DNA of 64,000 bases, taken from an uncultured bacterium. GTDB taxonomy: Bacteria; Patescibacteriota; JACMRA01. The DNA lies in the NCBI GenBank assembly GCA_963784355.1, contig CAWAQU010000003.1:32001-96000 (forward strand), in the 5' to 3' direction. How positions within the stretch are numbered: the stretch's first letter is position 1; each line of letters begins with the position of its first letter. This document shows, piece by piece, positions 1 through 64,000 of this stretch. The position numbers were made by a program, and so were the translations under genes. The notes under the pieces are model-generated. The model was not told the origin of the DNA. It saw only the letters and a list, made by a program, of their open reading frames with translations, and did no database searches.

Positions 1-63
1 AATTAATTTGAATGACTTAATTATCTCAAGTTCTGATTTTATGAAATTAATAGTTTTTGACAT
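1..63 (-). CDS. Partial small ORF (runs off window edge), paralog of 19579..19734
   Basis: Manual translation from ATG at 63: MSKTINFIKSELEIIKSFKLI, matching MSKNFYIINEGLEIIKSFRLI at 19579; same position relative to the methyltransferase gene. Confidence 0.6.
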   Translation of the reverse strand, partial: MSKTINFIKSELEIIKSFKLI

Positions 64-212
64 AAGCTTGTAATTATGGTAGTACCTTTAGATGTCTTAG
101 GTTTTGACAATACATACTATTTGAAGTTTGAGTCATTTAATCAATTTTGCTAGTTGATTAGTACCTACACTTTTTTGAAGTAATTAAGATTATCAGACTT
201 TGAATATCAAGA

Positions 213-380
213 TTATTTTTTTGGTAATTTTTCTTGATTAAATATTGTTAATATTTTCTGCCTTAATTTATTTATTTGCTTCAAACTGAGTTTTGGACTC
301 AACTTAAAGCTTAGTTCAAATTCTAAGATAGACCCATAAAGGTTTTTATAAACGCTTGAAAGCTTAGAATTTTTAGACAT
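213..380 (-). CDS. Small 55-aa hypothetical protein, paralog of 19366..19554 (not in ORF track)
   Basis: Manual translation MSKNSKLSSVYKNLYGSILEFELSFKLSPKLSLKQINKLRQKILTIFNQEKLPKK; shares EFEL...LSPKL..KQIN.L with 19366..19554. Confidence 0.65.
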   Translation of the reverse strand: MSKNSKLSSVYKNLYGSILEFELSFKLSPKLSLKQINKLRQKILTIFNQEKLPKK

Positions 381-486
381 AGTTAATCTAACCTACTTTT
401 AATTAAGGTTTAATTATGAATCAAAGCTAAATTTTAGAATTTTTTGTACTAAAATTTAAAGCGATATAACCTTATAAAATTTTATA

Positions 487-1707
487 ATGTTGTCAATGAC
501 TTTTTTTAAAACACAATACATAACAAATAAGTTTAATGTTAGCACAACCACAGTTTATAACTGGATAAAGGGTGCAATAAATAACGAAAACCTTTTAAAA
601 TTAGAAAAGGTAAAAGACAAATATTATGTTATAAATTCTGAAGCAAATCTGTTTGAGATGAAAAGATTAAGCGATCAAGGAAGAAAAAACAAGCCAAGAT
701 TTAATTCTGTAAAATTGACTGCAAATCCCGACTTTTATAATATTTTTACCCCTACTCAAGTAATTGAAATTATACATGATTTAAATAATTACAATGAAAT
801 TCAACACAAATTTACATATCTTGGTATTGGAGCGAAAAGGTGGGGTCAATACGTTGAGGATACAGTAAATAAAAAAATAAGTGTTGGAACAACTAATACA
901 ACCAAAGCTTTAGAAACAGTAAATCAATTTCTACAGAATAAACTGAGTGATTCTAAAATAAACATTTTTGATATAGGTCTGGGTGATTGTTTCCCAGTTA
1001 AAAATTATTTAAACAGCTTAATTCAAAGAAACTCACTAAATGCTTATATAGGATTGGATATTAGCCAAGACATAATTAATATGGGACTAGCTAATATCAA
1101 AAAATGGTTTGGTGATTCAATTGAAGTAGATAGCCAATCTGTTGATATTGCAGGTAGTCATTTTAGAGAAATTTTGGCTAAACATGAAGATCAAGGAAGA
1201 AATGTAGTATTATTTTTGGGTTTCACAATTGAGAATTTAAGAAACAAAATTGAAACTTTATTGAATATCAAAAATTCAATGAACAATTCTGATATTCTAG
1301 TTGTTACCTATAGTTTAGATATTGATTCATCAAAACCTATTCGTTTTCCTGATTTAAAAGATTCACCTGACGAAAAATTAGGCTTAAAGAAAAGATGGAT
1401 ACCAGAATTGCTTGGAATAATGCCTTCAATGTATGATGTGTTGGATGAATACAATTATGAGTCACGAGAGCGTAGAAAATATATAATTTTCAATCATGAT
1501 ATAGAAATTGAATTTAATACAAATCTTGGTATTAAAAATGTATATTTTAGAGCAGGTGACAAATTGTTAATCTGGAGACATACTCACCACTTGTTACATG
1601 AGTTAATCAAAGATTTAGACGATTTTGGATTCAATATTGACGCCTCTATTACATCTGATGATAGAGAAGAAGTTACCCTAGTTTTAAGTATGAAAAGTAA
1701 AATTTAG
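487..1707 (+). CDS. N-terminal HTH-like domain fused to EgtD-like (Methyltransf_33-type) SAM-dependent methyltransferase, copy 1
   Basis: HTH-like start (ITNKFNVSTTTVYNWI); SAM motifs IFDIGLGDC and YIGLDIS; EgtD-like LFLGFTIEN; paralog at 18061..19272; start may be 496. Confidence 0.75.
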   Translation: MLSMTFFKTQYITNKFNVSTTTVYNWIKGAINNENLLKLEKVKDKYYVINSEANLFEMKRLSDQGRKNKPRFNSVKLTANPDFYNIFTPTQVIEIIHDLNNYNEIQHKFTYLGIGAKRWGQYVEDTVNKKISVGTTNTTKALETVNQFLQNKLSDSKINIFDIGLGDCFPVKNYLNSLIQRNSLNAYIGLDISQDIINMGLANIKKWFGDSIEVDSQSVDIAGSHFREILAKHEDQGRNVVLFLGFTIENLRNKIETLLNIKNSMNNSDILVVTYSLDIDSSKPIRFPDLKDSPDEKLGLKKRWIPELLGIMPSMYDVLDEYNYESRERRKYIIFNHDIEIEFNTNLGIKNVYFRAGDKLLIWRHTHHLLHELIKDLDDFGFNIDASITSDDREEVTLVLSMKSKI

Positions 1708-1745
1708 GTTTTTTAAAGTACAAACTAATATAATGCGCTAATTAT

Positions 1746-1779
1746 AAAAAAAGTGGGCTTAAACTTGTTAAACCCACCT
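1746..1779. terminator. Intrinsic terminator of the precursor/immunity operon copy 1, between convergent genes
   Basis: Minus strand AGGTGGGTTTAACAAGTTTAAGCCCACTTTTTTT: hairpin plus T-run; near-identical to 18009..18041. Confidence 0.8.
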
Positions 1780-1801
1780 AATTATAAATTGCTAGACTAA
1801 T

Positions 1802-1969
1802 TTACTTGATGTTCATGTAATTAAAAAGAAATACGATTATTACAAATATAAATGTAACTATATTTGCCAACCAAATCTTATCTTTAGTTTTTTTATATTT
1901 TACAATTGCATTGATGACACCAAACAGTCCTACTAGCAAACCTATAATTTGAATAACTTGAGAATACAT
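1802..1969 (-). CDS. 55-aa two-TM membrane protein, putative orphan immunity protein (not in ORF track)
   Basis: Manual translation MYSQVIQIIGLLVGLFGVINAIVKYKKTKDKIWLANIVTFIFVIIVFLFNYMNIK; two hydrophobic helices around a Lys-rich loop; starts 6 nt after the preceding ORF's stop. Confidence 0.75.
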   Translation of the reverse strand: MYSQVIQIIGLLVGLFGVINAIVKYKKTKDKIWLANIVTFIFVIIVFLFNYMNIK

Positions 1970-1975
1970 AATGTT

Positions 1976-2146
1976 TTATGTATTCTGCTTTATATACCAT
2001 ACTGTAAAAGCATAGATTATACCTACTGTTGCAAGACCTATCCGATGATACCAAAGTTTGTATTTTTCAGGAACAAGTAACTCACCTATCAATAGAAGAT
2101 TTAGTACTAGTATAAAGTTTTCATTAATAAACTTGATTAATTCCAT
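1976..2146 (-). CDS. 56-aa two-TM membrane protein, putative orphan immunity protein (not in ORF track)
   Basis: Manual translation MELIKFINENFILVLNLLLIGELLVPEKYKLWYHRIGLATVGIIYAFTVWYIKQNT. Confidence 0.7.
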   Translation of the reverse strand: MELIKFINENFILVLNLLLIGELLVPEKYKLWYHRIGLATVGIIYAFTVWYIKQNT

Positions 2147-2220
2147 AAAATTTTAAATTTTATCTTTGGCCTGTATAAAATCAACTCGTATACGAAATAT
2201 TGAACTCGAATTCATATGAC

Positions 2221-2412
2221 CTAGTTAACATTCCAATTGTTTTTTACCGACAGTACAATCCAAAATGACCAAAAGAATAAAATTAAAGCCACTCCAAGAA
2301 AATCTAAATAACCTAGTTCTTTTTTATTAATAATAGCTTTATTATAAAGTTGTTTAAGTATTATCACAGTAGCAAAAATAACTCCTGGAGTATAAATCAT
2401 TAAAGGTAACAT
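2221..2412 (-). CDS. 63-aa two-TM membrane protein, putative cognate immunity protein of copy 1
   Basis: Starts 12 nt after the precursor stop; two hydrophobic segments flanking a basic loop. Confidence 0.75.
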   Translation of the reverse strand: MLPLMIYTPGVIFATVIILKQLYNKAIINKKELGYLDFLGVALILFFWSFWIVLSVKNNWNVN

Positions 2413-2424
2413 AAAATATAATTA

Positions 2425-3795
2425 TTAACATCTTGAACCTACCCACCAGCCAGAATTCCAAGTTCTGTATAATATTGCTCCATTTCCACAAACGGAATCA
2501 TTAGCGGAAATAAACGCGGCTAGTACACCAGAATAAGCCGAAACTAACCAGCCAAAAGGCCCAAATGCAGATGCTCCAATTGAAACTAAAGTAAACCCAA
2601 GAGATACTTTAACAGCACCACAATGATCAAGTATTGTTTTAATTCCCCACCAATAAGTTTCATTTATGGTGTAAGCGTTACAAATTATAGCCTCAGTTTT
2701 AACTCCAGTAACCAAACCATCAACTAAAGCCGCTTTGCTATTAGTTGCACTAGCAATATTTCTACCCTCTACTTTTAAAAGATTACTTAGATTATTCTTT
2801 TCTGCAATAGATAGTTTATTAAACTCACCAATAGCTAACTTAACTGTTTTTTCATCGTCTTTATCTAGCTTCAATTTATTTAACTTATCTTGAGATAAAA
2901 CTATATTTCCAGTACTTTCATCAATAATTCTAATTGATTCTACATTGGTGATTACATTTTGAGATAATGGCTTTTGACTTTGTAATTCTTTAAGTTTAGC
3001 CTGCTCTTCTTTAGATAATTTTGATATTAACTCTTCAGCTACTTCTTTTGTAGCTTGCTCTTTGGATTTCTTTTCTTTAGTTACTTTATCATTAATCTTA
3101 TCATCAAATTGTTTTTGCTGAGTTTTTAACTCCTGAGTAGTTGTATATTGAATATCAACTATAGCTTTATTAAAGTCTTTACTAATTTGAGTTTTAATAG
3201 ATTCAAGTGTTTTGAGACTACCTTGCAATGATAAAGAACTAATTTTTATACTATTTGAGCCGTTATTCAATAACTTCTCCAGTAAATTCTTTTTCTTAAC
3301 ATCTTTCTTAGCTTCTTGGAGTTTAGTATTATCTGTGTTTTTCAGTACAGGTTTGATTTGTTTAGCTTTGTCTGTATTTTTGTTGTTATTTAAATTTTCT
3401 AAAGCTAACAACTGGTTGTAAAAATTATCACTGCAATAATCTGTTATTTCAGATATTACTTTAGGTGTTTCCGAATCACAAGCTAGGTTTAGCGTTTCAC
3501 CCTTAATAATACCATTAACTGCAATGATGAGTCCACTTATTGCATAATCAGTTGTAACAGGTAATTTACTAGCTAAATAACCATAACTAGCATATCCTTC
3601 TACTGTACTATTTGAATTTGTTTTACCATTAACAGTTAAATATGCTTCAGGGCTGTTAATAGCTGACAAAGTATCTGCTTGAGTTTGAACTGAAAACAAA
3701 CTTGATACTGGGGCTGTCAGGGTTGTAAAAGCAAGGAAAACCGCTGTAACTGCTGTTGCGAGCTGGAGTGGTTTGAAAGTTTTGGGTATGAACAT
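2425..3795 (-). CDS. Secreted precursor protein with variable C-terminal bacteriocin-like peptide, copy 1 (456 aa)
   Basis: Start reassigned to MFIPKTFK (3795) from paralog alignment and conserved upstream DNA; Sec-like signal peptide ending VQTQA; C-terminal 87 aa hydrophobic with 4 Cys and YWWG. Confidence 0.75.
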   Translation of the reverse strand: MFIPKTFKPLQLATAVTAVFLAFTTLTAPVSSLFSVQTQADTLSAINSPEAYLTVNGKTNSNSTVEGYASYGYLASKLPVTTDYAISGLIIAVNGIIKGETLNLACDSETPKVISEITDYCSDNFYNQLLALENLNNNKNTDKAKQIKPVLKNTDNTKLQEAKKDVKKKNLLEKLLNNGSNSIKISSLSLQGSLKTLESIKTQISKDFNKAIVDIQYTTTQELKTQQKQFDDKINDKVTKEKKSKEQATKEVAEELISKLSKEEQAKLKELQSQKPLSQNVITNVESIRIIDESTGNIVLSQDKLNKLKLDKDDEKTVKLAIGEFNKLSIAEKNNLSNLLKVEGRNIASATNSKAALVDGLVTGVKTEAIICNAYTINETYWWGIKTILDHCGAVKVSLGFTLVSIGASAFGPFGWLVSAYSGVLAAFISANDSVCGNGAILYRTWNSGWWVGSRC

Positions 3796-3906
3796 ATGTA
3801 TAAAACAAATATATTTTTTAAAAGCTAAGAATCTGTACAGAAATTCAAGCTGATTGTGCCTATTTGTTATAAATCCTCTTGTCAAGATACTTAAAAGTAT
3901 CATTTT
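3796..3906 (-). promoter_or_regulatory. Conserved promoter/operator region of precursor copy 1
   Basis: TTGACA at 3880-3885 (minus); dyad GATAC-N6-GTATC at 3886-3901; dyad centred on TCTGTACAGA at 3823-3851; highly similar to 16263..16372. Confidence 0.65.
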
Positions 3907-3963
3907 GGGTAAAATGTGCATGAAAGACCTTTAAAATTGTGTATGTTACTCATACTAGCTTTT

Positions 3964-4251
3964 TTATAGGAAGTTGGATAAAATATTAAAAATGAAAGAA
4001 AATCTACCGGAAGTCTTTGACTCTAAAAATCTATCTCTATAAATTTCAAATTCAGGATATTTTTCCGAAAACTCATTTAATATAGCCAACTGCTCCTCGT
4101 CTGTAAGATTTTGAACTTGATCTTTAATAAAGTCTTTACCATTTTCTGCACTATCACTTTCTTTAATACCTTTTATACTCTTAATTATAGCAATTAAATA
4201 TTGCTGCTGCTCTTCAGTTAAGTTAGGTAAATTGTCTATTGATATGCTCAT
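3964..4251 (-). CDS. 95-aa hypothetical protein, paralog of 20084..20371
   Basis: Same length and about three-quarters identical (by eye) to 20084..20371. Confidence 0.8.
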   Translation of the reverse strand: MSISIDNLPNLTEEQQQYLIAIIKSIKGIKESDSAENGKDFIKDQVQNLTDEEQLAILNEFSEKYPEFEIYRDRFLESKTSGRFSFIFNILSNFL

Positions 4252-4496
4252 ACCGAGTATCTAATAATAAAAATTATATGTGATCAAGCTGCATAACGGG
4301 CCTTTAAACCCGTTTAACTAAATTCACAACTTGCAATTTATCTGAGTCAACTAAAAGTGACTTTACAAAGCTCATTTCTCCGTCATTATCGTTGGGGCTA
4401 AAACTAACCATTCCAGCTATAATATGAGCATTATTTATTACATTTATAAAAGCTTTAATTAGTCTAAATGATAAAATCTTGCCGTTATCTGCATAT

Positions 4497-5536
4497 TAAC
4501 CCAAATCACGAAAATAAATTAATCCAACAAATTCAATCAATCTTAAAACAATCTTAGAACAACCATCTTTACTTCAAACTTAAATTTGAACTCTTAGACT
4601 CCTATACTTTTACTTCAAACTTTACTAAATTAAGACAACAAAAAAGGGTGCAAGTACATGACTACAAACACCCAAAATCAATCTACGGAAATTTTACAAA
4701 TCAGACAAGTACATAATTTCTTTCTTCAGTTTTATCAGGAAAAGAAGTGGAAAAACAAAGGTAGGCCATTAACTTTAAAACCTCCGGATATAGCTACAAT
4801 TACCCTAATCCAAAAACATTACCAGATTAAAACTCTTAAATCACTTCACAATTTACTGAAAGAAAAATATACAGATATATTTCCAAAACTTCCGGCATAT
4901 CAAAACTTTGTAATCATAATGAATAAAAGTAGTACTTTTCTCCTAAGCATATTGCTTTTAGTTTTACAAGCAGGTAAGCCTTATCTTACTAAGGTCAAAT
5001 TCATTGACTCAACTCCTGTACCGGTCTGTAAAGTATATAGAAGTAAAGGGCATAAAACAATGAAACTATTAGCCAGTAAGAAAAAGAGTACTACAGGCTG
5101 GTTCTATGGATTAAAACTACATCTAATTTGTGATGAGAATTATCATTTAGCGTGTTTTAAATTCACAACAGGATCAGTTGATGATAGAATAGTTTTAAAT
5201 GAGTTTATGGAAAAAATTAGGTTTACAAATTCAACTTTAGTAGCAGATGCAGGATATGTATCAAAGCAGTATGAAAGTAAGTTTTGGAATTCAGGAACAT
5301 ATTTTCTAACAGCAACAAAAGCTAATATGAAAGTATTGGCTAGTATATACCAACAAAAGCTAATGAATATGAGATCAAAGATAGAGACAGTATTTTCAAT
5401 ATTAAAAGATAAGTATCAGTTGATTACTTCAGTACCAAGATCAATAAACGGGTATTTAGCTCATTACGTTAGAAGTTTGTTTGGGTATGTATTTTGTGGA
5501 ATAGAGGGGTTTTTGGTAATTTCGTGATTTGGGTTA
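4497..5536 (+). mobile_element. IS982-family insertion sequence
   Basis: Perfect 17-bp terminal inverted repeats TAACCCAAATCACGAAA (4497-4513 / 5520-5536) containing the ACCC end typical of IS982; about 1.04 kb; single transposase. Confidence 0.9.
4658..5527 (+). CDS. IS982-family DDE transposase
   Basis: Motifs IDSTPVPVC, GWFYGLKLHLI, ADAGY, RSKIETVFSILK. Confidence 0.92.
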   Translation: MTTNTQNQSTEILQIRQVHNFFLQFYQEKKWKNKGRPLTLKPPDIATITLIQKHYQIKTLKSLHNLLKEKYTDIFPKLPAYQNFVIIMNKSSTFLLSILLLVLQAGKPYLTKVKFIDSTPVPVCKVYRSKGHKTMKLLASKKKSTTGWFYGLKLHLICDENYHLACFKFTTGSVDDRIVLNEFMEKIRFTNSTLVADAGYVSKQYESKFWNSGTYFLTATKANMKVLASIYQQKLMNMRSKIETVFSILKDKYQLITSVPRSINGYLAHYVRSLFGYVFCGIEGFLVIS

Positions 5537-6183
5537 GTATCCAAAAACTCTTGGTTAATTTCTTCAATTTTTGGAAACATGAAATAAATTCCTGGATTAT
5601 TTTCTCGCTCTTCTCTAAAGTTTGAAGGATATCTTACAAACCTACGATTACTATCTACATAGTTAGCAGGATAATAAAATTGTGACTTTTGATTGTATAG
5701 GGTTTTAAAGAAATTTACTTTCTGAAATTCAAATTGCTCAAGTAAATCATGATATGTCGACATTGCTATTTTGTAATGCTCCCGACTGTTACAAGTACTA
5801 GGATTTGCTAATGCCTTCCAAGCTTTAATAGCATTTCTGAGGTGGTCCATATAATCCAGCACTCTAATAATATAAAATAGGTCTTCATTTAGAAATTCAT
5901 ATGGGATATTTTTAAGTTCTTTTGGAGCCAGCTTTGTCCGGATTTCATCGTCATGATACCAAGCAACATACTCTTTATCTTTAAGCTTTGGTTCTGGATA
6001 TGGAAATTTCCATTCGGTCGATACAAATTTTTCATTAGAATCTAAGTCTTTTATATCTTTTTCTATCCATTTAGCGGGCAGCCTATGTGTACCTGAATTA
6101 TCATGAGTTGCTGCTTTAATCTCTTTTTTTGGCATTTGCTTTCTATCAAGAGATGAAACCCATTTTTCAGCCTTTCCGTTCAT
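5464..6183 (-). pseudogene. Hypothetical protein probably truncated by the IS982 insertion
   Basis: The ORF reads across the IS right end at ~5536; its last ~23 residues are encoded by IS DNA. Confidence 0.55.
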
Positions 6184-6325
6184 ATTGCTATAAAAATTAA
6201 TATTTTCTTATTATAGCATAATTTTAAGCTCTTGTACAAAACTGAGTAAAAGAGTGTATTGGATGGTTAGGAGTTCGTGTTACCAACTAACTATAAATCA
6301 ATTATTTCACATTATGACTTAGTAT

Positions 6326-7057
6326 TTACTCTGCTAAGGCTAAATCTTCTACTTTCCTGTCTTTGTAGACTATTTGTGCACCCAGCAAACTAGCATCACT
6401 ATATATATTTATATTACGGTCAAACTCTAGTCTTACAAAACTTACACCTTTATCTTGAACAATGAAATCCAAGAAATATTTTTTAACAGCTCCATGAACC
6501 ATGACCCTATCTCCTGGGTCAATTGCTTTTTCAATCTCAGAATAAATCATATTTTTTTTAAGTAACTTGAATTGTTCAACTTTCCTTCCAGCATATTTAG
6601 TACCACTTGGAGAAGCTAAGTCTGAATTATCATCTTGATCTTGTTGCCCCTCAAACTCAATATCACCACTATCAGGATTATTCTGTGATAAGTCTTGTTT
6701 TTTTGCTAACTTTACTGTCTCTTCAAAAGAATATTTTGTTGTTCCTCCTGTTACTGAATTTTGTTTGTCTATATTCCAAAGTAGTAATTTATCTCTGTGT
6801 AGCTGATATATTAGTATTATTCTTTGACCTTCAGGTGTTGGTTCGGGAGTATTGTAAATCAATGTATATTTTGGATTGAACAGATCAAATTTGGAAAGCA
6901 CTATTTCCTGTTTATCACTAAAGTTTTCTAGGTACTTTAGTTGATCATTGTCCATATATTTTATAAAATAGGGAGCATAAACTAGTGGGATGAAAGTTAG
7001 TAATAATGCTATGAGAACTACTAGGGTTAATAATATAATTGTTATTTTTTTAGACAT
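6326..7057 (-). CDS. Membrane-anchored hypothetical protein downstream of the giant protein (possible immunity/partner)
   Basis: N-terminal TM helix (ITIILLTLVVLIALLLTFIPLVY); probable start MSKKIT at 7057, 16 nt after the giant gene's stop. Confidence 0.65.
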   Translation of the reverse strand: MSKKITIILLTLVVLIALLLTFIPLVYAPYFIKYMDNDQLKYLENFSDKQEIVLSKFDLFNPKYTLIYNTPEPTPEGQRIILIYQLHRDKLLLWNIDKQNSVTGGTTKYSFEETVKLAKKQDLSQNNPDSGDIEFEGQQDQDDNSDLASPSGTKYAGRKVEQFKLLKKNMIYSEIEKAIDPGDRVMVHGAVKKYFLDFIVQDKGVSFVRLEFDRNINIYSDASLLGAQIVYKDRKVEDLALAE

Positions 7058-7073
7058 ATGGGTTAATTTTTTA

Positions 7074-10000
7074 CTATTTTGGATAGTAAGTGCTTTCTCT
7101 ATCATTTATGATTACTTTAAGCTGATCAATACTGTTCGGTTTGTTAATGATTAAAGATCCATTATGACCATCATAAGCTTGTTTTTTGCATTCATAGGGT
7201 ATGATAACAAATTTGTAACACGTGTCAATTTTTTCTTTTTGCCAGTTATTATGTAAATCAAAATCTTTTATATCAAGAACTAGGTCTATGTCACCTAGTA
7301 TTGCTTTCTCCCTATTCATTCTTTGCCAGCTTTGCACCACCCAGCCATGTTCGCTCCCTGTATCATATAAACTCCCAAAGTCCATTCTGAAAGATTCTGA
7401 AGCTGATTTAGCGTATTCTTGATTTCCAGCTAAGCTCCTTTTACCTACAAAGGCCCTACTAAAATCAGAATATTCTTTAAAATCTTTCCTTTTCTGATCT
7501 GGATTTAAATATACGTTATATTTTCCTGCCACCTCAGCTGGCGGGTCAAGAGCTATTAAATCAGGTTTTTTACCAAATCTCTCAGCCATTTCCCCACTCA
7601 AGATAGACCCTAAAGAATGCCCGACAACCTTTAGATTATCTCCATCACTCAACCCCCATTCTCTTAGTTTTTCCACTGTTTTATCTGCCACAGGACCAAT
7701 CCAAGTAGCAGCCCTTGCCACCCCAGTTGGACAATTTGTACCAAATATACATTGACCTTTATCATTGTTTGAAGCTTCAGACCAGTCAAGTAATAGCACA
7801 ATATCATCCGGATATTCAGCTTTAATATTTCTACCTATTTTTTCAAATTCTCCCACAGGCTCATCATCCCATCCATGGGTAACAACCCAGACTTTTTTAC
7901 CCTGCTCATAACCAAAATTATACATATTTCTATCTTCATCATCCAAAAACTTAAGTTTGATACGTCTTTGATTTCTATCTACTATATCTCCCTCACGGCC
8001 TATATTACTATCTCCGTTTTTTAATACCCCGCCTGTATCACTTCTATCTCCTTTCACTGTAAAAGTACGCTCCACGCCCTCCCCATATTCAGGCAATCTA
8101 CTCAAATCTTTATCTAGCCTAATTCTGTTGCTGGATTTCTCATTTTTCCAATAAGTACTTCTATCAGGCAACTTACAACTACCTCCAAAACACTCAGTTT
8201 CATGGAAAATTTTTGAATCAAACCAAATCTCATCTTGCATAGTTACTTTGTCACCTCTATTATTTGGATCGCTGGACCATCTCGTCTCTACATCGAAACT
8301 GAATCTACCACTAGAGTTTGTATTTTCTTGCTCAGAAGTTATATTTTCGTCAAATAGCTGTATAGTATTTTTCCTACCAATCCATTTACTGCTTTGCAAT
8401 TTCTCATATTTTTCCTCAACAATTTTATCCTTATCAAATAATCTTATTTTAATTTCTTGATCTTTAGCGGGAGCTACTGCAAAAACTCTATATTTTGCTG
8501 AACTTTCTCCTGTGATTTCAGAAACTTTAACTACTTTGGTAATTTTAGGAGCCGGGAAATCAATTCCCCTAAAAGTACCGCCTGATCCGAGCCAATTTTT
8601 ATCAAAGTCAACAGTAATAACATCTGCACCCTTATTATCATAAAACCAATTTTCCAAATCCTCTTGACCACCTTCTCCAGCTTTAACACAAAATTTTTGG
8701 AACTGTTCTGGAGTCAAATTATCTTTTTCCTTTCCTAGATAAGTAGTAGGGTTTACGGCACGATTTTTCTTTCTAATTTCAAAATGCAAGTGGGCTCCTG
8801 TAGAATTACCGGTGTTCCCTACCCGACCAATAATAGTGTTTGTATCTACAACATCGCCAGGTTTTACTAAAGGATTTTTTTCATGCTGTAAATGCACATA
8901 CAAGCTGGTAATATTATTTCCATGATCAATTAAAACGTAATTTGCTGTGTCTATAAGTCTACCCGTGTCATCGTACTGCCCTTTGTCAGATTCGGTAAAA
9001 CCAAAAACAGTTTTCAAAACTACTCCGGCCGCGGCAGGATAAACAGGTTCACCTGGCAAAACTCCGTTATAGTCTACTCCTGTATGGTATTTTGTTTTAT
9101 TAAAATACTGTTGGCTGTATCCATATGGAAAACCAACGTAAGCGTCTTCACTGTGCAGCGGTTTTTTATAAACCCCGTCGTTACCTCCATATCCACATTT
9201 GGGACATTCTTTTGTAGTAATTTTCTTTACTGATTCATCAGAAATATTTCCGGCCCTATCTATAAGTTTCACTGTAATAACATACTCAGTTTTACCACAT
9301 TGTAGTTGGCCAACTAAATCAGTATTTTCATATATCCCTTGATTATTTAAAGTTACATTTAGATTAGATACTCCGCCTTTGGAATTAGTTATAGCTATAT
9401 CAGCCTTAACATCTTTCTCGCCTTTAATCTGTAGGCTAATAAATTGTGCTAAAATATCTCCAGTAGTGTCCAAATCAAGCGTGGGCTTTCTGGGAGCAAC
9501 AGTATCTCTTTCTAATCTAGTCTCCAGCCAACTTCCTGCATTCCCGGCTGTATCTACTGCTCTCATTTTGACCAAATAATTGCCGTCCTGACAGATCCCA
9601 AGTCTACGGGTATCTATAATTCTGGTACAATTACTCACTTCATCGTCGCGCCTTTGTAAACCTAAATTTAAAACAGCATTACCATATCCGTCAGCACCAT
9701 TTCTAAAAACAGTTTGCCTCATTCTATCATTTTCTTGTCTAATAATTTCATACTCCATATCAGCCTGTCTTTCACCTTCATGATCCAGTTTTATTTGTAT
9801 ATCTCGAGTGATTCCTTTTTGTGGGTAATCAATGATCGGACCGAAATTTACCGAAGTAATATTTTTCATCAGGTGATTTTTTGGTGCGTCGGCATCGTGG
9901 TAAATTGTCAAAGATTTATTAAAATCGCTTGTATTCCCGGCCAAATCAATTACCTGTCCTTGAAGGACATACCAGTTCTGAGGAATTCCTAGTGGAGACA

Positions 10001-13000
10001 AACCATTATCCGCAAATTTAAACTCATAATTCCAACGGCAGTTTCTGTTAAACTTTACAGTCAGCCCTCCTAGTATTTTATCCTGCCCGTTTTGTCTGCT
10101 ACAGCCCTGGGGGCCAATTTCAATGATCGGTAGTTTTATTTGAGTTTGATTTTTTTGCACTAAATACAATTGCAATCTTTGATTCCTCTCTCCATACCCA
10201 CCCAAAGTGATATAATCTTTTCGTATTACAAATGTATCTACAAGCCTATCTTTTTCCGGAAATTCACCATCAGCCTCTATTCCATTTTTATTATCGCCCC
10301 AATTGTCCAAATTAAACTCAGAAACATCCGGCCTGGTGTTATCAATAAATAACCTGAAATCAAGACTATCTTCTCTAGCTTTTGAACTATAATTTAAAAC
10401 TCCTACAGGATAAATTACTACAGGGGCTCCATCCAATAAAGTTCTATTTTTATCATTAGTAAATATTGTGCTATTACCCGCTAAATCGCTACACTGTATA
10501 AGTGGTTGATAAATCCCTTCACTTTTACGCTCAACATTTATAGACTCTTGAAAAATTTTGGAATCAGTGGAAATTAGAGTTTGAATAAAACTATCTTCTT
10601 TAATCAAATCACAATAATCCATGTATTCTTTAGCTACTAATTTGAAGTCAACTCGATCACCCGTAAATACCCAAGGATTTATACCTTTGTCCGGTACAGA
10701 AGTTTTTACAGACTCCAAACCTAAATTTGTTTTATCGTATACTACCTGTAGTGGTTCGAGAGATTTAGTTGAAGCTTTATCCGACAGGCTAGCCTCTAAA
10801 TCCAAATTATACAGATTTTCAACATCAGGTAAATTAAGTTCTACTTGCCAGATGCCCGTTACAGGTACGATAATCTCAGTAAATAATTTACTACCTGAAT
10901 ATATTTTTAATTTAGCCTCAGGATCAGCCACCCCTGTAAGTCTGATTCTAGTAGAATTTGTATAAAATTTATTTTGAAACTCTTTCATTTCGTAATATTT
11001 ACCCTCACCACTCTTTTTCTCTTGTCTAAGAACCCTGGGGGCTGAGGTAATTCTACCATCCAAAACAAATCCTGCACTTTTTTGATTTATGCTCTCACCT
11101 TTGTAACCTGAAGCCATAACTTCATATTGTCCGCCGCTAAAGAAAAATGGTATGGGATAGTTTTTAATCCAGACACATTCAGTTTGATTGCAATTATTTG
11201 GTTCCAAATCTTTTGGTTTTTTAGGACTATGATCTTTTTTCACTCTAGCATCATTTAATGGATTGAATTTTATATCGTCTTCAACCTGATTATTTATAAC
11301 AGCAATCCGGCCAGTAGGATCAAAAACATCCGTATAGCCCGTACGTTTATCGGTGCCTGGCAATTCCGGCAGATTAGTGTAATCAGCATATTCCAACTTA
11401 AGAGCTTCAGTATTTTGCGATACGGTTGATTTTAGTTGTAGACTACGAATTTGACTGAGGCTAATTTTACCACTCAAAAAATCATCAATTTCCTGCTTAC
11501 TATTTAGGCCCTGAAAAGTAGGAGTAATATTGAAATTTTTTATGCTTTCGGTAGTATCCAAAATAATTTTAATTTCATCAGATTTGGGTGTCTGATTACC
11601 ATAAGCATCTTTAGCTATAGCAGAAATGAAGTAAATTTGATTTGTTACTGAGCTACTAGGCAACACAACAACAGTACTGAAAAAACCGTTTTCATCAACA
11701 TCAGCCGTTTTTACCAAATCACAACTAACTGTATTAGGGCTTAATACTATATCAATGCAAATATCTACAATGGTTTTTCCTCGCAAATAACCACCATAAC
11801 CTGAATTTGGAGTATTCACCGGTGCTTGCCCTTGTATATTAATTACTCCACGTGTGGTAACATAATTATTTCTAGGAGAAGTGATTACAACTTTATCTAA
11901 TAGTTTTGTGTAAGCACTAAAGGTCTGATCCGGCACTTTCACCCGCACTCCATCCGTAGTTTCAACCTCTAAGTCGTAGTCGTAATTTCCATCACTAATC
12001 CAATTATTGTTCCCGTCTTTACCATCAAATTCAATCATAGGTGGAAGAGCGTTTCCTGTAAATTCCCGGACCACTTTATTGGTTGATTTATTGCTGATTT
12101 TCAGATTGTATTTCTGAATTTGAGCTATATCAGCCGGGTTGTTCGGATTTACTAAGTTGGTAGCAAAAAATATTCCATCTTGTCTTCCGTCGCCATTTGG
12201 AGATATATTAGTTAAATCAGGGTTAATACTTAAATTAATGGAATACAAATCTACATTTAAAATAATCTCACTTTCCAAAGCATTGGAAGCAGGATCAATT
12301 AATTTAACAAGGTTCCTATTTATAGCCTTTTTAGGTGAATTATTAGGGTTTATTGTACTACTAGTGTAATTAGTCTTTTGCAGTAAGTTAATTTTGAATT
12401 TACAAACAGATACCGGGCTAGTTTCCGGATTTTGATCGATATCTAATAAATCGTCGCAAATTACCGACAGTTTTTCAGACTCTGTAGTGAATGTTCTTAG
12501 ACTAACATTTTTATCATTCAAATCAAATTCGTTCGGTAAAGTATTATTTGCCTCAGGTTCTAATTTAAACACAATTTTCCTACCCAATAGGTCATTGCTG
12601 ATTTCAACTGTAGAGCCTTTCTCACCTGCTCCTTCAAAACCATTTAAACTATGATTTACAATAGCTTGATTTATTGGAGATTTATTTTGTAGATAGGTGT
12701 GAGTATCAATTACAAATTCGTTATCTAAATTTTGTATTTTATCAGCCACAGGTTGATTTTCAGGGTTACATTTAAACTCCGGTAAAATCGCAGTGTATTG
12801 TTGGTCGTTTTTGTTGCAAACAGCATTCCCGGCTTTATCTTTAATTTTCAGATAAACTTTGTACTTACCGTCAGGCTGCAGATTATTTAGTTGTATCTGG
12901 CAGTTTACTAAATTCTGAGTACCACCAGCTTGCACACAATTTAAATCATCAGCCAACTTCGGATTGCCATTTGTTAGATTGTTTCCGTCATTATATAAGG

Positions 13001-16000
13001 GTATTTCCTTCCAAGTTTGCCCATCTAAATTTTGCAACAGGGAAACATGATAGCCTTTTGGATTTGTTCCTAAGTGAAAACCTGAAGTTTGAGACAAATC
13101 ACCAATCAGATCGGGATCTTGAATTTGAAACTGGATTTTCGGATTTTTATTATTATCTGCATTTTTTAATAGACCACTTGGTTCAATTTTCAAAATTTCC
13201 GGATTGATTTGCTCAAAATTTATTTTTAACTCAGTTTCAGGATTTGCAACAGGGTTACCTATTTTATCAATTTTATTACCTGTTCCATCGGTAGTTCTAA
13301 ATTTAAAAACATTTTGCCCGAACTCAAGTACTTTTGAAATATTAAAATTTTTGTATTCATCCACTTTTTCAGTAATATCTTGCCAAATTTCGAGTAAATT
13401 TCCGCTTACATCCGATTTAGCTATTTCCAATTTAGCTCCCTCTTCGATCACAAAATCTTTATCTTGTTTATCAGGCTGATTAAACCCTGCTACAGCTCCC
13501 TGAATATTCTGATCAGGATTATTGACCCAGGAATTGTTTTTTGGCTCCACAATAGCAATGTTGGCCCCTGTATCGTCTAAAACTAGATTGAGATTGGCTT
13601 GGGATTGAGTGGTGTCATTTGTTTGCCCTGCTTTGTCGTAAACTACAATTTGTAAATTATATGCACCATCAATCGCAAAATTGCCATCATCTCTTTTTCC
13701 GTCCCATACAAAAGAAATATTTCCTGTTGTAGAGTTGGCTGGAGCAAAGTTTGGATCACTGAAATCGCAGTTTTGTAATTGTTTTTCGTTAATATTACAA
13801 ATGGTAACAGTTTTGATAATGTTGTTTTGACTATCCTTGATTTTCAACTCACTTCGGGCAAAGTTTTTTTCGCTATATTCGAAATTTACATTTATTTTAT
13901 CTTTTATACCACTACTGGTAGTATTGCCCGGTGAGAATCTCTGCAAATCCAGCTTGGAGTCGGTAATTACAGGTAAAGTTGCATCTTGGGTAGAACTCAC
14001 TACTTTGGACCATGCTGAAATGTTGCCGTAATTGGGGGAATTATTCAGGCTTCGATCTCTGGCTTTTGCTCTATAATAGTAAGTTTGCGCATCCTCAAGC
14101 CCCGGAATTTCAAAAGAAACAGGCTGTGATACACCGTTAATTATACTTCCGTTTGTTTGGAATATACCTAATTTTTTGCTGTTATCTTGGAAACTTGAAT
14201 CCTGAGACACTTCTAAAAAATAGACAATATTGTCCGGTGAAGCTATATTATCACTAGAATTTTTATTCAATTTAAGCTCAATTTGATTCCCGGGTGAAAA
14301 TTCAGGCAAATTCGGCACATCCGGAATTTCCGGCGGAGTAGTATCAACTTTGATAAATTTAGAAGGAGTGGAATTTGCATTACTTTCAGTATTGTATTCA
14401 TCTCGTAAAACCGGACGCCAGTAATAACTTCCATCACCCACAACACGCCCAAAATCAGCCTGATTATAGTAGTATCCTGGTTGCCACAAATAGGGGTTGT
14501 TCAAATCCCACCAATTTTGGTTATTCTGAGATAATTGGATTTTTGCAGTAGCTTTGTTATTAATGTCATTATTTTGATGATCTCCATCTTGAATATTTCC
14601 TACCCTAAAATTCACTTGCATGTTTCCACCACATTGCCCACTAGCTGGATTGACAGATTGATCGCAATTTCCTATTAAATCAGAGTTATTATCAGGCGTA
14701 ATAGGTTGTGCCGGAGCCGGGGGGAAATTGGATTCATATTCTAAAACAGGTGGAGTACTAAAACCATTACAGGGTGCCAAATCAGTATTTTTCTGACAAA
14801 AGACTACACCTTTATACTCATCTTCGTTGTAAGATTTCAAGCCCAAAACCACTTTATTTGTGCCCAGTTGGGTATTTACTAAATCTTTAATATCACTACT
14901 TTCTCGCACAGATATTTGAGCGTTGCTATTGTATTGAGGAAAATTTAAATTGCCGTAACTTGAACCTAAACTAGGTTGATTTGCCCAGCTAGTACTATTT
15001 TCAGAAAAATTATCTCCATTTACTCTAAAAATACCTGCACTAAAAGGACCACTGGTAGTACCGTAATGACTTACCTTTAACTTTGCCGAGATTACAGGAA
15101 CTTCCGGACCTGCAAATTTTAGAAAAGTTCGGCTGTCCATATACCACGGCTGTCCAGGAACTGTCACTTCATGATAATTTCCAACTACTCTAGGTTTTTT
15201 GAAATATTGTGGCGTGGTAGCCGTTGAACTCACAAAAGTATCTTCAGTTGGTGTTTTTACCTCAATTCCAGGATCAATCACAATCGGAAATGTTCTATCT
15301 TTGGAATATAAAAACTCTTGATTTGGCATGATACTCAAACTTTTACTAGTCTGATCAAACTCTATCTTTTCCTCTTTGCTATCAAGCTTTCCATCAAAAA
15401 TGACTGCCTGATTTAACTTTATTTCTTGAGCAAGATTATTGAATTTAAGGTTATTTTGTTTTGAAAAATCCAATTGCTTGTTTGTAGTTATTTCAAATAC
15501 CAACTTACTCAAATCATTATTTAAAGCTTGGAAGTTATTCAAAATTAATTCTTTGACAAACCCTTCAGACTGAACAGTAAATTTTAAATCAATATCAGGC
15601 AAAACTTGCTTATAAACAATGCTATTTTTGGTAATTATGGGAGGTTGTTGGCTTATCAATTGCTGTTTACCCACAAAAATTTTAGAAATATTGTACTCTA
15701 AATCTTGAGTTTTGAAACTTACCCCATTTTCTAGATTATTACTGAAGTAAACTTTAAAGTCATTGGCTTTGTTTTCAAAATCCCAGTTTTTTTGACTACT
15801 TGGCACAATGGAATTATCAACCTCCAACCAATTAGTATTTGATTTGAAGTGAACTTTGTCAGCAAAAGACTGAGTTTTATATCTGTAACCAAGAGGCTTG
15901 CCGGTATCTACAATTTTAAAAATTTTAGTAGTAGAAGTCCGCAACTCCAAAATTTCTTCCTGTACCCCTTCCAAAGATTTTTGATTGGCAAATACTGGTA

Positions 16001-16097
16001 AATTTGGTAGAAAGATTTGACCTAAGAGCAAAACTGATATCAAACTTAATAGTACCGATTTTAATATATTCTCGGTGCTCTTTTTTAAAGCAAACAT
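7074..16097 (-). CDS. Giant (~3000 aa) secreted multidomain protein: DNRLRE-like and Ig/FN3/FlgD-like repeats, M23 peptidase, C-terminal lipase-like alpha/beta hydrolase
   Basis: Signal peptide; recurring D.AGN, DTT.P and WDG...DG.Y Ig-like motifs; M23 motifs HTGVD and GNSTGAHLHFEIR; lipase-like THGW, VVGHSLG, ALDP; probable start MFALKK at 16097. Confidence 0.85.
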   Translation of the reverse strand: MFALKKSTENILKSVLLSLISVLLLGQIFLPNLPVFANQKSLEGVQEEILELRTSTTKIFKIVDTGKPLGYRYKTQSFADKVHFKSNTNWLEVDNSIVPSSQKNWDFENKANDFKVYFSNNLENGVSFKTQDLEYNISKIFVGKQQLISQQPPIITKNSIVYKQVLPDIDLKFTVQSEGFVKELILNNFQALNNDLSKLVFEITTNKQLDFSKQNNLKFNNLAQEIKLNQAVIFDGKLDSKEEKIEFDQTSKSLSIMPNQEFLYSKDRTFPIVIDPGIEVKTPTEDTFVSSTATTPQYFKKPRVVGNYHEVTVPGQPWYMDSRTFLKFAGPEVPVISAKLKVSHYGTTSGPFSAGIFRVNGDNFSENSTSWANQPSLGSSYGNLNFPQYNSNAQISVRESSDIKDLVNTQLGTNKVVLGLKSYNEDEYKGVVFCQKNTDLAPCNGFSTPPVLEYESNFPPAPAQPITPDNNSDLIGNCDQSVNPASGQCGGNMQVNFRVGNIQDGDHQNNDINNKATAKIQLSQNNQNWWDLNNPYLWQPGYYYNQADFGRVVGDGSYYWRPVLRDEYNTESNANSTPSKFIKVDTTPPEIPDVPNLPEFSPGNQIELKLNKNSSDNIASPDNIVYFLEVSQDSSFQDNSKKLGIFQTNGSIINGVSQPVSFEIPGLEDAQTYYYRAKARDRSLNNSPNYGNISAWSKVVSSTQDATLPVITDSKLDLQRFSPGNTTSSGIKDKINVNFEYSEKNFARSELKIKDSQNNIIKTVTICNINEKQLQNCDFSDPNFAPANSTTGNISFVWDGKRDDGNFAIDGAYNLQIVVYDKAGQTNDTTQSQANLNLVLDDTGANIAIVEPKNNSWVNNPDQNIQGAVAGFNQPDKQDKDFVIEEGAKLEIAKSDVSGNLLEIWQDITEKVDEYKNFNISKVLEFGQNVFKFRTTDGTGNKIDKIGNPVANPETELKINFEQINPEILKIEPSGLLKNADNNKNPKIQFQIQDPDLIGDLSQTSGFHLGTNPKGYHVSLLQNLDGQTWKEIPLYNDGNNLTNGNPKLADDLNCVQAGGTQNLVNCQIQLNNLQPDGKYKVYLKIKDKAGNAVCNKNDQQYTAILPEFKCNPENQPVADKIQNLDNEFVIDTHTYLQNKSPINQAIVNHSLNGFEGAGEKGSTVEISNDLLGRKIVFKLEPEANNTLPNEFDLNDKNVSLRTFTTESEKLSVICDDLLDIDQNPETSPVSVCKFKINLLQKTNYTSSTINPNNSPKKAINRNLVKLIDPASNALESEIILNVDLYSINLSINPDLTNISPNGDGRQDGIFFATNLVNPNNPADIAQIQKYNLKISNKSTNKVVREFTGNALPPMIEFDGKDGNNNWISDGNYDYDLEVETTDGVRVKVPDQTFSAYTKLLDKVVITSPRNNYVTTRGVINIQGQAPVNTPNSGYGGYLRGKTIVDICIDIVLSPNTVSCDLVKTADVDENGFFSTVVVLPSSSVTNQIYFISAIAKDAYGNQTPKSDEIKIILDTTESIKNFNITPTFQGLNSKQEIDDFLSGKISLSQIRSLQLKSTVSQNTEALKLEYADYTNLPELPGTDKRTGYTDVFDPTGRIAVINNQVEDDIKFNPLNDARVKKDHSPKKPKDLEPNNCNQTECVWIKNYPIPFFFSGGQYEVMASGYKGESINQKSAGFVLDGRITSAPRVLRQEKKSGEGKYYEMKEFQNKFYTNSTRIRLTGVADPEAKLKIYSGSKLFTEIIVPVTGIWQVELNLPDVENLYNLDLEASLSDKASTKSLEPLQVVYDKTNLGLESVKTSVPDKGINPWVFTGDRVDFKLVAKEYMDYCDLIKEDSFIQTLISTDSKIFQESINVERKSEGIYQPLIQCSDLAGNSTIFTNDKNRTLLDGAPVVIYPVGVLNYSSKAREDSLDFRLFIDNTRPDVSEFNLDNWGDNKNGIEADGEFPEKDRLVDTFVIRKDYITLGGYGERNQRLQLYLVQKNQTQIKLPIIEIGPQGCSRQNGQDKILGGLTVKFNRNCRWNYEFKFADNGLSPLGIPQNWYVLQGQVIDLAGNTSDFNKSLTIYHDADAPKNHLMKNITSVNFGPIIDYPQKGITRDIQIKLDHEGERQADMEYEIIRQENDRMRQTVFRNGADGYGNAVLNLGLQRRDDEVSNCTRIIDTRRLGICQDGNYLVKMRAVDTAGNAGSWLETRLERDTVAPRKPTLDLDTTGDILAQFISLQIKGEKDVKADIAITNSKGGVSNLNVTLNNQGIYENTDLVGQLQCGKTEYVITVKLIDRAGNISDESVKKITTKECPKCGYGGNDGVYKKPLHSEDAYVGFPYGYSQQYFNKTKYHTGVDYNGVLPGEPVYPAAAGVVLKTVFGFTESDKGQYDDTGRLIDTANYVLIDHGNNITSLYVHLQHEKNPLVKPGDVVDTNTIIGRVGNTGNSTGAHLHFEIRKKNRAVNPTTYLGKEKDNLTPEQFQKFCVKAGEGGQEDLENWFYDNKGADVITVDFDKNWLGSGGTFRGIDFPAPKITKVVKVSEITGESSAKYRVFAVAPAKDQEIKIRLFDKDKIVEEKYEKLQSSKWIGRKNTIQLFDENITSEQENTNSSGRFSFDVETRWSSDPNNRGDKVTMQDEIWFDSKIFHETECFGGSCKLPDRSTYWKNEKSSNRIRLDKDLSRLPEYGEGVERTFTVKGDRSDTGGVLKNGDSNIGREGDIVDRNQRRIKLKFLDDEDRNMYNFGYEQGKKVWVVTHGWDDEPVGEFEKIGRNIKAEYPDDIVLLLDWSEASNNDKGQCIFGTNCPTGVARAATWIGPVADKTVEKLREWGLSDGDNLKVVGHSLGSILSGEMAERFGKKPDLIALDPPAEVAGKYNVYLNPDQKRKDFKEYSDFSRAFVGKRSLAGNQEYAKSASESFRMDFGSLYDTGSEHGWVVQSWQRMNREKAILGDIDLVLDIKDFDLHNNWQKEKIDTCYKFVIIPYECKKQAYDGHNGSLIINKPNSIDQLKVIINDRESTYYPK

Positions 16098-16262
16098 AAA
16101 CTGTAACAAAAAATTAATTGTACATATTAAGCACAAAAAAACATTCTTTGCAACACCCTAAGTGTAGCATTGTATAAATAAAATAGATTTTTTGAAGTGT
16201 AAAATAAAATTCACAAATTCAAACACCCATATTTTTAAAGCCTGCTCACACACATTTCACTT

Positions 16263-16372
16263 AAAATGATACATATATATGTCTTGACAAGAGATTATAT
16301 AATAAATAGGCACAGTTAGCTCGAATTTCTGTACAGATTCTTAGCTTTTTATAATATATTTGTTTTATACAT
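16263..16372 (+). promoter_or_regulatory. Conserved promoter/operator region of precursor copy 2
   Basis: TTGACA 16284-16289; GATACATATATATGTC abutting it; dyad AGCTCGAATTTCTGTACAGATTCTTAGCT 16318-16346. Confidence 0.65.
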
Positions 16373-17746
16373 ATGTTCACACTCAAACCTCTCAAGCTCG
16401 CAACAGCGGTCACCGCATTTTTTCTTGCTTTTTCCACCCTTGCGGCTCCAGTATCAAGTTTGTTCTCAGTTCAAACTCAAGCAGATACTTTATCAGCTAT
16501 TAACAGCCCTGAAGCATATTTAACTGTTAATGGTAAAACAAATTCAAATGGTACAGTGGAAGGTTATGCTAGCTATGGTTACTTAACTAGTAAATTACCC
16601 ATTAGTACTGATTATGCAGTAAGTGGATTATCAATTGCAGTAAATGGTATTATTAAAGGTGAGACGCTTAACCTAGCTTGTGATTTAGAAACACCTAAAG
16701 TAATATCTGAAGTAACAGATTATTGTAGTGATAATTTTTACAATCAATTATTGGCTTTAGAAAATTTGAATAATAACAAAGGCTTAGATAAAGCTAAACA
16801 AATCAAACCTGTACTGAAGAATACAGATAGCAACAAACTCCAAGAATCCAAAAAAGATGTTAAGAAAAAGAATTTATTAGAGAAGCTACTCTCAAACAAC
16901 AGCTCTTCAAACAGTGTAAAAATCAGCTCTTTGTCACTTCAAGGAAGTATTAAAATACTTGAAACAATTAAAACACAAATTAGTAAAGATTTTAATAAGG
17001 CTACAGTAGAAATACAATATACTACTACTCAAGAGTTAAAGATTCAACAAAAACTTATTGAAGATAAAATTAATGATAAGGTTACTAAAGAAAAGAAATC
17101 TAAGGAGCAAGCTACAGTAGAAGTTTTAGACCAGTACTTAAAACAATTTTCAGCAAATCAGCAAAATGGTAACTTAGGTAATATTTCTAAAAAAACAGTA
17201 GAAAAGGTAGAATCTATTAAAACTATTGATGAGAACACAGGTAATGTTGTTTTATCTCAAGATAAGCTAAACAAGCTGAAATTAGCTAAAGTTGAAGAAA
17301 ATTCTGTAAAACAAGCTATTACTGAATTTAATAAGTTATCAATAGCGCAAAAAAGTAATTTAAATAATGTTTTAAATGAAGAGGGTAAGAATATTACTAG
17401 TGGAGTTAATAACAAAACAGCTTTAGTAAGTGGTTTGGTTGGTGGGGTTAAGGCTGAAGCAGGCTGGTGTAGTAGTTATGTACCTTTGTATTGGTATTGG
17501 TGGGGCGTAGATGCTCATATTACACAATGTAATATTGATACGTTTAATTGGGTTGGTGGTGGATATGCTACCATTATGGGTGCATTAGCCGCAACACCAT
17601 GTGGATGGTTTTGTGGTACACTAGCCATTATAATGGGTTTGGAATTAGGATATATTAACTGGTTAAATAGTAGATGTGGTGGAAATGGAGTTATGCTACA
17701 CTATGTATATAGAGGCCCTGTTTATTGGTTCTGGACTGTTTGTTAA
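16373..17746 (+). CDS. Secreted precursor protein with variable C-terminal bacteriocin-like peptide, copy 2 (457 aa)
   Basis: N-terminal ~360 aa highly similar to 2425..3795; after GVKAEA a divergent 94-aa Trp/Gly-rich peptide with 6 Cys. Confidence 0.8.
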   Translation: MFTLKPLKLATAVTAFFLAFSTLAAPVSSLFSVQTQADTLSAINSPEAYLTVNGKTNSNGTVEGYASYGYLTSKLPISTDYAVSGLSIAVNGIIKGETLNLACDLETPKVISEVTDYCSDNFYNQLLALENLNNNKGLDKAKQIKPVLKNTDSNKLQESKKDVKKKNLLEKLLSNNSSSNSVKISSLSLQGSIKILETIKTQISKDFNKATVEIQYTTTQELKIQQKLIEDKINDKVTKEKKSKEQATVEVLDQYLKQFSANQQNGNLGNISKKTVEKVESIKTIDENTGNVVLSQDKLNKLKLAKVEENSVKQAITEFNKLSIAQKSNLNNVLNEEGKNITSGVNNKTALVSGLVGGVKAEAGWCSSYVPLYWYWWGVDAHITQCNIDTFNWVGGGYATIMGALAATPCGWFCGTLAIIMGLELGYINWLNSRCGGNGVMLHYVYRGPVYWFWTVC

Positions 17747-17773
17747 TAATCTTTCATTATCTTTTATATTATT

Positions 17774-17974
17774 ATGTCTGAATTTTTTCTTTATTTCTTT
17801 ACTGATGGCATGCCATTTACTATGATAATAGCTATAAATGTCTTAATCACAATTCCGTTGCTACCTAGATTTAAAAATGATAAAGACAAACAGATACAAA
17901 TCTACAGATTAGGTTTACCTATGTTAACCTTTTTGTATGTAGTTTACTTCGGAGTAAAGGCTTTTACAAAATAA
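17774..17974 (+). CDS. 66-aa two-TM membrane protein, putative cognate immunity protein of copy 2
   Basis: Directly downstream of the precursor and before the terminator; two hydrophobic helices and a charged loop. Confidence 0.75.
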   Translation: MSEFFLYFFTDGMPFTMIIAINVLITIPLLPRFKNDKDKQIQIYRLGLPMLTFLYVVYFGVKAFTK

Positions 17975-18008
17975 AGAGTAGGTAAAGTATAACCTTGCAT
18001 AGATATTG

Positions 18009-18041
18009 AGGTGGGTTTAACACGTTTAAGCCCACTTTTTT
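18009..18041. terminator. Intrinsic terminator of the precursor/immunity operon copy 2
   Basis: AGGTGGGTTTAACACGTTTAAGCCCACTTTTTT hairpin plus T-run; near-identical to the reverse complement of 1746..1779. Confidence 0.8.
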
Positions 18042-18060
18042 GTATTGTAGAGATTTTATC

Positions 18061-19272
18061 CTAAATTTTTTTTGCTTCAGATAAAATTAGTACATGTGAC
18101 AAATCTCTTTCTAAAGCAACATTAATTATTTGTAAGTCCGATTTATCAAAATCAGAAACAACCTCCTCCAAATGGGTCATTTCATGCTTCCAAATATTAA
18201 TTTCTTGCCCTTTTGTTAATGATACTCTCTTTTCTTTGTTAAATACTTTGAAATGAATAGTATAATCTTTATCTAATTTCAAATTAAGCATTCTATTATT
18301 TGTGTTGTTATCAAATTTTGAAATTAATTCGCAATTTTTTATATCAATACCCAATAATTCTGGTATCCAAGTATTTTGACTATCTGCCTTTGGATTTTTT
18401 ACATAGCTAAAATCAACTCGATTTGATAATGAATCTAAAGTATTACTAATCATCAGTAAATCATATCGATCCATGCCTTGTCGAAAATTTTTGAGTACTT
18501 TGAGCTTATCTTCATGCATTCCGATCATACTACCCAAGTACAGCACTATATTTATATTTTTGGATCCATCTAGCTCTTCTTTTAGTGGGGTAAATATACC
18601 GTCAAAATAGGTCTTTTCTACGTCACATTCATAGCTTATAAATTCTATTTCAGGAAACCATTCGTTTATATTCCTTTTGGATATTTCATTCATTTGATTA
18701 CTTACATCAACTGCAATATATCTTTTTACTACGATATTTTTAGTTAATTGTGTAAGCCACTTTTTAACAGGATGTGAATTGCCTTGTCCGATATCAATAA
18801 TATTGATACTTTCAACGTCTTTAAGTTTGTATTTAAGATAATCTAGAGTACTGTCTAATAAATTCATTACTCTTCTAGGTGTAGGATAATCCCCGTCTAT
18901 AGCATTTAAATTGTAGTAATTATCCCAAACTTCTGCACCATCGTCAACAAAGGTAAATTTGTTTGGAATTTCACATTTTAATTCAAGATGATTTATCATC
19001 TCCCATATTGCTTCATTGCTGAAAATATCGAAAAACTTTTGATCTGGATGAACATCAAAATGTAAATCACCTCTTCTATGTTTTCTACCTTCCTCGCGAA
19101 GCTTAGATAATTCTAAATCATTATGGATATTGTCTATAATATAAACTTTATTGTTCACCTTCTCAAGTTGTAAATTATTTTTTTTATCTATACTTTTTTG
19201 TATCCAAATTGCTACTGTTGCTTTAGAAACGTTATATTTTAGTGCTACATCAGTATTCTTAATTATGCTCAT
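18061..19272 (-). CDS. HTH-like + EgtD-like SAM methyltransferase, copy 2
   Basis: VALKYNVSKATVAIWI; IIDIGQGNS; YIAVDVS; LYLGSMIG; WIPELLGI shared with copy 1. Confidence 0.75.
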   Translation of the reverse strand: MSIIKNTDVALKYNVSKATVAIWIQKSIDKKNNLQLEKVNNKVYIIDNIHNDLELSKLREEGRKHRRGDLHFDVHPDQKFFDIFSNEAIWEMINHLELKCEIPNKFTFVDDGAEVWDNYYNLNAIDGDYPTPRRVMNLLDSTLDYLKYKLKDVESINIIDIGQGNSHPVKKWLTQLTKNIVVKRYIAVDVSNQMNEISKRNINEWFPEIEFISYECDVEKTYFDGIFTPLKEELDGSKNINIVLYLGSMIGMHEDKLKVLKNFRQGMDRYDLLMISNTLDSLSNRVDFSYVKNPKADSQNTWIPELLGIDIKNCELISKFDNNTNNRMLNLKLDKDYTIHFKVFNKEKRVSLTKGQEINIWKHEMTHLEEVVSDFDKSDLQIINVALERDLSHVLILSEAKKI

Positions 19273-19365
19273 ATTATTATTAACTTGACAAAAGATAAAT
19301 TTTTTAGTTTATGTTATACGCTTAAATTTTAAGTACAAATTTTTTAAAATCAACTTTTAATCACT

Positions 19366-19554
19366 ATGCCTATTAAAGGGTTAGGCGTAACTTTGCTCAA
19401 AAAAGCCGAAAGTAAAGCTAAAAAAACTAGTTCTTTGATGACTATGCTTAAAGAATTTGAGCTAATGTATAATTTGTCTCCAAAACTAACTGTAAAACAA
19501 ATCAACACACTAAAACTACACTTTAAGCAAATTGTCAAAGGTAGAAACAACTAA
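19366..19554 (+). CDS. Small basic hypothetical protein, paralog of 213..380
   Basis: EFELMYNLSPKLTVKQINTLK matches the motif in 213..380. Confidence 0.65.
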   Translation: MPIKGLGVTLLKKAESKAKKTSSLMTMLKEFELMYNLSPKLTVKQINTLKLHFKQIVKGRNN

Positions 19555-19578
19555 AACAAGTATCATATTTAGCAGCTT

Positions 19579-19734
19579 ATGTCAAAAAACTTTTATATCA
19601 TAAATGAAGGACTCGAGATAATCAAATCATTTAGATTAATCTACTGGGTTTTGATAATCGTTATTGCTGCTATTTTAGCCCTTTTGTTTTCCCCAGATGG
19701 ATATTTCAACATTTATAAACTATTTACTAATTAA
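19579..19734 (+). CDS. 51-aa single-TM protein (not in ORF track)
   Basis: Manual translation MSKNFYIINEGLEIIKSFRLIYWVLIIVIAAILALLFSPDGYFNIYKLFTN; paralog begins at 63 (minus). Confidence 0.65.
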   Translation: MSKNFYIINEGLEIIKSFRLIYWVLIIVIAAILALLFSPDGYFNIYKLFTN

Positions 19735-19738
19735 ACGC

Positions 19739-19966
19739 ATGCCTAAGTATTACAAATATACTTCTTTATTTGGACAATCTGTAAAACTATTAAGGTTACA
19801 GCAAAACCTGACTCAGGCTGATTTAGCAAATAGAATGGGTACTAATCGCAATTATATAGTAGCAGTTGAAAAAGGGAAAGGTAACCCCACCCTTACAAAA
19901 ATTATAGATTTTGCATATGCTTTAGAAATTAGAACTTTAATTCTGCTTAGTTTTTTAGATGATTGA
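19739..19966 (+). CDS. XRE/HTH_3 family transcriptional regulator
   Basis: FGQSVKLLRLQQNLTQADLANRMGTNRNYIVAVEKGKGNPTL; probable start MPKYY at 19739. Confidence 0.88.
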   Translation: MPKYYKYTSLFGQSVKLLRLQQNLTQADLANRMGTNRNYIVAVEKGKGNPTLTKIIDFAYALEIRTLILLSFLDD

Positions 19967-19988
19967 GGGGCTGTTTTATTTGGTGCTG

Positions 19989-20033
19989 TAGCATTTTGTA
20001 GACTAAGCTTGACATCTATCATTTAAACACGCT
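19989..20033 (+). repeat. 45-bp direct repeat, copy 1 (copy 2 at 20515..20559)
   Basis: TAGCATTTTGTAGACTAAGCTTGACATCTATCATTTAAACACGCT; 2 mismatches to the second copy. Confidence 0.9.
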
Positions 20034-20083
20034 TTTTTATGATAATAAGTAGAGTAGAAAATTTTAATCTAAAGTGAATAAAC

Positions 20084-20371
20084 ATGAGCATAAATATAGA
20101 CAATTTACCTAATTTATCTAAAGACCAACAACAATATTTGATTGAAGTTATAGAGAGGACAAAGAATATTAAAAGAGATGCTGGCGAGGAGGAAAATAAA
20201 GACTTTATTAAAAATCAGGTTCAAAATCTAACAGATGAGGAGCAGTTAGTTATATTGAATAAGTTTTCGGAAAAATATCCTGAATTTGAAATATTTAGAG
20301 ACAGATTCTTGGAGTCAAAAACTTCCGGTAGAATTTCCTTTATACTTAACATATTATCCAGCTTTTTATAA
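20084..20371 (+). CDS. 95-aa hypothetical protein, paralog of 3964..4251
   Basis: Direct protein alignment by eye. Confidence 0.8.
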   Translation: MSINIDNLPNLSKDQQQYLIEVIERTKNIKRDAGEEENKDFIKNQVQNLTDEEQLVILNKFSEKYPEFEIFRDRFLESKTSGRISFILNILSSFL

Positions 20372-20514
20372 GAAACAGCAAAAACAAAATAGGTTTTTTG
20401 AAGTTCAAAATAAAATTAGTAATGCCATGATCAACCGCCTGCTGTACCAATGTTTCACTATCTTGTTGGAAGTTAATTTTAGATAATAGTCAGTAGATTT
20501 TTGCTACATATAAA

Positions 20515-20559
20515 TAGCATTTTGTAGACTAAACTTGACAGCTATCATTTAAACACGCT
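20515..20559 (+). repeat. 45-bp direct repeat, copy 2
   Basis: TAGCATTTTGTAGACTAAACTTGACAGCTATCATTTAAACACGCT. Confidence 0.9.
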
Positions 20560-20583
20560 CTCTTTGCATACTAAAATATACTT

Positions 20584-20991
20584 ATGTCTACTAATGTTTT
20601 TATTAATTTACCCGTAAAAGATTTGGATAAATCTATTGAATTTTTTACTAAATTAGGTTTTCAATTCAACCCTCAATTTACTGACAAAAATGCCACTTGC
20701 ATGATTATCAGTGACAAATGTTTTGTAATGCTTTTAGTAGAAGATTTTTTCAGCACTTTTACCAATAAGCAAATCATTGATGCTACAAAAAATATTGAGG
20801 TAATTAACTCTCTGTCTTTTGAGAGTAAGGAAAAGGTGGATGAAATAGCAGAAAAAGCCATTGCAGCCGGTGCAATTATTCCAAAAGAGGCTGATGATAA
20901 AGGTTTTATGTACCAGAGAAGTTTCTTGGATTTGGACGGACACTTATGGGAAGTCTTTTACATGGACCCTAGTGCAATAAATAGCCAGTAG
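20584..20991 (+). CDS. VOC/glyoxalase family protein
   Basis: FINLPVKDLDKSIEFFTKLGF ... GFMYQRSFLDLDGHLWEV. Confidence 0.9.
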   Translation: MSTNVFINLPVKDLDKSIEFFTKLGFQFNPQFTDKNATCMIISDKCFVMLLVEDFFSTFTNKQIIDATKNIEVINSLSFESKEKVDEIAEKAIAAGAIIPKEADDKGFMYQRSFLDLDGHLWEVFYMDPSAINSQ

Positions 20992-21016
20992 TATTTCTAG
21001 TAATTAGAGATGAATT

Positions 21017-21043
21017 AGAGCAGTTTCTGACTGTTCTTTTTTT
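21017..21043 (+). terminator. Intrinsic terminator after the VOC gene
   Basis: AGAGCAGT-TTCTG-ACTGTTCT followed by a T-run. Confidence 0.6.
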
Positions 21044-21207
21044 ATGTTTTAAAGTTGGCAAATGTAAAATTTCCTGTAGATCTATAAATTTGGAGATTAC
21101 TATGATTATTTTATGTCCTTGATTGAAAGTATGATGCTCCCTCCGCTTCGTAGGACCCCTAAGATATTAACAATCTCAGGCCTAGTGACAAAATCCTCAC
21201 TACCAAA

Positions 21208-21230
21208 GAAAAACACCCCTAAAAGGGGCA
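21208..21230 (-). terminator. Probable terminator of tRNA-Asn
   Basis: Minus strand GCCCCT-TTT-AGGGGT followed by GTTTTTCTTT. Confidence 0.55.
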
Positions 21231-21284
21231 AAGCTACAAGCTTTTTGAAAATTTTTATTTATGTATAACGCATGTTGTATTACA

Positions 21285-21360
<76 letters not shown>

Positions 21361-21417
21361 ACAGTACTAATATTAAACTGAATATTTTTATTTTAGTCAA
21401 GATTATTTTTTGATGAG

Positions 21418-21828
21418 TTAAGCAGACAGTTTTAACGAGTTGAGGTTTTTTCTAAAAACTAAGCTAGGGTTTACTTTCACCACTACTTTACCCCAGGTTT
21501 TATAAGCATAATACAATATTATTAGACTTAAACCAAAAGTAATTACCCTAAATAAATTAGTATATTCTCCAAACATTCCACCCCAAAAACTATTATCCTC
21601 CAAATCTATTCCACCGGCTTTAGTTGCAAGATAATTATTTAGAGTCGTGACAGGGCAACCATTAAAAATTGACTGAAGCACACCCACGGTGCCAATAAAA
21701 ATTGCAGAGTAAGAAGTGTGTTTATAAATAAAAAACCTCACTAGCGAAATCGTAAATAAAATAAAAATCGTGTAGTGCAATATAATCGAGCAGCTATATA
21801 AAATATAGTAAATTGTATTGAAAATCAT
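21418..21828 (-). CDS. Membrane protein (DUF2784-like)
   Basis: Three hydrophobic segments, conserved-looking H in TM1 and GCPVT motif. Confidence 0.55.
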   Translation of the reverse strand: MIFNTIYYILYSCSIILHYTIFILFTISLVRFFIYKHTSYSAIFIGTVGVLQSIFNGCPVTTLNNYLATKAGGIDLEDNSFWGGMFGEYTNLFRVITFGLSLIILYYAYKTWGKVVVKVNPSLVFRKNLNSLKLSA

Positions 21829-21978
21829 AGTGGACTTTCATTAACAAATATTTCATTACTTGACAAGATTAAAAAAAATATCCTTAGTGGGCCACCTGGA
21901 TTGCTTTGACAAATTTGGCGCCAAAGAAAAAAGAGCAGAAGGGCTTATATATTTTCAAATATTATTGAATAAATTATT

Positions 21979-22113
21979 ATGTCTAACCTAGCTTTGGTAG
22001 CACGAATGGATGTGCTCAACACTAACTTAACTCCAGCTCTTTTTGCATTAACTTCATTTGCAGTACTCGCAGCAGCAGTGTACACACAAGTGAAACTTAA
22101 CTCAGAAAAGTAA
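21979..22113 (+). CDS. 44-aa small single-TM protein (not in ORF track)
   Basis: MSNLALVARMDVLNTNLTPALFALTSFAVLAAAVYTQVKLNSEK; upstream TTGACA at ~21860 and a downstream terminator. Confidence 0.55.
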   Translation: MSNLALVARMDVLNTNLTPALFALTSFAVLAAAVYTQVKLNSEK

Positions 22114-22140
22114 TTAAGTTTATCACAATTACTAATAAAA

Positions 22141-22166
22141 GGCCGCCTGTAAAAGGGCGGTTATTT
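22141..22166. terminator. Intrinsic (possibly bidirectional) terminator
   Basis: GGCCGCCT-GTAAAA-GGGCGGTT hairpin flanked by A- and T-runs, between convergent genes. Confidence 0.7.
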
Positions 22167-22191
22167 TGTGCAATAAAAAAGATTGATTTGA

Positions 22192-22602
22192 TTATATCTT
22201 GTATGCAGACTCCTGAGATTCAAAATACCCTTTATCACTTGGCATAGTTTGTTTGCTAGTGGAAGGTTGTGGCTGTTTTTTAGTTACACTTGGTTGGGTT
22301 GTAACTGTAGGAGTAACAGTTATATTTTGAGATGAGGAAGTATCTGGGGTTGATTTAGTTGTAGTTGCTTTTGATTCTTCAGGTTGCTTTTGATTATTCT
22401 GACTATCGTCGGTAGGATTTTCTTGTAGATAGACACTAACTTCTTTATTTTGTGGACTTATTGAATTAGTTTGAGTTATGGTTGTTTTTGTCCTAGATTC
22501 AAAAATACGTGGTAAAAGAAATGTATTCAAAAACCAGAAAAATATTATGAGAATTATTATACCACCACCAACGGCGATTAAAATTTTTAAAGTCTTATTC
22601 AT
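22192..22602 (-). CDS. Membrane-anchored Ser/Thr/Gln-rich hypothetical protein
   Basis: N-terminal TM followed by a low-complexity T/S/Q/P tail; probable start MNKTLK. Confidence 0.7.
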   Translation of the reverse strand: MNKTLKILIAVGGGIIILIIFFWFLNTFLLPRIFESRTKTTITQTNSISPQNKEVSVYLQENPTDDSQNNQKQPEESKATTTKSTPDTSSSQNITVTPTVTTQPSVTKKQPQPSTSKQTMPSDKGYFESQESAYKI

Positions 22603-22707
22603 AAAAAGTAGCAAGTTATTTTATAAAGCAATTTTCCTACATTATTAGACAGGTATTGTCAAATTGTAATATTTCAATTAGCATATTTTTAAATTAAATA
22701 TATTTAA

Positions 22708-23304
22708 ATGTCCAATAAAAGTAGCAAGTTTTTAGTTATTGATACAGAAACCACGGGATTGAGTCCAACAAAACATGGTTTGATCCAAATTGCGGCCCTC
22801 GCACTGGATGTAAAATTGAATATTAAAGATACTTTTGTAATGGATATTTGCCCGCCTGATGGGTACGAAGTGAGTGAGGAAGCAATGAAAATAACAGGCT
22901 TTACGCTTGAAAGAATTGAAAAAGGTGCAAGCTATAAAGAGTTTTGTGATAAATTTTCTCAATTTGTTAAAAATAATTTTGATGAGGAGCCTACTGCCAT
23001 CGGGCAATTTTACCCTTTTGACTTTGCTGTGCTAGATAATGTTTTTACTCGCTGTGGTTTTGCTGAAACAATGAGTCGAGATATATTGACCAACAAATTT
23101 ATTGATACAAAAAGTCTAGTTTTGAGCATCAACCTCAAGGCAAGTATGGCAGGCAAAGAAATACCCTTCCCTGTGGCTAGCTTATCGAAGCCTGGGGGGT
23201 TAAAAGATAAATTTGGTATCTATGATAAGTTTCAAGCACATGACGCGCTAGGAGACGTTATGGCTACTAGAGAGGTTTTGATCAATTTGCTCAATTTCAT
23301 CTAA
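22708..23304 (+). CDS. DEDDh 3'-5' exonuclease (DnaQ-like)
   Basis: VIDTETTG, FD, D, HDALGD motifs. Confidence 0.9.
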   Translation: MSNKSSKFLVIDTETTGLSPTKHGLIQIAALALDVKLNIKDTFVMDICPPDGYEVSEEAMKITGFTLERIEKGASYKEFCDKFSQFVKNNFDEEPTAIGQFYPFDFAVLDNVFTRCGFAETMSRDILTNKFIDTKSLVLSINLKASMAGKEIPFPVASLSKPGGLKDKFGIYDKFQAHDALGDVMATREVLINLLNFI

Positions 23305-23889
23305 ATTTTTTAGGACCATTAAATTATCAAGTAACTGTGACTCAGGCAGAACAGTTTGTAACAATTTTTTGGAATGATACCCCCAAGTAGCACCGTAGAT
23401 TTGATTTTTACTTAAAATCTCACTGGCTTCCACTACATCGCCAACCGTGTCAGTAACAAATACAGTATTTTCTTTCTCAAAACCATATTCATTAAAAAGT
23501 AAATGTAGTCCGGCAACTTTAGTATTTGCTTCTTTATCACCAAGAATTACATCAAACATATCCGACTGCGGACCTAGTAGCTTTTTGCACAGTGAGCTAT
23601 AGTTATTTGTTAAGATTGCTTTTTTGCCCGGTAAATCTTTTATTTCTTCAAGGTGCTGAGAAAATATCAGATCAAATTTACCTTTGTCCAAAAACCTTTC
23701 AAAACCGATAGAAGCCCAATTTTTTATAAAGGATTCAATAAAATTTTCCTTGTGATTACTCATCATGTAATTGGTTATCCGCTTTTTTGTGGATTCCTCT
23801 GATCTAAAGGTAGCTTTAGCAAGATATTTTACAAGAGGTGCAAAAGTATTTCCAAGAACCCCGTCGAAATCAAAGACAAAATTGTTCAT
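23248..23889 (-). CDS. HAD-family hydrolase
   Basis: FDFDGVL motif I; FVTDTVGDV; WGYH. Confidence 0.85.
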   Translation of the reverse strand: MNNFVFDFDGVLGNTFAPLVKYLAKATFRSEESTKKRITNYMMSNHKENFIESFIKNWASIGFERFLDKGKFDLIFSQHLEEIKDLPGKKAILTNNYSSLCKKLLGPQSDMFDVILGDKEANTKVAGLHLLFNEYGFEKENTVFVTDTVGDVVEASEILSKNQIYGATWGYHSKKLLQTVLPESQLLDNLMVLKNLDEIEQIDQNLSSSHNVS

Positions 23890-23966
23890 TCACTTAAGCT
23901 TAACTTTTGACACAGATTTTGTAAAGGTCAGTTGACAAGTTTTGGCTTATTTACCATTGTTTTAGT

Positions 23967-26594
23967 ATGTCATCAGAAGATATTTTTAATTCCAATACAG
24001 ATGGGTTGGATTTTGATAATGAAAACACAAATCCTGAATCAAAAGAAAATGATAATGAAGCTGTCAACGAGACTACTATTGTAGAAAGTGGTGGTGTGTT
24101 TACGCTTGAAGATCAGATCGAAGCCAGAGTTTTGGAAGAAGAAATGCAGGACTCATACCTAAAATATGCCATGAGTGTAATCGTTTCTAGAGCACTCCCT
24201 GATGTAAGAGATGGACTCAAACCTGTACACAGACGTATTTTATATACCATGCACAAATTAGGCCTTACTCCCGGTGCAAAATACATGAAATGTGCTAGAG
24301 TTGTAGGAGAAGTACTTGGTAAATACCATCCCCACGGAGACATGTCCGTGTACAATGCCTTGGTACGTTTGGCTCAAGAGTTTAGCATGAGATATCCGCT
24401 TATTGATGGACAAGGAAATTTTGGATCTATTGACGGAGACTCAGCGGCGGCCATGCGTTATACTGAAAGCAAGTTGAATAGACCTGCAGTATTTTTGGTA
24501 GCTGATATTGAAAAAGACACAGTAGATTTTGTAGACAACTACGATGGAAGTCAGAGTGAGCCTTCAGTTTTGCCTACCATTTTACCTAATTTGATTATCA
24601 ATGGACAAACCGGAATTGCCGTAGGTATGGCTACCGAAATACCTCCACATAATTTGGACGAGGTAAGCAAAGCCATTTTACATTTACTGCAACACCCCGA
24701 TACCACTATAGAAGAATTGATGGAGTTTATTCCAGGACCTGATTTACCTACTGGAGGTATAATTTACGGTAAAGCAGATATTCTAAGCGCTTATAAAACA
24801 GGAAGAGGTAAATGTTTGATCAGAGCTAAAACAGAAATCAGTGAAGACAGAATTATTGTCACAGAAATCCCGTACCAGGTAAATAAAGCGGACATGCTTG
24901 TAAAAATTGCCGAGTTTATTAAAGATAAAAGGATTGATGGTATTAAAGATATCCGCGACGAGTCCAACAAAGAAGGTATCCGAATTGTAATTGAAACTAA
25001 ACGTGAAGCTAGTCCTGAAATCGTATTAAACCAACTATATAAACTCAGTGATTTACAGACAAATATTTACTTTAATCTTTTAGCCCTTGTAAACAAAGGT
25101 AGACAGCCAAAACTACTCAATTTAAAAGAGATTTTAGTTGAATTTATCAATCACAGATACGACGTTATTACCAGACGTACAAAATATGATCTCAAGAAAA
25201 CTCAAGATGAATTACACATTTTAGACGGTTTGAAAATTGCTTTGGATTTCATTGATGAAGTAGTAGCTTTAATCCGTAGCTCCGATGATAAAGAAGATGC
25301 AGCTATCAAATTGCAAGAAAGATTTAAGTTGAGCGACAGACAGACAGAAGCAGTACTGCAAATGAGATTGCAAACTTTAACCAGTCTTGATAAAGCAAAA
25401 ATTGAAGTTGAAAGAGAAGCTAAAATAAAGTTGATTGCTGAATTGCAAAATATTTTAGAGCACCAAGAGGTAAAAACTAAGTTGATATCTGATGAAATTC
25501 AGGAAATGACTGCTAAATTTAATTCCCCTAGAAGAACCAAAATTTTCGAGCAGGTAATCACTGAATACAACAAAGAAGATTTTATTGAAAATGAAGAGGT
25601 TTTGGTACAACTTACTAATGAGCAATATATTAAAGTCTTGCCTATCAGTAACTTCAGACAGCAAAATCGAGGTGGACGAGGTGTAACTAGCTTTAACCCT
25701 AAAGAGGAAGATTTAGTAAAAACTAGCATCATCTGTAATGCTCATGACTTTTTCTTTGCCTTCACAAACACAGGTAGAGTATTCAAAATTCGAGTATTTG
25801 ATTTACCAAGTGGCAGTCGGACAAGTAGAGGTCAGGCTTTAGTAAATTATTTAGATCTTAAACCCGGTGAGAAAATTACCAATATTTTAACCCTAACTAA
25901 GGATCAAGAAAAGAGCGACAATGTATATCTAGTCTTCTCTACAAAATTAGGATGTGTTAAAAAGACCAATTTACAAGACTTCGCCAATATCAGAAAAACC
26001 GGTATTATTGCGCTCAGTTTGAAAGAAAATGACCAATTGATGGAAGTAGCCTTCAACGCAAATGAAAATGACAAAATCATACTATCAGCTTCTAACGGTA
26101 AAACTGTAATCTTTGATGCAAGTAGTCTAAATCCTTTGGGAAGAGCTGCTCAAGGTGTCCGTGGAATCAAGTTGAAAAAAGGTGATGAAGTAATTAGTTT
26201 GCAAATTTCCAGCTTTGATTTTGCTCAGGGTGATGAAGAAGGCGATGGAGCATTGATTGAGGACAATTCTACCAAGTCAAAAGCTAAAATATACCCTTCC
26301 CTATTAGTTATTACTGAAAAAGGTTTCGGAAAGCAGTCTCATCTTGGAGAATACAGAAAGACCAGTAGAGCTGCCAGTGGTGTGAAGACCCTCAACATGA
26401 CTAAAAAGACCGGAAAGCCAATCCTAGTTAGAATTTTGGAAGGTAACGAGGAAAACTTAATTGTCACTACAAAAAATGGTGTCACAATACGTATTACACC
26501 AGAAGATATCTCACAACTTGGTAGAAATACTCAAGGAGTCAAAACAATTCGCTTGGATGATAATGATATGGTAGTATCAGGCGGAGTGAGCTAA
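23967..26594 (+). CDS. gyrA: DNA gyrase subunit A
   Basis: [25 protein letters not shown] catalytic Tyr, GyrA-box QNRGGRG, C-terminal pinwheel repeats. Confidence 0.97.
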
Positions 26595-26702
26595 TAATTG
26601 GTAGTCAAACTAACTAGGTTTCAAAGTCTAATTATAGCACAATTTTTAGGTTTGCACAACAACTTGCTTAATTCCTAACGGAATACTAACAATGAAGCTT
26701 TG

Positions 26703-27095
26703 CTACATCTTTTTAAATTTCATGGCAGACCAAGTATCATCAACGGCAAATTGCCTATTGGCTTTCCAAGCGTAGTTTTCTTGCATAAATTTCCACAAAA
26801 TATCCCTATTTAAATCGGATTTTATGGTACCTGTTTGCTTTGGATAGCTAATCCATAATCGTATTTCAGGAGTTAGAAATTCCTTAATTTTATCCATATA
26901 TTGAATACATTCTGCTTTATCCTTGGCAAAAAAATGGATTGTCTCAGGTTTGGTTTTATTGGCAATATCAGTAATAACGTCGATTTCAGAAGTTACGGGA
27001 TCTAATATTTCTAGGTAATTTTTGGGATTGTTAAGTAGTAGTATATTTGAGCCTGGCTTGAAACCTAGTTTTTTAGCTAGTGGTGATAACGACAT
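26703..27095 (-). CDS. DUF3052-like hypothetical protein
   Basis: LAKKLG, LWISYPK, DLNRD, VDDTWSA motifs. Confidence 0.7.
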   Translation of the reverse strand: MSLSPLAKKLGFKPGSNILLLNNPKNYLEILDPVTSEIDVITDIANKTKPETIHFFAKDKAECIQYMDKIKEFLTPEIRLWISYPKQTGTIKSDLNRDILWKFMQENYAWKANRQFAVDDTWSAMKFKKM

Positions 27096-27126
27096 AGTAA
27101 TTGTGTATTATTAATTTAAATTGATT

Positions 27127-27552
27127 TTAAAAGTTCTTCCACTCAATCATTAATTCATCTCCCTCAGCTATTTTACCACCCAAACTTTCATAAAACTTAA
27201 CAGCCGTTGGATTTGATTTATTAGTAAGTACCCATGGGCATTCTAACCCTTCTTTTTTTGCTAATTCCAAAATATATTTTAACATCATACTACCAACTCC
27301 CTGTCTTCTGTAGTTCTCATCTACCTCTACTTCATAAATAAATAGTTCCGTCACTTTATTCTGAAAAAGCGGCAATCTATAAGCCGACAAAAATCCCACC
27401 GGAGTTTGCTGATCAAGAGCCACAAGTAAATATCCCTGAACTAAAAATTGTTTGAAATGCTCTACAGTAGTTTCAGATTCACATAAAAGTTTACTAGCTT
27501 GATTACAAAGCCCAAAGTCGGTTTCAGTAAGTTGTTTGATAGTTATAGACAT
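27127..27552 (-). CDS. GNAT acetyltransferase
   Basis: YEVEVDENYRRQGVG; N..AVKFYESLGG. Confidence 0.9.
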   Translation of the reverse strand: MSITIKQLTETDFGLCNQASKLLCESETTVEHFKQFLVQGYLLVALDQQTPVGFLSAYRLPLFQNKVTELFIYEVEVDENYRRQGVGSMMLKYILELAKKEGLECPWVLTNKSNPTAVKFYESLGGKIAEGDELMIEWKNF

Positions 27553-27700
27553 GTATTTTACATTTCAGCTTAAAATATACTTTTGAATTTGTTAAATTAG
27601 CTTTTAATATAAGATTGATTCTATAATTTGCAAAGCTTCTGAGTCGTCCCCTTTACATATAAAATTTAAAAATGTACTAGATATTCTATATCAATATGAT

Positions 27701-28261
27701 ATGTCTATATTTATTTCTCTTTTGCGTGGTATAAATTTAGGTAGCAGAAATCGTATCTCTATGCCGGATTTGGCTGCCCTGTATCAAAAACTTGGCTTTG
27801 ATAATGTAAAAACCTATATCCAAAGTGGAAATGTAGTATTTGAAACTGACCAAAAAATGAATTCTAAAGATTTGGAAGTTTTATTGAAGCAAGCAATTTT
27901 AGATAATTTTAACCTTCAAGTACCGGTAATTATTCGTTCATTAGATGAAATTGAGAAAATTTGCAGCCAAAACCCATTTTTAGATAAAGAAGACATGTCT
28001 AAAGATAAATTACACGTAACTTTTTTAGCCGATTTGCCAGAGCTTGTCCACACTGAAGTAGTAAAAAATCTGGACTACAAACCTGATAAATGTATTATTT
28101 TGAACAAAGAGGTTTACCTATATTGTCCCATTAATTACGGGGAAACCAAATTTTCCAACACATTTTTGGAGAAAAAGCTAAAAGTTACAGCGACTACCCG
28201 CAACTGGAGAACAGTAAGTGAATTATATAAATTGGGTTTGGAACTTGGCAAAGAAAACTGA
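27701..28261 (+). CDS. DUF1697 family protein
   Basis: LLRGINLG, TYIQSGNVVF, TTRNWRTV. Confidence 0.9.
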   Translation: MSIFISLLRGINLGSRNRISMPDLAALYQKLGFDNVKTYIQSGNVVFETDQKMNSKDLEVLLKQAILDNFNLQVPVIIRSLDEIEKICSQNPFLDKEDMSKDKLHVTFLADLPELVHTEVVKNLDYKPDKCIILNKEVYLYCPINYGETKFSNTFLEKKLKVTATTRNWRTVSELYKLGLELGKEN

Positions 28262-28262
28262 T

Positions 28263-28925
28263 TTAAAACAACTCCTCGCTACCTGAATCGGTGTTTGCAA
28301 ATTCAGCTGGAATTGGTTCAGGAATCACTAAATCACTTTCCAAAAACTGCTTGATTTTCATAAAATCTGCTTTGATTTGATCTTTTTGTTCAGGAAATCT
28401 GTGGGCATTTGCCGGATGAATCAATGTTAAAACAGGAGCTGCAAAATCTGTAAATAAGGGTACTTCAAAAATTCTTCCTCGTATTTCAGTCAGTTTCGCC
28501 CGAGGTAAAAAATATTCCATGGCATATCTACCCATTGTGACAATCAATTTTGGCCTAACCATAGCAATTTCCATAGGTAAAATCGGATTCCAGTAGGTGA
28601 TTAATTTGACTGGGAGAGGCTGGCCTAACTGCTGGCTATTTTTAACTACATTTGTCAGATAAATATTTTTGCGATTTAGCCCTACCCCAGGTAAAAGCTC
28701 TTGATTAAAAATTTGACTATATGGACCGCTAAAAGGCTCGCCGTTTGCTGCATCATTTGGACCTGCAGCTTCCCCGATAAATAATACTCTACTACTTCCG
28801 TCACCGAGTGGACCTAAAACTTTTGAGTCTTCAGGCAAATTTAACTTGGCTCCCAAATTTCGGATTTCTTGAATAACCTCTTCATAGCTAACTTCTGGCA
28901 TCTGCCCTGCAAATAAAGATGACAT
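28263..28925 (-). CDS. Uracil-DNA glycosylase, family 4-like (divergent)
   Basis: FIGEAAG..D...GEPFSG, YLTNVVK, PKLIVTMGRYA, HPA. Confidence 0.8.
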   Translation of the reverse strand: MSSLFAGQMPEVSYEEVIQEIRNLGAKLNLPEDSKVLGPLGDGSSRVLFIGEAAGPNDAANGEPFSGPYSQIFNQELLPGVGLNRKNIYLTNVVKNSQQLGQPLPVKLITYWNPILPMEIAMVRPKLIVTMGRYAMEYFLPRAKLTEIRGRIFEVPLFTDFAAPVLTLIHPANAHRFPEQKDQIKADFMKIKQFLESDLVIPEPIPAEFANTDSGSEELF

Positions 28926-29111
28926 GATCTAATTTACAAACAGCAGTCCAATTTTGTAAAGATTTTTATAGTTTTATGGATTCTTTTTTAAAAGAATGAA
29001 TTTTAGAGTATTAAATTTTATGACGATTTATTAATTTAAACCATTTTTTCCAAAAGAAAAACCACCCACATCGATCTAGTAAGTAGCTTTCAAAATAAAA
29101 GACTAAATAAA

Positions 29112-29384
29112 CTAGTCGGGAAGGATGATTACGTCGGTAACAACTTTATTTACCCTAACTTTACGCAAAAGAGTTTGACCGGCAACCTGAATTAGATCGC
29201 CTTTTTCAATACTATTAGTAGTTTTGGGCAGGCCTGTTATAACAGCGTACGTCTCAACTAGGTAATAAGACTCTGGAGGATAAATAGCTATCAGCTTTAA
29301 GCCTAAGTCCTCTCCTTTCCTTAGGAGATCTCCATTAGGTAAGAGCTGGTATTTAGTGCCTGTACTGAATGTTATTTCCAACAT
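29112..29384 (-). CDS. Hypothetical protein
   Basis: 90-aa ATG ORF, no recognisable motif. Confidence 0.45.
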   Translation of the reverse strand: MLEITFSTGTKYQLLPNGDLLRKGEDLGLKLIAIYPPESYYLVETYAVITGLPKTTNSIEKGDLIQVAGQTLLRKVRVNKVVTDVIILPD

Positions 29385-29529
29385 GATCTAATCCTTTGCA
29401 TCAAAATTGCAATAAACTTGGACTAATTTTATATATAGCACGTTTTTATAGTTCTGGCAATTCAATTTGTGGCAAACTTAAGATTGTTATACAAGTTTTA
29501 AAAAGTGAACGCTTTGTATTTTCAGCATA

Positions 29530-32466
29530 TTACAGCTGTTCCAAATACCCTTTTAACTCACTTAAAAGTACTTTTTCCTCCTTTTCCTTAGTACGCACGC
29601 TAACTTGATCATTTTCAGCATCTTTTGGTCCTACAATCAAAATTACAGGCACTTTCTCCATTTCAGCCTCCCTGATTTTTTTACCTAAAGACTCACTTCT
29701 GTCATCCAGCTCATAACGCAATTCGTTATATTTTAAAGGCTTCATCAAAACCACTTCTGAGAGTACTTCCTGCACCTTTGCCACATAGTCATTTACTTTG
29801 TCATTTATTGTTAAAATTTTAACCTGAGTTGGAGCCAGCCACAGTGGAAATCTACCACCGTAAAATTCTACTAGAAAAGCGAATAATCTTTCTATTGCTC
29901 CAATTGATGAGCGATGAACTACTACAGCTTCTTTTTCATTTTGCTCACTATCAAAGTACGATAAATTAAATCTTTTAGGCATTACAAAATCGTACTGCAC
30001 AGTAAATGCTGTGTCTTCTTTGCCATTTACATTTGTCATCTGAATATCAATTTTTGGACCATAGAAGGCAGCTTCAGCTTCAGCTTCATAAAAAGGCGCA
30101 CTTCTTTCAACTAATACTTCCCTTAATGCCTGTTCAGCTGTACCCCACGCATTATCATCCTTAAAGTATTTTTTATCATCATTTCTATCTCCAAGAGACA
30201 ATCTGTAACGGTAATTCTGGCCTTTTGTAAGTCCAAAAACTTCAGCGCAATACTCGATTAAATCTAAAGCCCCGTTTACTTCTTGTTTTACTTGTTCAGG
30301 AGTGCATACAATATGTGAATCTGCTAAACAAAAACTTCTTACCCTGATTAATCCAGATAACGCTCCAGAATCTTCATAGCGATACAATTTAGCAAGCTCG
30401 GCAATACGCATTGGTAACTCTCTGTAGCTTCTTGGTTTATCTAAATAAATTTGAAAATGATGTGGGCAAGTCATCGGCCTCAACATGTATTTGTCATTAT
30501 CTATTTCAATTGGAGCATACATTGAATCTTTATAGTATGGATAGTGTCCTGACTTTTCGTAAAGCCCAAGATTTGCCATGTCTGGAGTGTAAACATGTTT
30601 ATAGCCTCGTCTTATTTCCTCCTCTACAATAAATCTTTCCAAAACTCTACGTACAGTAGCACCTTTTTCTAGCCAAAGTGGCAATCCTGCACCAACAATA
30701 TCTGAAAAAGTAAATAGTTCAAGTTGTTTTCCGACTACTCTATGATCCCTCTTTTTAGCTTCTTCCCTGTTGTTAATAAATTCCTGCAATTCTACTTCAG
30801 TGTCATAAACTAAAGCGTAAATACGTTGCATTTGAATATTTCTATCTTGATCCCCACGCCAATAACTACCACTAAATTTATCTAGTTTGAAGCCAAATGA
30901 ATTTTTTTCTGCAATTTCTTTAATTTTCTCTTTTTTCATTACCAATTCTATATTTTCCACTTCATTAATTTGCTCAGGGAAAAATTTGATCTTTGATTCT
31001 TTACCGGTTAATTCAAAACCTAAACTCTGATAAAACTTTAATGCTTGCTCATCTTTTTGCCTTCCAGTCTCTAATTTAATTACTTTTTTATCACTCAGTA
31101 CTCTAATAGCCATAGTAACAAGCTCTTTACCTATGCCTTGAGATTGATATTCAGGTTTTATCCAAACAGTCCTTATAATTCCGTCATTTGGTGCAGAACT
31201 TACGCCAATAATTTTGTTCTCATATTCAGCAACAAAGTATTTACTTGTTTTAAAATACTCAATCAGTCTATTTGCTTTTTCTTCAGTATAGTCCTTTTCT
31301 ATCATTTCTTTAGTAATACCATAGTTTTCCCCAACAAAAGCATCAACCATAGCCGCTTTTTGCACTTCGAGAATGTTAGGAATATCTTCTATTTTAGCTG
31401 TTCTTAGCTTAATTGTTTTACCCTCTTTAGAAATATAGTTTTTTAAATATTCAATTTCACCAATATCAGCAATATGCGGACCTTTACACAGATCCTCAAA
31501 CAAAATTTCCCCTGTGTTTTCATCTACTATTCTGTAAACTGTGATTTTTGGTAACTTTGTATTAATATTAATATTTTCCTTTTTTAAGATCATTCTTTGT
31601 ATAGGCATGAATTTATTCCCCACTGGAAAATTTTCTGCTTTTTCTAAATACTTAAACCCGAGTTTTTCATAAAATTTGATTGCCTGATTATTATAACTAA
31701 CTACATCTGCGATCATGTCTTTTTGATTCCCAAAATACTCAACAGCTTTGTCCATAAGCCTGGAACCCACACCCTGATTTTGGAAATTAGGATCAACATA
31801 TAATGCATGTGGCTGATTCCAAGGAGCTTGGGGATCATTTTTTAAGATTATAAAACCAACAATCTGACCGTTTTTTTCAGCTACAAAATAAGTAAAGCTA
31901 TTGTCTACAGCATCTTTTCGAAATTTATCCTGCCATCTTTGCAATTTCTGACTCCAATCCTTATTTTCAATATCTTCAACGGTAATATCATGTTCTTCAT
32001 TTACATAAGCTTTTAGCCAGGCTCTATGATTAATATCCACTATTTCTTCAATATCGCTTTCAAGTGTTGGTCTAATTTTTATCTCATCATTTCCACCAAA
32101 ATCTGCCTTCTCTTCTTCACTCATTGATGTAGTGCCTTTAGTTCTTAGATCATTAAGTAATTCTACTTTAAGTGGTTGGTTGTGCTTTTCAAATAACGTT
32201 ATTGCTTCTTCAATGCTGAATTCTTGGACTTTATAGCTCAAGTTTTTTTTGAGTAAATCTTTTATATGTTTTTCTATCAAGGGTAAATCCTCAGGTATCA
32301 GTGTTCTAGGCAAAATAAAATCGTAGTAGCATCCTGTATCGATTACAGGACCTATTCCGAACTGAGCCTCGGGAAACATTTGCTTGACCGCTGCTGCCAT
32401 TATGTGGGCAAAAGAGTGACGTTTGGTATCTAATAAAAGATTTTGAGAAGATTTTGGGATGGACAT
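29530..32466 (-). CDS. thrS: Threonine--tRNA ligase with two inserted GNAT domains
   Basis: RHSFAH, DLCKGPH, YWRGD, KRDHR, RPMTCPHH, AAFYGPKID, FPLWLAP.QV; about 330 extra aa made of two GNAT folds. Confidence 0.96.
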   Translation of the reverse strand: MSIPKSSQNLLLDTKRHSFAHIMAAAVKQMFPEAQFGIGPVIDTGCYYDFILPRTLIPEDLPLIEKHIKDLLKKNLSYKVQEFSIEEAITLFEKHNQPLKVELLNDLRTKGTTSMSEEEKADFGGNDEIKIRPTLESDIEEIVDINHRAWLKAYVNEEHDITVEDIENKDWSQKLQRWQDKFRKDAVDNSFTYFVAEKNGQIVGFIILKNDPQAPWNQPHALYVDPNFQNQGVGSRLMDKAVEYFGNQKDMIADVVSYNNQAIKFYEKLGFKYLEKAENFPVGNKFMPIQRMILKKENININTKLPKITVYRIVDENTGEILFEDLCKGPHIADIGEIEYLKNYISKEGKTIKLRTAKIEDIPNILEVQKAAMVDAFVGENYGITKEMIEKDYTEEKANRLIEYFKTSKYFVAEYENKIIGVSSAPNDGIIRTVWIKPEYQSQGIGKELVTMAIRVLSDKKVIKLETGRQKDEQALKFYQSLGFELTGKESKIKFFPEQINEVENIELVMKKEKIKEIAEKNSFGFKLDKFSGSYWRGDQDRNIQMQRIYALVYDTEVELQEFINNREEAKKRDHRVVGKQLELFTFSDIVGAGLPLWLEKGATVRRVLERFIVEEEIRRGYKHVYTPDMANLGLYEKSGHYPYYKDSMYAPIEIDNDKYMLRPMTCPHHFQIYLDKPRSYRELPMRIAELAKLYRYEDSGALSGLIRVRSFCLADSHIVCTPEQVKQEVNGALDLIEYCAEVFGLTKGQNYRYRLSLGDRNDDKKYFKDDNAWGTAEQALREVLVERSAPFYEAEAEAAFYGPKIDIQMTNVNGKEDTAFTVQYDFVMPKRFNLSYFDSEQNEKEAVVVHRSSIGAIERLFAFLVEFYGGRFPLWLAPTQVKILTINDKVNDYVAKVQEVLSEVVLMKPLKYNELRYELDDRSESLGKKIREAEMEKVPVILIVGPKDAENDQVSVRTKEKEEKVLLSELKGYLEQL

Positions 32467-32517
32467 AAGTAATGAATGGTGGTTACAAGGTTTGAGGATT
32501 TTAATGGAAAATTACAA

Positions 32518-32549
32518 AATAAAAAATCTCCCTGGATTGGGAGTAGATT
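32518..32549 (-). terminator. Attenuator terminator upstream of thrS
   Basis: Minus strand CTCCC-AATCCA-GGGAG followed by ATTTTTT. Confidence 0.75.
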
Positions 32550-32580
32550 GAAGTTTAAAATAAAATTAGTCAAACTGCAG

Positions 32581-32631
32581 CTACCCCTTTAACGGGTTTG
32601 TAGTAGTTGTTGTAGTCTGAAGCGAATTCAT
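32581..32631 (-). CDS. thrS leader peptide MNSLQTTTTTTNPLKG (16 aa, 6 consecutive Thr)
   Basis: Manual translation: ATG AAT TCG CTT CAG ACT ACA ACA ACT ACT ACA AAC CCG TTA AAG GGG TAG. Confidence 0.85.
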   Translation of the reverse strand: MNSLQTTTTTTNPLKG

Positions 32632-32641
32632 ATTCTTTTTA

Positions 32642-32670
32642 ATTATAGTTGTAATCTATATATTAGTCAA
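32642..32670 (-). promoter_or_regulatory. Sigma70 promoter of the thrS leader
   Basis: TTGACT-N17-TATAAT on the minus strand, 10 nt upstream of the leader ATG. Confidence 0.8.
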
Positions 32671-32977
32671 CTTTAGGCGGTTGAACTTTGTCAGCTTTTC
32701 TATTTCTAACCTCATCAACTGCAGCCTGAGCTTTTTTTATTTCTTCTAAAGTCCGTGGTGTAAATAATGTAAAATACATAGCTTTGCTATCATCTCGATT
32801 ATCTTTTCCGAGCATACCCAATGTATCAAATTCAGGTTTGGGCATAGTACTTAAAATTTCAGGCCAGAGTACAACAAAAATAGCAACTATTATTGCATCA
32901 AATGTTTCAGGAACTAGCTCTCCCTGTTCTGAAATTTCTATTTGGTCGTAAAGTATAGGTTTTTGATATTGTTCCAT
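32663..32977 (-). CDS. Hypothetical protein
   Basis: 104-aa ATG ORF, no recognised motif. Confidence 0.55.
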   Translation of the reverse strand: MEQYQKPILYDQIEISEQGELVPETFDAIIVAIFVVLWPEILSTMPKPEFDTLGMLGKDNRDDSKAMYFTLFTPRTLEEIKKAQAAVDEVRNRKADKVQPPKVD

Positions 32978-33077
32978 ATTACTTTAACAATAGCATATAA
33001 TTCTAAATTTGACTAGAGTTAATTTTTATGCGTTAGATTAAATGTTGCCCATTTTTAATACAATTTTATTATTTTTT

Positions 33078-33785
33078 ATGTCTGAATACACTCCACCTAT
33101 AAATCACAACATTGTAAAAGTGTCAAAGCCCCATAAAAGTTTTGAAAAAAGGGACAAGTTTACAGCTAAAAAAGAATTTAACAGTGTCAATAAAAAATCT
33201 TCTGTACTCATGCCATCACAAAATAAAACGGAAATGGCTAATATGACTAGATTTTTGGAGCCTTTTGGTAGAGTTGAAGTTCGAGCTAATCCTAAAGTTG
33301 CTACAGTAATAGAGGCTGCGATAAATGCAACTCGTGCCGTTTCACAAGTCTTGGGTTGGGATTTAGATGAGCGAATAATGGAAACAATCCAATTAACTGC
33401 TGGCCATGTAAATTCGGATGCTGTTGATCTTTGCGATGCTGCTTTTATTGCAAAATTTGGTAAGTTTGGTAAGTTTGGTAGAAAACCTTGGGGTTATAGT
33501 ATAACAATGACCTTTGATGAAATTACAGAAGAACGAGTGGATCCCAATGGTCCTTATAGAAGTATTATATTTAAATGTTATGCCGATTTACGTAAACTTC
33601 GTAATGACTTTGGTATATCAAAGTTAATCAATCCTGCAGCTACAGCGGAATTTCCTAATGTCTCGTTAAAAGCCAACTCAAATAAACAAGAACCTAAAAA
33701 CACGAATAACTTTAATAATATCCCTTTAATAAACAACTCAAACAGAGTAAAACTTAATAGTCTCAAAGAGAAAAAAGTTAACTAG
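33078..33785 (+). CDS. Hypothetical protein
   Basis: Long ORF; probable start MSEYTP. Confidence 0.65.
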   Translation: MSEYTPPINHNIVKVSKPHKSFEKRDKFTAKKEFNSVNKKSSVLMPSQNKTEMANMTRFLEPFGRVEVRANPKVATVIEAAINATRAVSQVLGWDLDERIMETIQLTAGHVNSDAVDLCDAAFIAKFGKFGKFGRKPWGYSITMTFDEITEERVDPNGPYRSIIFKCYADLRKLRNDFGISKLINPAATAEFPNVSLKANSNKQEPKNTNNFNNIPLINNSNRVKLNSLKEKKVN

Positions 33786-33800
33786 AAAATTATATTCCTA

Positions 33801-34277
33801 CTACGCAATTTTTCTAGGTTTATCAGTTCTTCTTTGCTCAGAGTGAACAATATGAGGTCTGAAATGATTATCAGGACTTATTTTTTCATTTAATTGAGAT
33901 AATTTATCAGATACCGGGGATATTTCCGGATGCCTTATCTCTAAGCCCGGTTTTTTTCCGGGTTCTAAATATTTATTTATTTCCATAGTACCACCCTCTT
34001 TTGTTTCCATAATTGCTTTTTTGATCAAAAATATATTACCCTTTGTTTGTTTGATTTTCCCCTCAATGCCTAACAAGTGGTATATCTTATCATGTTTAGT
34101 TAAAAGTAATTTTTCCAGATTTCTATAGTATAGTAGCTGTTTAGCAAATTCTTTAAGCAATGACTGGAGGTATTGTTTTTTATTAACTAGTAGATTTGAA
34201 GTTGATTCCGAATTATTTTTCGTTTGGACTTCACTATCTACATTTGGGGTTCCAAGAAAAGAATGATCACTAAACAT
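33801..34277 (-). CDS. Hypothetical protein
   Basis: Long ORF; probable start MFSDHS. Confidence 0.5.
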   Translation of the reverse strand: MFSDHSFLGTPNVDSEVQTKNNSESTSNLLVNKKQYLQSLLKEFAKQLLYYRNLEKLLLTKHDKIYHLLGIEGKIKQTKGNIFLIKKAIMETKEGGTMEINKYLEPGKKPGLEIRHPEISPVSDKLSQLNEKISPDNHFRPHIVHSEQRRTDKPRKIA

Positions 34278-34423
34278 AATATAAGTTGATAGATAAAATT
34301 TCAATAAAAAGCAACTATACATTTCTAAATTAAAAGGTCCAATTTGAAGCAAGCAGCCTTGACAAAAAATCCAAAAATTATAAGTCTATGGCTACTTAAA
34401 AATTAACAACAATTTATATAAAT

Positions 34424-34795
34424 ATGACTTTAAGTCGCAAACTACTAGCAACTATTTTCGGAACAGTATTTACTTTAATCGGATTATTAGGTTTCTTCAA
34501 CGATCCAGTACTTAGCCTTTTTGATGTAGATACTATCCACAATTTTGTTCACTTAATCACAGGTATTGCAGGCTTAGTTTACGGTATGCAAAATAACGAT
34601 ACTGCAAAAAGATACGGCCAGATATTTGGTGCAATTTATGGGCTAGTGACTCTTATGGGATTTGTAATGGGCGAAGGTAAATTACTTGGTTTGATGAGTA
34701 TTAACAATGCAGACAACTACTTGCATTTATTTTTATCTGCAGGTTTGATTTATCTTGGTTATTTTATGACTAGTGATGAAGTAAAAACTGTCTAA
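34424..34795 (+). CDS. DUF4383-like 4-TM membrane protein
   Basis: HNFVHLITG and N.ADNYLHL motifs. Confidence 0.85.
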   Translation: MTLSRKLLATIFGTVFTLIGLLGFFNDPVLSLFDVDTIHNFVHLITGIAGLVYGMQNNDTAKRYGQIFGAIYGLVTLMGFVMGEGKLLGLMSINNADNYLHLFLSAGLIYLGYFMTSDEVKTV

Positions 34796-34817
34796 AATTT
34801 CATTTTATTTAAAATTT

Positions 34818-34840
34818 CCTCTCTTTATGGGAGGTTTTTT
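34818..34840 (+). terminator. Intrinsic terminator
   Basis: CCTCTC-TTTAT-GGGAGG followed by TTTTTT. Confidence 0.65.
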
Positions 34841-34889
34841 GTTGACAAAATAGGGTTTTTAAGTTAGTTTAATTGTGTTGAGAATTACT

Positions 34890-34966
34890 GCAACCGTAGC
34901 TCAGTTGGATAGAGCGAAGGCCTTCTAAGCCTTAGGTCACAGGTTCGATCCCTGTCGGTTGCACCA
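34890..34966 (+). tRNA. tRNA-Arg (TCT)
   Basis: GCAACCG/CGGTTGC acceptor stem, AAGGC-CTTCTAA-GCCTT anticodon arm, GGTTCGATCC T-arm, encoded CCA. Confidence 0.97.
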
Positions 34967-35010
34967 CTATATAATAGCATCCCCATAATGGGGAATAATT
35001 TTTTCTAAAA

Positions 35011-35925
35011 ATGCAAAATGTACATGTACCAGTACTTTTAAACGAAGTATTTGAGTCAGTCTCTCAGCTTAAAAATAAAGGTGGTAAGATTTTCGATGGA
35101 ACTTTGGGTGGTGGTGGTTATACTCAGAAATTTTTAAATGGTGGCTTTGAAGTTTATGCAAGTGATTTGGACGAAAACGCTATAAATTTGGTACGCACAA
35201 AATTAAATAATCCTGAAAAGCTAACTGTAGTAAATTCTAATTTTGCTGACTATATTGAGACTTTTGATAAAGATTTTTTTGACGGAATTGTTTTGGACCT
35301 CGGTTTTTCCAGTAATCAACTGCAGCATTCAGGGCGAGGATTTAGTTATCAAAATCGCGAGGAAATTTTTGACTTGAGGTACAATATTACCACAGGTAAA
35401 TCATGTTTTGAAAAGTTGAGGGAAGTAAAATCTGCAGAAAATTTGTGGACAATTATATATACCTACAGTGGAGAAAAGTTTAGCAAATCAATTTCAATCA
35501 ATATTTTTAACTTCCTTAAAGAAAATTCTGGTTCAGTTTTAGTGGGAGAGATAGTTGATCAGGTAACCAAAGCTGTTCCCGCTAAATTTCAAAAACACCT
35601 AAATAGTACACTAAGTAGAGTGTGGCAAGCTTTAAGGATCTGGACCAATGATGAATTTGGTAGTTTAGAAAAATTTTTACCTCTGGCTGCCGAAAAATTG
35701 AAACCCGGCGGTAGGTTAGCTATTGTTAGCTTTCATAGTCTTGAAGATAAAATTGTAACTAAATTTATGCGAAATCTGGCAAAGCCCTTAGAAATCGACG
35801 TATTTGGCAACAAAACTCAAGCATTTAAGCTGATAACATCTAAAGCAATTGTGGCTAGTGAAAAAGAGGTTGAAGAAAATCCTAGAAGTAGGAGTGCATT
35901 GTTGAGAGTGTTGGAAAAGATCTAA
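35011..35925 (+). CDS. rsmH: 16S rRNA C1402 N4-methyltransferase
   Basis: HVPVLLNE, DGTLGGGG, LDLGFSS.QL, QALRI..NDE, SFHSLED, NPRSRSA. Confidence 0.95.
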   Translation: MQNVHVPVLLNEVFESVSQLKNKGGKIFDGTLGGGGYTQKFLNGGFEVYASDLDENAINLVRTKLNNPEKLTVVNSNFADYIETFDKDFFDGIVLDLGFSSNQLQHSGRGFSYQNREEIFDLRYNITTGKSCFEKLREVKSAENLWTIIYTYSGEKFSKSISINIFNFLKENSGSVLVGEIVDQVTKAVPAKFQKHLNSTLSRVWQALRIWTNDEFGSLEKFLPLAAEKLKPGGRLAIVSFHSLEDKIVTKFMRNLAKPLEIDVFGNKTQAFKLITSKAIVASEKEVEENPRSRSALLRVLEKI

Positions 35926-35942
35926 TTTTGCTTAATATATAT

Positions 35943-36314
35943 TTAAATATAAACCGGCCAGTACAGATTTCTATCTTTATTTATTTTTTTTATCAAATAA
36001 ATTCTACCTTTATCCTCTTCTAAAATCAAATTGAGTTCTAGATTTTTACTGGAATCTTCATAAATACAGTAAACTTTAGCTTTGGTAAGAGCTTTTTCAT
36101 AATTTATCACTTTAGCATATTTAAAGTCAGGATTTTCTGCAGTCTCGCAAAGCTCGGATATATTTTTAATTTCTTTTAAGTAAAGATTGGTAGCAGTTTC
36201 AGCCCTAATATAAGCGAAAATAAGCGAACTAAAAAGCAAAATTATTAGCAAACCGACTAAAAAGCCCCAATAATTGAGTGTTTTATTTTGAAAAACTTTA
36301 CCAAGTCCAGACAT
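35943..36314 (-). CDS. Membrane-anchored hypothetical protein
   Basis: N-terminal TM; overlaps the recJ 3' end (operon). Confidence 0.65.
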   Translation of the reverse strand: MSGLGKVFQNKTLNYWGFLVGLLIILLFSSLIFAYIRAETATNLYLKEIKNISELCETAENPDFKYAKVINYEKALTKAKVYCIYEDSSKNLELNLILEEDKGRIYLIKKINKDRNLYWPVYI

Positions 36315-38217
36315 TTTCCGCAATTAATTCTTTTTTAGTACTACCGTTCCAAGTATTTTGACTTACTTTAGCTTGGACCCAAAGTTTTGGCAAATTATTT
36401 TCCAAGAGAGTCTTTTTTAAGTCCCCAGAAATGTTAAATACTGTTATATTAAGTTGATTATTTGATTTTATTTTAATATGCTTATTTTCACTACCCAGCC
36501 ATTGGAAGTTAAGATTTTCAGGCTCTATATGAAACATAAAAACCGGCATAGGAAAATCCTGCCCAAAAGGATCGAGGCTGAATATTTCGCTTAATAAGAC
36601 TGCATCTATCTCCTTAAATTCAAGCCAAATTAAATTTTTCTGTGTTTTTAGTTTATTCAATCTTTCAGGTAGAAAGTCCAGTAATTTTTCTTTGCCCAAG
36701 AGCCAGGAAGGAAGTTGGTTGATCCTCAAATCCTGATCTGACACTTGCCCAGAGATAACTTTTGATAGAGATTCTCTAATTTCCGGTAGATTAGTCTTTT
36801 GAGCCGTAAAACCTGCTGCAGCCGGATGCCCACCCGCTTTATTAAATAGCTCTTTAATCTCCTCCATAGCTTTTGGAATATGAAAACCTTCAGGTGCTCT
36901 TAGTGAAGCACAAATCTCATTTTCAGCTTCTTCATAGCAAATTGTGGACACAACTACAACCGGTAGATTATAGATATTTACCAATCTGGAGGCTAACAAG
37001 CCAATTATGCCCTTGCTCCACTCTCCTTCCAACCACAAAACTTTATTACCAGCAACAAATTGGTCCTCTGCTTCTTTCTCTACTTCACTTAAAATGTTTT
37101 TAACCATCAATTTTCGTTCTTTATTTGTGTTTATTAATTTTGTGATTAATGTTCGATTTTCCTGCTCATCATCTGTGCTGATTAGACTTTGAATTGAAAG
37201 GTTGGCATGACTAAGACGGCCGGAAGAATTTAGAATTGGAGAAAGTATAAATCCTAAATCTTGGCTGGTAATTTGATATCCAAACTGCATTTTTTCCAGT
37301 AAACCGGTTTGATTTAAAATTTCAGTAACTCCTCTAAGATTGTGGTTATTTTCCTGGAGTATTTTTAACCCAGATCTGACCAGTAGTCGATTTGTAGGCT
37401 CCAATATACTTTGACAGTCAGCGACGGTACCAATAGCTACTAAAGGTATTAATTTATTGAGATTTTTAAGGGAATTACCTGGTGATAACTCTATTTCTTG
37501 CAAAAAATAACCTAGCCAAACTAAGCAAAACCAAGCTACCCCTACCCCAGTAACAGATTCCGAGAGAATGTTCGTCGGTTGAATCAGTTGATTTTTAATG
37601 GCTATTTCATGTTTATTTAGGTAATTCTGTATTTTATCATCGGTTAAGTTTGTGTGATTTACAAAACTGTATTTTTCAGGATTTTCTAAATAATAGTTGC
37701 CGAGTCTGGGATTTATTACAGCTGTGCAATCCGGCGCTTCTCCATGCAAATGATGGTGATCAGTGATAATCAAATCTGCTGTTTTTTGACTGTTTTCAGC
37801 TTTCAATTTTTTAATAATTTCTGCTTCTTTTACAGAATTGATTCCACAGTCTACCGAGATAATTAAATCATACTTTTTAGCTAATTTCTCTACAGCTTCA
37901 CCATTCATTCCATAGCCTTCGGTAAATCTGTCCGGAGCATAGAAATCTAGGTCCTCTTGGTTAAAACCTAGACTGATCAAACCCCAATACATAGTTGCTG
38001 TAGCAGTAACTGCATCAGTGTCATAATCGCTGTAAATACAGATTTTGTGGTTATATTTTTTAGCTTCAAGTAAGCGTAGACAGAATTTTTCTATGTTAAA
38101 TAAATATGGCAGAATTTGAACGTGCCCATTTAGATCCAATTGAGTGAAGAACTTAGGGTATTTAAAACCATCTCCACTATAAAAACGCTGAAAATAATCA
38201 ATCAATTGAGTCTTCAT
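36298..38217 (-). CDS. recJ: Single-stranded DNA exonuclease RecJ (DHH/DHHA1)
   Basis: DYDTD, PDRF.EGYG, VDCG, TDHH, GTVAD, GGHPAAAG. Confidence 0.9.
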   Translation of the reverse strand: MKTQLIDYFQRFYSGDGFKYPKFFTQLDLNGHVQILPYLFNIEKFCLRLLEAKKYNHKICIYSDYDTDAVTATATMYWGLISLGFNQEDLDFYAPDRFTEGYGMNGEAVEKLAKKYDLIISVDCGINSVKEAEIIKKLKAENSQKTADLIITDHHHLHGEAPDCTAVINPRLGNYYLENPEKYSFVNHTNLTDDKIQNYLNKHEIAIKNQLIQPTNILSESVTGVGVAWFCLVWLGYFLQEIELSPGNSLKNLNKLIPLVAIGTVADCQSILEPTNRLLVRSGLKILQENNHNLRGVTEILNQTGLLEKMQFGYQITSQDLGFILSPILNSSGRLSHANLSIQSLISTDDEQENRTLITKLINTNKERKLMVKNILSEVEKEAEDQFVAGNKVLWLEGEWSKGIIGLLASRLVNIYNLPVVVVSTICYEEAENEICASLRAPEGFHIPKAMEEIKELFNKAGGHPAAAGFTAQKTNLPEIRESLSKVISGQVSDQDLRINQLPSWLLGKEKLLDFLPERLNKLKTQKNLIWLEFKEIDAVLLSEIFSLDPFGQDFPMPVFMFHIEPENLNFQWLGSENKHIKIKSNNQLNITVFNISGDLKKTLLENNLPKLWVQAKVSQNTWNGSTKKELIAENVWTW

Positions 38218-39583
38218 ATTCTGTTTTTTCTGCTAAATTAGCTAATAGCCCGATCATAATGAAAATGGGCATGATGAAAATAGGTGAAAAAGTTATCCAT
38301 TGAATATATGAGGCTATCAAAGCAAAAATTAGAGTGAGTCTTGCAAGGTTACTGCCTGAATTCCAGGATTTTAAATGATTTAGTAATTTAATATTTTTCA
38401 GTACAGGCCATAGTAGAATCATCATAAATACCAGGAAAGCCAAAAAACCGAATTCCAACCAAACTTCCAAATACACATTATTTACTATAAGATAACTATT
38501 TGGATCTGATAGAATGCCGCCCAGTGCTTCATTTTGCATCCAGGCTCCATACTGACCACTTCCTAGCCCCGTTATGATAAAATTTGGCAATAATACTAAT
38601 GCACCTTCTAAAAAGGCTAATCTTTCAAGAGAAGAGGCAAATTGAAAAGTGAATGTGGCAATAAAATTGTTGATAATTCCAAAAGCAATTAACCTAAAAT
38701 TTTCAAAAAATAAAATACCTAAGAAAAGCAAGCTGGATACTACTAGTAGAATGTTTTTAGCCCACTTTAAAAAAAGTGACACTTGTAATTTCCGTGCACC
38801 ATACGCAATCAAAACTATTACACTTAAAACTAAAGCTAGATAAGCTCCTTTGGATAAGGTAAGTAGAAATATTAAAATAAATAGGCCAAGTAATTCAAAG
38901 TTTATTATTTTACCTTTGAATTTGGTTTTAAGAACAGATTTAGCTACAAAAATATGCACCAGTACAAATATAATTGGCAGTAACATCATGCCGGCAAAAT
39001 ACAGAGGTTCTAAAGCTGTTGCTTGCACGCGTGGAATACCAAATACTATTTTTGTGTACTGTTGTCTAAGCCCTGTAAAAAGTGGAGGAATTCCTATTAA
39101 ATCACCAAAGAATTGATACAATCCGAAAAGTGAAACCCCAATAAATACGTAGACAAGTTTTCTGAGTTTAGAATAAATATTTTCACTGAAATTAGAAAGT
39201 AAAAATACAGCTCCAAAACATAAAAGTGTAGCAATTTGGGTTACCAGAAATCTTTTACTATCAATTACAAAAAACCATGAGGGGATGGATAAAATGATGA
39301 ATCCTAACAATAGATAGCTTATAGGATTTAGCCTTACCTGAAGTAATTTTTCATCTTTTTTTGCAAGTAACACTACTACTACCCAAATTCCTATGATAAT
39401 TAGTATTTGTCCGATTCTAAGATTAGCCCCTGCGATTTGCAAACTTGGTATTCTTTCGAAAGGTAGTGATAGAACTAACCCTGTAGTTATTTTATCCAGC
39501 CATTCAAATTTAGCGAAGTGCCAAAGCAGCCAAGAAATTATAGCTAAAATGGTTAAGCCAATTATTGCAAAAAGTAGAAGCAT
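38198..39583 (-). CDS. O-antigen ligase/Wzy-like membrane protein
   Basis: About 11 TM segments; RVQATALEP, TLSKG, GLGSG, NNVYLEVWLEFG. Confidence 0.8.
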   Translation of the reverse strand: MLLLFAIIGLTILAIISWLLWHFAKFEWLDKITTGLVLSLPFERIPSLQIAGANLRIGQILIIIGIWVVVVLLAKKDEKLLQVRLNPISYLLLGFIILSIPSWFFVIDSKRFLVTQIATLLCFGAVFLLSNFSENIYSKLRKLVYVFIGVSLFGLYQFFGDLIGIPPLFTGLRQQYTKIVFGIPRVQATALEPLYFAGMMLLPIIFVLVHIFVAKSVLKTKFKGKIINFELLGLFILIFLLTLSKGAYLALVLSVIVLIAYGARKLQVSLFLKWAKNILLVVSSLLFLGILFFENFRLIAFGIINNFIATFTFQFASSLERLAFLEGALVLLPNFIITGLGSGQYGAWMQNEALGGILSDPNSYLIVNNVYLEVWLEFGFLAFLVFMMILLWPVLKNIKLLNHLKSWNSGSNLARLTLIFALIASYIQWITFSPIFIMPIFIMIGLLANLAEKTEYEDSID

Positions 39584-39660
39584 TCAGTAGGAAAATTACC
39601 AACTAGAGAGTTTTAGTCAAATTGACAGAAAACGCAAATACCCAAATATTGAATTAACTT

Positions 39661-40641
39661 ATGTCAAATGTTAAAACCGTACTAATCGTAGGCGGAGCAG
39701 GATATATTGGGTCTCATACAAACTTTGCTTTTTTAGATGCGGGTTATAATACAATTATTTTTGATAACTTGGTCTATGGGCACAAAGAAGTAGTACCTGA
39801 AACAAGTAAGTTTATTCAAGGTGATTTACTTAACAAGCAAGATTTAGAGAGAGTTTTTACTGAAAACAAAATTGATGCAGTAATTCACTTTGCAGCCTAT
39901 GCTTATGTAGGAGAGAGCGTCACAAATCCCCAAAAATACTATTTTAACAACGTAGTCGGCACTCTAAATTTACTTGAAGCCATGCTAAATCACAACGTAA
40001 AAAATATTGTATTTTCATCAACTTGTGCAACTTATGGTCTACCAGAAAACATTCCTATTACTGAAAGCACGTCCCAAAATCCTATCAATCCATATGGTCA
40101 AACTAAACTGATGGTAGAAAAAATACTTAGTGATTACGCGAGTGCATATGATTTAAGATTTGTAGCACTTAGATATTTTAATGCTTGTGGGGCAGACGTG
40201 AAAAGTAGAAGTGGAGAAGACCATGAACCCGAAACCCACTTGATTCCATTGGTTTTAAAAGCAGCAAAGTCTGGAACTTCAATTAAAGTTTTTGGCAATG
40301 ACTACAGTACCCCAGATGGTACATGTATTCGAGATTATATTCATGTAAATGATTTAGCAGATGGTCATTTATTGGCTTTGGAGAAAATTCTAGACGAGAA
40401 GATTAAAGCAGAATTTATCAACTTAGGTACCGGGAATGGTTATTCAGTAAAGGAAATCATTGAAACAGCTCGAGAGGTAACAGGTAAAGAAATTAAAGTT
40501 GAGGAGATTGAGAGAAGGGCCGGAGATCCTGATAAATTGATTGCAGATAACACAAAAGCTAAGACAGTTTTAGGCTGGGAACCTGAGTATTCAGATTTGA
40601 AGACTGTGCTTGAGACTAGTTGGAAGTGGTTAGGGAAGTAA
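39661..40641 (+). CDS. galE: UDP-glucose 4-epimerase
   Basis: GGAGYIGSH, HFAA, YGQTK, LRYFN, PDGTCIRDYIHV. Confidence 0.95.
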   Translation: MSNVKTVLIVGGAGYIGSHTNFAFLDAGYNTIIFDNLVYGHKEVVPETSKFIQGDLLNKQDLERVFTENKIDAVIHFAAYAYVGESVTNPQKYYFNNVVGTLNLLEAMLNHNVKNIVFSSTCATYGLPENIPITESTSQNPINPYGQTKLMVEKILSDYASAYDLRFVALRYFNACGADVKSRSGEDHEPETHLIPLVLKAAKSGTSIKVFGNDYSTPDGTCIRDYIHVNDLADGHLLALEKILDEKIKAEFINLGTGNGYSVKEIIETAREVTGKEIKVEEIERRAGDPDKLIADNTKAKTVLGWEPEYSDLKTVLETSWKWLGK

Positions 40642-40684
40642 ATTACAAAATTAAAAACATAACAATTTTCTGACTCAATTTATT

Positions 40685-42328
40685 ATGTTCAAAAAAATAT
40701 TTAAAGAAAATATAGTTTTTTTTGCTATATTGGGAGTATATTTACTTCTTTTTGTGATTTATGTAGCTGTAGATAATACACCACCTCATTGGGACTCTGG
40801 TAGACATTTATACAATACCTTAAATTATTGGACTTATTTTAAAAATATTTTTGTTACCAATAAGATTAATGGTCAAACTGATGCAATTAGTAACTTTTTT
40901 ACAGGTTATTTCTACTACCCTCCGGGAGTATATTGGATATCACTACCCTTTTTAATTCTATTTGGTAGAAATTACGACGGAGCTTTAATTAGTAACTTAT
41001 TATGGATTGTATTAATATGTTTTAGCGTCAAAAACTGGCTTGATTTAGTTGGTATTTCAAAATATGCTAGAAATATAGCACTCATGTTTTTACTTGGCTT
41101 GCCTTTCATTATTGGACAAAGTAGAGAGTATCAATTAGATTTTCCAGCAATCTCAACAATATTTCTTGTTTTATACACAACAGAGAACATACTCAAGAAA
41201 CTTAACTACAGAAATATTCTACTATTTAGCTTTTCCGTGGCGCTTGCTTTAATCGTTAAATGGTCAGCTCTAGTTTATTTACCATTGCTTTTAGCATTCT
41301 ATGCAATTAGACAAATTATTCAAATTCTAATAAATAAAAACTATTTAAATGATTTTAAGAAATTAGTAGCATTAGGATGCACTGCCGTTATATTTGTTAC
41401 CGCTATAGCAGGAATATGGTATATACCAAGTCTAACAAGACTAAAGTTGGATTTAACCCAAAATTCTGGTACTGCAGGGATTGCTGAAGGGGATCCTCAA
41501 GGATTTACAGTAGAATCCTTTAAATTTTACTTAAGTGTGTTAATAAACACATATTTTTGGTTAGGCTGGCTACTATTTATACTCGCCCTGTTAATTATAG
41601 GCTCAGCTTTAGTTACCACAAAAAAATCAAATTTTAAGTTCGTAAATTCAGCATTAATTTTTAATCTATGTTATACTATAATTAATTTGATAATAATGTA
41701 TGGTTATCATATGAAACAGAGTAATAAAGATGCAAGATATATTATTATATTAATACCATCATTTGTATTTTTAGTGGCATTTTTAGCAGAGATTATACAT
41801 CAAAGTAAGTTAAGTATTTTTTATAAACATATTTTTACTTTTGTGGCAGGAGTTTTGTTTGTATTTAATTTAGCAAATCTCACTTTGCCATTAGGAGACT
41901 ATAGCATAATCATTAGAGATACATTAGTACCCATTACAGTAATTGGGAATTCAGGTTATACAAACACAAGATTAAAACACAAAGATTGGGCAATTTACAA
42001 AGCTCTTGAGGCAGCCAACTCTCAAAAACAAGAGTACGTACAGTCTTATTCAAATTGTTTGAGTGCTAATTATTGGAAGTCTAAACCGACAGTTGGAATT
42101 GATTTTGATTCAATGCCTCTGCATACAAACTTTGGTACAGTTTGGGGTATTGCAGAGCAATACGGATTGGAGCTTGGCTCAAATGAAAGTTCATGCTTTA
42201 TAATCGTAGCTCAAATGAAGGACAAGGAAAAAATTAATGTAGATAAATACTTAAATAATTATACTGAGATTGATAGGTACGTTGATTGGCAAGGTTTTAA
42301 TATGGTACTACTAAAGAAAAAAATATGA
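40685..42328 (+). CDS. GT-C (ArnT/PMT-like) membrane glycosyltransferase
   Basis: PPHWD, YYPP, multi-TM, K..RY motif. Confidence 0.75.
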   Translation: MFKKIFKENIVFFAILGVYLLLFVIYVAVDNTPPHWDSGRHLYNTLNYWTYFKNIFVTNKINGQTDAISNFFTGYFYYPPGVYWISLPFLILFGRNYDGALISNLLWIVLICFSVKNWLDLVGISKYARNIALMFLLGLPFIIGQSREYQLDFPAISTIFLVLYTTENILKKLNYRNILLFSFSVALALIVKWSALVYLPLLLAFYAIRQIIQILINKNYLNDFKKLVALGCTAVIFVTAIAGIWYIPSLTRLKLDLTQNSGTAGIAEGDPQGFTVESFKFYLSVLINTYFWLGWLLFILALLIIGSALVTTKKSNFKFVNSALIFNLCYTIINLIIMYGYHMKQSNKDARYIIILIPSFVFLVAFLAEIIHQSKLSIFYKHIFTFVAGVLFVFNLANLTLPLGDYSIIIRDTLVPITVIGNSGYTNTRLKHKDWAIYKALEAANSQKQEYVQSYSNCLSANYWKSKPTVGIDFDSMPLHTNFGTVWGIAEQYGLELGSNESSCFIIVAQMKDKEKINVDKYLNNYTEIDRYVDWQGFNMVLLKKKI

Positions 42329-43488
42329 CGCGTAACAAACTAGATCTATTTTTACTATTAAGGTTCATTGCATGCATACTTGTAGTACGGCAGCATGTTG
42401 CTTTCCCAATACCAAATTATAAGATTTTGAACTTCCCAATAGGATGGCTGTTTGGGGGTACTTTAGGCAGTGGTGGTTTTGCGATTATTGTTTTCTTTAC
42501 CTTATCAGGCTACCTTATGGGTAAAAACTTTTTTAACGGTAGGTATAAATTTAATTTGAAAGGAATTTTAAAATTTTATATAAATAGATTTAAGAGAATA
42601 GCCCCACTATACTATTTTGTTACAATATTTACTATCTTTTTTGTTTTTTCATACATACTTGATTGGGTGAGAGACAGTAAGGATCATATGTATCTTATAA
42701 CAGATCTACTATTTTTTAACTACTATGGACAGTTCCAATTTAACCCTGTATATTGGACTTTATCAATAGAAATAGCATTTTACATTATTTGCCCTATAAT
42801 CTTTTTCGTTTTATCCATTTTATCTAAAAACAAACTAATAGTAATATTGCTTTTAATTTTAAATACGGTATACAGCTTTTATAGTCCAATAGTTGAACTT
42901 GTTAAAGTACACAAAGTATTCGAATTTACCAGTTACTTTATATATGGTAGTCTAGTGTATTTAATATTAAAATATTTTAAATTCAATATAACTAAACATA
43001 AATATTTAGTACCTATTTCTTTTATATTCTGCCTTCTGAGCATGATGTTTCCATGGGAATTCATTACGAATAAGGGTAATATTAGCTTTATGTTAGTATC
43101 AATCATTACAACAATTTTTATATATTTTTATGAACTTTATGAAATATACACTATAGAGGACCAAAAGGAAGTGTCAAGCACCGAAAGGAATTATATTTTC
43201 ACAAACTTCACAAATTTTATAAACTATTTAGGCTTACTCTCTTATGGTATATATTTAATACATATAATAATACTATCCAGACTGGGCAGTACCTATGGCA
43301 ACCACTTTGCTTTAAAATATGGACCGCTAAAAGGAGGGCTGATTTTATTTTTACTGACTACTATTGTAAGTACAATCATCGCAATTTATCTCCACGAATC
43401 TGTTGAAATTCCTGGGCGAAAAAATATTAATAAGATTGTAAACTTATTAGGTAATTTATTCTCTAAACTGAGGAATAGACTTAGCTAA
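42325..43488 (+). CDS. Acyltransferase family 3 (OafA-like)
   Basis: LRFIA, FFTLSGYL, RFKRIAP.Y, WTLSIE..FY, SYGIYLIH. Confidence 0.9.
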   Translation: MTRNKLDLFLLLRFIACILVVRQHVAFPIPNYKILNFPIGWLFGGTLGSGGFAIIVFFTLSGYLMGKNFFNGRYKFNLKGILKFYINRFKRIAPLYYFVTIFTIFFVFSYILDWVRDSKDHMYLITDLLFFNYYGQFQFNPVYWTLSIEIAFYIICPIIFFVLSILSKNKLIVILLLILNTVYSFYSPIVELVKVHKVFEFTSYFIYGSLVYLILKYFKFNITKHKYLVPISFIFCLLSMMFPWEFITNKGNISFMLVSIITTIFIYFYELYEIYTIEDQKEVSSTERNYIFTNFTNFINYLGLLSYGIYLIHIIILSRLGSTYGNHFALKYGPLKGGLILFLLTTIVSTIIAIYLHESVEIPGRKNINKIVNLLGNLFSKLRNRLS

Positions 43489-43683
43489 ATTAAAATAGCG
43501 ATTGAGATTGTTTTGTTCTACCATTTATAGCAACACTTTTTCTAACGCATGGATTCTTTTTCGAAAAGTAGTTTCTCTAGCATTAGAATTTTGCAACTTC
43601 TCCAACTGAACTCCTCAGAATAATCTATATTTTAATCAAACTACCATAGGAAAAGGGTAAATACAAAACTTTATATTGGTATA

Positions 43684-45183
43684 TTAAACATCTAACTTTA
43701 CCATGCTTTCCTTTTTGTTCACTTCTAAATTCAATTGGTACAATAGATAACCACAAAGGATCAACATTATTGCAAACAAAGCATACCCGAGTATATACCA
43801 AATACTTGCAGGATTGTAAATCATGTCTACATACCACAATTTTTGTATGTTTGGTAGATTTAAATACTTTAAGCTTAATTTCCAATAATAATTAATCGGC
43901 TCATTACTGGGATAACCTCCACGATTGTAAGTACGATAGAAAAATAAACCTAATGTAGGTATTAAACTGAACAAAGCAATAGCGATTAATAAAATCAATG
44001 TCCAAATTTTTTTGGATAAAGCATTTATTGTAACTGCCAATAGTGGTAATAATAAAGGCAGGATAGCTATTGTATACCTAGCCGGGGGTCCCCAAGTACG
44101 CCACTCTATATAAGTAGAATGAATTAGCATAAAAATTATTGTAGGTATCACAATGGAAAAGAAATAACCTCTACTCTTTTTATAAATCAGATAAAATCCT
44201 GGTAAAGTTAATAATAGTATTGGTGCATTAATAAATAGACCATATTCGCCATCAAAAAATAATCCGATTAAGTATCTTAAAGGATTTTTACCAACTGCAC
44301 CTATTAAATACTCAAATGGATTTAAAGATGCAGATGAATTTATTACTTTGAATGCGGCATCATAACTAAATACTCCAAACCACTTATATTGAACCCAGCA
44401 AAAAGCTAAAAATAGTATGGCAAAGGGAGATAATAAAGATATTATTTTAAAAATTTGAATTTTGTTGGGTCTGTAAAATTTTTTATCCAGATATAAATAA
44501 CATAAAATTGAGAATATTAATAATAAGCTAATTATCAAAAGTAGCTTTATATGTAGAAACAAAGTCAAACCAAAAATTATTGATGCTGGCAACAGATATA
44601 TTAACTTTTTCTTCTTCAGCATTGAATAAAGGAAATACCCACCAGCTAGTAAAAAATACCCAGCTAGCATATCAGTGTAAATATACTGAGAGTAAAGTAA
44701 AATAGGCATCTGTAAAGCAAAAATAGCTGAAGTAAAAATTGATACTGGCCAAGAAAATCCAATTGATTTTATTAATTTAATACTTAATAATAGACCCAAC
44801 AGACAAATAAAAAAATACATAATTCTTGCCCCCTTTATTCCCATTGCATAATATCCCGGACTAATTATTACTGGAAGTAAAAAGTTGTGCCAAGATCTTT
44901 GTGAACCATCAATCGGGCTTATTACTACGTGAGGATCTACTTTGGATCCGTGATGTGAAAAGTATTCCCTACTCTCATAGTTATTTTGTAGATTAAAATC
45001 TTTGTCTACAATAAAACTATTTGTCATAATTAAATAGTGTACTTCATCGCCATCACTCCAATAAGGATTAGCTAAAGTGTAGAATAGCCCTATAAATATT
45101 GCTACAAGAAAAAATATCACTGCACTAATTATGAACAACTTGCTAATGAAAAGATGCTTTTTTTGGATAAATAATTTTAACAT
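43684..45183 (-). CDS. GT-C-type membrane glycosyltransferase
   Basis: GDEVHYL after TM1, multi-TM, GLF...P, ARY. Confidence 0.7.
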   Translation of the reverse strand: MLKLFIQKKHLFISKLFIISAVIFFLVAIFIGLFYTLANPYWSDGDEVHYLIMTNSFIVDKDFNLQNNYESREYFSHHGSKVDPHVVISPIDGSQRSWHNFLLPVIISPGYYAMGIKGARIMYFFICLLGLLLSIKLIKSIGFSWPVSIFTSAIFALQMPILLYSQYIYTDMLAGYFLLAGGYFLYSMLKKKKLIYLLPASIIFGLTLFLHIKLLLIISLLLIFSILCYLYLDKKFYRPNKIQIFKIISLLSPFAILFLAFCWVQYKWFGVFSYDAAFKVINSSASLNPFEYLIGAVGKNPLRYLIGLFFDGEYGLFINAPILLLTLPGFYLIYKKSRGYFFSIVIPTIIFMLIHSTYIEWRTWGPPARYTIAILPLLLPLLAVTINALSKKIWTLILLIAIALFSLIPTLGLFFYRTYNRGGYPSNEPINYYWKLSLKYLNLPNIQKLWYVDMIYNPASIWYILGYALFAIMLILCGYLLYQLNLEVNKKESMVKLDV

Positions 45184-45398
45184 ACAGGCAATAGTGTGTC
45201 CTAGTTGGTATAATAATAAACGACTATTCTGTTCTTTTATTTTGCTTATTTGATAAGCAGATTATTAAATAACTGCTTGTAGTCTGGCAAAAATTAAAAC
45301 ATAGGGTTCTTTATAATCTTCATTAAATATTTGAGTCTAAAACTCTTGTCAAGGTCTAACGGTTGACAACCCTGTTGAAGTCGGTTAATTGTTACGTA

Positions 45399-46202
45399 AT
45401 GAGCCAAAAAAAAGACTTGTATTTGCACGAGGTACCACGCTATTCATCCAAAGAGTTTTTTGGTAAAAAAAATAAATACTGTGTCTGCATACCGATAATC
45501 AACGAAGGTGAGAAAATAAAAAAGCAGCTTGATAAAATGCATAAATTGGGATTGTTCAATATAGCAGACATAATTATTTGTGATGGTGGCAGTACAGATG
45601 GATCAATGGAAGAGAACTATTTAATTTCAAAGAGTGTTCGAGCATTACTTACTAAACAAGGCAAAGGAAAATTGAGTGCTCAGTTAAGAATGGGGTATAA
45701 TTACTGTCTTGAGCAAAACTATGAAGGCGTAATTACAGTAGATGGAAGCAATAAAGATGGTGTTGAAGCTATCAAAAATTTTGTTGAGTATTTAGACAAA
45801 GGGTATGATTACATTCAAGGTTCACGTTTTATTGAAGGGGGCAAAGCTATAAATACCCCTCTTTCAAGGTATTATGCAGTAAAATTTATACATGCTCCTT
45901 TCGTCTCTTTATGCGCAAGATTTAGATATACTGATACAACTAACGGCTTTAGAGGTTATTCAAGAAAACTCTTAGAAGATAAAAACATCTCAATTTTTAG
46001 AAATGTTTTTGATACTTATGAATTATTACCTTATATTGCTGTCAAAGCTCCAAAGTTGAAATATAGAGTTGTTGAAATACCAGTTATAAGACAATATCCT
46101 GCCAGTGGTAAAATTCCTACTAAAATAAGTCCTGTTAGAGGAAATTTGCTTTTACTTAAAATTTTATTATTTCTTGCTTTGGGTAAGTATGAGCCAAAAT
46201 AA
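45399..46202 (+). CDS. GT2 glycosyltransferase (polyprenol-phosphate sugar synthase-like)
   Basis: CIPIINEG, DGGSTDG, VDG, QGSRF, TDTTNGFRGYS; probable start MSQKKD. Confidence 0.88.
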   Translation: MSQKKDLYLHEVPRYSSKEFFGKKNKYCVCIPIINEGEKIKKQLDKMHKLGLFNIADIIICDGGSTDGSMEENYLISKSVRALLTKQGKGKLSAQLRMGYNYCLEQNYEGVITVDGSNKDGVEAIKNFVEYLDKGYDYIQGSRFIEGGKAINTPLSRYYAVKFIHAPFVSLCARFRYTDTTNGFRGYSRKLLEDKNISIFRNVFDTYELLPYIAVKAPKLKYRVVEIPVIRQYPASGKIPTKISPVRGNLLLLKILLFLALGKYEPK

Positions 46203-47256
46203 AGAATATGATTGGATAATTATAGGAGGCGGAATATATGGGTGTTATGCTAGTCTCGAATTGGCAAACTTGGGTTATCGAGTTGCATTGATTGAAAAAA
46301 ATTCCACTCTGATCTCGGAGGCCTCTTATACAAATCAAGCAAGAATACATCTTGGTTACCACTACCCTAGGAGCTTTGCGACTGCCTATAAAAGTGCAGA
46401 GTATTTTGATAGATTTTGTGAAGATTTTGACTTTGCCATTAACAAGTCTTTTACCAAAATATACGCTATAGCTAGTAATTTTTCCTATTCATCTGGAGAT
46501 AACTTTAAAACTTTCTGTAAAAATTTAAATATACCTTGTGACCCGATAAACAAGGAAAGGTATTTTAATAGCGAGGTAGAAGCAGCATTTGAAACAAAAG
46601 AGTATACTTTTGACGCTGAGATAATCAAAGATTACTACTTTAAAGAATTATCAGCTAATAAAAACGCTACATTATATTTAAACTCTGAATTGATAAGTAT
46701 AAGTCAAGAAGTCAACTTATTTAAAATTACAACTAGCGATAACTATAACTTGTCAGCAAATAATCTCTTAAATGCTACTTACGCCAATACAAATAATATT
46801 TTAAAGTTATTAAATTTAGATACTTTCGAAATTAAATACGAGATGTGTGAGGTGATTTTGTGCAATGTAAGTGAAAATATAAAAAAAGTTGGATTAACGG
46901 TTATGGATGGCCCGTTTTTCTCCCTTATGCCATTTGGATATTCAGGCTATCATTCGCTCACATCTGTTATTTTTACTCCACACTACACATTTGTAAAAGA
47001 CGAAGAAGTAAATAAAGGAGTAAATATTGTATCTTCTTGGGATTATATGCGCAATCTAACCCATAGATATCTAAACCCAGAAATAAAGATTGATTATGTT
47101 AGGTCACTCTACACAGTAAAGCCAATTTTAAAAGTTTCTGAATCTGACGATTCAAGACCAACAATTGTTAAAAAGCTTAATAGTAAACCTAATTTTTATA
47201 CTGTGTTTTCAGGTAAAATAAACACAATTTATGATTTAGATAATATTTTAATATGA
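46189..47256 (+). CDS. FAD-dependent oxidoreductase (DAO-like)
   Basis: IIGGGIYG, ASYTNQARIHLGYHYPRS, VMDGPF, SGKI. Confidence 0.85.
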   Translation: MSQNKEYDWIIIGGGIYGCYASLELANLGYRVALIEKNSTLISEASYTNQARIHLGYHYPRSFATAYKSAEYFDRFCEDFDFAINKSFTKIYAIASNFSYSSGDNFKTFCKNLNIPCDPINKERYFNSEVEAAFETKEYTFDAEIIKDYYFKELSANKNATLYLNSELISISQEVNLFKITTSDNYNLSANNLLNATYANTNNILKLLNLDTFEIKYEMCEVILCNVSENIKKVGLTVMDGPFFSLMPFGYSGYHSLTSVIFTPHYTFVKDEEVNKGVNIVSSWDYMRNLTHRYLNPEIKIDYVRSLYTVKPILKVSESDDSRPTIVKKLNSKPNFYTVFSGKINTIYDLDNILI

Positions 47257-48185
47257 AATATCCTCAGTTTTTAAGTGTTGTTTTGTATGTAAGAAATAAT
47301 TCTGATATTATTGAAGAAAAGATTCTCTTGCTTAATGAAAAAATCAAGCAAAATTTTTCAAATTACGAAATAATCATTGTTGACGATTCTAGCAATGATG
47401 AGCTCATAGCAAAACTATTTAAAATTAAAGATGTTTTACATGGTAAAACTAGAATTGTTGAGACAGCATGGGCTTTAGGAAAAGAGTCTGCTATTTTTAC
47501 TGGTGAAAAAGCTTCAATAGGTGACTTCGTTTTCCAAATTGATAACATACATTTTATAAATGACAGCCTTATTGAAAATTTTTTTAAAGCCTTGGACTCT
47601 GGTTCTGATATAGCAATTTTTTGTGTTAAAAATAATCCTGATCTACTTGCAACAATTTTTTATTATATACTAAATCATTTTTCAAATAGCAATATAATAC
47701 TAAAGGCGGAAGTTGGTAGGTTAATCAGCCGCAGGGCTTTAAATACAATATCAAAGTACGATAACCCATTTAGATATAATAAAAGTGTTTATCCACTTAC
47801 TGGTTTTAAGTATAAAATTATAAAGACCGATGTTGACAAGTATCCAGATCATGAAAGAAAATTGTTTAGTCAGATAGATAAAGCAATTACTCTGCTGTTA
47901 ATGTATACTGAATTTGGTTTTAGATTTGCTTTTTATACTTCTGCCATTTTTGGTACTTTCTCAGTTTTATCATCTATTTACGTTGTGTATAATTACCTAT
48001 TTAATAGCCATGTTGAAACTGGATGGACAAGTACAAATTTCATACTAACTTTTTCTTTTTCAGGACTATTTATTTTGCTTACTATAATAACTAAGTATCT
48101 CCAAATACTTATTGCTTTGATCAGCAAGTTTGATACAAGCAAAATTAAATCAAACGAATTATTAACAAACGTCTATAAAATATAA
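47253..48185 (+). CDS. GT2 glycosyltransferase with C-terminal TMs (GtrB/ArnC-like)
   Basis: EIIIVDDSS.D; two C-terminal TM helices with GWTS. Confidence 0.8.
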   Translation: MKYPQFLSVVLYVRNNSDIIEEKILLLNEKIKQNFSNYEIIIVDDSSNDELIAKLFKIKDVLHGKTRIVETAWALGKESAIFTGEKASIGDFVFQIDNIHFINDSLIENFFKALDSGSDIAIFCVKNNPDLLATIFYYILNHFSNSNIILKAEVGRLISRRALNTISKYDNPFRYNKSVYPLTGFKYKIIKTDVDKYPDHERKLFSQIDKAITLLLMYTEFGFRFAFYTSAIFGTFSVLSSIYVVYNYLFNSHVETGWTSTNFILTFSFSGLFILLTIITKYLQILIALISKFDTSKIKSNELLTNVYKI

Positions 48186-48191
48186 TAAAGT

Positions 48192-48968
48192 ATGAATAAA
48201 GCACTTATTGGTTACACAGGATTTGTAGGATCTAATTTAATGAATCAAACACATTTTAATCATTTATTTAATTCTAGTAACTTAAAAGAAATTACTCATA
48301 ATGAGTATAAAATAGTTGTTTGTGCTGCACCTTCAGGGGTAAAATGGAAAGTAAATCAAAATCCTGAAGAAGATTACAATAATATTTTAGACATGATTGA
48401 GACAATTAAAAACGTGAAAACTGATTTGTTTGTTTATGTCTCAACAGTTGATGTTTATTCTGCACCTATAAATGTAAATGAGGGCACAAATATTGAGGAA
48501 ACTCTTAACACTTTGCATCCTTATGGAAAACACAGATTTTTACTGGAGGAATCAATAAGAAAAAATTTTCCTGACAACCATATTATTGTGAGACCAGCTA
48601 CCATTTTTGGTCCTAATTTAAAAAAGAATATTATATTTGATTTTGCTCATAATAATGCTTTAGACTTTACCCACTCTGAAAGCAAATTCCAATTTTACCC
48701 TGTAGTAAATTTGTGGAGAGATATACAAATTTTGTCTGAATCAAAAATTAAGACAGCCAATCTAATTAGTGAACAAATAACGCCAAAGGAAATTGCTAAG
48801 GAATGTTTTAACTTTAACTTCGAAAACATAACTGAAAAGGGACCTTTAGAATACCTTATCAAAACAAAATATTCTATAAATTTTAATAAGACTGGAGATT
48901 TTATATATACTAAAGATGAAATCTTTTTCTTCATAGGTGAGTATTTGAAAACCTTATCTAAATCATGA
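48192..48968 (+). CDS. NAD-dependent epimerase/dehydratase (SDR)
   Basis: IGYTGFVGSNL, STVDVY, YGKHR. Confidence 0.85.
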   Translation: MNKALIGYTGFVGSNLMNQTHFNHLFNSSNLKEITHNEYKIVVCAAPSGVKWKVNQNPEEDYNNILDMIETIKNVKTDLFVYVSTVDVYSAPINVNEGTNIEETLNTLHPYGKHRFLLEESIRKNFPDNHIIVRPATIFGPNLKKNIIFDFAHNNALDFTHSESKFQFYPVVNLWRDIQILSESKIKTANLISEQITPKEIAKECFNFNFENITEKGPLEYLIKTKYSINFNKTGDFIYTKDEIFFFIGEYLKTLSKS

Positions 48969-48997
48969 TAAAATTTTATTATTAAATTAAAATAATT

Positions 48998-49831
48998 ATG
49001 TTTTTATCTTATTCTAACATTGCATGGACAAGAAATATTGATGATAAAGTATATCAGATATTAATGGAAAATAGCTTTGACGCAATTGATATTGCTCCAG
49101 GATCAATATTTACTGACCCAATAAATATTTCTGCAGATGAAAAGGCTAAATTTAGGAATAAATTAAACGAGTTCAAACTATCAACTGCAGGAGTTCAATC
49201 GTTGCTATTTGGAAAAAATGATCTCAAAATCTTCGATAATCAAGAAAGCAGGCTAAAAACATTGTCGTATCTAAAAGAATTAGTTAATTCCATGGCTGAT
49301 TTGGGATTCAAAACTTTGATTTTTGGGTCACCTGTAAATAGACAAGTTGGAAACTTAGATTCTGTATCTATAGAAAGTATTGCGATTGATTTTTTTGCTG
49401 AATTAGGTAAATTTTCTGAAGAGTGTGGAATTTGTTTTTGTCTTGAGCCAAACCCTAGGATATATAATTGCGATTTTTTATACACTACAGAGCAAGCTCT
49501 TAAATTTGTGAAAAAAATAGATTGCAGTGGGTTAAAAATGAATCTTGATTTGGGTACTATTAAAGTGAACAATGAAAGTTTAACTGATATCATAAATGTG
49601 GAGAATCTTAGATATTTTGGCCATGTACATATAAGCGAGTCTGAATTGAAGCCAATCGCAGAAGATTTGATTCTGGATGAATTTTTAAATCTACTAAATG
49701 AGATTAATTATTCAGGCTACACAGCTATTGAAATGAGGAAAGCAACGGAAGATGCACAAGACAACATTAATATTATAGAAAATATAGCTAGGTCTATTTC
49801 TCTAAAGGCTAAAAAAAGTAGAGCTTCATAA
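48998..49831 (+). CDS. Sugar phosphate isomerase/epimerase (xylose isomerase-like TIM barrel)
   Basis: SNIAW, QSLLFG, FGSP..R, LEPNP, DLG, HVHISE, EM. Confidence 0.85.
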   Translation: MFLSYSNIAWTRNIDDKVYQILMENSFDAIDIAPGSIFTDPINISADEKAKFRNKLNEFKLSTAGVQSLLFGKNDLKIFDNQESRLKTLSYLKELVNSMADLGFKTLIFGSPVNRQVGNLDSVSIESIAIDFFAELGKFSEECGICFCLEPNPRIYNCDFLYTTEQALKFVKKIDCSGLKMNLDLGTIKVNNESLTDIINVENLRYFGHVHISESELKPIAEDLILDEFLNLLNEINYSGYTAIEMRKATEDAQDNINIIENIARSISLKAKKSRAS

Positions 49832-49970
49832 TATAAATAAACTTTTTTATATATAAGTTATACTTAGGCTGTGATTCAATAAAAGCCATTGCTTTTCAGC
49901 TAACATACAATAATTACAGCTCTAAACTGTATATTGCTATTTTCTTTTCTCCACTTCAGTATTAGAGTAG

Positions 49971-51734
49971 TTATGATGCATAATAGTCTGAACTTTCAAT
50001 AAATTCGTTACAATCTTTAAAATTATTTAAATTTAATTCATTTTTAAACTTTATTACTTTGTAGAGATTAATATTGTCTTTATTCACTTCTATATCAAAA
50101 TATTCAGTCATAGATTTTATCCAGTTAGGATTTGTTGAATAAATAAAATTTATACTCAAATTTTTGATAATAAGAATAAATGTACAATAATTTAAATTAT
50201 GTGGTGGAATTACGGTCTCAATTCCGGTTAAGGCTCCAAACTCGTATGGATTTATATATGTAGTTCTAGCATCAATCATGACTCTAACCGGCTTATAGTG
50301 TTCTAAAATTAGAGCTAAATTTTTATAATCTGGAGATATCCTTCGTTCTAATATATAATCTTTATTATAAAAAAACTTTTTTATAATACGCATACTATTT
50401 AAAGCTGAGTTTTCGAATGTTAAAGTAAATTTCCGCTCATGCGTAATTTTCAGATTGTGGAATAAAACAAAAATTAGCAAAAAAAAAGTGATTGTAAAAA
50501 TGTATTGTTTTTTTGAAAAATTTGCTATTGTTATATAACACAAGTAAAAGAGTAGAAGTGATAAAAAAAATAAAATATTTATAAAGTACCTTGTATCACC
50601 ATAGCCCGCTAAAAGTGTCGTAGTGAGACCCAGAAATAAAACAAAAACAAAACTAGTAATTTTTATTACCTTAGAATCAAAATTCATTTCAAAAGTAATA
50701 TTTTTAAAATACATTAATTTAATAAGTAACACCAAGCACAATGTGGTTATTAAAGCTACTAAATTACTATTTGAAGCCAAAGCCCTGAAAAAAAATGTAT
50801 TTATTATATCCCAATTAGTTAGAAGCTTATTATACCATAGATCAAACTCTAAAAAAATTGTATGCCCATTTGAGACTTTAGTAAGATAATAAGTAGGATA
50901 AATATATTTTGATGAAAAAGCCACTTTAGAACTTTCACTGACAAATAATGATCCATGTTTATACAGGGAATATAGAACCCAGGGTAACATAGTAATAAAT
51001 AGTACAGAAAAGTATATAACCAGATTCACTAATCTGGATTTAAGTTGAATTTTATGGGTATTTATTACAAAAAGTACGGGACCTAAAAGTAGAGTAAGCA
51101 ACAATGTATCGAATCTATTTAAAACTAGCAATCCAGAAATAATAGCCAATATTATAGTGTCTTTCTTATTTATTACATTATCTCTTAAGAAAAATAAAAA
51201 CAATATCAACAATATCAACAAATTTAAAGGGATAGTCCTACCCCCGAAAACCTCATCCAAATAATCTTTGTTTTGTATTAATATTAAATTTAAACCCAGC
51301 CCAAACCACAATTGTCTAGTTAGTTTCAGCGATATTATAAATAAAATACTTGAAGTAACAAAAAGTATTGCTAAATTTAAAAAGTAGCTATTATAGTATC
51401 CTAGGTCGACAATCTTTCTTGTTATGGCTGTAAGAGTTGGATGTAGAGGGGGGAAAGAAACACTGTATGTCAATAAACTGTATTGTGTCTGTCGAATAGT
51501 ATTTATTTTATAGTAATCAGAAAATATCGTTTTTGAAATTTCATAAAGCGACCAAGAATCAGGGCTAAATAGAGGTGCTACTAAAGATTTAGCAACTTCA
51601 TTAAGTAAAAAATTTATTATATAGGATATTATATAGCCAAAAAAACTATATTTTAATATAAACTCCAAAGTGGGTTTTAACTGCAATTTATTCAGGCTAT
51701 AAAATATTAGTTTTTGATACTTTTTACTAGACAT
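49971..51734 (-). CDS. Multi-TM membrane protein, probable GT-C glycosyltransferase
   Basis: SPDSWSLYE, SFPPLHP, RFD, RY; about 11 TMs. Confidence 0.6.
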   Translation of the reverse strand: MSSKKYQKLIFYSLNKLQLKPTLEFILKYSFFGYIISYIINFLLNEVAKSLVAPLFSPDSWSLYEISKTIFSDYYKINTIRQTQYSLLTYSVSFPPLHPTLTAITRKIVDLGYYNSYFLNLAILFVTSSILFIISLKLTRQLWFGLGLNLILIQNKDYLDEVFGGRTIPLNLLILLILFLFFLRDNVINKKDTIILAIISGLLVLNRFDTLLLTLLLGPVLFVINTHKIQLKSRLVNLVIYFSVLFITMLPWVLYSLYKHGSLFVSESSKVAFSSKYIYPTYYLTKVSNGHTIFLEFDLWYNKLLTNWDIINTFFFRALASNSNLVALITTLCLVLLIKLMYFKNITFEMNFDSKVIKITSFVFVLFLGLTTTLLAGYGDTRYFINILFFLSLLLFYLCYITIANFSKKQYIFTITFFLLIFVLFHNLKITHERKFTLTFENSALNSMRIIKKFFYNKDYILERRISPDYKNLALILEHYKPVRVMIDARTTYINPYEFGALTGIETVIPPHNLNYCTFILIIKNLSINFIYSTNPNWIKSMTEYFDIEVNKDNINLYKVIKFKNELNLNNFKDCNEFIESSDYYAS

Positions 51735-51831
51735 TATTGGTATAGCTATTAGTTGTGCTTATGGCTATTGTCAACTGAGGCAAAATTTTGACATAGCTTA
51801 TTAAATGAATTTATATACTCACTGTATAACT

Positions 51832-52692
51832 ATGAAAGGTATAATCTTAGCTGGTGGTAGTGGTACCAGGCTCTACCCTATTACGCTTGGTATCAGCAAG
51901 CAAACCATGCCAATCTATGATAAACCAATGATATATTATCCTTTATCAATTTTACTTGAGGCCGGAATAAATGAAATTTTAATCATTTCTACCCCTACAG
52001 ATTTGCCAAACTTTCAAAGATTACTTGGAGACGGATCACAAATTGGCTGCAAATTTAGCTATAAAGTTCAGGAAATACCAAATGGACTGGCTCAAGCTTT
52101 TATTTTAGGTGAAGAATTTATTGGTAATGATAAAGTGTGCTTGATCCTGGGTGACAATATTTTTTATGGTAGTGGACTAAGCAAAACTCTAGAAACGTGT
52201 ACAAATCCTGATGGTGGATTTATTTTTGCCTACCATGTAAACGATCCTGAAAGATATGGAGTAGTAGACTTTGATGATAATTATAACGCACTTTCCATAG
52301 AGGAAAAGCCGGACAAGCCAAAATCTAGCTACGCTGTTCCGGGGATTTATTTTTACGACAACCAAGTAATAGAAATTGCCAAAAGCTTAAAGCCCAGTCC
52401 AAGAGGTGAATATGAAATTACTGATGTAAATTCGGCATATTTAAACATGAATAAATTAAAAGTAGTGATTATGGACAGAGGCACTGCTTGGTTGGATACT
52501 GGTACTGTTGACTCACTTATGCAAGCATCACAATTTGTACAGGTAATTGAGGAAAGGCAGGGTTTGAAGATAGGCTGCATTGAAGAGATTGCTTATCAAA
52601 AAGGTTTTATAACTAAACATCAACTTGAAAACTTAGCTACACCCCTCTTAAAAAGCGGTTATGGACAATATCTATTAAATCTCTTGAAATAA
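51832..52692 (+). CDS. rfbA: Glucose-1-phosphate thymidylyltransferase
   Basis: [40 protein letters not shown]. Confidence 0.97.
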
Positions 52693-52696
52693 AATT

Positions 52697-53665
52697 ATGA
52701 TTGATCTCAAGGAAATCAAAAATATTTTAATCACAGGTGGAGCAGGGTTTATAGGCTCTAATTTCCTAAACAAATATGTAAATCTAAATTCAGACATAAA
52801 TTTTATAAACCTGGACAAGCTTACTTATGCTGCTCATTTGGACAATATCTTAGTAGGAAATAACAAAAATTATTTTTTTGAGCAGGGAGATATTTGTGAT
52901 TTAGAATTTTTGGAAAAAGTTTTTGAAAAATATAAAATTGATAGTGTAATTCACTTTGCCGCGGAAAGCCATGTAGATTTAAGTATAAAAAATCCAAATT
53001 TATTTGTAGAGGTTAATATACTCGGTACCCAAAATTTATTACACCTTGCTAATAAATACAAAGTTAAGAGATTCCATCATGTATCTACAGATGAGGTATA
53101 TGGAAGCTTGGAAGATAGTGGTTATTTTACTGAAGAAACCAATTTGGCTCCTAATAGCCCCTATTCAGCCTCTAAAGCCGGCTCAGATATGCTTGTAAGG
53201 GCCTACAGTCATACTTTTGGTTTAAACACCACAATGACTCGATGCTCCAATAATTATGGGCCAAATCAAGACCAAACTAAGTTAATTCCTAAATTTGTTA
53301 CAAACTTACTACAAAACAAAAAAGTGCCTTTGTACGCCTCAGGTCAAAACGTACGCGACTGGTTGTTTGTAGAGGACCATTGCGACGCTATCTGGGAAGT
53401 ATTTACTAAATCAAAATCTGGTGAAACATATAATGTTGGTGGAAATAATGAAAAATCAAATATTGAAATTACCAAAATTTTATTGGAAAAACTAGGTAAA
53501 GATGAATCACTTATTGAATATGTAGCAGATAGACCTGGACATGATTTCAGATATGCAATTGACGCAGCTAAAATCAAACAAGACCTTGGTTGGGAGCCTA
53601 AATACAATTTTGAAGAAGCAATTTTAATTACAATAAAATATTACAAAACTAAACTAGATCAGTAA
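52697..53665 (+). CDS. rfbB: dTDP-glucose 4,6-dehydratase
   Basis: TGGAGFIGSNF, HFAAESHVD, STDEVYG, YSASK, DRPGHD.RY. Confidence 0.97.
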   Translation: MIDLKEIKNILITGGAGFIGSNFLNKYVNLNSDINFINLDKLTYAAHLDNILVGNNKNYFFEQGDICDLEFLEKVFEKYKIDSVIHFAAESHVDLSIKNPNLFVEVNILGTQNLLHLANKYKVKRFHHVSTDEVYGSLEDSGYFTEETNLAPNSPYSASKAGSDMLVRAYSHTFGLNTTMTRCSNNYGPNQDQTKLIPKFVTNLLQNKKVPLYASGQNVRDWLFVEDHCDAIWEVFTKSKSGETYNVGGNNEKSNIEITKILLEKLGKDESLIEYVADRPGHDFRYAIDAAKIKQDLGWEPKYNFEEAILITIKYYKTKLDQ

Positions 53666-53666
53666 A

Positions 53667-54227
53667 ATGCCTTTTATCCAGACCCATCTTGAAGGATTAG
53701 TAGTTTTTGAACCAAAAGTGTTTGAAGACGAGAGAGGTTATTTTTTTGAAGCCTATAATGAAAAATTATTCCAGGAAAACAGTATTAGTATTGATGCTAA
53801 ATTCGTACAAGATAATCAATCTAAATCAACTAAGGGAGTGTTACGCGGTTTACATTTTCAACTAGAGCCCTATGCTCAAGCTAAATTAGTTAGGGTTTTA
53901 AGCGGTGAAGTGGTAGATGTAGCAGTTGATATCAGACAAGAATCGCCAACATTTGGTCAATATTTTAGTATACTTTTATCAGCTGAAAACAAAAAACAGC
54001 TTTTTATACCTCGTGGTTTTGCTCATGGATTTATAGTTTTGAGCGATACTGCAGAATTTTTTTACAAGTGTGATAATTTTTACTCTAAAGAGCATGAAAG
54101 TGGTATAAAATTTAATGACCCGGAGCTAAATATTGATTGGCAATTTGATTTAAATAAAGTTATAGTATCTGAAAAAGATCAAAATTTAGAGAGTTTTAAA
54201 AATGCTAAAATGAATTTTACACTATAG
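53667..54227 (+). CDS. rfbC: dTDP-4-dehydrorhamnose 3,5-epimerase
   Basis: DERGYF, VQDN.S, LRGLHFQ, GFAHGF. Confidence 0.97.
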   Translation: MPFIQTHLEGLVVFEPKVFEDERGYFFEAYNEKLFQENSISIDAKFVQDNQSKSTKGVLRGLHFQLEPYAQAKLVRVLSGEVVDVAVDIRQESPTFGQYFSILLSAENKKQLFIPRGFAHGFIVLSDTAEFFYKCDNFYSKEHESGIKFNDPELNIDWQFDLNKVIVSEKDQNLESFKNAKMNFTL

Positions 54228-54228
54228 T

Positions 54229-55074
54229 ATGCAGAAAGTCTTGGTAACCGGAAGTAATGGTCAACTTGGCAGCGAGTTTAAATTTTTAGCTGATAGATAT
54301 AGTAATCTGGAGTTTATTTTTACTGATTCAACTAGTTTAAATATTGTAAACAAGGCTGAGATAGAAAAGTTTTTCGCAGGAAATAAAATTGATTTTTGTA
54401 TTAATTGTGCTGCTTACACTGCAGTAGATAAGGCCGAGACCGAAAGGGAGCTCTGTTATACTATAAATACTGAAGCTGTTAGTAATATTGCTCTAGAATG
54501 TGCAAAGCAAGGCTCTACACTCATTCATTTTTCTACGGACTATGTATTTAACGGGCAGAATTACAAACCATACACTGAAGAAGATCTTGCAGACCCAATA
54601 AACTATTACGGTCAAACTAAATTAGAAGGTGAGCAAAAAGCCCTGGAAAATAATCAAAAGACTCTAGTGTTTAGAACTTCCTGGGTACATTCAAGCTTTG
54701 GTAAAAATTTTGTGAAAACTATCACTAAATTGGCGTCAGAAAGAGATGAACTAAATATAATTTTTGATCAGATTGGTACACCCACCTATGCTCGAGATTT
54801 GGCTGAAAACATATTAGAAATCATCTCGAAACAAGATTTGGATGGTAAGTATGGAATATATAACTTTTCTAATGAGGGAGTAACTAGCTGGTACGATTTT
54901 GCCAAAGTGATTGCAAAACAAGCTGGTCTAGGCTGTAAGATAAATCCTATAGAATCAAAAGATTACCCTACAGCAGCCAAGCGACCATTTTATAGTGTAT
55001 TAAATAAGGCCAAGTTTAAACAAAATTTTGGGTTGGAGATTGGGTATTGGAAAGAAAAGGTAGATATAAAATAA
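54229..55074 (+). CDS. rfbD: dTDP-4-dehydrorhamnose reductase
   Basis: TGSNGQLG, NCAAYTAVDKAE, STDYVF, YGQTKLEGE, RTSWV. Confidence 0.96.
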   Translation: MQKVLVTGSNGQLGSEFKFLADRYSNLEFIFTDSTSLNIVNKAEIEKFFAGNKIDFCINCAAYTAVDKAETERELCYTINTEAVSNIALECAKQGSTLIHFSTDYVFNGQNYKPYTEEDLADPINYYGQTKLEGEQKALENNQKTLVFRTSWVHSSFGKNFVKTITKLASERDELNIIFDQIGTPTYARDLAENILEIISKQDLDGKYGIYNFSNEGVTSWYDFAKVIAKQAGLGCKINPIESKDYPTAAKRPFYSVLNKAKFKQNFGLEIGYWKEKVDIK

Positions 55075-55079
55075 AGTGT

Positions 55080-56339
55080 ATGAACATTAGTGATATTTTA
55101 AAATTAATAAATAAAAATAACATCCTATTAGGATTATCAGTTTTAATAAAATTTAGTTCAATATTCATCTCAATATTAATTGTAAGGTGGCTAAACACTA
55201 ATTTTGAACCTAGACTTTTAGATCAATATAATACTGCTGTTTTATCTTACTTAGCAATAATTTTATCGGTAGTTAACTTAGGTATACCAGAATTTTTACA
55301 TAAAGAGTTTACAAAAATCGATGACAAAGAATATTTAAATAATTTGTGGACTACTATAAACATTTTAAGATTTGCAACATACATAGTAGGACTGATTGTC
55401 ATAGTTGTTACCTATAGAATTTCTAAAGTGGAAAACTTATTCATGATCTTAGGAATTTATTCATCACAATTTATATTACTTGCAGACCAAAACTTCCGCT
55501 CGGTCACGGACGCAAATGATAAAAGCATTAGATTTTCTCTAACTGACTTAACAGGAAAAGTTATTCTGACTTTCTTATTGTATCTAAGTGTGTTTTTAAA
55601 TTTCAAAGTAGACATCCTAAATTACTTTATTTTTGTGTCCATAGGTGCTTACCTGACAACTTATATTTTAGATTTTTACATTAATCGCAATATAGTCTCT
55701 TGGTCAAAATTTGATTGGAGCGTTATTTCAAAAAACAAGAAAGCATTATTTTTTTTAGCTGTAAGTGGTCTAATATCTACATCAAGCTGGGATATTATCT
55801 TTCTTCAATACAATCATACAAATAGCTATTTAATAAACGGTTATAGTAATGCTTTAAAGCTATTTACTACAGCCATGGTACTACCGGGAATTATTGTGCC
55901 TGTTTTAAGCAGCAGATATAAAAGGAAAAAGGATTTACTAAAAAATAATGATAGAAATCTTTTAAAGAGGTATTTAATTTACTTACTGACCATTAGCTCA
56001 CTGTTTTCCATATTTTTATTTCTAAGCAGTACGTTAATATTTAAAGTAATTGATCCAAAAAATTTATACAGCGATGTATCTATTGATGCTTTTCATATAT
56101 TTAATCTTAGTCTATGTTTCTCCTTTATTTCCATGTTTTTACGCTATGTAAACGTATTTGAGAACAATGAAAAATTTGAGATTTACAACCAGCTTTCTAA
56201 TGCAATTATTTTTTTAATTTTATTCGCTTTACTGATACCCATTTATGGAATTACCGGCGCGGCAATATCATATCTAATTATTGCTATTTTTGATATAATA
56301 AAAAGGTACAGTATCAAATCTTTACATAAAGATCTTTAA
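55080..56339 (+). CDS. Oligosaccharide flippase (Wzx/MOP family)
   Basis: About 12 TMs; C-terminal [13 protein letters not shown]. Confidence 0.8.
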
Positions 56340-56926
56340 ATTAAATATTCCTCAATTTCCTTATAGAAAAAATCTAGGTTATTCCTATGCTTTTCAAATA
56401 ATTTATTTAAATCTATTTCTAATAGTTTTTTTATTAAATTTTCATCAAACCTATATCTAATAACTTTTGCGGGATTTCCTCCCACTACTGAGTAGGGTGG
56501 TACATCTTTTGTAACTACACTGCCTGCAGCAATTACAGCACCTTTGCCTATTTTAATACCTGATAAAATAATTGTGTTCGTCCCAAACCATACATCATCA
56601 CCCACTATGATTGGGCCCTTAGTAATTGACTCGGCCTGGTCACTAAACATTGCTTTAAAGGGATATGTACTAAGATTGGACATATTATGATTTCCACCAA
56701 GCATAAATTTCGTATTCTCAGCTATAGAACAGAAACTTCCAATTTCTAAAAATTCGTTGCCGCTATCCCATATTCTTACATCTAAATTACCATATGTGAA
56801 ATTTCCTATTTTTACTTTTTCTGAATTAAATAAAATTGTAGGAATTGTGAAATTATGTAGATTTGACTTCCTCCATTTTTTTTTGAAAAGGTAAAGTTTA
56901 AATTTATTTTTTAGAGAGCTTAACAT
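56336..56926 (-). CDS. Hexapeptide-repeat (CatB/Vat-like) O-acetyltransferase
   Basis: [40 protein letters not shown]. Confidence 0.9.
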
Positions 56927-57041
56927 TTAAACTAGGTTTAATGAGTAAATTTGATTATGTCAAAATTGTAGACTTGTTCTCAATCAGAAGACTAAGTGTG
57001 ATATCAAAAAACAATACAGAGTTGACTTAAATTTACTTTTC

Positions 57042-58175
57042 TTAGAAATTAGCTTTGAACAAATCACTATATTTTTTAAATAGTATTCCAAAACTAAAAT
57101 TATCAAGCACAGTTTGGTGATTACTTTGTTTATAATCATCTGAAGTGTACAAACTCCTATTTTCCAAAAAGATCTGCAATTTTAATATTAAATCACTACT
57201 ATCTTTTAATTTGAAGATCAACTTCTGTTCACTTTCCTGGGCATATTGCTTCAATTCTATAAAGGCTGGTATATCAGAAGTGATAACAGGTAAACCTCTT
57301 TCCCAAGCCTCAACAAGTACTAATCCAAAAGACTCAATCCAACTTGGAAAAATAATCAAATCACATTTTTCATAGAAGCTTTTTGTGTCACTTTGGAAGC
57401 CTAGCCAGCTGAAATTAATATTTTCCGGCATTTTTAATTCATTTTGCAGTTTTTTAAATTTCTCTAAATCTTCTCCATCACCTGCCATTAACACATTAAT
57501 TTTCAATCCTGGATAATCTATTTTAGATAAAGCCTCAATCATAGTATCTATACCCTTTTGATAATACATTCTACCTATGTAGCCTATATTTATAGTTGAG
57601 ATATCTGTTTTATCTGTAAAAATAAGATCATAGACTTGTACTCCGTTATAAATTAAATGGTTTACGTTACCTTTTAAATTATGACTGTGCCAATCACTCA
57701 TTTGATTTTTTGAAATATAAATAAATTCTACGTTAGACCAAACTTTTCTCAAAATTGAGACTAGAGGATTTCTCCAATAGTAATCCACACACATACTGTG
57801 CATAGATTGTATTAACCTTTTTTTAGGAAAAAATAATTTTATCCAGGAAAACAAAAAAACTGGCTCTGCTATTGACGATGCTGAAGCAATGATTATATCA
57901 GATTTTTTCCATATTCTAAAGTACTTCACAAACTGTAAAAAACCCAAGACAAATGAAATTGGAATAATTAACTGCCGTTTTAATGTGATAGGCTCATACC
58001 CTGCCGGAGAATTATGTGCTTCAAAACCGTGTTTTTTAAATATATCGTAAACCACGGGATCTTGACCTATAAATATATGTTCAAAGTTGGTCAAATTTGT
58101 AATTAGATTTTCTAAAAACTTTTCCCCGCCCCCATATTTAATTTTTATTCTTGTAGAAACATGGGTGATAATCAT
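57042..58175 (-). CDS. GT4 glycosyltransferase
   Basis: GGGE, IGRM..QKG, ESFGLVLVEA. Confidence 0.9.
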   Translation of the reverse strand: MIITHVSTRIKIKYGGGEKFLENLITNLTNFEHIFIGQDPVVYDIFKKHGFEAHNSPAGYEPITLKRQLIIPISFVLGFLQFVKYFRIWKKSDIIIASASSIAEPVFLFSWIKLFFPKKRLIQSMHSMCVDYYWRNPLVSILRKVWSNVEFIYISKNQMSDWHSHNLKGNVNHLIYNGVQVYDLIFTDKTDISTINIGYIGRMYYQKGIDTMIEALSKIDYPGLKINVLMAGDGEDLEKFKKLQNELKMPENINFSWLGFQSDTKSFYEKCDLIIFPSWIESFGLVLVEAWERGLPVITSDIPAFIELKQYAQESEQKLIFKLKDSSDLILKLQIFLENRSLYTSDDYKQSNHQTVLDNFSFGILFKKYSDLFKANF

Positions 58176-59122
58176 TTTGTAAAAATTTGCTTTATAAAAC
58201 TTGCATGTGCTTCAATTATCCAAGAAAATACTTGAAATTTTAATTTTAATAAAACAGGTAAAAGAATTTTTATATCTTGATATAAATTACTTATGAAAAA
58301 AAATATTTTATAATGGTTAAATGTAAATAATAGCCTACTTCTTACGCCATAAAAAATACCGTATTTTGGAATTTTTTTGATTGACTGTGATTGCTTATGA
58401 TACACTGTGCTGTCTAAACATAAACCTACACCCCATCCTTTCTGGTGCAGCCTAATTGCAGAGTCAAATTCTTCAAAGTATAGAAAGTATTTTTCATATA
58501 AATAACCAATATTTTTCAAGGCACTTAAATTAAAAAATAGTGCTGATCCATTAATCGACAGATGTTTCTTATGAAATACTATCTCGCTACTATTAGTATT
58601 TTTAACTAAATCTTTCAGCTTTAAATCTTTTGAACCTGAAGTAAATTTATTATACTCAGCCCCAATGTAGATTTTTTCACCCCCATTATCAGGAACAACA
58701 ATTTTTGAACCGATTAATCCTAGACTCTCATTTTTACTACCCAATTCCACCAGATGAGCAAGTGCATCTTTATCTACTTTTATATCAGCATTTAGTAACC
58801 AAACATATTGATAATCTTGTTTTGATTCAGCTAGCCTTACCCCATAGTTGTGCCCTCCGGCAAATCCTAGATTTTTATCGGTTCTGCTTGCATATATCTT
58901 AATCTGATTTTTTATATAATACCCAACAGTATCTTTTTTAAGATTTTTATTTAAATAATTTTCTATATCTGTAAATGAGCTGGGATTAGGGGAAAAATTA
59001 TCTACTATGAATATATCAAATGTTGAATATGACATATCAAGTAATGAATTTAGACACTCCACAGTATCTTCAGGAGTATTATAGTTTAAAATAATAACCG
59101 CTACATTTGATTTATTTACCAT
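58172..59122 (-). CDS. GT2 glycosyltransferase (rhamnosyltransferase-like)
   Basis: IILNYN, NLGFAGGHN, LLNAD, YFLYFEE.D. Confidence 0.88.
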   Translation of the reverse strand: MVNKSNVAVIILNYNTPEDTVECLNSLLDMSYSTFDIFIVDNFSPNPSSFTDIENYLNKNLKKDTVGYYIKNQIKIYASRTDKNLGFAGGHNYGVRLAESKQDYQYVWLLNADIKVDKDALAHLVELGSKNESLGLIGSKIVVPDNGGEKIYIGAEYNKFTSGSKDLKLKDLVKNTNSSEIVFHKKHLSINGSALFFNLSALKNIGYLYEKYFLYFEEFDSAIRLHQKGWGVGLCLDSTVYHKQSQSIKKIPKYGIFYGVRSRLLFTFNHYKIFFFISNLYQDIKILLPVLLKLKFQVFSWIIEAHASFIKQIFTK

Positions 59123-60272
59123 ATACTATTTGATTGATAACTTGCTTTTCAATATTTTCCGATGACATATAATCCCTTACTTGTTGTTGTTTGTCTATGA
59201 TTTCTTCCTTCTCATCAATATTTAGTGTAATATACTCTTGTAACTTTTTAAAAATATCTTCAGAAGATTTAGGCATTATATGAATTAAATTTTTTAAGAT
59301 TGGATCGGAAATTTGGTCTACATAAGTTACAAATGCAGGAAAATTAGCTTGCATAAATACATTCCAAAAACTTGACCTACGAATTGTTATGCCATTTACA
59401 TCGGGGAAGATAAACAAATCCATCTCTTTCAAAACATTTTTAAAATTTTCTGATTGCGGGTCTATGTCGCCATAAATAATTATATTTTTTTTGCTTTGGT
59501 CTATTTTTTGCAATAGATTAAACTGATAATTTTTTACTGAACTGTTCATTTTCCCATAATCAATGAGGAGTTTAATATCTCCTAGAATGTGAAGTTTACA
59601 ATTCAATTTGGAATCAATTTTTTGGAAAGCCTCTACAAGATATTCCAATCCATTGCTAGGTTGTACAAGTCCATGGAAACAAATGTTGATATTCTCTTTT
59701 TTAGCTAAAGAATTTGGATCTATTTTAATAAAACTATTTAGATCTGCAGATAAATGGGCACCTAAGGCTAGGACGGTACTTTTACTCTTAATCATACCTT
59801 TTACAAAATCATTAGCTGAATTCAATTGTGACTGATCAGAAAAAAAAGCTTTATTAGCAACTAGACAGGGAATTATATGTCTTATTTTGCCTAAAAGTGT
59901 GTAATTTACAAATTCATGTATAGTTACCTGAAGATATATCTTTGGAAATACAATCTTTATAATAACAGCCAATAGCGAAGGAAATAAACTTCTGCCGAAT
60001 TCAACTGAATTATATTGTATATTTATTATTTCTGGATTAGTTTTTTTTATATTTCGTATGATTTTAAACAGATTAGGTACTTTTATATCTAAAAAGGTTG
60101 CATTATATTGCTTTTCAGTAGATGCATCTTTTTTGAAGAGCTTTTGGTTTTTATTTGTTAATAAAAATGCGTTAAAGCCCTCTCTATTTAAAATATTTAT
60201 TATTCTGTGTGTAAATTTGCCAACGCCACACATAGTTGGGACAGAGCTTCCAGATATAAATAGAATATTCAT
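59112..60272 (-). CDS. GT4-like glycosyltransferase
   Basis: P..CGVG, TIHE, FHGLV...NG, G..IRRSS; probable start MNILFI. Confidence 0.7.
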   Translation of the reverse strand: MNILFISGSSVPTMCGVGKFTHRIINILNREGFNAFLLTNKNQKLFKKDASTEKQYNATFLDIKVPNLFKIIRNIKKTNPEIINIQYNSVEFGRSLFPSLLAVIIKIVFPKIYLQVTIHEFVNYTLLGKIRHIIPCLVANKAFFSDQSQLNSANDFVKGMIKSKSTVLALGAHLSADLNSFIKIDPNSLAKKENINICFHGLVQPSNGLEYLVEAFQKIDSKLNCKLHILGDIKLLIDYGKMNSSVKNYQFNLLQKIDQSKKNIIIYGDIDPQSENFKNVLKEMDLFIFPDVNGITIRRSSFWNVFMQANFPAFVTYVDQISDPILKNLIHIMPKSSEDIFKKLQEYITLNIDEKEEIIDKQQQVRDYMSSENIEKQVINQIVYGK

Positions 60273-60350
60273 ATAATTGTGTATACTTATGCAATACTGG
60301 TATAATGATAGCAATATTATTTTAAGGTAAAATGTACTGACTCTGACAAA

Positions 60351-62936
60351 TTATAGTTGATTACTTGGTATTCCAGCAAATTCACTTAATGACCAACTTC
60401 CGTTAAAGCCATATACTGATCTCTGTGTTGTAAATATTGGCACTCCATTTGTAGACTCTATTTCCACTGGACCACCTACTGTATTTGGATAATATGGTGT
60501 AATCATTTGTCCTGGTGCTATGGTGTATGTTCCTTTTAACTGCCCGCCGATTTTTATCGTAACTGTTGCAGATTGACTACTACTTGGATTAGATACTAAA
60601 TTTACAGCATCATGGCCATTTACCATTGCATAAAAAGGGTAGTAGTATTTTGTGGTAAGTTGATTACTTGGTATTCCAGCAAATTCACTTAATGACCAAC
60701 TTCCGTTAAAGCCATATACTGATCTCTGTGTTGTAAATATTGGCACTCCATTTGTAGACTCTATTTCCACTGGACCACCTACTGTATTTGGATAATATGG
60801 TGTAATCATTTGTCCTGGTGCTATGGTGTATGTTCCTTTTAACTGCCCGCCGATTTTTATCGTAACTGTTGCAGATTGACTACTACTTGGATTAGATACT
60901 AAATTTACAGCATCATGGCCATTTACCATTGCATAAAAAGGGTAGTAGTATTTTGTGGTAAGTTGATTACTTGGTATTCCAGCAAATTCACTTAATGACC
61001 AACTTCCGTTAAAGCCATATACTGATCTCTGTGTTGTAAATATTGGCACTCCATTTGTAGACTCTATTTCCACTGGACCACCTACTGTATTTGGATAATA
61101 TGGTGTAATCATTTGTCCTGGTGCTATGGTGTATGTTCCTTTTAACTGCCCGCCGATTTTTATCGTAACTGTTGCAGATTGACTACTACTTGGATTAGAT
61201 ACTAAATTTACAGCATCATGGCCATTTACCATTGCATAAAAAGGGTAGTAGTATTTTGTGGTAAGTTGATTACTTGGTATTCCAGCAAATTCACTTAATG
61301 ACCAACTTCCGTTAAAGCCATATACTGATCTCTGTGTTGTAAATATTGGCACTCCATTTGTAGACTCTATTTCCACTGGACCACCTACTGTATTTGGATA
61401 ATATGGTGTAATCATTTGTCCTGGTGCTATGGTGTACCATTTTTTTTGTACTCCTGGAACTGATATAGTAACCAAAGCTGTTTCAGTGGTCGAAGCATTG
61501 GCTACTAAATTTACAGCATCATGGCCATTTACCATTGCATAAAAAGGGTAGTAGTATTTTTTATTTGAAGCATTATTCAACTCAGGCACTTTAACCAAAG
61601 CAGAATTTAAGTTAATTAACCCATTGCCAAAACTTGAGTCATACCCAATAGTACCTAAATTAGTGGCTGAGCTAGTTATAGCATAACCTGTTACAACATT
61701 ATCAATAGCACTATTTTTTGACATCATCAATCCAACCCCTCCCGCTACAAACGGTGCTGCAGCCGAAGTTCCGGAATATAAACAGTATGTATTATTTGCA
61801 CAGGTTGATAAAATCTCGCTTCCTGGAGCCACAACAGTAAGCCAATTTCCTGTCTGAGAATACGGTGCTCTCTGGCCATCTCTTTGAATAGCACCTACAG
61901 AAATTACACCCGGATACGCTGCAGGATAGCTAGTGTAGTTAATTTCATCTGCATCTTGAACATTATTTTCATTCCAATCACAATTTGCTAGACTCCACAC
62001 ACCACAATTACCTGCTGAAGCTACAACTGTTACTCCCTGATCTGTAGCAAATTTTACTGCATTTTTAAGAGTCTGACTGTCATATGGTGATCCCAGACTA
62101 AGATTGATAATTTTTGCTCCTTTATATACTGAATCAATAATTGCATCAGCTATATTTTGGAAAGTACCGGAGCCTCCTCCACTCAAAGCTTTTTGAGGTA
62201 AAATTTTACACTTTGGACAAGTTCCTGAAATACCTACACTATTATTTCCTACAGCTGCAATAATTCCCGAAACATGTGTACCATGGCCGTTATCATCTTT
62301 AGGATCAGAATCGCTATTTACAAAATCATAACCACTATTAGTTTGGCCATTAGCAACAATATTAGCATTCAAATCAGGATGAGTATAATCAACTCCTGTA
62401 TCAATTACAGCAATAATAACTGAACTACTACCCAAAGTTGCATCCCAAGCAGTAGTTGCTTGCATGTCCATTCCTGAAGTACCACCTGACTGCCCTGTAT
62501 TTCTCAGCCCCCATTGGGAACTAAAACTTGGGTCATTAGGAACATAATTAGCTTTTGCAATAAAATTTGGTTCAATATATTCGATATTAGGATCGTTTTT
62601 ATATTTATTTATAACATCCAAAGTCTTAAGCTTAGCAAAATTTTTATCTTCTACACTGTTAGATTTAATCTCATCCAAGCTAGATATGTCTAATTTCTCA
62701 TAATCACTTTTAGCTTTGTATTTTTCTGTTGTAGCTTTTAATTCATTTTTAACTTCAAAATTACTAAAAAAAACCTTCTTTGCTTCATCACTTTTAAATT
62801 TTATAAGAGCCTCACCTGGAACAAAATTGTCGCTAACATCGTATTGTGATTTAGATTCAACGTAAAAGCTGAAATTTACTAAACTTATGGTTAATACCAA
62901 TATAATAAAAGCTCCAATGTAATTTCTAATTTTCAT
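60351..62936 (-). CDS. Secreted S8 (subtilisin/thermitase-like) serine protease with four C-terminal 101-aa repeats
   Basis: VIDTG, HGTHVSG, SAGN and SGTS.AAP catalytic motifs; signal peptide and prodomain. Confidence 0.92.
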   Translation of the reverse strand: MKIRNYIGAFIILVLTISLVNFSFYVESKSQYDVSDNFVPGEALIKFKSDEAKKVFFSNFEVKNELKATTEKYKAKSDYEKLDISSLDEIKSNSVEDKNFAKLKTLDVINKYKNDPNIEYIEPNFIAKANYVPNDPSFSSQWGLRNTGQSGGTSGMDMQATTAWDATLGSSSVIIAVIDTGVDYTHPDLNANIVANGQTNSGYDFVNSDSDPKDDNGHGTHVSGIIAAVGNNSVGISGTCPKCKILPQKALSGGGSGTFQNIADAIIDSVYKGAKIINLSLGSPYDSQTLKNAVKFATDQGVTVVASAGNCGVWSLANCDWNENNVQDADEINYTSYPAAYPGVISVGAIQRDGQRAPYSQTGNWLTVVAPGSEILSTCANNTYCLYSGTSAAAPFVAGGVGLMMSKNSAIDNVVTGYAITSSATNLGTIGYDSSFGNGLINLNSALVKVPELNNASNKKYYYPFYAMVNGHDAVNLVANASTTETALVTISVPGVQKKWYTIAPGQMITPYYPNTVGGPVEIESTNGVPIFTTQRSVYGFNGSWSLSEFAGIPSNQLTTKYYYPFYAMVNGHDAVNLVSNPSSSQSATVTIKIGGQLKGTYTIAPGQMITPYYPNTVGGPVEIESTNGVPIFTTQRSVYGFNGSWSLSEFAGIPSNQLTTKYYYPFYAMVNGHDAVNLVSNPSSSQSATVTIKIGGQLKGTYTIAPGQMITPYYPNTVGGPVEIESTNGVPIFTTQRSVYGFNGSWSLSEFAGIPSNQLTTKYYYPFYAMVNGHDAVNLVSNPSSSQSATVTIKIGGQLKGTYTIAPGQMITPYYPNTVGGPVEIESTNGVPIFTTQRSVYGFNGSWSLSEFAGIPSNQL
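60355..61559. repeat. 303-bp tandem repeat (about 4 units) in the S8 protease gene
   Basis: TTACTTGGTATTCC recurs at 60361, 60664, 60967 and 61270; units identical by eye except an internal segment at ~61437-61501. Confidence 0.95.
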
Positions 62937-62996
62937 AAATTGACAAATAAATAGTATACGAATAAGTTATTAATGTATTATTTGTTTTATATAAAT

Positions 62997-63956
62997 ATGT
63001 CAAAAAGATTTTTTATTCTAAAGAGAATTATTAGTAGATCATTGTTAATTTTAATCTCAATTTTAATCCTAAATTCCAATCCGGTAGTTGCTCAAAGTAG
63101 TTTTAATCCAGGATTGATAATTAGCGACGACACACTAACTCAGATTCCTACACACCTAAGCTCACAAGGCTTAATTCAATCTTATCTCGCTTCCCAAAAC
63201 AGCTTTTTAGCTAATTACAAAGTAGACATAGGTTTTGAGCCCGGTACTTCATTAGTTGACCCGGCTACTTTTCCAAGCAAACCTTATTATTTACAGCCTA
63301 AACAAACAGTCGGACCCTATGCAGGTAAGCAAATGCTAGTTTCGGAATTAATATGGCAATTAGCTACACAAGATTTTGGTAACGGCTGTGCTATAGTTTA
63401 CCAAGATTTATGTGTAAATAATCGCGAAACCATAATTAACCCCGCTTACATCCTGGCAATGATACAAAAGGAATCAGGACTTGTTTACGGTACAAATGCT
63501 AAATTGGATCCAAATTTAAGCTCTACAAAATTTTTACTTGATAGAGTTCTAGGCTATTATTGTTTTGAAAATCCTGACAGGTCAAAGTCCTGCTATGATG
63601 AAAATCCTGAGTGGAAATATTTTAAGGGGTTTTTCAGACAAATGTACTATGGTTTGAGATTTTTTAGAATTCATGAAAAAATGTGTAAAGACTCTAGAAG
63701 TTTTGATAGTTCTCATGACAATAGATTCAAAGTAGGTAATACAATTTCATTTGACGGCATACCTGTAAAGTTTGAAAATGCTATAACATGTGCAATGTAT
63801 CTTTACACTCCTCACATATATAATTCCCAATACAACAGCTGGGTTCAATTGAACTATTTTAAAGCTTCTGTAAACTTAATAAAATACAACCAAGAGGATA
63901 AAAAAGAAATAGATTTTAGGTTACCTGAACAAGTTGTAAATTTTAGACTACAATAA
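62997..63956 (+). CDS. Secreted hypothetical protein of the FNPG.IISD / QKE family (possible cell-wall hydrolase)
   Basis: Signal peptide; FNPGLIISD, INP..ILAMIQKESGLV, GYYC, GFFRQ, N..T.AMYLYTPH. Confidence 0.55.
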   Translation: MSKRFFILKRIISRSLLILISILILNSNPVVAQSSFNPGLIISDDTLTQIPTHLSSQGLIQSYLASQNSFLANYKVDIGFEPGTSLVDPATFPSKPYYLQPKQTVGPYAGKQMLVSELIWQLATQDFGNGCAIVYQDLCVNNRETIINPAYILAMIQKESGLVYGTNAKLDPNLSSTKFLLDRVLGYYCFENPDRSKSCYDENPEWKYFKGFFRQMYYGLRFFRIHEKMCKDSRSFDSSHDNRFKVGNTISFDGIPVKFENAITCAMYLYTPHIYNSQYNSWVQLNYFKASVNLIKYNQEDKKEIDFRLPEQVVNFRLQ

Positions 63957-64000
63957 CTAACTTATTAACTTAACAATCATATTCTCCCCTGTTTCTCTAA

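Follow-up and report, generated by a model that had tools for sequence, protein, structure and literature searches.

Putative polymorphic toxin-immunity loci built around an undescribed C-terminal domain in a Patescibacteria-type bacterium

The duplicated gene cassettes that we analyzed in a 64-kb window (the whole stretch of DNA studied) are each best explained as a toxin-immunity locus of the polymorphic type, centered on a C-terminal toxin domain not previously described, a reading to which we give a probability of about two in three and in which both toxicity and immunity are putative. We favor it because the domain also occurs behind RHS repeats and the Rhs core, because the N- and C-terminal parts of its carriers have discordant histories, and because a small hydrophobic ORF adjoins the toxin gene at all 13 distinct loci. 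A secreted protein with a swappable hydrophobic tail in a tiny-genome bacterium of this kind looks, from its sequence, like a new kind of membrane-damaging toxin, and the small membrane proteins encoded with it probably protect the producer. As we read it, the locus is a polymorphic system of membrane toxin and immunity in which the toxin domain is new.

Three copies of the cassette

Two inverted copies of the gene set lie in the window, copy A at 1..4251 and copy B at 16222..20375, and a third, with four mini-genes, lies on another contig (C12:4521-8194). Common to every copy are a Sec-type protein of about 457 aa, one to four two-helix membrane mini-genes, a near-identical terminator and a convergent HTH-methyltransferase (Table 1). 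Reading frames are intact in all three copies, and the GC content is 27-31%. The three loci are paralogs and hence not independent observations.

Copies A and B are linked by inverted repeat pairs at 3271-3776/16383-16888 (506 nt, 87%), 3014-3258/16907-17151 (80%), 2690-2946/17204-17460 (76%), 3815-3947/16222-16354 (79%), 3960-4251/20084-20375 (292 nt, 79%) and 2-111/19531-19640 (74%). An earlier, sequence-only reading of the window had proposed two inverted copies with near-identical terminators and two-helix mini-genes; the repeats and the terminator hairpins bear this out. Its description needs amending. The precursor, the mini-genes and the HTH-methyltransferase stand, but the mini-genes number three in A and one in B, gene order differs (the 95-aa gene lies upstream of the precursor in A but beyond the XRE gene in B), an XRE-type HTH gene had been missed, and the third copy lies outside the window. 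Copy A itself is cut short by the window on the left, and its 51-aa gene and XRE gene are found at contig C3:31296-32063.

Between A and B, nucleotide identity of 70-96% begins about 150 nt ahead of the precursor start and extends as far as window position 17450 or so. Beyond that it is at most about 30% through the C-terminal domain and the mini-genes, with a sharp break at the domain start. Genome-wide, the 24-nt element listed in Table 1 occurs solely upstream of the three precursors; as an RNA fold it is not significant (z -0.58).

Table 1. Coordinates of cassette features within the window
Feature	Position	Strand	Description
24-nt element, B	16323..16346	+	5' region of precursor B; partly palindromic; invariant in alignment of three upstream regions
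24-nt element, A	3823..3846	-	Upstream of precursor A
Precursor B	16373..17746	+	ORF, 457 aa; Sec-type signal peptide, alpha/beta N-domain, helical region, flexible linker, putative C-terminal toxin domain
Precursor A	2425..3795	-	456 aa from homologous start
Putative toxin domain, B	17462..17743	+	Residues 364-457, after VKAEA motif; from alignments, AF2 and profile matches
Putative toxin domain, A	2428..2688	-	87 aa, 4 Cys; 24.5% identical to that of B
Mini-gene B_m1	17774..17974	+	ORF, 66 aa; two hydrophobic helices, K/D-rich loop; candidate immunity protein
Mini-gene A_m1	2221..2412	-	63 aa; 2 hydrophobic segments; candidate cognate immunity gene
Mini-gene A_m2	1976..2146	-	56 aa; 76% identical to C12 mini-gene 2
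Mini-gene A_m3	1802..1969	-	55 aa; 2 hydrophobic segments
Terminator-like hairpin, B	18008..18038	+	13 pairs, then T run
Terminator-like hairpin, A	1751..1779	-	Near identical to that of B
HTH + EgtD-like (Methyltransf_33) protein, B	18061..19272	-	403 aa; convergent with toxin operon; PF10017 51.8 bits (cut-off 23)
HTH + EgtD-like protein, A	487..1707	+	406 aa; PF10017 38.7 bits (cut-off 23)
Small basic protein, B	19366..19554	+	62 aa; divergent from methyltransferase; conserved core LKEFELxYNLSPxL..Q..KL
Small basic protein, A	213..380	-	55 aa
51-aa membrane ORF, B	19579..19734	+	ORF; single helix
51-aa membrane ORF, A (start)	1..63	-	Remainder left of window (contig C3:31908-32063); in repeat 2-111/19531-19640
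XRE-type HTH protein	19697..19966	+	HTH_3, E 7.6e-11
95-aa ORFan, B	20084..20371	+	2 copies only
95-aa ORFan, A	3964..4251	-	ORF; repeat of copy B

The precursor protein

Precursors A and B are 64% identical (297/461, E 4e-180), and those of the three loci range from 456 to 466 aa. The length of about 457 aa first ascribed to both copies fits B directly and fits A only from the homologous start, MFIPKTF; the ORF finder had given 498 aa for A. Precursor B has six homologs among 5.8e9 proteins.

Export is predicted from a signal-like n/h/c region at the N-terminus. A hydrophobic N-terminal segment is present in 23 of 24 long forms and is clear in only 63 of the 114 full-length members of the wider domain family. 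The AF2 model of full-length precursor B (pLDDT 73.2) has a low-confidence linker at residues 344-365, where a small-x-Ala motif, VKAEA in B, directly precedes the last ~90 residues. Such motifs are common in low-GC members (35/131 in a crude scan) and absent in most high-GC members; that cleavage occurs there is our guess. The length of the precursors and their Sec-type N-terminus do not match a double-glycine-leader class II bacteriocin, and the ORF maps of the three loci, read by eye with some ORFs scanned against Pfam, showed no ABC/C39 gene.

A C-terminal domain exchanged between carriers

Judged by their sequences, the precursor C-termini are members of one undescribed domain family of about 90 aa, in which C..WWG..C is followed by a hydrophobic Gly/Ala-rich hairpin and a terminal CG..G..W..C (in B, C..WWG..C, a hydrophobic hairpin and CGGNG..W..C). 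A profile search of 1.84e9 representatives recovered 149 cluster representatives at E<=1e-3, 52 of them at E<=1e-10, nearly all through their last ~95 residues. The C..WWG..C motif is present in 125 of 147 matches, and in 119 of 147 a cysteine within the last three residues places the domain at the very C-terminus. None of the 143 members scanned has a credible Pfam match, no Pfam or NCBIfam family fits the domain, and no solved fold resembles its predicted structure. For the B domain, AF2 predicts a beta-hairpin, two membrane-length helices (33-53 and 59-82) and a second beta-hairpin (pLDDT 84.7). The stretch between conserved cysteines 2 and 3 has a median length of 53 aa, a mean hydropathy of 1.0, 3.5 charged residues and 8 small-xxx-small motifs, with a strongly hydrophobic window in 103 of 108 cases.

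The domain is coupled to different carriers, namely Rhs proteins, Sec-type long forms and short forms of 100-250 aa. In P0154 it follows an Rhs_assc_core (51.7 bits, cut-off 32.5); the cluster mate P0170 (447 aa) runs from RHS_repeat (E 2.9e-19, 3 stretches) through the Rhs core to the domain; and in P0136 and P0171 the tail of the Rhs core lies immediately N-terminal to it. Only 2 of the 147 representative clusters are Rhs fusions, and for most members there is thus no independent indication of use as a toxin.

Divergence in the two parts of the protein does not run in parallel. Between B and its C12 paralog the N-part is 82% and the C-domain 29% identical, whereas B and the foreign protein P0004 share 41.5% in the N-part and 69% in the C-domain, and B and P0006 share 19.9% and 45.9%. 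Divergence at synonymous sites amounts to 0.72-0.76 for the N-part as against 1.3-1.9 for the C-domain. These comparisons indicate that the N- and C-parts have discordant histories and that the domain is exchanged between carriers. Across genera the conserved unit is the C-terminal domain, and the parts N-terminal to it range in length between about 100 and about 400 aa. The sequence-only reading had described a conserved N-terminus with a variable C-terminus; this holds within the present genome and is reversed across genera, and the C-termini, though they differ as it had noted, are all homologous.

It is possible, though unlikely, that the domain is instead the membrane anchor of a surface protein such as an adhesin, with the N-part doing the work and the mini-genes encoding assembly partners. 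A pair of hydrophobic, membrane-length helices at the very end of the protein would suit an anchor, and so would the conservation of the N-part among the paralogs of this genome (73-82% identity, dN/dS 0.14-0.22), which implies that the N-part is functional in its own right. However, the same domain occupies the position behind RHS repeats and the Rhs core where toxin domains sit, it is swapped among unrelated N-parts, and these are highly varied or, in the many members of 100-250 aa, near absent. An anchor would also leave unexplained the arrays of one to five divergent small membrane genes that accompany the toxin genes.

Small membrane genes downstream

Each of the 13 distinct toxin-domain genes with sequence context (from five related genomes and two distinct metagenome loci at 48-64% GC) has a small hydrophobic ORF at its stop; the start of this ORF falls in the span from 83 nt ahead of the stop to 27 nt past it. 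The pairing is kept even in a 64% GC locus, and 20 of 23 mini-ORFs have at least two hydrophobic segments. The first mini-gene differs among A, B and C12, as do their toxin domains, and the C12 locus also holds B-type and A-type mini-genes. Homologs of the B-type candidate immunity protein were found in this genome only. B_m1 and the fourth C12 mini-gene are 73% identical (dN/dS 0.24), and A_m2 compared with C12 mini-gene 2 gives pN 0.15 against pS 0.76; these ratios indicate that the mini-genes are under purifying selection. Small hydrophobic ORFs arise easily in AT-rich DNA, a concern that the GC-rich loci and the dN/dS values counter for only some of these ORFs.

A methyltransferase module beside the cassettes

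The HTH-methyltransferases of A and B are just 31% identical. The enzyme of B matches EgtD structures by profile (E 3.6e-9) over nearly the whole length of EgtD, and the N-terminal HTH is weakly supported by sequence (HTH_11, E 0.024, below the Pfam cut-off). With scores of 31.9 and 39 bits, both fall short of the equivalog cut-off for EgtD (L-histidine N-alpha-methyltransferase; TIGR03438), which is 290.9, and they belong instead to the wider Methyltransf_33 family.

The sequence-only reading had taken this enzyme as the regulator or modifier of the toxin system itself. Its distribution speaks otherwise: five of the eight paralogs in this genome have no toxin nearby, and the methyltransferase is present in 14 of 23 same-family genomes of a phylum-wide sample as against 4 of 25 for the toxin domain in a family-wide search. 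Within the genus it lies within a few hundred bases of all five toxin loci (three here and two in genome G021, in differing arrangements), and none was found at eight toxin loci outside the genus, where several contigs are short. Its constant partner is the small basic protein, whose family adjoins six of the eight paralogs, occurs also in relatives and has no match in Pfam or PADLOC. Copies of the module adjoin unrelated cargo, including prophage-like genes, DUF262-like genes, surface proteins and ribosomal protein genes.

Of the other neighbors, the 51-aa membrane ORF is 65-75% identical across the three toxin loci. The XRE protein of B, whose true start is likely at about 19739 (giving 75 aa), shares 84% identity with its counterpart beyond the left edge of the window and resembles restriction-modification (R-M) control proteins in PADLOC; it was the sole match there among eight cassette proteins scanned, and only to generic HTH and control-protein models. 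The 95-aa genes of A and B are 75% identical, and the gene is absent at the C12 locus, with no credible find in 26 related genomes. It had been counted into the cassette and probably stands outside the system. We read the HTH-EgtD-like gene, its small partner and the XRE gene as a separate, family-wide, multi-copy module that lies beside toxin cassettes in this genus and is most likely regulatory and not a dedicated modifying enzyme.

Two further explanations start from this module. The methyltransferase and the small protein might be an independent specificity pair, a signalling or addiction module, that shares hypervariable islands, the duplication reflecting island dynamics. Conservation does form a mosaic, with 70-96% nucleotide identity kept in the toxin N-part, the terminator, the 51-aa gene and the XRE gene, while the methyltransferase and small protein lying between them have diverged to 31% amino-acid identity, and module copies do stand beside unrelated cargo. 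We nonetheless find this improbable as a replacement for the toxin-immunity reading, with whose toxin part it is compatible; the pair's function is putative, and it has no PADLOC match. We hold it highly improbable that the locus makes a modified bacteriocin whose C-terminal peptide is cleaved and then methylated by the adjacent EgtD-like enzyme acting as a dedicated tailoring enzyme. Its proximity to every toxin locus of the genus and the near-complete EgtD alignment would fit, but the paralogs that stand away from toxins, the wider spread of the enzyme, the methyltransferase-free loci outside the genus and the constancy of the small partner, not the toxin, argue against it, as does the mismatch between a cytoplasmic enzyme bearing an N-terminal HTH and a supposed substrate exported by Sec. 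That the loci have no present function, consisting of a duplicated hypothetical gene and chance hydrophobic ORFs in AT-rich DNA, is barely credible: their low GC favors Phe/Ile/Leu/Lys-rich ORFs, but purifying selection on the N-part and mini-genes, three intact copies, the pairing kept at 64% GC and a confident structure prediction all oppose it.

A possible mechanism

A secreted, membrane-active toxin outside the named systems had been suggested from the sequence alone, and that core survives on the Rhs toxin slot, the discordant N- and C-parts, the 13 of 13 small ORFs and the lack of a Pfam or NCBIfam family; a dedicated regulator/modifier and membership of the 95-aa gene are not supported. 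In the toxin-immunity reading, Sec would export the ~457-aa protein by its N-terminal signal peptide, and the last ~90 residues may be released or exposed at the small-x-Ala motif of the linker. The four conserved cysteines would probably form two disulfides, which are possible only outside the cytoplasm. The helical hairpin could enter the membrane of a neighboring cell, whether that cell is a rival or the presumed epibiont's host, with loss of the barrier or of membrane potential. The two-helix membrane proteins encoded just downstream would shield the producer's own membrane, the first mini-gene giving cognate immunity and the extras in A and C12 serving as additional or orphan immunity genes.

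It is tempting, if rather doubtful, to speculate further that the C..WWG..C tail is a new, widely scattered membrane-inserting toxin fold, in which two disulfide-clamped beta-hairpins hold a glycine-zipper helical hairpin, exported by plain Sec from small-genome epibionts, released at an internal signal-peptidase-like Ala-x-Ala site and used on hosts or rival epibionts. Such conflict islands in this bacterial family would then be gated by a second specificity pair, also polymorphic, that the hypervariable HTH-EgtD-like enzyme forms with the small basic protein and that might act as a methylation-based signal or switch.

Comparison with known systems

Some bacteriocins, halocin C8 among them, are cut from the C-terminal end of large precursors. 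By description, our precursors resemble these in that a hydrophobic, Cys-rich peptide of about 75-95 residues ends a much larger exported protein. They differ from halocin C8, in which the N-terminal part of the same precursor is the immunity protein, in having separate downstream membrane genes. The CdiA-CT toxin of E. coli EC93 has ionophore activity. Its immunity protein CdiI is small, with two transmembrane helices (Imm-CdiI entry, PMC3482391), so that the description matches ours in placing a two-helix immunity protein beside a membrane-acting toxin tip; delivery there is by type V secretion in a diderm.

EsxX/ExiCD of Staphylococcus aureus is described as a C-terminal glycine-zipper toxin that depolarizes membranes and is toxic from the extracellular side, with immunity from membrane proteins, found also as orphan immunity genes, and from a soluble cytoplasmic immunity pair (PMC12744356). 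The toxin and its membrane-protein immunity are alike by that description; the LXG domain, type VII export and the need for the soluble pair are not. The proteobacterial pore-forming domain Tox-WTIP is described with RxxR in helix 1 and Wx[ST]IP in helix 2 (PMC3482391), whereas our domain has C..WWG..C and CG..G..W..C motifs and flanking beta-hairpins. Identity with Tox-WTIP was rejected, both of its motifs being absent from the domain alignments and none of the 143 members having a credible Pfam match.

In polymorphic toxin systems as described by Zhang, Aravind et al. 2012 (PMC3482391), C-terminal toxin domains recombine among carriers, including Rhs, with an immunity gene directly downstream, and tandem arrays of immunity genes form 'polyimmunity loci'. 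To the extent of that account, our loci share the secreted multi-domain protein, the recombining C-terminal domain and the downstream, arrayed candidate immunity genes. Their carrier differs in having just a Sec signal and an unassigned N-terminal region, with no T5, T6, T7, PVC or Rhs apparatus in the copies of this genome. The three toxin tips here belong to one family, whereas classical polymorphic loci often alternate unrelated enzymatic tips.

A putative toxin domain at the precursor C-terminus

The window carries two inverted gene sets, copy A on the left and copy B on the right, and each encodes a putatively secreted precursor of ~457 aa. We read the last ~90 residues of this protein, its tail, as a toxin domain because the same domain fills the toxin position of Rhs proteins, because tail and body (the rest of the precursor, or N-part) have different histories, and because a partner gene at the toxin stop codon is conserved. 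The logic of the locus is that of polymorphic toxin-immunity systems.

The first line of evidence comes from homologous proteins with another N-terminal part. In P0154 an Rhs-associated core precedes the domain, scoring 51.7 bits against a curated cut-off of 32.5. In P0170 (447 aa, in the same 90% cluster), three RHS repeats (E 2.9e-19) lead into the core, and a linker joins the core to the domain. The DPxG-type end of the core directly abuts the domain in P0136 and P0171. Such Rhs-linked cases make up 2 of 147 representative clusters.

Comparison of bodies with tails provides the second. Precursor B and its paralog on contig C12 of the same genome share 82% identity in the N-part and 29% in the tail. 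The relation is reversed for two metagenome proteins, P0004 (41.5% in the N-part, 69% in the tail) and P0006 (19.9% and 45.9%). At synonymous sites the N-parts have diverged by 0.72-0.76 and the tails by 1.3-1.9. The tails therefore predate the duplication of the bodies, which means that they have been replaced and have not just evolved fast.

Structure of the cassettes

The source genome (1.14 Mb in 13 contigs, 33% GC, estimated completeness 81%) bears out the duplicated, inverted gene set claimed in the sequence-only reading, both in its inverted repeats (see the table) and in the matching genes of the two copies. The window covers positions 32001-96000 of its contig C3. The CPR assignment draws on the size and composition of the genome and on a homolog, 45% identical to one of its proteins, that NCBI names as from a 'Patescibacteria group bacterium'. 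Small hydrophobic genes follow the precursor, three in A and one in B, and a near-identical hairpin with a T-run comes after them. Beyond it lies a convergent HTH-methyltransferase that is only 31% identical between A and B; a divergent small basic protein, a 51-aa membrane ORF and an XRE HTH protein are common to both. The left edge of the window cuts copy A. Contig C12 holds a third copy, with four of the small hydrophobic genes.

The three copies share 70-96% of their nucleotides from ~150 nt before the start codon as far as the last ~90 codons; identity then falls to ~30% or below across the tail and the small downstream genes, and rises again at the terminator and then at the 51-aa and XRE genes. 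The C-terminus had been claimed to be variable, and the tails do diverge to ~30% nucleotide identity or less, but they are still homologous by alignment. Precursors A and B are preceded, at 27-50 nt, by a conserved, partly palindromic element of 24 nt; in the C12 copy, which has a 20-nt insertion, the distance is greater. The element occurs nowhere in the genome beyond these three upstream regions and is a candidate operator. Considered as RNA, its fold is not significant.

A 95-aa gene had been listed as a cassette member (75% identity between A and B). It was found in this genome alone, in two copies; the C12 locus lacks it, a search of 26 related genomes gave no credible match, and we leave it out of the system. 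An alternative genetic code was dropped, as with translation table 11 the 3020-aa frame is open and the genes are intact throughout. An Rfam scan of the window returned two tRNAs and nothing else.

Positions of features in the window and in two regions outside it
Feature	Position	Strand	Remarks
Seven inverted-repeat pairs	2..4251 with 16222..20375		74-87% complementarity (repeat finder)
Hairpin and T-run, copy A	1779..1751
Precursor A	2425..3795	(-)	64% identical to precursor B
DDE transposase	4658..5527	(+)	DDE_Tnp_1_3, E 8e-34; just inside the inverted repeat
3020-aa secreted giant protein	7074..16136	(-)	between the two inverted cassettes
Precursor B	16373..17746	(+)
Hairpin and T-run, copy B	18008..18038
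60-nt direct repeat	19989-20048 and 20515-20574	(+)	87% identical; contains CTTGACA
Glyoxalase/bleomycin-resistance-like gene	20584..20991		Ble-like_N, E 3e-10
tRNA-Asn(GTT)	21285-21360	(-)	~900 nt past the right end of cassette B
tRNA-Arg(TCT)	34890-34966	(+)
Co-directional gene run	C3:25500-31200		left of the window, 3' of the copy A XRE gene
L030, toxin-domain frame	G012:C17, 1498..2142		214 codons

Candidate immunity genes

The third line of evidence is the small hydrophobic gene downstream of the precursor, a candidate immunity gene. All 13 distinct toxin-domain genes with context have such a small hydrophobic ORF on their own strand, and its start falls in a range from 83 nt before to 27 nt after the stop codon. 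These loci come from this genome (three), from G021 of the same genus (two), from the related genomes G014 (three, one a fragment), G016 (one) and G012 (two, one of them with no ATG start and no signal peptide), and from metagenomes (two distinct loci, of 48-51% and 64% GC). Of 23 mini-ORFs, 20 contain two or more hydrophobic segments by a simple hydropathy rule, and three contain one.

B_m1, the mini-gene of copy B, is 73% identical to the fourth mini-gene of C12 with a dN/dS of 0.24, and A_m2 is 76% identical to the second (pN 0.15, pS 0.76). On these substitution patterns the mini-genes are real genes in the two pairs where comparison is possible. The first mini-gene differs among the three toxin loci, as the tails do, and the C12 array additionally includes one B-type and one A-type mini-gene. 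By analogy, this arrangement matches the combination of cognate and orphan immunity genes that passages of PMC3482391 describe for polymorphic toxin loci. A search for immunity homologs returned this genome's two copies only, and a predicted complex of toxin domain B with B_m1, run without controls, scored 0.00 and speaks neither for nor against the pairing.

The toxin-domain frame L030 of G012, without an ATG start or signal peptide, adjoins an integrase-like fragment, and the ORF after it encodes a multi-helix membrane protein. The arrangement resembles an orphan toxin/immunity cassette.

Distribution of the tail domain

Full-length relatives of the precursor are few: a word-indexed search of 5.8e9 proteins found six, including three from this genome, and in their alignment the variable tails are homologous. 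The shared pattern begins with a small-x-Ala motif, a Cys, ~10 residues, WWG, 6 residues and a second Cys, and continues with ~50 hydrophobic residues rich in Gly/Ala, CG..G, and ~15 residues that include a conserved Trp; a terminal Cys closes it. Of 25 other genomes of the same bacterial family, 4 have weaker relatives, which a profile picked up by their C-terminal part. The profile was positive in only 3 of 401 genomes sampled across the phylum, all of this family, and a profile search of genome contigs with a 10-row alignment gave no confirmed locus. Searched exhaustively with a profile, 1.84e9 cluster representatives yielded 149 matches at E<=1e-3. Nearly all match the tail alone, at the extreme C-terminus. 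Most of the proteins have lengths of 100-250 aa, and many have a high-GC-type composition.

A Pfam scan of 143 tail-domain members gave no credible match; the sole one, to ZYG-11_interact in a single member (E 6.6e-4), was judged spurious. For 10 members scanned against NCBIfam, the only models to match were those of Rhs. For the precursors, mini-genes, small proteins and 95-aa protein, Pfam, NCBIfam and PADLOC returned nothing, and the domain profile had no meaningful match among PDB sequences (best E 0.014, an unrelated coiled coil). The nearest ESM Atlas clusters are unnamed Bacillota proteins of ~100 aa (0.92); one cluster with 13% Bacteriocin_BacA at 0.89 is a lead only.

Alignments, one of them of non-CPR members, show a second conserved stretch, ..A(V/I)xx(F/Y)NxLP..R/K.., upstream of the toxin domain in both low- and high-GC members. 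A loose pattern finds it in 50 of 114, and it may serve as a pre-toxin or handling region.

Predicted structure and proposed mechanism

AlphaFold2, given a 143-row alignment, modelled the last 105 residues of B with a pLDDT of 84.7 and a pTM of 0.67. Two strands (20-23 and 26-31) come first in the model, then two helices (33-53 and 59-82) and two further strands (88-93 and 98-103). Of the conserved Cys, one precedes the first hairpin, the next two lie where helix 1 starts and where helix 2 ends, and the last is C-terminal. From this topology we infer two disulfides, one that would clamp the base of the helical hairpin and one the sheet; the second Cys is predicted to pair with the third, and the first with the last. 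In 108 members, the segment from the second to the third conserved Cys has a median length of 53 aa and a median mean hydropathy of 1.0; the medians for its charged residues, its Gly/Ala/Ser content and its small-xxx-small motifs are 3.5, 35% and 8. Neither Foldseek (no match at E<=0.001, best 2.9) nor an exhaustive structural aligner (VIA; best Z 5.6, to generic helical hairpins within noise) found a convincing solved relative of the tail.

The full-length model (pLDDT 73.2) consists of an alpha/beta N-domain and helical segments, with a low-confidence linker at 344-365 that includes VKAEA. Structure searches with it assigned no known fold to the N-part (best Foldseek E 0.17; best Z 4.5, ferredoxin-like and within noise).

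It is possible to outline how such a protein might act. The precursor would be exported by Sec, and the linker would be the site at which the tail is exposed or released. The tail would then fold oxidatively outside the cell, and its glycine-zipper hairpin would insert in a target membrane and cause leakage or depolarisation, while the small two-helix proteins would shield the membrane of the producer. Type I signal peptidase follows a -3/-1 rule, and the small-x-Ala motif fits it; the motif is A-x-A in four of the six closest homologs and T-x-A or V-x-A in two, and is missing from most high-GC members. The target could be same-lineage rivals or the host bacterium.

Among the closest described mechanisms is that of Tox-WTIP, presented in passages of PMC3482391 as a two-helix pore-forming tip, whose motifs are absent from the present tail domain. 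Another is EsxX, portrayed in parts of PMC12744356 as a glycine-zipper depolarising toxin with the membrane immunity ExiCD, to which we liken the domain by that description. Three things are new: the domain family, the fold predicted for it, and its use with a Sec signal alone in a Patescibacteria lineage. A literature search, with supplements outside its reach, where a domain entry could escape it, found no account of such toxin-immunity loci in Patescibacteria/CPR.

Patescibacteria (CPR) live attached to other bacteria. To our knowledge, the means by which they harm hosts and compete with one another are largely unknown. If our reading is true, the locus offers a testable antagonism factor of a CPR lineage and a compact model of toxin-tip swapping and immunity arrays that operate without a specialised secretion system. 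It would also define a new non-enzymatic toxin domain that Pfam and NCBIfam lack and that counts at least 149 cluster representatives in low- and high-GC bacteria.

The methyltransferase module

The convergent proteins of 403 and 406 aa combine an N-terminal HTH with a Methyltransf_33 family domain. Their family profile matches EgtD structures in the PDB over nearly the whole length of those structures (E 3.6e-9), a single sequence matches nothing there, and scores are far under the EgtD equivalog cut-off. The genome has eight paralogs, 25-39% identical, on contigs C3, C9, C10, C11 and C12 (loci L004-L011). The divergent small basic protein, with core LKEFELxYNLSPxL..Q..KL, stands beside six of them, an XRE gene accompanies five, and a toxin accompanies three; neighbours of the others, read by eye, are prophage-like, DUF262-like, surface-protein or housekeeping genes.

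The methyltransferase occurs in 20 genomes of the 401-genome phylum sample, this one included: in 14 of 23 of the same family, often in several copies, in the one genome of the sister family, and in four elsewhere. Its pairing with the small protein also recurs in relatives. In this genus it adjoins all five toxin loci, in three different arrangements, and outside the genus none of eight in the DNA covered, several of them on contigs shorter than 3 kb. The sequence-only reading had taken it for the system's own regulator/modifier, which the five paralogs without a toxin and the loci outside the genus do not support. We conclude that the module is lineage-specific and multi-copy, not a dedicated part of the toxin system; it is probably regulatory. 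The methyltransferase and its small partner are hypervariable, with conserved sequence on both sides, as if they might also be a specificity pair. This eight-copy HTH-EgtD-like module may mark or regulate variable islands in this bacterial family.

Neighbouring genes

The giant protein between the cassettes carries Peptidase_M23 (E 1.7e-22), CBM96 and Ig-like domains and, as read by eye, a GHSLG lipase-type nucleophile-elbow motif near its C-terminus. It may be an effector of an epibiont against cell wall or lipid. Two ORFs of 239 and 259 aa that follow the transposase have no credible Pfam match. Left of the window, a run of co-directional genes for membrane and large proteins (108, 700, 129, 273 and 613 aa) was noted by eye. 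One copy of the 60-nt repeat lies upstream of the 95-aa gene and the other upstream of the glyoxalase/bleomycin-resistance-like gene. Two matches arose in 0 of 100 shuffles, and the repeat may be a shared promoter or operator.

Follow-up and report, generated by a model that had tools for sequence, protein, structure and literature searches.

Colicin pore domains comprise about 200 aa and are folded as ten-helix bundles, within which a buried hydrophobic hairpin serves as the membrane-inserting element. Class II bacteriocins yield mature peptides of 30-70 aa and are characterised by a short GG leader and an ABC exporter with a C39 peptidase. For pore-forming colicins as well as for Gram-positive bacteriocins, small integral-membrane immunity proteins are encoded beside the toxin. 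Polymorphic toxin systems (Rhs, CdiA, LXG) were defined by Zhang, Aravind and co-workers in 2012 (PMC3482391), where Tox-WTIP, marked by RxxR (helix 1) and Wx[ST]IP (helix 2) and reported from proteobacteria only, is the one pore-forming domain listed among the C-terminal toxins. The ionophore toxins of contact-dependent inhibition (CDI) carried by E. coli CdiA were described (PMC11630599) as predicted five-helix bundles, which are delivered by contact via CdiA/CdiB and are accompanied by separate entry domains that hijack inner-membrane proteins. The glycine-zipper toxin EsxX of the Staphylococcus aureus T7SS was reported to depolarise the membrane from the extracellular side by means of its Gly-rich hydrophobic C-terminal domain, and to be neutralised by polytopic membrane proteins, found also as orphan immunity genes, and by an extra soluble cytoplasmic immunity pair (PMC12744356).

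Here, a precursor protein with a variable C-terminal tail (precursor A) is described from a window, meaning the whole analysed stretch of 64,000 nucleotides of DNA from an uncultured bacterium. A second precursor (B) is encoded within the same window and a third paralog (C; P0002) on contig 12 of the same genome. At a probability of roughly 0.65, these proteins are read as Sec-secreted polymorphic toxins, similar to protein bacteriocins, whose C-terminal domain would be of a new, membrane-active type and whose immunity proteins would reside in the membrane. As the tail matches neither a known toxin family nor a solved structure nor a named homolog, the toxicity ascribed to it is derived from architecture and context. 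The genome measures 1.14 Mb at 81% completeness and is put at about 1.1-1.4 Mb, and its owner is probably a small-genome, CPR-like bacterium. Within the window, Rfam identified two tRNAs only, and the two precursor loci flank a secreted protein of 3020 aa with an M23 peptidoglycan peptidase, CBM96 and Ig-like domains.

Precursor architecture and the conserved junction

The cassette of precursor A comprises the following features.

16222..16372, + strand: upstream region (promoter and 5' leader), common to the three paralogous cassettes by DNA alignment and start of the homogenised module
16373..17746, + strand: precursor A, an open reading frame of 457 aa including signal, N-part, junction and tail
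16373..16483, + strand: predicted Sec signal peptide, residues 1-37, assigned by eye with a putative cleavage point
16484..17443, + strand: Lys-rich conserved N-part (putative carrier or delivery region), residues 38-357, from paralog alignment and AlphaFold2
17444..17461, + strand: junction motif G-V-K-A-E-A, residues 358-363, the last conserved codons with AxA, module boundary and putative recombination point, from protein and DNA alignments
17462..17746, + strand: variable C-terminal domain (94 aa, coding to 17743), residues 364-457 and stop, with 6 Cys and 9 Trp
17774..17974, + strand: 66-aa open reading frame with two hydrophobic segments, 27 nt past the stop of A, candidate cognate immunity gene for tail type A
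18008..18038, + strand: terminator-like hairpin with a 13-bp stem and a T-run, ending the operon of precursor A and the 66-aa open reading frame
18061..19272, - strand: convergent HTH and Methyltransf_33 (EgtD/EasF-like) protein of 403 aa (Pfam PF10017, E 8e-14), variable part of the cassette

The upstream region is paired with 3773..3947 by the inverted-repeat arms I4/I6; a promoter consensus scan yielded 11 sites versus 10.8 expected and was hence no better than shuffles, and terminator-like sites were found twice as compared to 0.6 expected in shuffles. In the predicted signal peptide a Lys-containing n-region is followed by the hydrophobic LATAVTAFFLAFSTLAAPV and the conserved end FSVQTQA, after which D38 would open the mature protein; F31 and A37 are invariant in all six homologs aligned, and residues 1-32 are modelled with pLDDT <50. 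The mature N-part comprises 325 aa with 13.5% Lys, and AlphaFold2 modelled the full-length precursor with a pLDDT of 81.5 and a pTM of 0.78, whereby the N-part adopts a mixed alpha/beta structure with a final long helix (residues 330-357). Neither Pfam nor NCBIfam revealed a family for the N-part, no fold in the PDB matched the full-length model (Foldseek, E<=1e-3; VIA-align, best Z 5.1), the ESM Atlas gave no usable match, and a query of 27 genomes of the order with the N-part matched only in the genome of the window (G000).

The second cassette lies in the opposite orientation. The mechanical open reading frame of B extends to 3921, and its start was set at MFIPK by homology and by a database protein of 456 aa (P0003).

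2425..3795, - strand: precursor B, 456 aa from MFIPK
2689..2706, - strand: junction GVKTEA of B
2428..2688, - strand: tail of B, 87 aa with 4 Cys
2221..2412, - strand: 63-aa open reading frame with two TM segments directly after precursor B, candidate cognate immunity gene for tail type B
1976..2146, - strand: 56-aa small hydrophobic open reading frame with 76% identity to the small frame in second place behind C, candidate immunity gene of the orphan or shared kind
1802..1969, - strand: 55-aa open reading frame with two TM segments, third in the array behind B
487..1707, + strand: convergent HTH and Methyltransf_33-like protein of 406 aa

The two convergent HTH-methyltransferase-like proteins are only 31% identical to each other. 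The 403-aa protein matches TIGR03438/03439 far below cut-off and is one of eight paralogs in the genome.

Overall, A and B are 64% identical (BLASTP), and splitting them at the junction revealed an identity of 78% for the N-parts and of 29% for the tails; for A and C the corresponding values are 83% and 35%, with the break located at the same position. Across the three paralogs the N-parts are 74-83% identical at the amino acid level and the promoter is common to them, the tails are 29-35% identical, and the break falls at G-V-K-A/T-E-A. At the DNA level, A and B form inverted repeats (2690..3947 versus 16222..17460, 76-87% identity), which enclose a segment of 12.3 kb, whereby the repeat stops at 17460, within the codon of Ala363, and 3' of this point alignment is confined to the codon for Cys and those for YWWG. 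Chance falls far short of explaining the junction. The earlier note had described two precursors that align up to GVK(T/A)EA and then diverge, a finding confirmed here to the codon, and the sequence likewise bears out its account of a Lys-rich pro-region of about 325 aa and of Cys-bounded tails with the lengths and Cys numbers given above.

Proteins from other organisms display the converse pattern. When compared with A, the N-part of P0004 is 44% and its tail 73% identical, and the respective values for P0006 are 27% and 51%. Nearly identical carriers with different tails were identified as well, namely in the pair P0004/P0010 (N-part 91%, tail 37%) and in the pair P0012/P0021 (N-part 93% over 42 aa, tail 30%). 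A fixed junction followed by alternative C-terminal domains on a conserved N-part is hence found repeatedly. Judged by these identities, the junction marks the sharp boundary of a swappable module, and the divergence of the tails, which the earlier note had connected with a released peptide, is reframed as a probable signature of polymorphic toxins, not as simple drift of such a peptide.

The tail domain and its adjoining small genes

Tails A and B possess a common scaffold: C-x8-YWWG-x7-C is followed by a hydrophobic stretch that is rich in Gly and Ala and contains a P-x-GW turn, then by CG(G)NG, and Cys is the last residue. A profile search with the tail among 1.84e9 representatives identified 106 proteins at E<=1e-3, 16 of them at E<=1e-10. 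The domain forms the C-terminal end in 103 of 109 aligned members and ends at most 8 residues from it in the remaining 6. Conservation is concentrated in the columns C, WWG, C, CG and C. The parts ahead of the domain span 0-405 aa and are of many kinds, about 64 of 103 showing a GC-rich-type amino-acid composition. In P0115 the tail domain occupies the place of a toxin cargo, behind a YD repeat (E 4e-12) and a core of the Rhs-associated type (E 2.6e-19, above cut-off), and P0081, P0104 and P0116 start with the end of an Rhs core. These Rhs-linked tails belong to one lineage only, the cluster of P0081 and P0115, to which P0104/P0116 are added on weak matches to the core, and P0081 itself matches the tail profile moderately (E 5.7e-5). 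The same C-terminal domain is hence found on unrelated carriers, that is on Rhs in P0115 and on varied N-parts elsewhere.

The distribution of the tail is patchy: of 401 genomes sampled from the phylum, its profile located the domain in 3, which all belong to the family of the window's genome, and by means of the full-length profile it was detected in 5 of the 27 genomes available for the order. A search of genome contigs with P0001 revealed no relative, and neither the A-type tail alignment nor P0006 had a match when metagenomes were scanned. In none of the 109 members (E<=0.01) and in none of six tails (E<=10) was the tail covered by a Pfam family, and Pfam together with NCBIfam, applied to the precursors, the small open reading frames and the six tails, gave nothing above noise; among the 109 members NCBIfam recognised the Rhs core in 2 and otherwise gave sub-threshold matches. 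In the literature searched, including passages of PMC3482391, a WWG/Cys-bounded toxin domain was not described. The tail domain is a family covered by neither Pfam nor NCBIfam and has no match in the PDB.

Cys residues of the tail were found to be gained and lost in pairs. C1 and C2 are both present in 107 members and both absent in 1, with no discordant case, and C5 and C6 are both present in 89 and both absent in 17, with 2 discordant cases; middle Cys are lacking in 33 members, whereas 63 possess 2 of them, 11 possess 1 and 1 possesses 3. Such a pattern is of the extracytoplasmic, disulfide-forming type, and the presence of disulfides is plausible by this co-occurrence. On average the tails contain 5.7% Trp, 5.2% Cys, 11.6% Gly and 12.6% Ala. 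A window with a 19-residue Kyte-Doolittle mean (KD19) of >=1.6 occurs in 97 of 109 tails, and the genome's own tails, with maxima of 1.60 (A), 1.96 (C) and 1.46 (B), are borderline in this respect. Small-xxx-small motifs are in slight excess (9.9 per tail versus 8.1 after shuffling).

AlphaFold2 modelled the tail with a pLDDT of 83.3, giving strands at 23-26 and 29-34, helices at 36-56 and 62-85 and further strands at 91-96 and 102-106. In order, a beta-hairpin with YWWG, a hydrophobic Gly/Ala-rich helical hairpin, CGGNG (the CGxxG loop of the family), a second beta-hairpin and the terminal Cys follow one another. Of the disulfide-stapled, membrane-inserting peptide that had been proposed earlier, and for which structure prediction of tail and full precursor had been recommended, the compact domain built on a hydrophobic helical hairpin between beta-hairpins stands and is plausibly stapled; the part that has been recast is the divergence, now assigned to a swappable module. 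Foldseek found no match to the tail model in the PDB at E<=1e-3, and among 48,161 chains compared by VIA-align the highest Z was 5.8, all matches being generic helical hairpins, which does not prove a new fold. In the ESM Atlas the closest clusters are unnamed small proteins of Bacillota (0.92 and 0.90, a lead only), and clusters annotated as bacteriocins followed at 0.88 (Bacteriocin_BacA in 13% of members) and 0.81, likewise as leads only.

Behind each tail small open reading frames are located, one behind A, three behind B and four behind C, and 6 of these 8 pass the 19-residue hydropathy cut-off with 1-3 segments each; the 56-aa frame of the C locus shows none. The first frame past each tail is unique to that tail (66 aa for A, 63 aa for B, 80 aa for C), and a copy of the 66-aa frame of A, 73% identical, is the last of the four behind C. 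A word-indexed search revealed no homolog of the 66-aa frame beyond G000, from which both matches originated. A predicted complex of tail A with the 66-aa protein scored 0.00, a value that speaks neither for nor against binding. The layout of tail and small open reading frame recurs in the relatives G021 (two loci), G012 and G016, and G014 possesses a tandem array of three cassettes, each consisting of a truncated N-part with tail, then a small TM open reading frame. In G000 all three tail matches are full genes and no orphan tail is present. A small gene directly downstream that differs with the tail is thus a recurrent feature and makes these genes immunity candidates, and orphan cassettes or orphan immunity-like genes are represented by the G014 array and by the G000 copies of the 66-aa and 56-aa frames.

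Alternative readings and proposed mode of action

As the AxA motif follows a semi-hydrophobic stretch of about ten residues, the junction looks like a signal-peptidase-I site, a resemblance which had already been pointed out for xEA, and on the sequence cleavage is plausible there. In a reading that overlaps with the toxin reading, and that is possible if rather doubtful, signal peptidase I or a dedicated protease would cut at AxA and free a disulfide-stapled peptide of 9-10 kDa, with the N-part of about 320 aa acting as a giant leader or chaperone which would keep the hydrophobic hairpin soluble until release. This is in line with the occurrence of G[VI]x[AVTS]xA in 19 of 109 members, where 0-4 residues separate it from the first Cys, joined by further low-GC members with TVQAQA and IKAQA, and with small residues at -3/-1, Gly at -6/-7 and the placement of the semi-hydrophobic stretch after Lys (NNK-TALVSGLVGGV-KAEA), similar to an n-h-c signal layout. 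By eye, TALVSGLVGG-V-K-A-E-A followed by G fits the features of a signal-peptidase-I site, cleavage itself being a prediction. Moreover, the signal end F-S-V-Q-T-Q-A recurs as the tail junction F-T-V-Q-T/A-Q-A in P0049, P0064 and P0070, and the junction region is coil of reduced confidence in both models (pLDDT 66-72 for residues 351-370 of the full model, 52-63 for residues 1-20 of the tail model). For colicin D, processing is known to require LepB, the signal peptidase of the target, which also counts in favour of processing. However, about 80 of 109 members possess Gly- or Pro-rich linkers without AxA, and hence the domain cannot depend on AxA cleavage in general. Homologous recombination likewise needs a conserved junction, as exemplified by VENN in CdiA, the ten-residue stretch lies within the predicted helix 330-357 and does not form a membrane-embedded h-region, and the full-length model is confident as a single unit, as judged by its pTM. 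A bolder version, which we regard as improbable, takes GVxAxA with the preceding hydrophobic stretch as an internal cassette of the signal-peptidase type, which would be cut by a housekeeping or target-cell signal peptidase, thereby defining 'giant-leader' bacteriocins of ultra-small bacteria, in which a Sec-exported region of 320 aa, serving as chaperone or for targeting, would carry a disulfide-stapled, membrane-inserting 9-10 kDa peptide of new fold. Tail, membrane immunity genes and the private HTH-methyltransferase-like gene would then change hands together as one variable module. If true, it would constitute both a new maturation route of polymorphic toxins and a new class of bacteriocins.

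It is unlikely that the hairpin merely stays in the membrane of the producer to display the Lys-rich N-part, e.g., as an epibiont adhesin for host attachment, in which case the small TM proteins would be partners or assembly factors and the diversity of the tails would reflect relaxed constraint or co-evolution with partners. Two hydrophobic helices of 21-24 residues, both flanked by Cys-rich beta-hairpins on one side of the membrane, could equally well form an anchor of the re-entrant or hairpin type, the position of the domain is invariably C-terminal, and the N-part was never seen joined to another kind of C-terminal domain among the homologs retrieved and the 27 genomes of the order. NCBIfam NF058595 ('lipo-invert putative C-terminal anchoring domain', invert_tail) matches 2 of 109 members weakly (E 0.004, below cut-off), but has no match in the window's genome at E<=10. 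Against an anchor, the domain was found in the cargo position after an Rhs core, where only toxins are known (cf. PMC3482391), and the protein ends at Cys without a basic cytoplasmic stop-transfer tail. Anchoring leaves unexplained why tails retain 73% and 51% identity when the part on display has fallen to 44% and 27%, and it likewise does not account for the tandem cassettes of G014 and the orphan small open reading frames at other loci. The earlier note had held that conservation of the tail among orthologs would speak for a mere anchor; taken literally such conservation exists in P0004, but it does not favour anchoring, since this very identity, taken with the remaining observations, favours toxin types that are discrete. 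Least probable of all, we consider the system to serve non-lethal recognition or signalling (kin recognition, surface exchange) or to be a host-directed factor by which an epibiont would permeabilise its bacterial host for nutrients. Polymorphism and paired genes are typical of recognition systems as well, and for attack on a foreign envelope the neighbouring 3020-aa secreted protein would be suitable. The small genome also counts in favour, as does its GyrA, the nearest named relatives of which are from Candidatus Peregrinibacteria (49% identity) and Gracilibacteria (48%) versus 46% for Flavobacteriia, values that are suggestive only. The immunity-like genes argue, on the contrary, that the producer itself is sensitive, and hence that the target is kin-like.

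The preferred reading, that of a Sec-secreted polymorphic toxin, assumes a precursor built in order from a Sec signal, a lineage-specific carrier of about 320 aa, the G-V-x-A-x-A junction and a swappable tail of 85-100 aa, which would be pinned by up to three nearest-neighbour disulfides, expected in A between C366 and C386, C410 and C414, and C435 and C457. Subsequent to Sec export the toxin is expected to act from outside the cell, whereby the helical hairpin of the tail would enter the cytoplasmic membrane of a related cell nearby and dissipate its barrier. The downstream proteins with 1-3 TM segments are suggested to meet the tail within the membrane and so to protect the producer, and distinct pairs of tail and immunity protein would result in strain-specific killing along with self-protection. 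Recombination at the conserved junction, of which direction and mechanism are presumed, may install new pairs and leave older immunity genes behind as orphans.

With 106 cluster representatives on Sec-type carriers and Rhs proteins, the tail constitutes a new C-terminal domain family, the layout of which suggests an antibacterial toxin that acts on membranes, and to the fold of which no solved structure is related. On the toxin reading, a genome of such small size would devote three loci and an array of small membrane-protein genes to strain-level warfare, which bears on competition among ultra-small, probably surface-attached bacteria. Three natural pairs of tail and small open reading frame, together with orphan copies, are available within one genome as a specificity panel for recognition inside the membrane, and the conserved AxA junction offers a testable idea for the maturation of a Sec-secreted polymorphic toxin.

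Comparison with known systems

An assignment to RiPPs or double-glycine bacteriocins was rejected, as neither such a leader nor maturation genes are present, and class II bacteriocins were dismissed in view of the Sec-type N-terminus, the pro-region of about 320 aa, the lack of a match to Bacteriocin_IIc or another Pfam family and the lack of an ABC exporter in the cassette. C-terminal sorting signals (LPXTG, PEP-CTERM, GlyGly-CTERM, invert_tail) do not agree with a domain of 85-100 aa with two helices and a Cys end without basic tail. With colicins and bacteriocins the system has in common a hydrophobic helical hairpin and adjoining genes for small membrane proteins, the roles of which are proposals here. 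Colicin pore domains differ by their size, about 200 aa as compared to 85-100 aa for the tail, and no sequence or fold match of the tail to colicins or class II bacteriocins was obtained with Pfam, Foldseek and VIA-align (best Z 5.8), a distant kinship with colicins being conceivable.

EsxX (PMC12744356) resembles the present system in its Gly-rich hydrophobic C-terminal domain that acts on membranes from outside and in its membrane immunity proteins with orphan copies, these roles being proposals for the tails and the small genes. Unlike the tails, EsxX possesses an LXG domain, is exported by a T7SS and has no Cys/Trp scaffold, and the tails show only the slight small-xxx-small excess given above. 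The CDI ionophore toxins, as described in PMC11630599, resemble the present system in that polymorphic membrane-active toxins are combined with polymorphic immunity, about 30% identity within a group and discrimination of self and non-self, these roles being proposals for the tails. Identity with them was rejected, as the model comprises two helices and four strands, the junction reads GVKAEA and not VENN, and a haemagglutinin-type carrier is absent. Tox-WTIP, according to PMC3482391, is likewise non-enzymatic, as is proposed for the tail, and is likewise found on Rhs and other carriers, but the tail differs by C-x8-10-WWG-x6-N-x-C, CGxxG, the terminal Cys, the flanking beta-hairpins and the paired Cys; an identification with Tox-WTIP was dismissed on the basis of the conserved columns and the lack of a Pfam family over the tail in the 109 members (E<=0.01).

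When compared with the polymorphic toxin systems defined in the same paper, the carrier described here is a plain Sec-signal protein without Rhs, filamentous haemagglutinin or LXG part and without a dedicated secretion system nearby, the junction is GVxAxA instead of VENN or DPxGL, and three loci are contained in a genome of roughly 1.1-1.4 Mb. Classic polymorphic carriers bear several kinds of toxin, whereas this carrier was never found with another toxin type. In agreement with those systems, a conserved carrier is followed by a short junction and a swappable C-terminal domain, candidate immunity genes are located downstream, orphans occur, and the domain is found on Rhs proteins as well.

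Precursor paralogs and their junction

The window encodes two precursor paralogs, A and B, each composed of a conserved Lys-rich carrier region (N-part) and a variable C-terminal domain (tail) which follows the sequence G-V-K-A/T-E-A.

Precursor paralogs and their tails
16373..17746, + strand: paralog A, 457 aa
17462..17743, + strand: tail A, 94 aa, 6 Cys
2425..3795, - strand: paralog B, 456 aa counted from the conserved MFIPK start (the mechanical ORF extends to 3921)
2428..2688, - strand: tail B, 87 aa, 4 Cys

Overall A and B are 64% identical (BLASTP), whereby a cut at the last junction residue separates N-parts of 78% from tails of 29% identity. On the DNA level both copies constitute inverted repeats (2690..3947 versus 16222..17460, 76-87% identity) which end inside the last junction codon, and the sharp junction proposed in the earlier note was hence confirmed. 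The repeats already set in ~150 nt ahead of the start codon, so that the promoter has been homogenised together with the N-part as a single block. The same break was identified in the third paralog C (P0002, 466 aa), which locates to contig 12 of the same genome (1.14 Mb, 13 contigs, 81% complete) and whose N-part and tail are 83% and 35% identical to those of A. The Lys-rich region of ~325 aa described before the junction was likewise recovered, the mature N-part possessing 325 aa with 13.5% Lys, and the scaffold shared by tails A and B matches the earlier description exactly, as do the even Cys counts: C-x8-YWWG-x7-C comes first, then a hydrophobic stretch rich in Gly and Ala that contains a P-x-GW turn, then CG(G)NG, and a Cys terminates the tail.

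Lookalikes of the whole precursor amount to only six proteins in an index of 5.8 billion. Comparison of A with P0004 revealed a pattern opposite to that of the within-genome paralogs (N-part 44%, tail 73% identical), and for P0006 the respective values are 27% and 51%. Within the pairs P0004/P0010 (N-parts 91%, tails 37% identical) and P0012/P0021 (42-aa N-parts 93%, tails 30%) the break was found at GVE(A/V)(E/K)A, and two neighbouring genes of the related genome G014 share ...EKVASWVGEFG before they diverge at SVNAKA|AC versus SVRASA|GWC. Together, this reversal and these breaks indicate that discrete tail types are kept across organisms, while N-parts follow the organism, their copies within one genome being homogenised. 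Judged from these alignments, such a pattern is the product expected of recombination at a fixed junction, or of gene conversion stopping there, and the junction is considered a module boundary.

The duplicated region exceeds the putative toxin cassettes, as two very similar 95-aa ORFs (MSI.IDNLPNL...EKYPEFEI.RDRFLESKTSGR) flank the B and A regions on the outside (3964..4251, - strand; 20084..20371, + strand) and a 110-nt inverted repeat connects positions 2..111 and 19531..19640. The 1.25-kb inverted repeats of the toxin genes enclose a 12.3-kb segment, which could invert by homologous recombination and holds a DDE transposase gene (4658..5527), unknown ORFs and, between the two cassettes, the gene for a giant predicted secreted protein of 3020 aa (7074..16136, - strand). 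This protein possesses CBM96, Ig-like and M23 peptidoglycan peptidase domains and, by eye, a GHSLGS lipase/esterase-type motif near its C-terminus, and may be an envelope-attacking factor. Further away, a 978-aa protein (29530..32466, - strand) combines two GNAT acetyltransferase domains with a class II aminoacyl-tRNA synthetase core and an HGTP anticodon-binding domain, which is an unusual fusion, and a secreted 861-aa subtilase (Peptidase_S8, E 2e-57; 60351..62936, - strand), encoded at a distance of 43 kb from the cassette, would in principle be capable of processing exported pro-proteins.

The tail domain family

Among 1.84 billion cluster representatives, a profile derived from six tails matched 106 proteins at E<=1e-3, 16 of them at E<=1e-10. 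P0060, a repeat protein of 636 aa to which the profile aligned in six short stretches, was removed as a spurious match, and 109 sequences were then aligned, in which C366, W376, W377, G378, C386 and G439 are almost invariant. The domain ends with the last residue of the protein in 103 of the 109 members and at most 8 residues from the end in the other six, while 0-405 aa (median 127) precede the first Cys. In none of the 109 members is the tail covered by a Pfam family, the six tails have no Pfam match at E<=10, and NCBIfam returned just the Rhs-associated core in two members next to weak sub-threshold matches. The tail is a C-terminal domain in its own right, autonomous and widespread, and has no entry in these catalogues. 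Since about 64 of 103 N-parts show a GC-rich-type amino-acid make-up, the family extends well beyond the lineage of the window. The full-length profile has matches in 5 of the 27 genomes of the order (64-93% complete) and the tail profile in 3 of the 401 genomes sampled from the phylum, each belonging to the window's family; the N-part of A alone, used as query among the 27 genomes, found its own genome only. By GyrA, the closest named relatives of this genome are Candidatus Peregrinibacteria and Gracilibacteria MAGs, an assignment which at 49% and 48% identity is only suggestive. In 27 of 103 members (0.2 expected from shuffles) a second conserved element, [YF]-N-x-[LQ]-P, was identified 24-60 residues ahead of the first Cys; it is degenerate (FNKLS) in the window's proteins.

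The structure predictions proposed earlier for tail and full precursor revealed a pair of hydrophobic helices between beta-hairpins. The AlphaFold2 tail model (42-row alignment, pLDDT 83.3) consists of two strands forming the WWG hairpin, helices 36-56 and 62-85 and two further strands, and this tail recurs in the full-length model (109 rows, pLDDT 81.5, pTM 0.78), where a long helix (330-357) precedes it and the junction is a lower-confidence coil. Foldseek against solved structures gave no match at E<=1e-3 for either model, and an exhaustive structural aligner retrieved generic helical hairpins only (Z <=5.8). A 19-residue window with a Kyte-Doolittle mean >=1.6 is present in 97 of 109 tails, the scores for A, C and B being 1.60, 1.96 and 1.46. 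Trp and Cys account for 5.7% and 5.2% of the family's tail residues. The first two Cys are both present in 107 members and both absent in one; the last two are both present in 89, both absent in 17 and discordant in two; the middle Cys number is two in 63 members, zero in 33, one in 11 and three in one. This paired gain and loss fits three nearest-neighbour disulfides, which would imply an extracytoplasmic life. The 17 members devoid of the last Cys pair (e.g., P0046, P0065, P0100) end in a conserved W-x-W-H-Q, and many of them have a common N-part of ~100 aa with ...YE.AI..ME.HL...

Genes accompanying the precursors

ORFs behind the tails
Tail A: 66 aa with two hydrophobic segments, 27 nt on, then a terminator-like hairpin
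Tail B: 63, 56 and 55 aa
Tail C: 80, 56, 78 and 66 aa

The first ORF behind each tail is unique to that tail. Between loci, the 66-aa ORF of A shares 73% identity with the final ORF of the C array, and the 56-aa ORF of B shares 76% with its counterpart of equal length at C. Among relatives, G021 encodes precursors of 442 and 264 aa, each followed by small TM ORFs, G012 a 200-aa form with a 122-aa TM ORF behind it and adjoining transposase remnants, and G014 three tandem cassettes, each consisting of a truncated N-part with tail and a subsequent TM ORF; in G016 the layout of the window loci recurs with a 398-aa precursor form. Known precedents, the CDI ionophores (PMC11630599) and EsxX (PMC12744356), likewise combine a membrane-active toxin with neighbouring small membrane proteins and with left-over immunity genes. 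The array order fits a history in which new tail/immunity pairs would have been installed stepwise at the junction, older immunity genes being pushed downstream.

Each cassette is closed by a convergent gene for a ~400-aa protein with an HTH and a Methyltransf_33-like domain (Pfam E 8e-14), on which the EgtD and EasF models score far below cut-off.

Methyltransferase-like genes
18061..19272, - strand: A locus
487..1707, + strand: B locus

These two copies are only 31% identical, hence the gene belongs to the variable part of the cassette. It is present at all three precursor loci of the genome (its full extent at locus C being taken from the paralog survey of genomes) and at both G021 loci. 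The gene belongs to a strongly expanded paralog family, with 8 copies in the 1.14-Mb genome, 11 in G021 and 8 in G020 as well as in G023; among the 27 genomes of the order, 17 possess it. Apart from the precursor loci, the other five copies of the 1.14-Mb genome (L098-L102; contigs 9, 10, 11 and 12 and C3:166380) reside in unrelated contexts. Considering the 8 and 11 paralogs, the 17 genomes and the unrelated contexts, a function tied to the putative toxin, perhaps that of a cassette-private regulator, is a guess. Of the five other loci, three (L099, L101, L102) have a small divergent ORF of ~56-60 aa (...EFEL.YNLSPKL...) beside the gene, and two (L099, L101) a small XRE-type HTH gene; in the window, the A-locus copy has both neighbours and the B-locus copy has the small ORF.

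Proposed function and known systems

The precursor is suggested, with a probability of about two in three (roughly 0.65), to be a Sec-secreted, bacteriocin-like polymorphic toxin, whose C-terminal helical hairpin would insert into the membrane of related cells and for which the small downstream membrane proteins would provide tail-specific immunity. That the tail serves purely as a membrane anchor appears improbable, as P0115, from the same 90% cluster as the profile match P0081 (only E 5.7e-5 against the tail profile), carries a YD repeat (E 4e-12), a complete Rhs-associated core ending in DPxGL (E 2.6e-19, above cut-off), a linker and the C-terminal tail domain in this order, and P0104 and P0116 begin with the final residues of an Rhs core directly followed by the first Cys. 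In Rhs proteins, the segment following the core is known to be the encapsulated toxin (reviewed in PMC3482391). Going by domain order, this position, found in one or two lineages, is the strongest single argument for a toxin over an anchor.

Release of the tail by cleavage at the junction, an idea which overlaps with the toxin function, is considered rather unlikely. The likeness of the junction to a signal-peptidase site holds, since its motif obeys the -3/-1 rule and follows a short hydrophobic stretch, and 19 of 109 members, without exception of the low-GC type, have G[VI]x[AVTS]xA adjoining their first Cys. Moreover FSVQTQA (16463..16483), with which the N-terminal signal region of the window's proteins closes and whose F31 and A37 are invariant in 6 of 6 homologs, recurs as tail junction FTVQ[TA]QA in the three distant members P0049, P0064 and P0070, and may represent a shared processing motif. 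However, Gly- or Pro-rich linkers replace the AxA motif in about 80 of 109 members, which speaks against cleavage as a general requirement, and a conserved junction is equally needed for recombination.

A description of such a tail domain was not found in the literature, whereby supplementary tables may list one. The toxin proposed here resembles Tox-WTIP, the CDI ionophores and the EsxX systems in being polymorphic with a membrane-active C-terminal domain, but testing for their defining motifs or folds placed it in none of these families. New as compared to them are the family of the C-terminal domain, the carrier with its plain Sec signal, the junction with its AxA motif and the setting in a very small genome.
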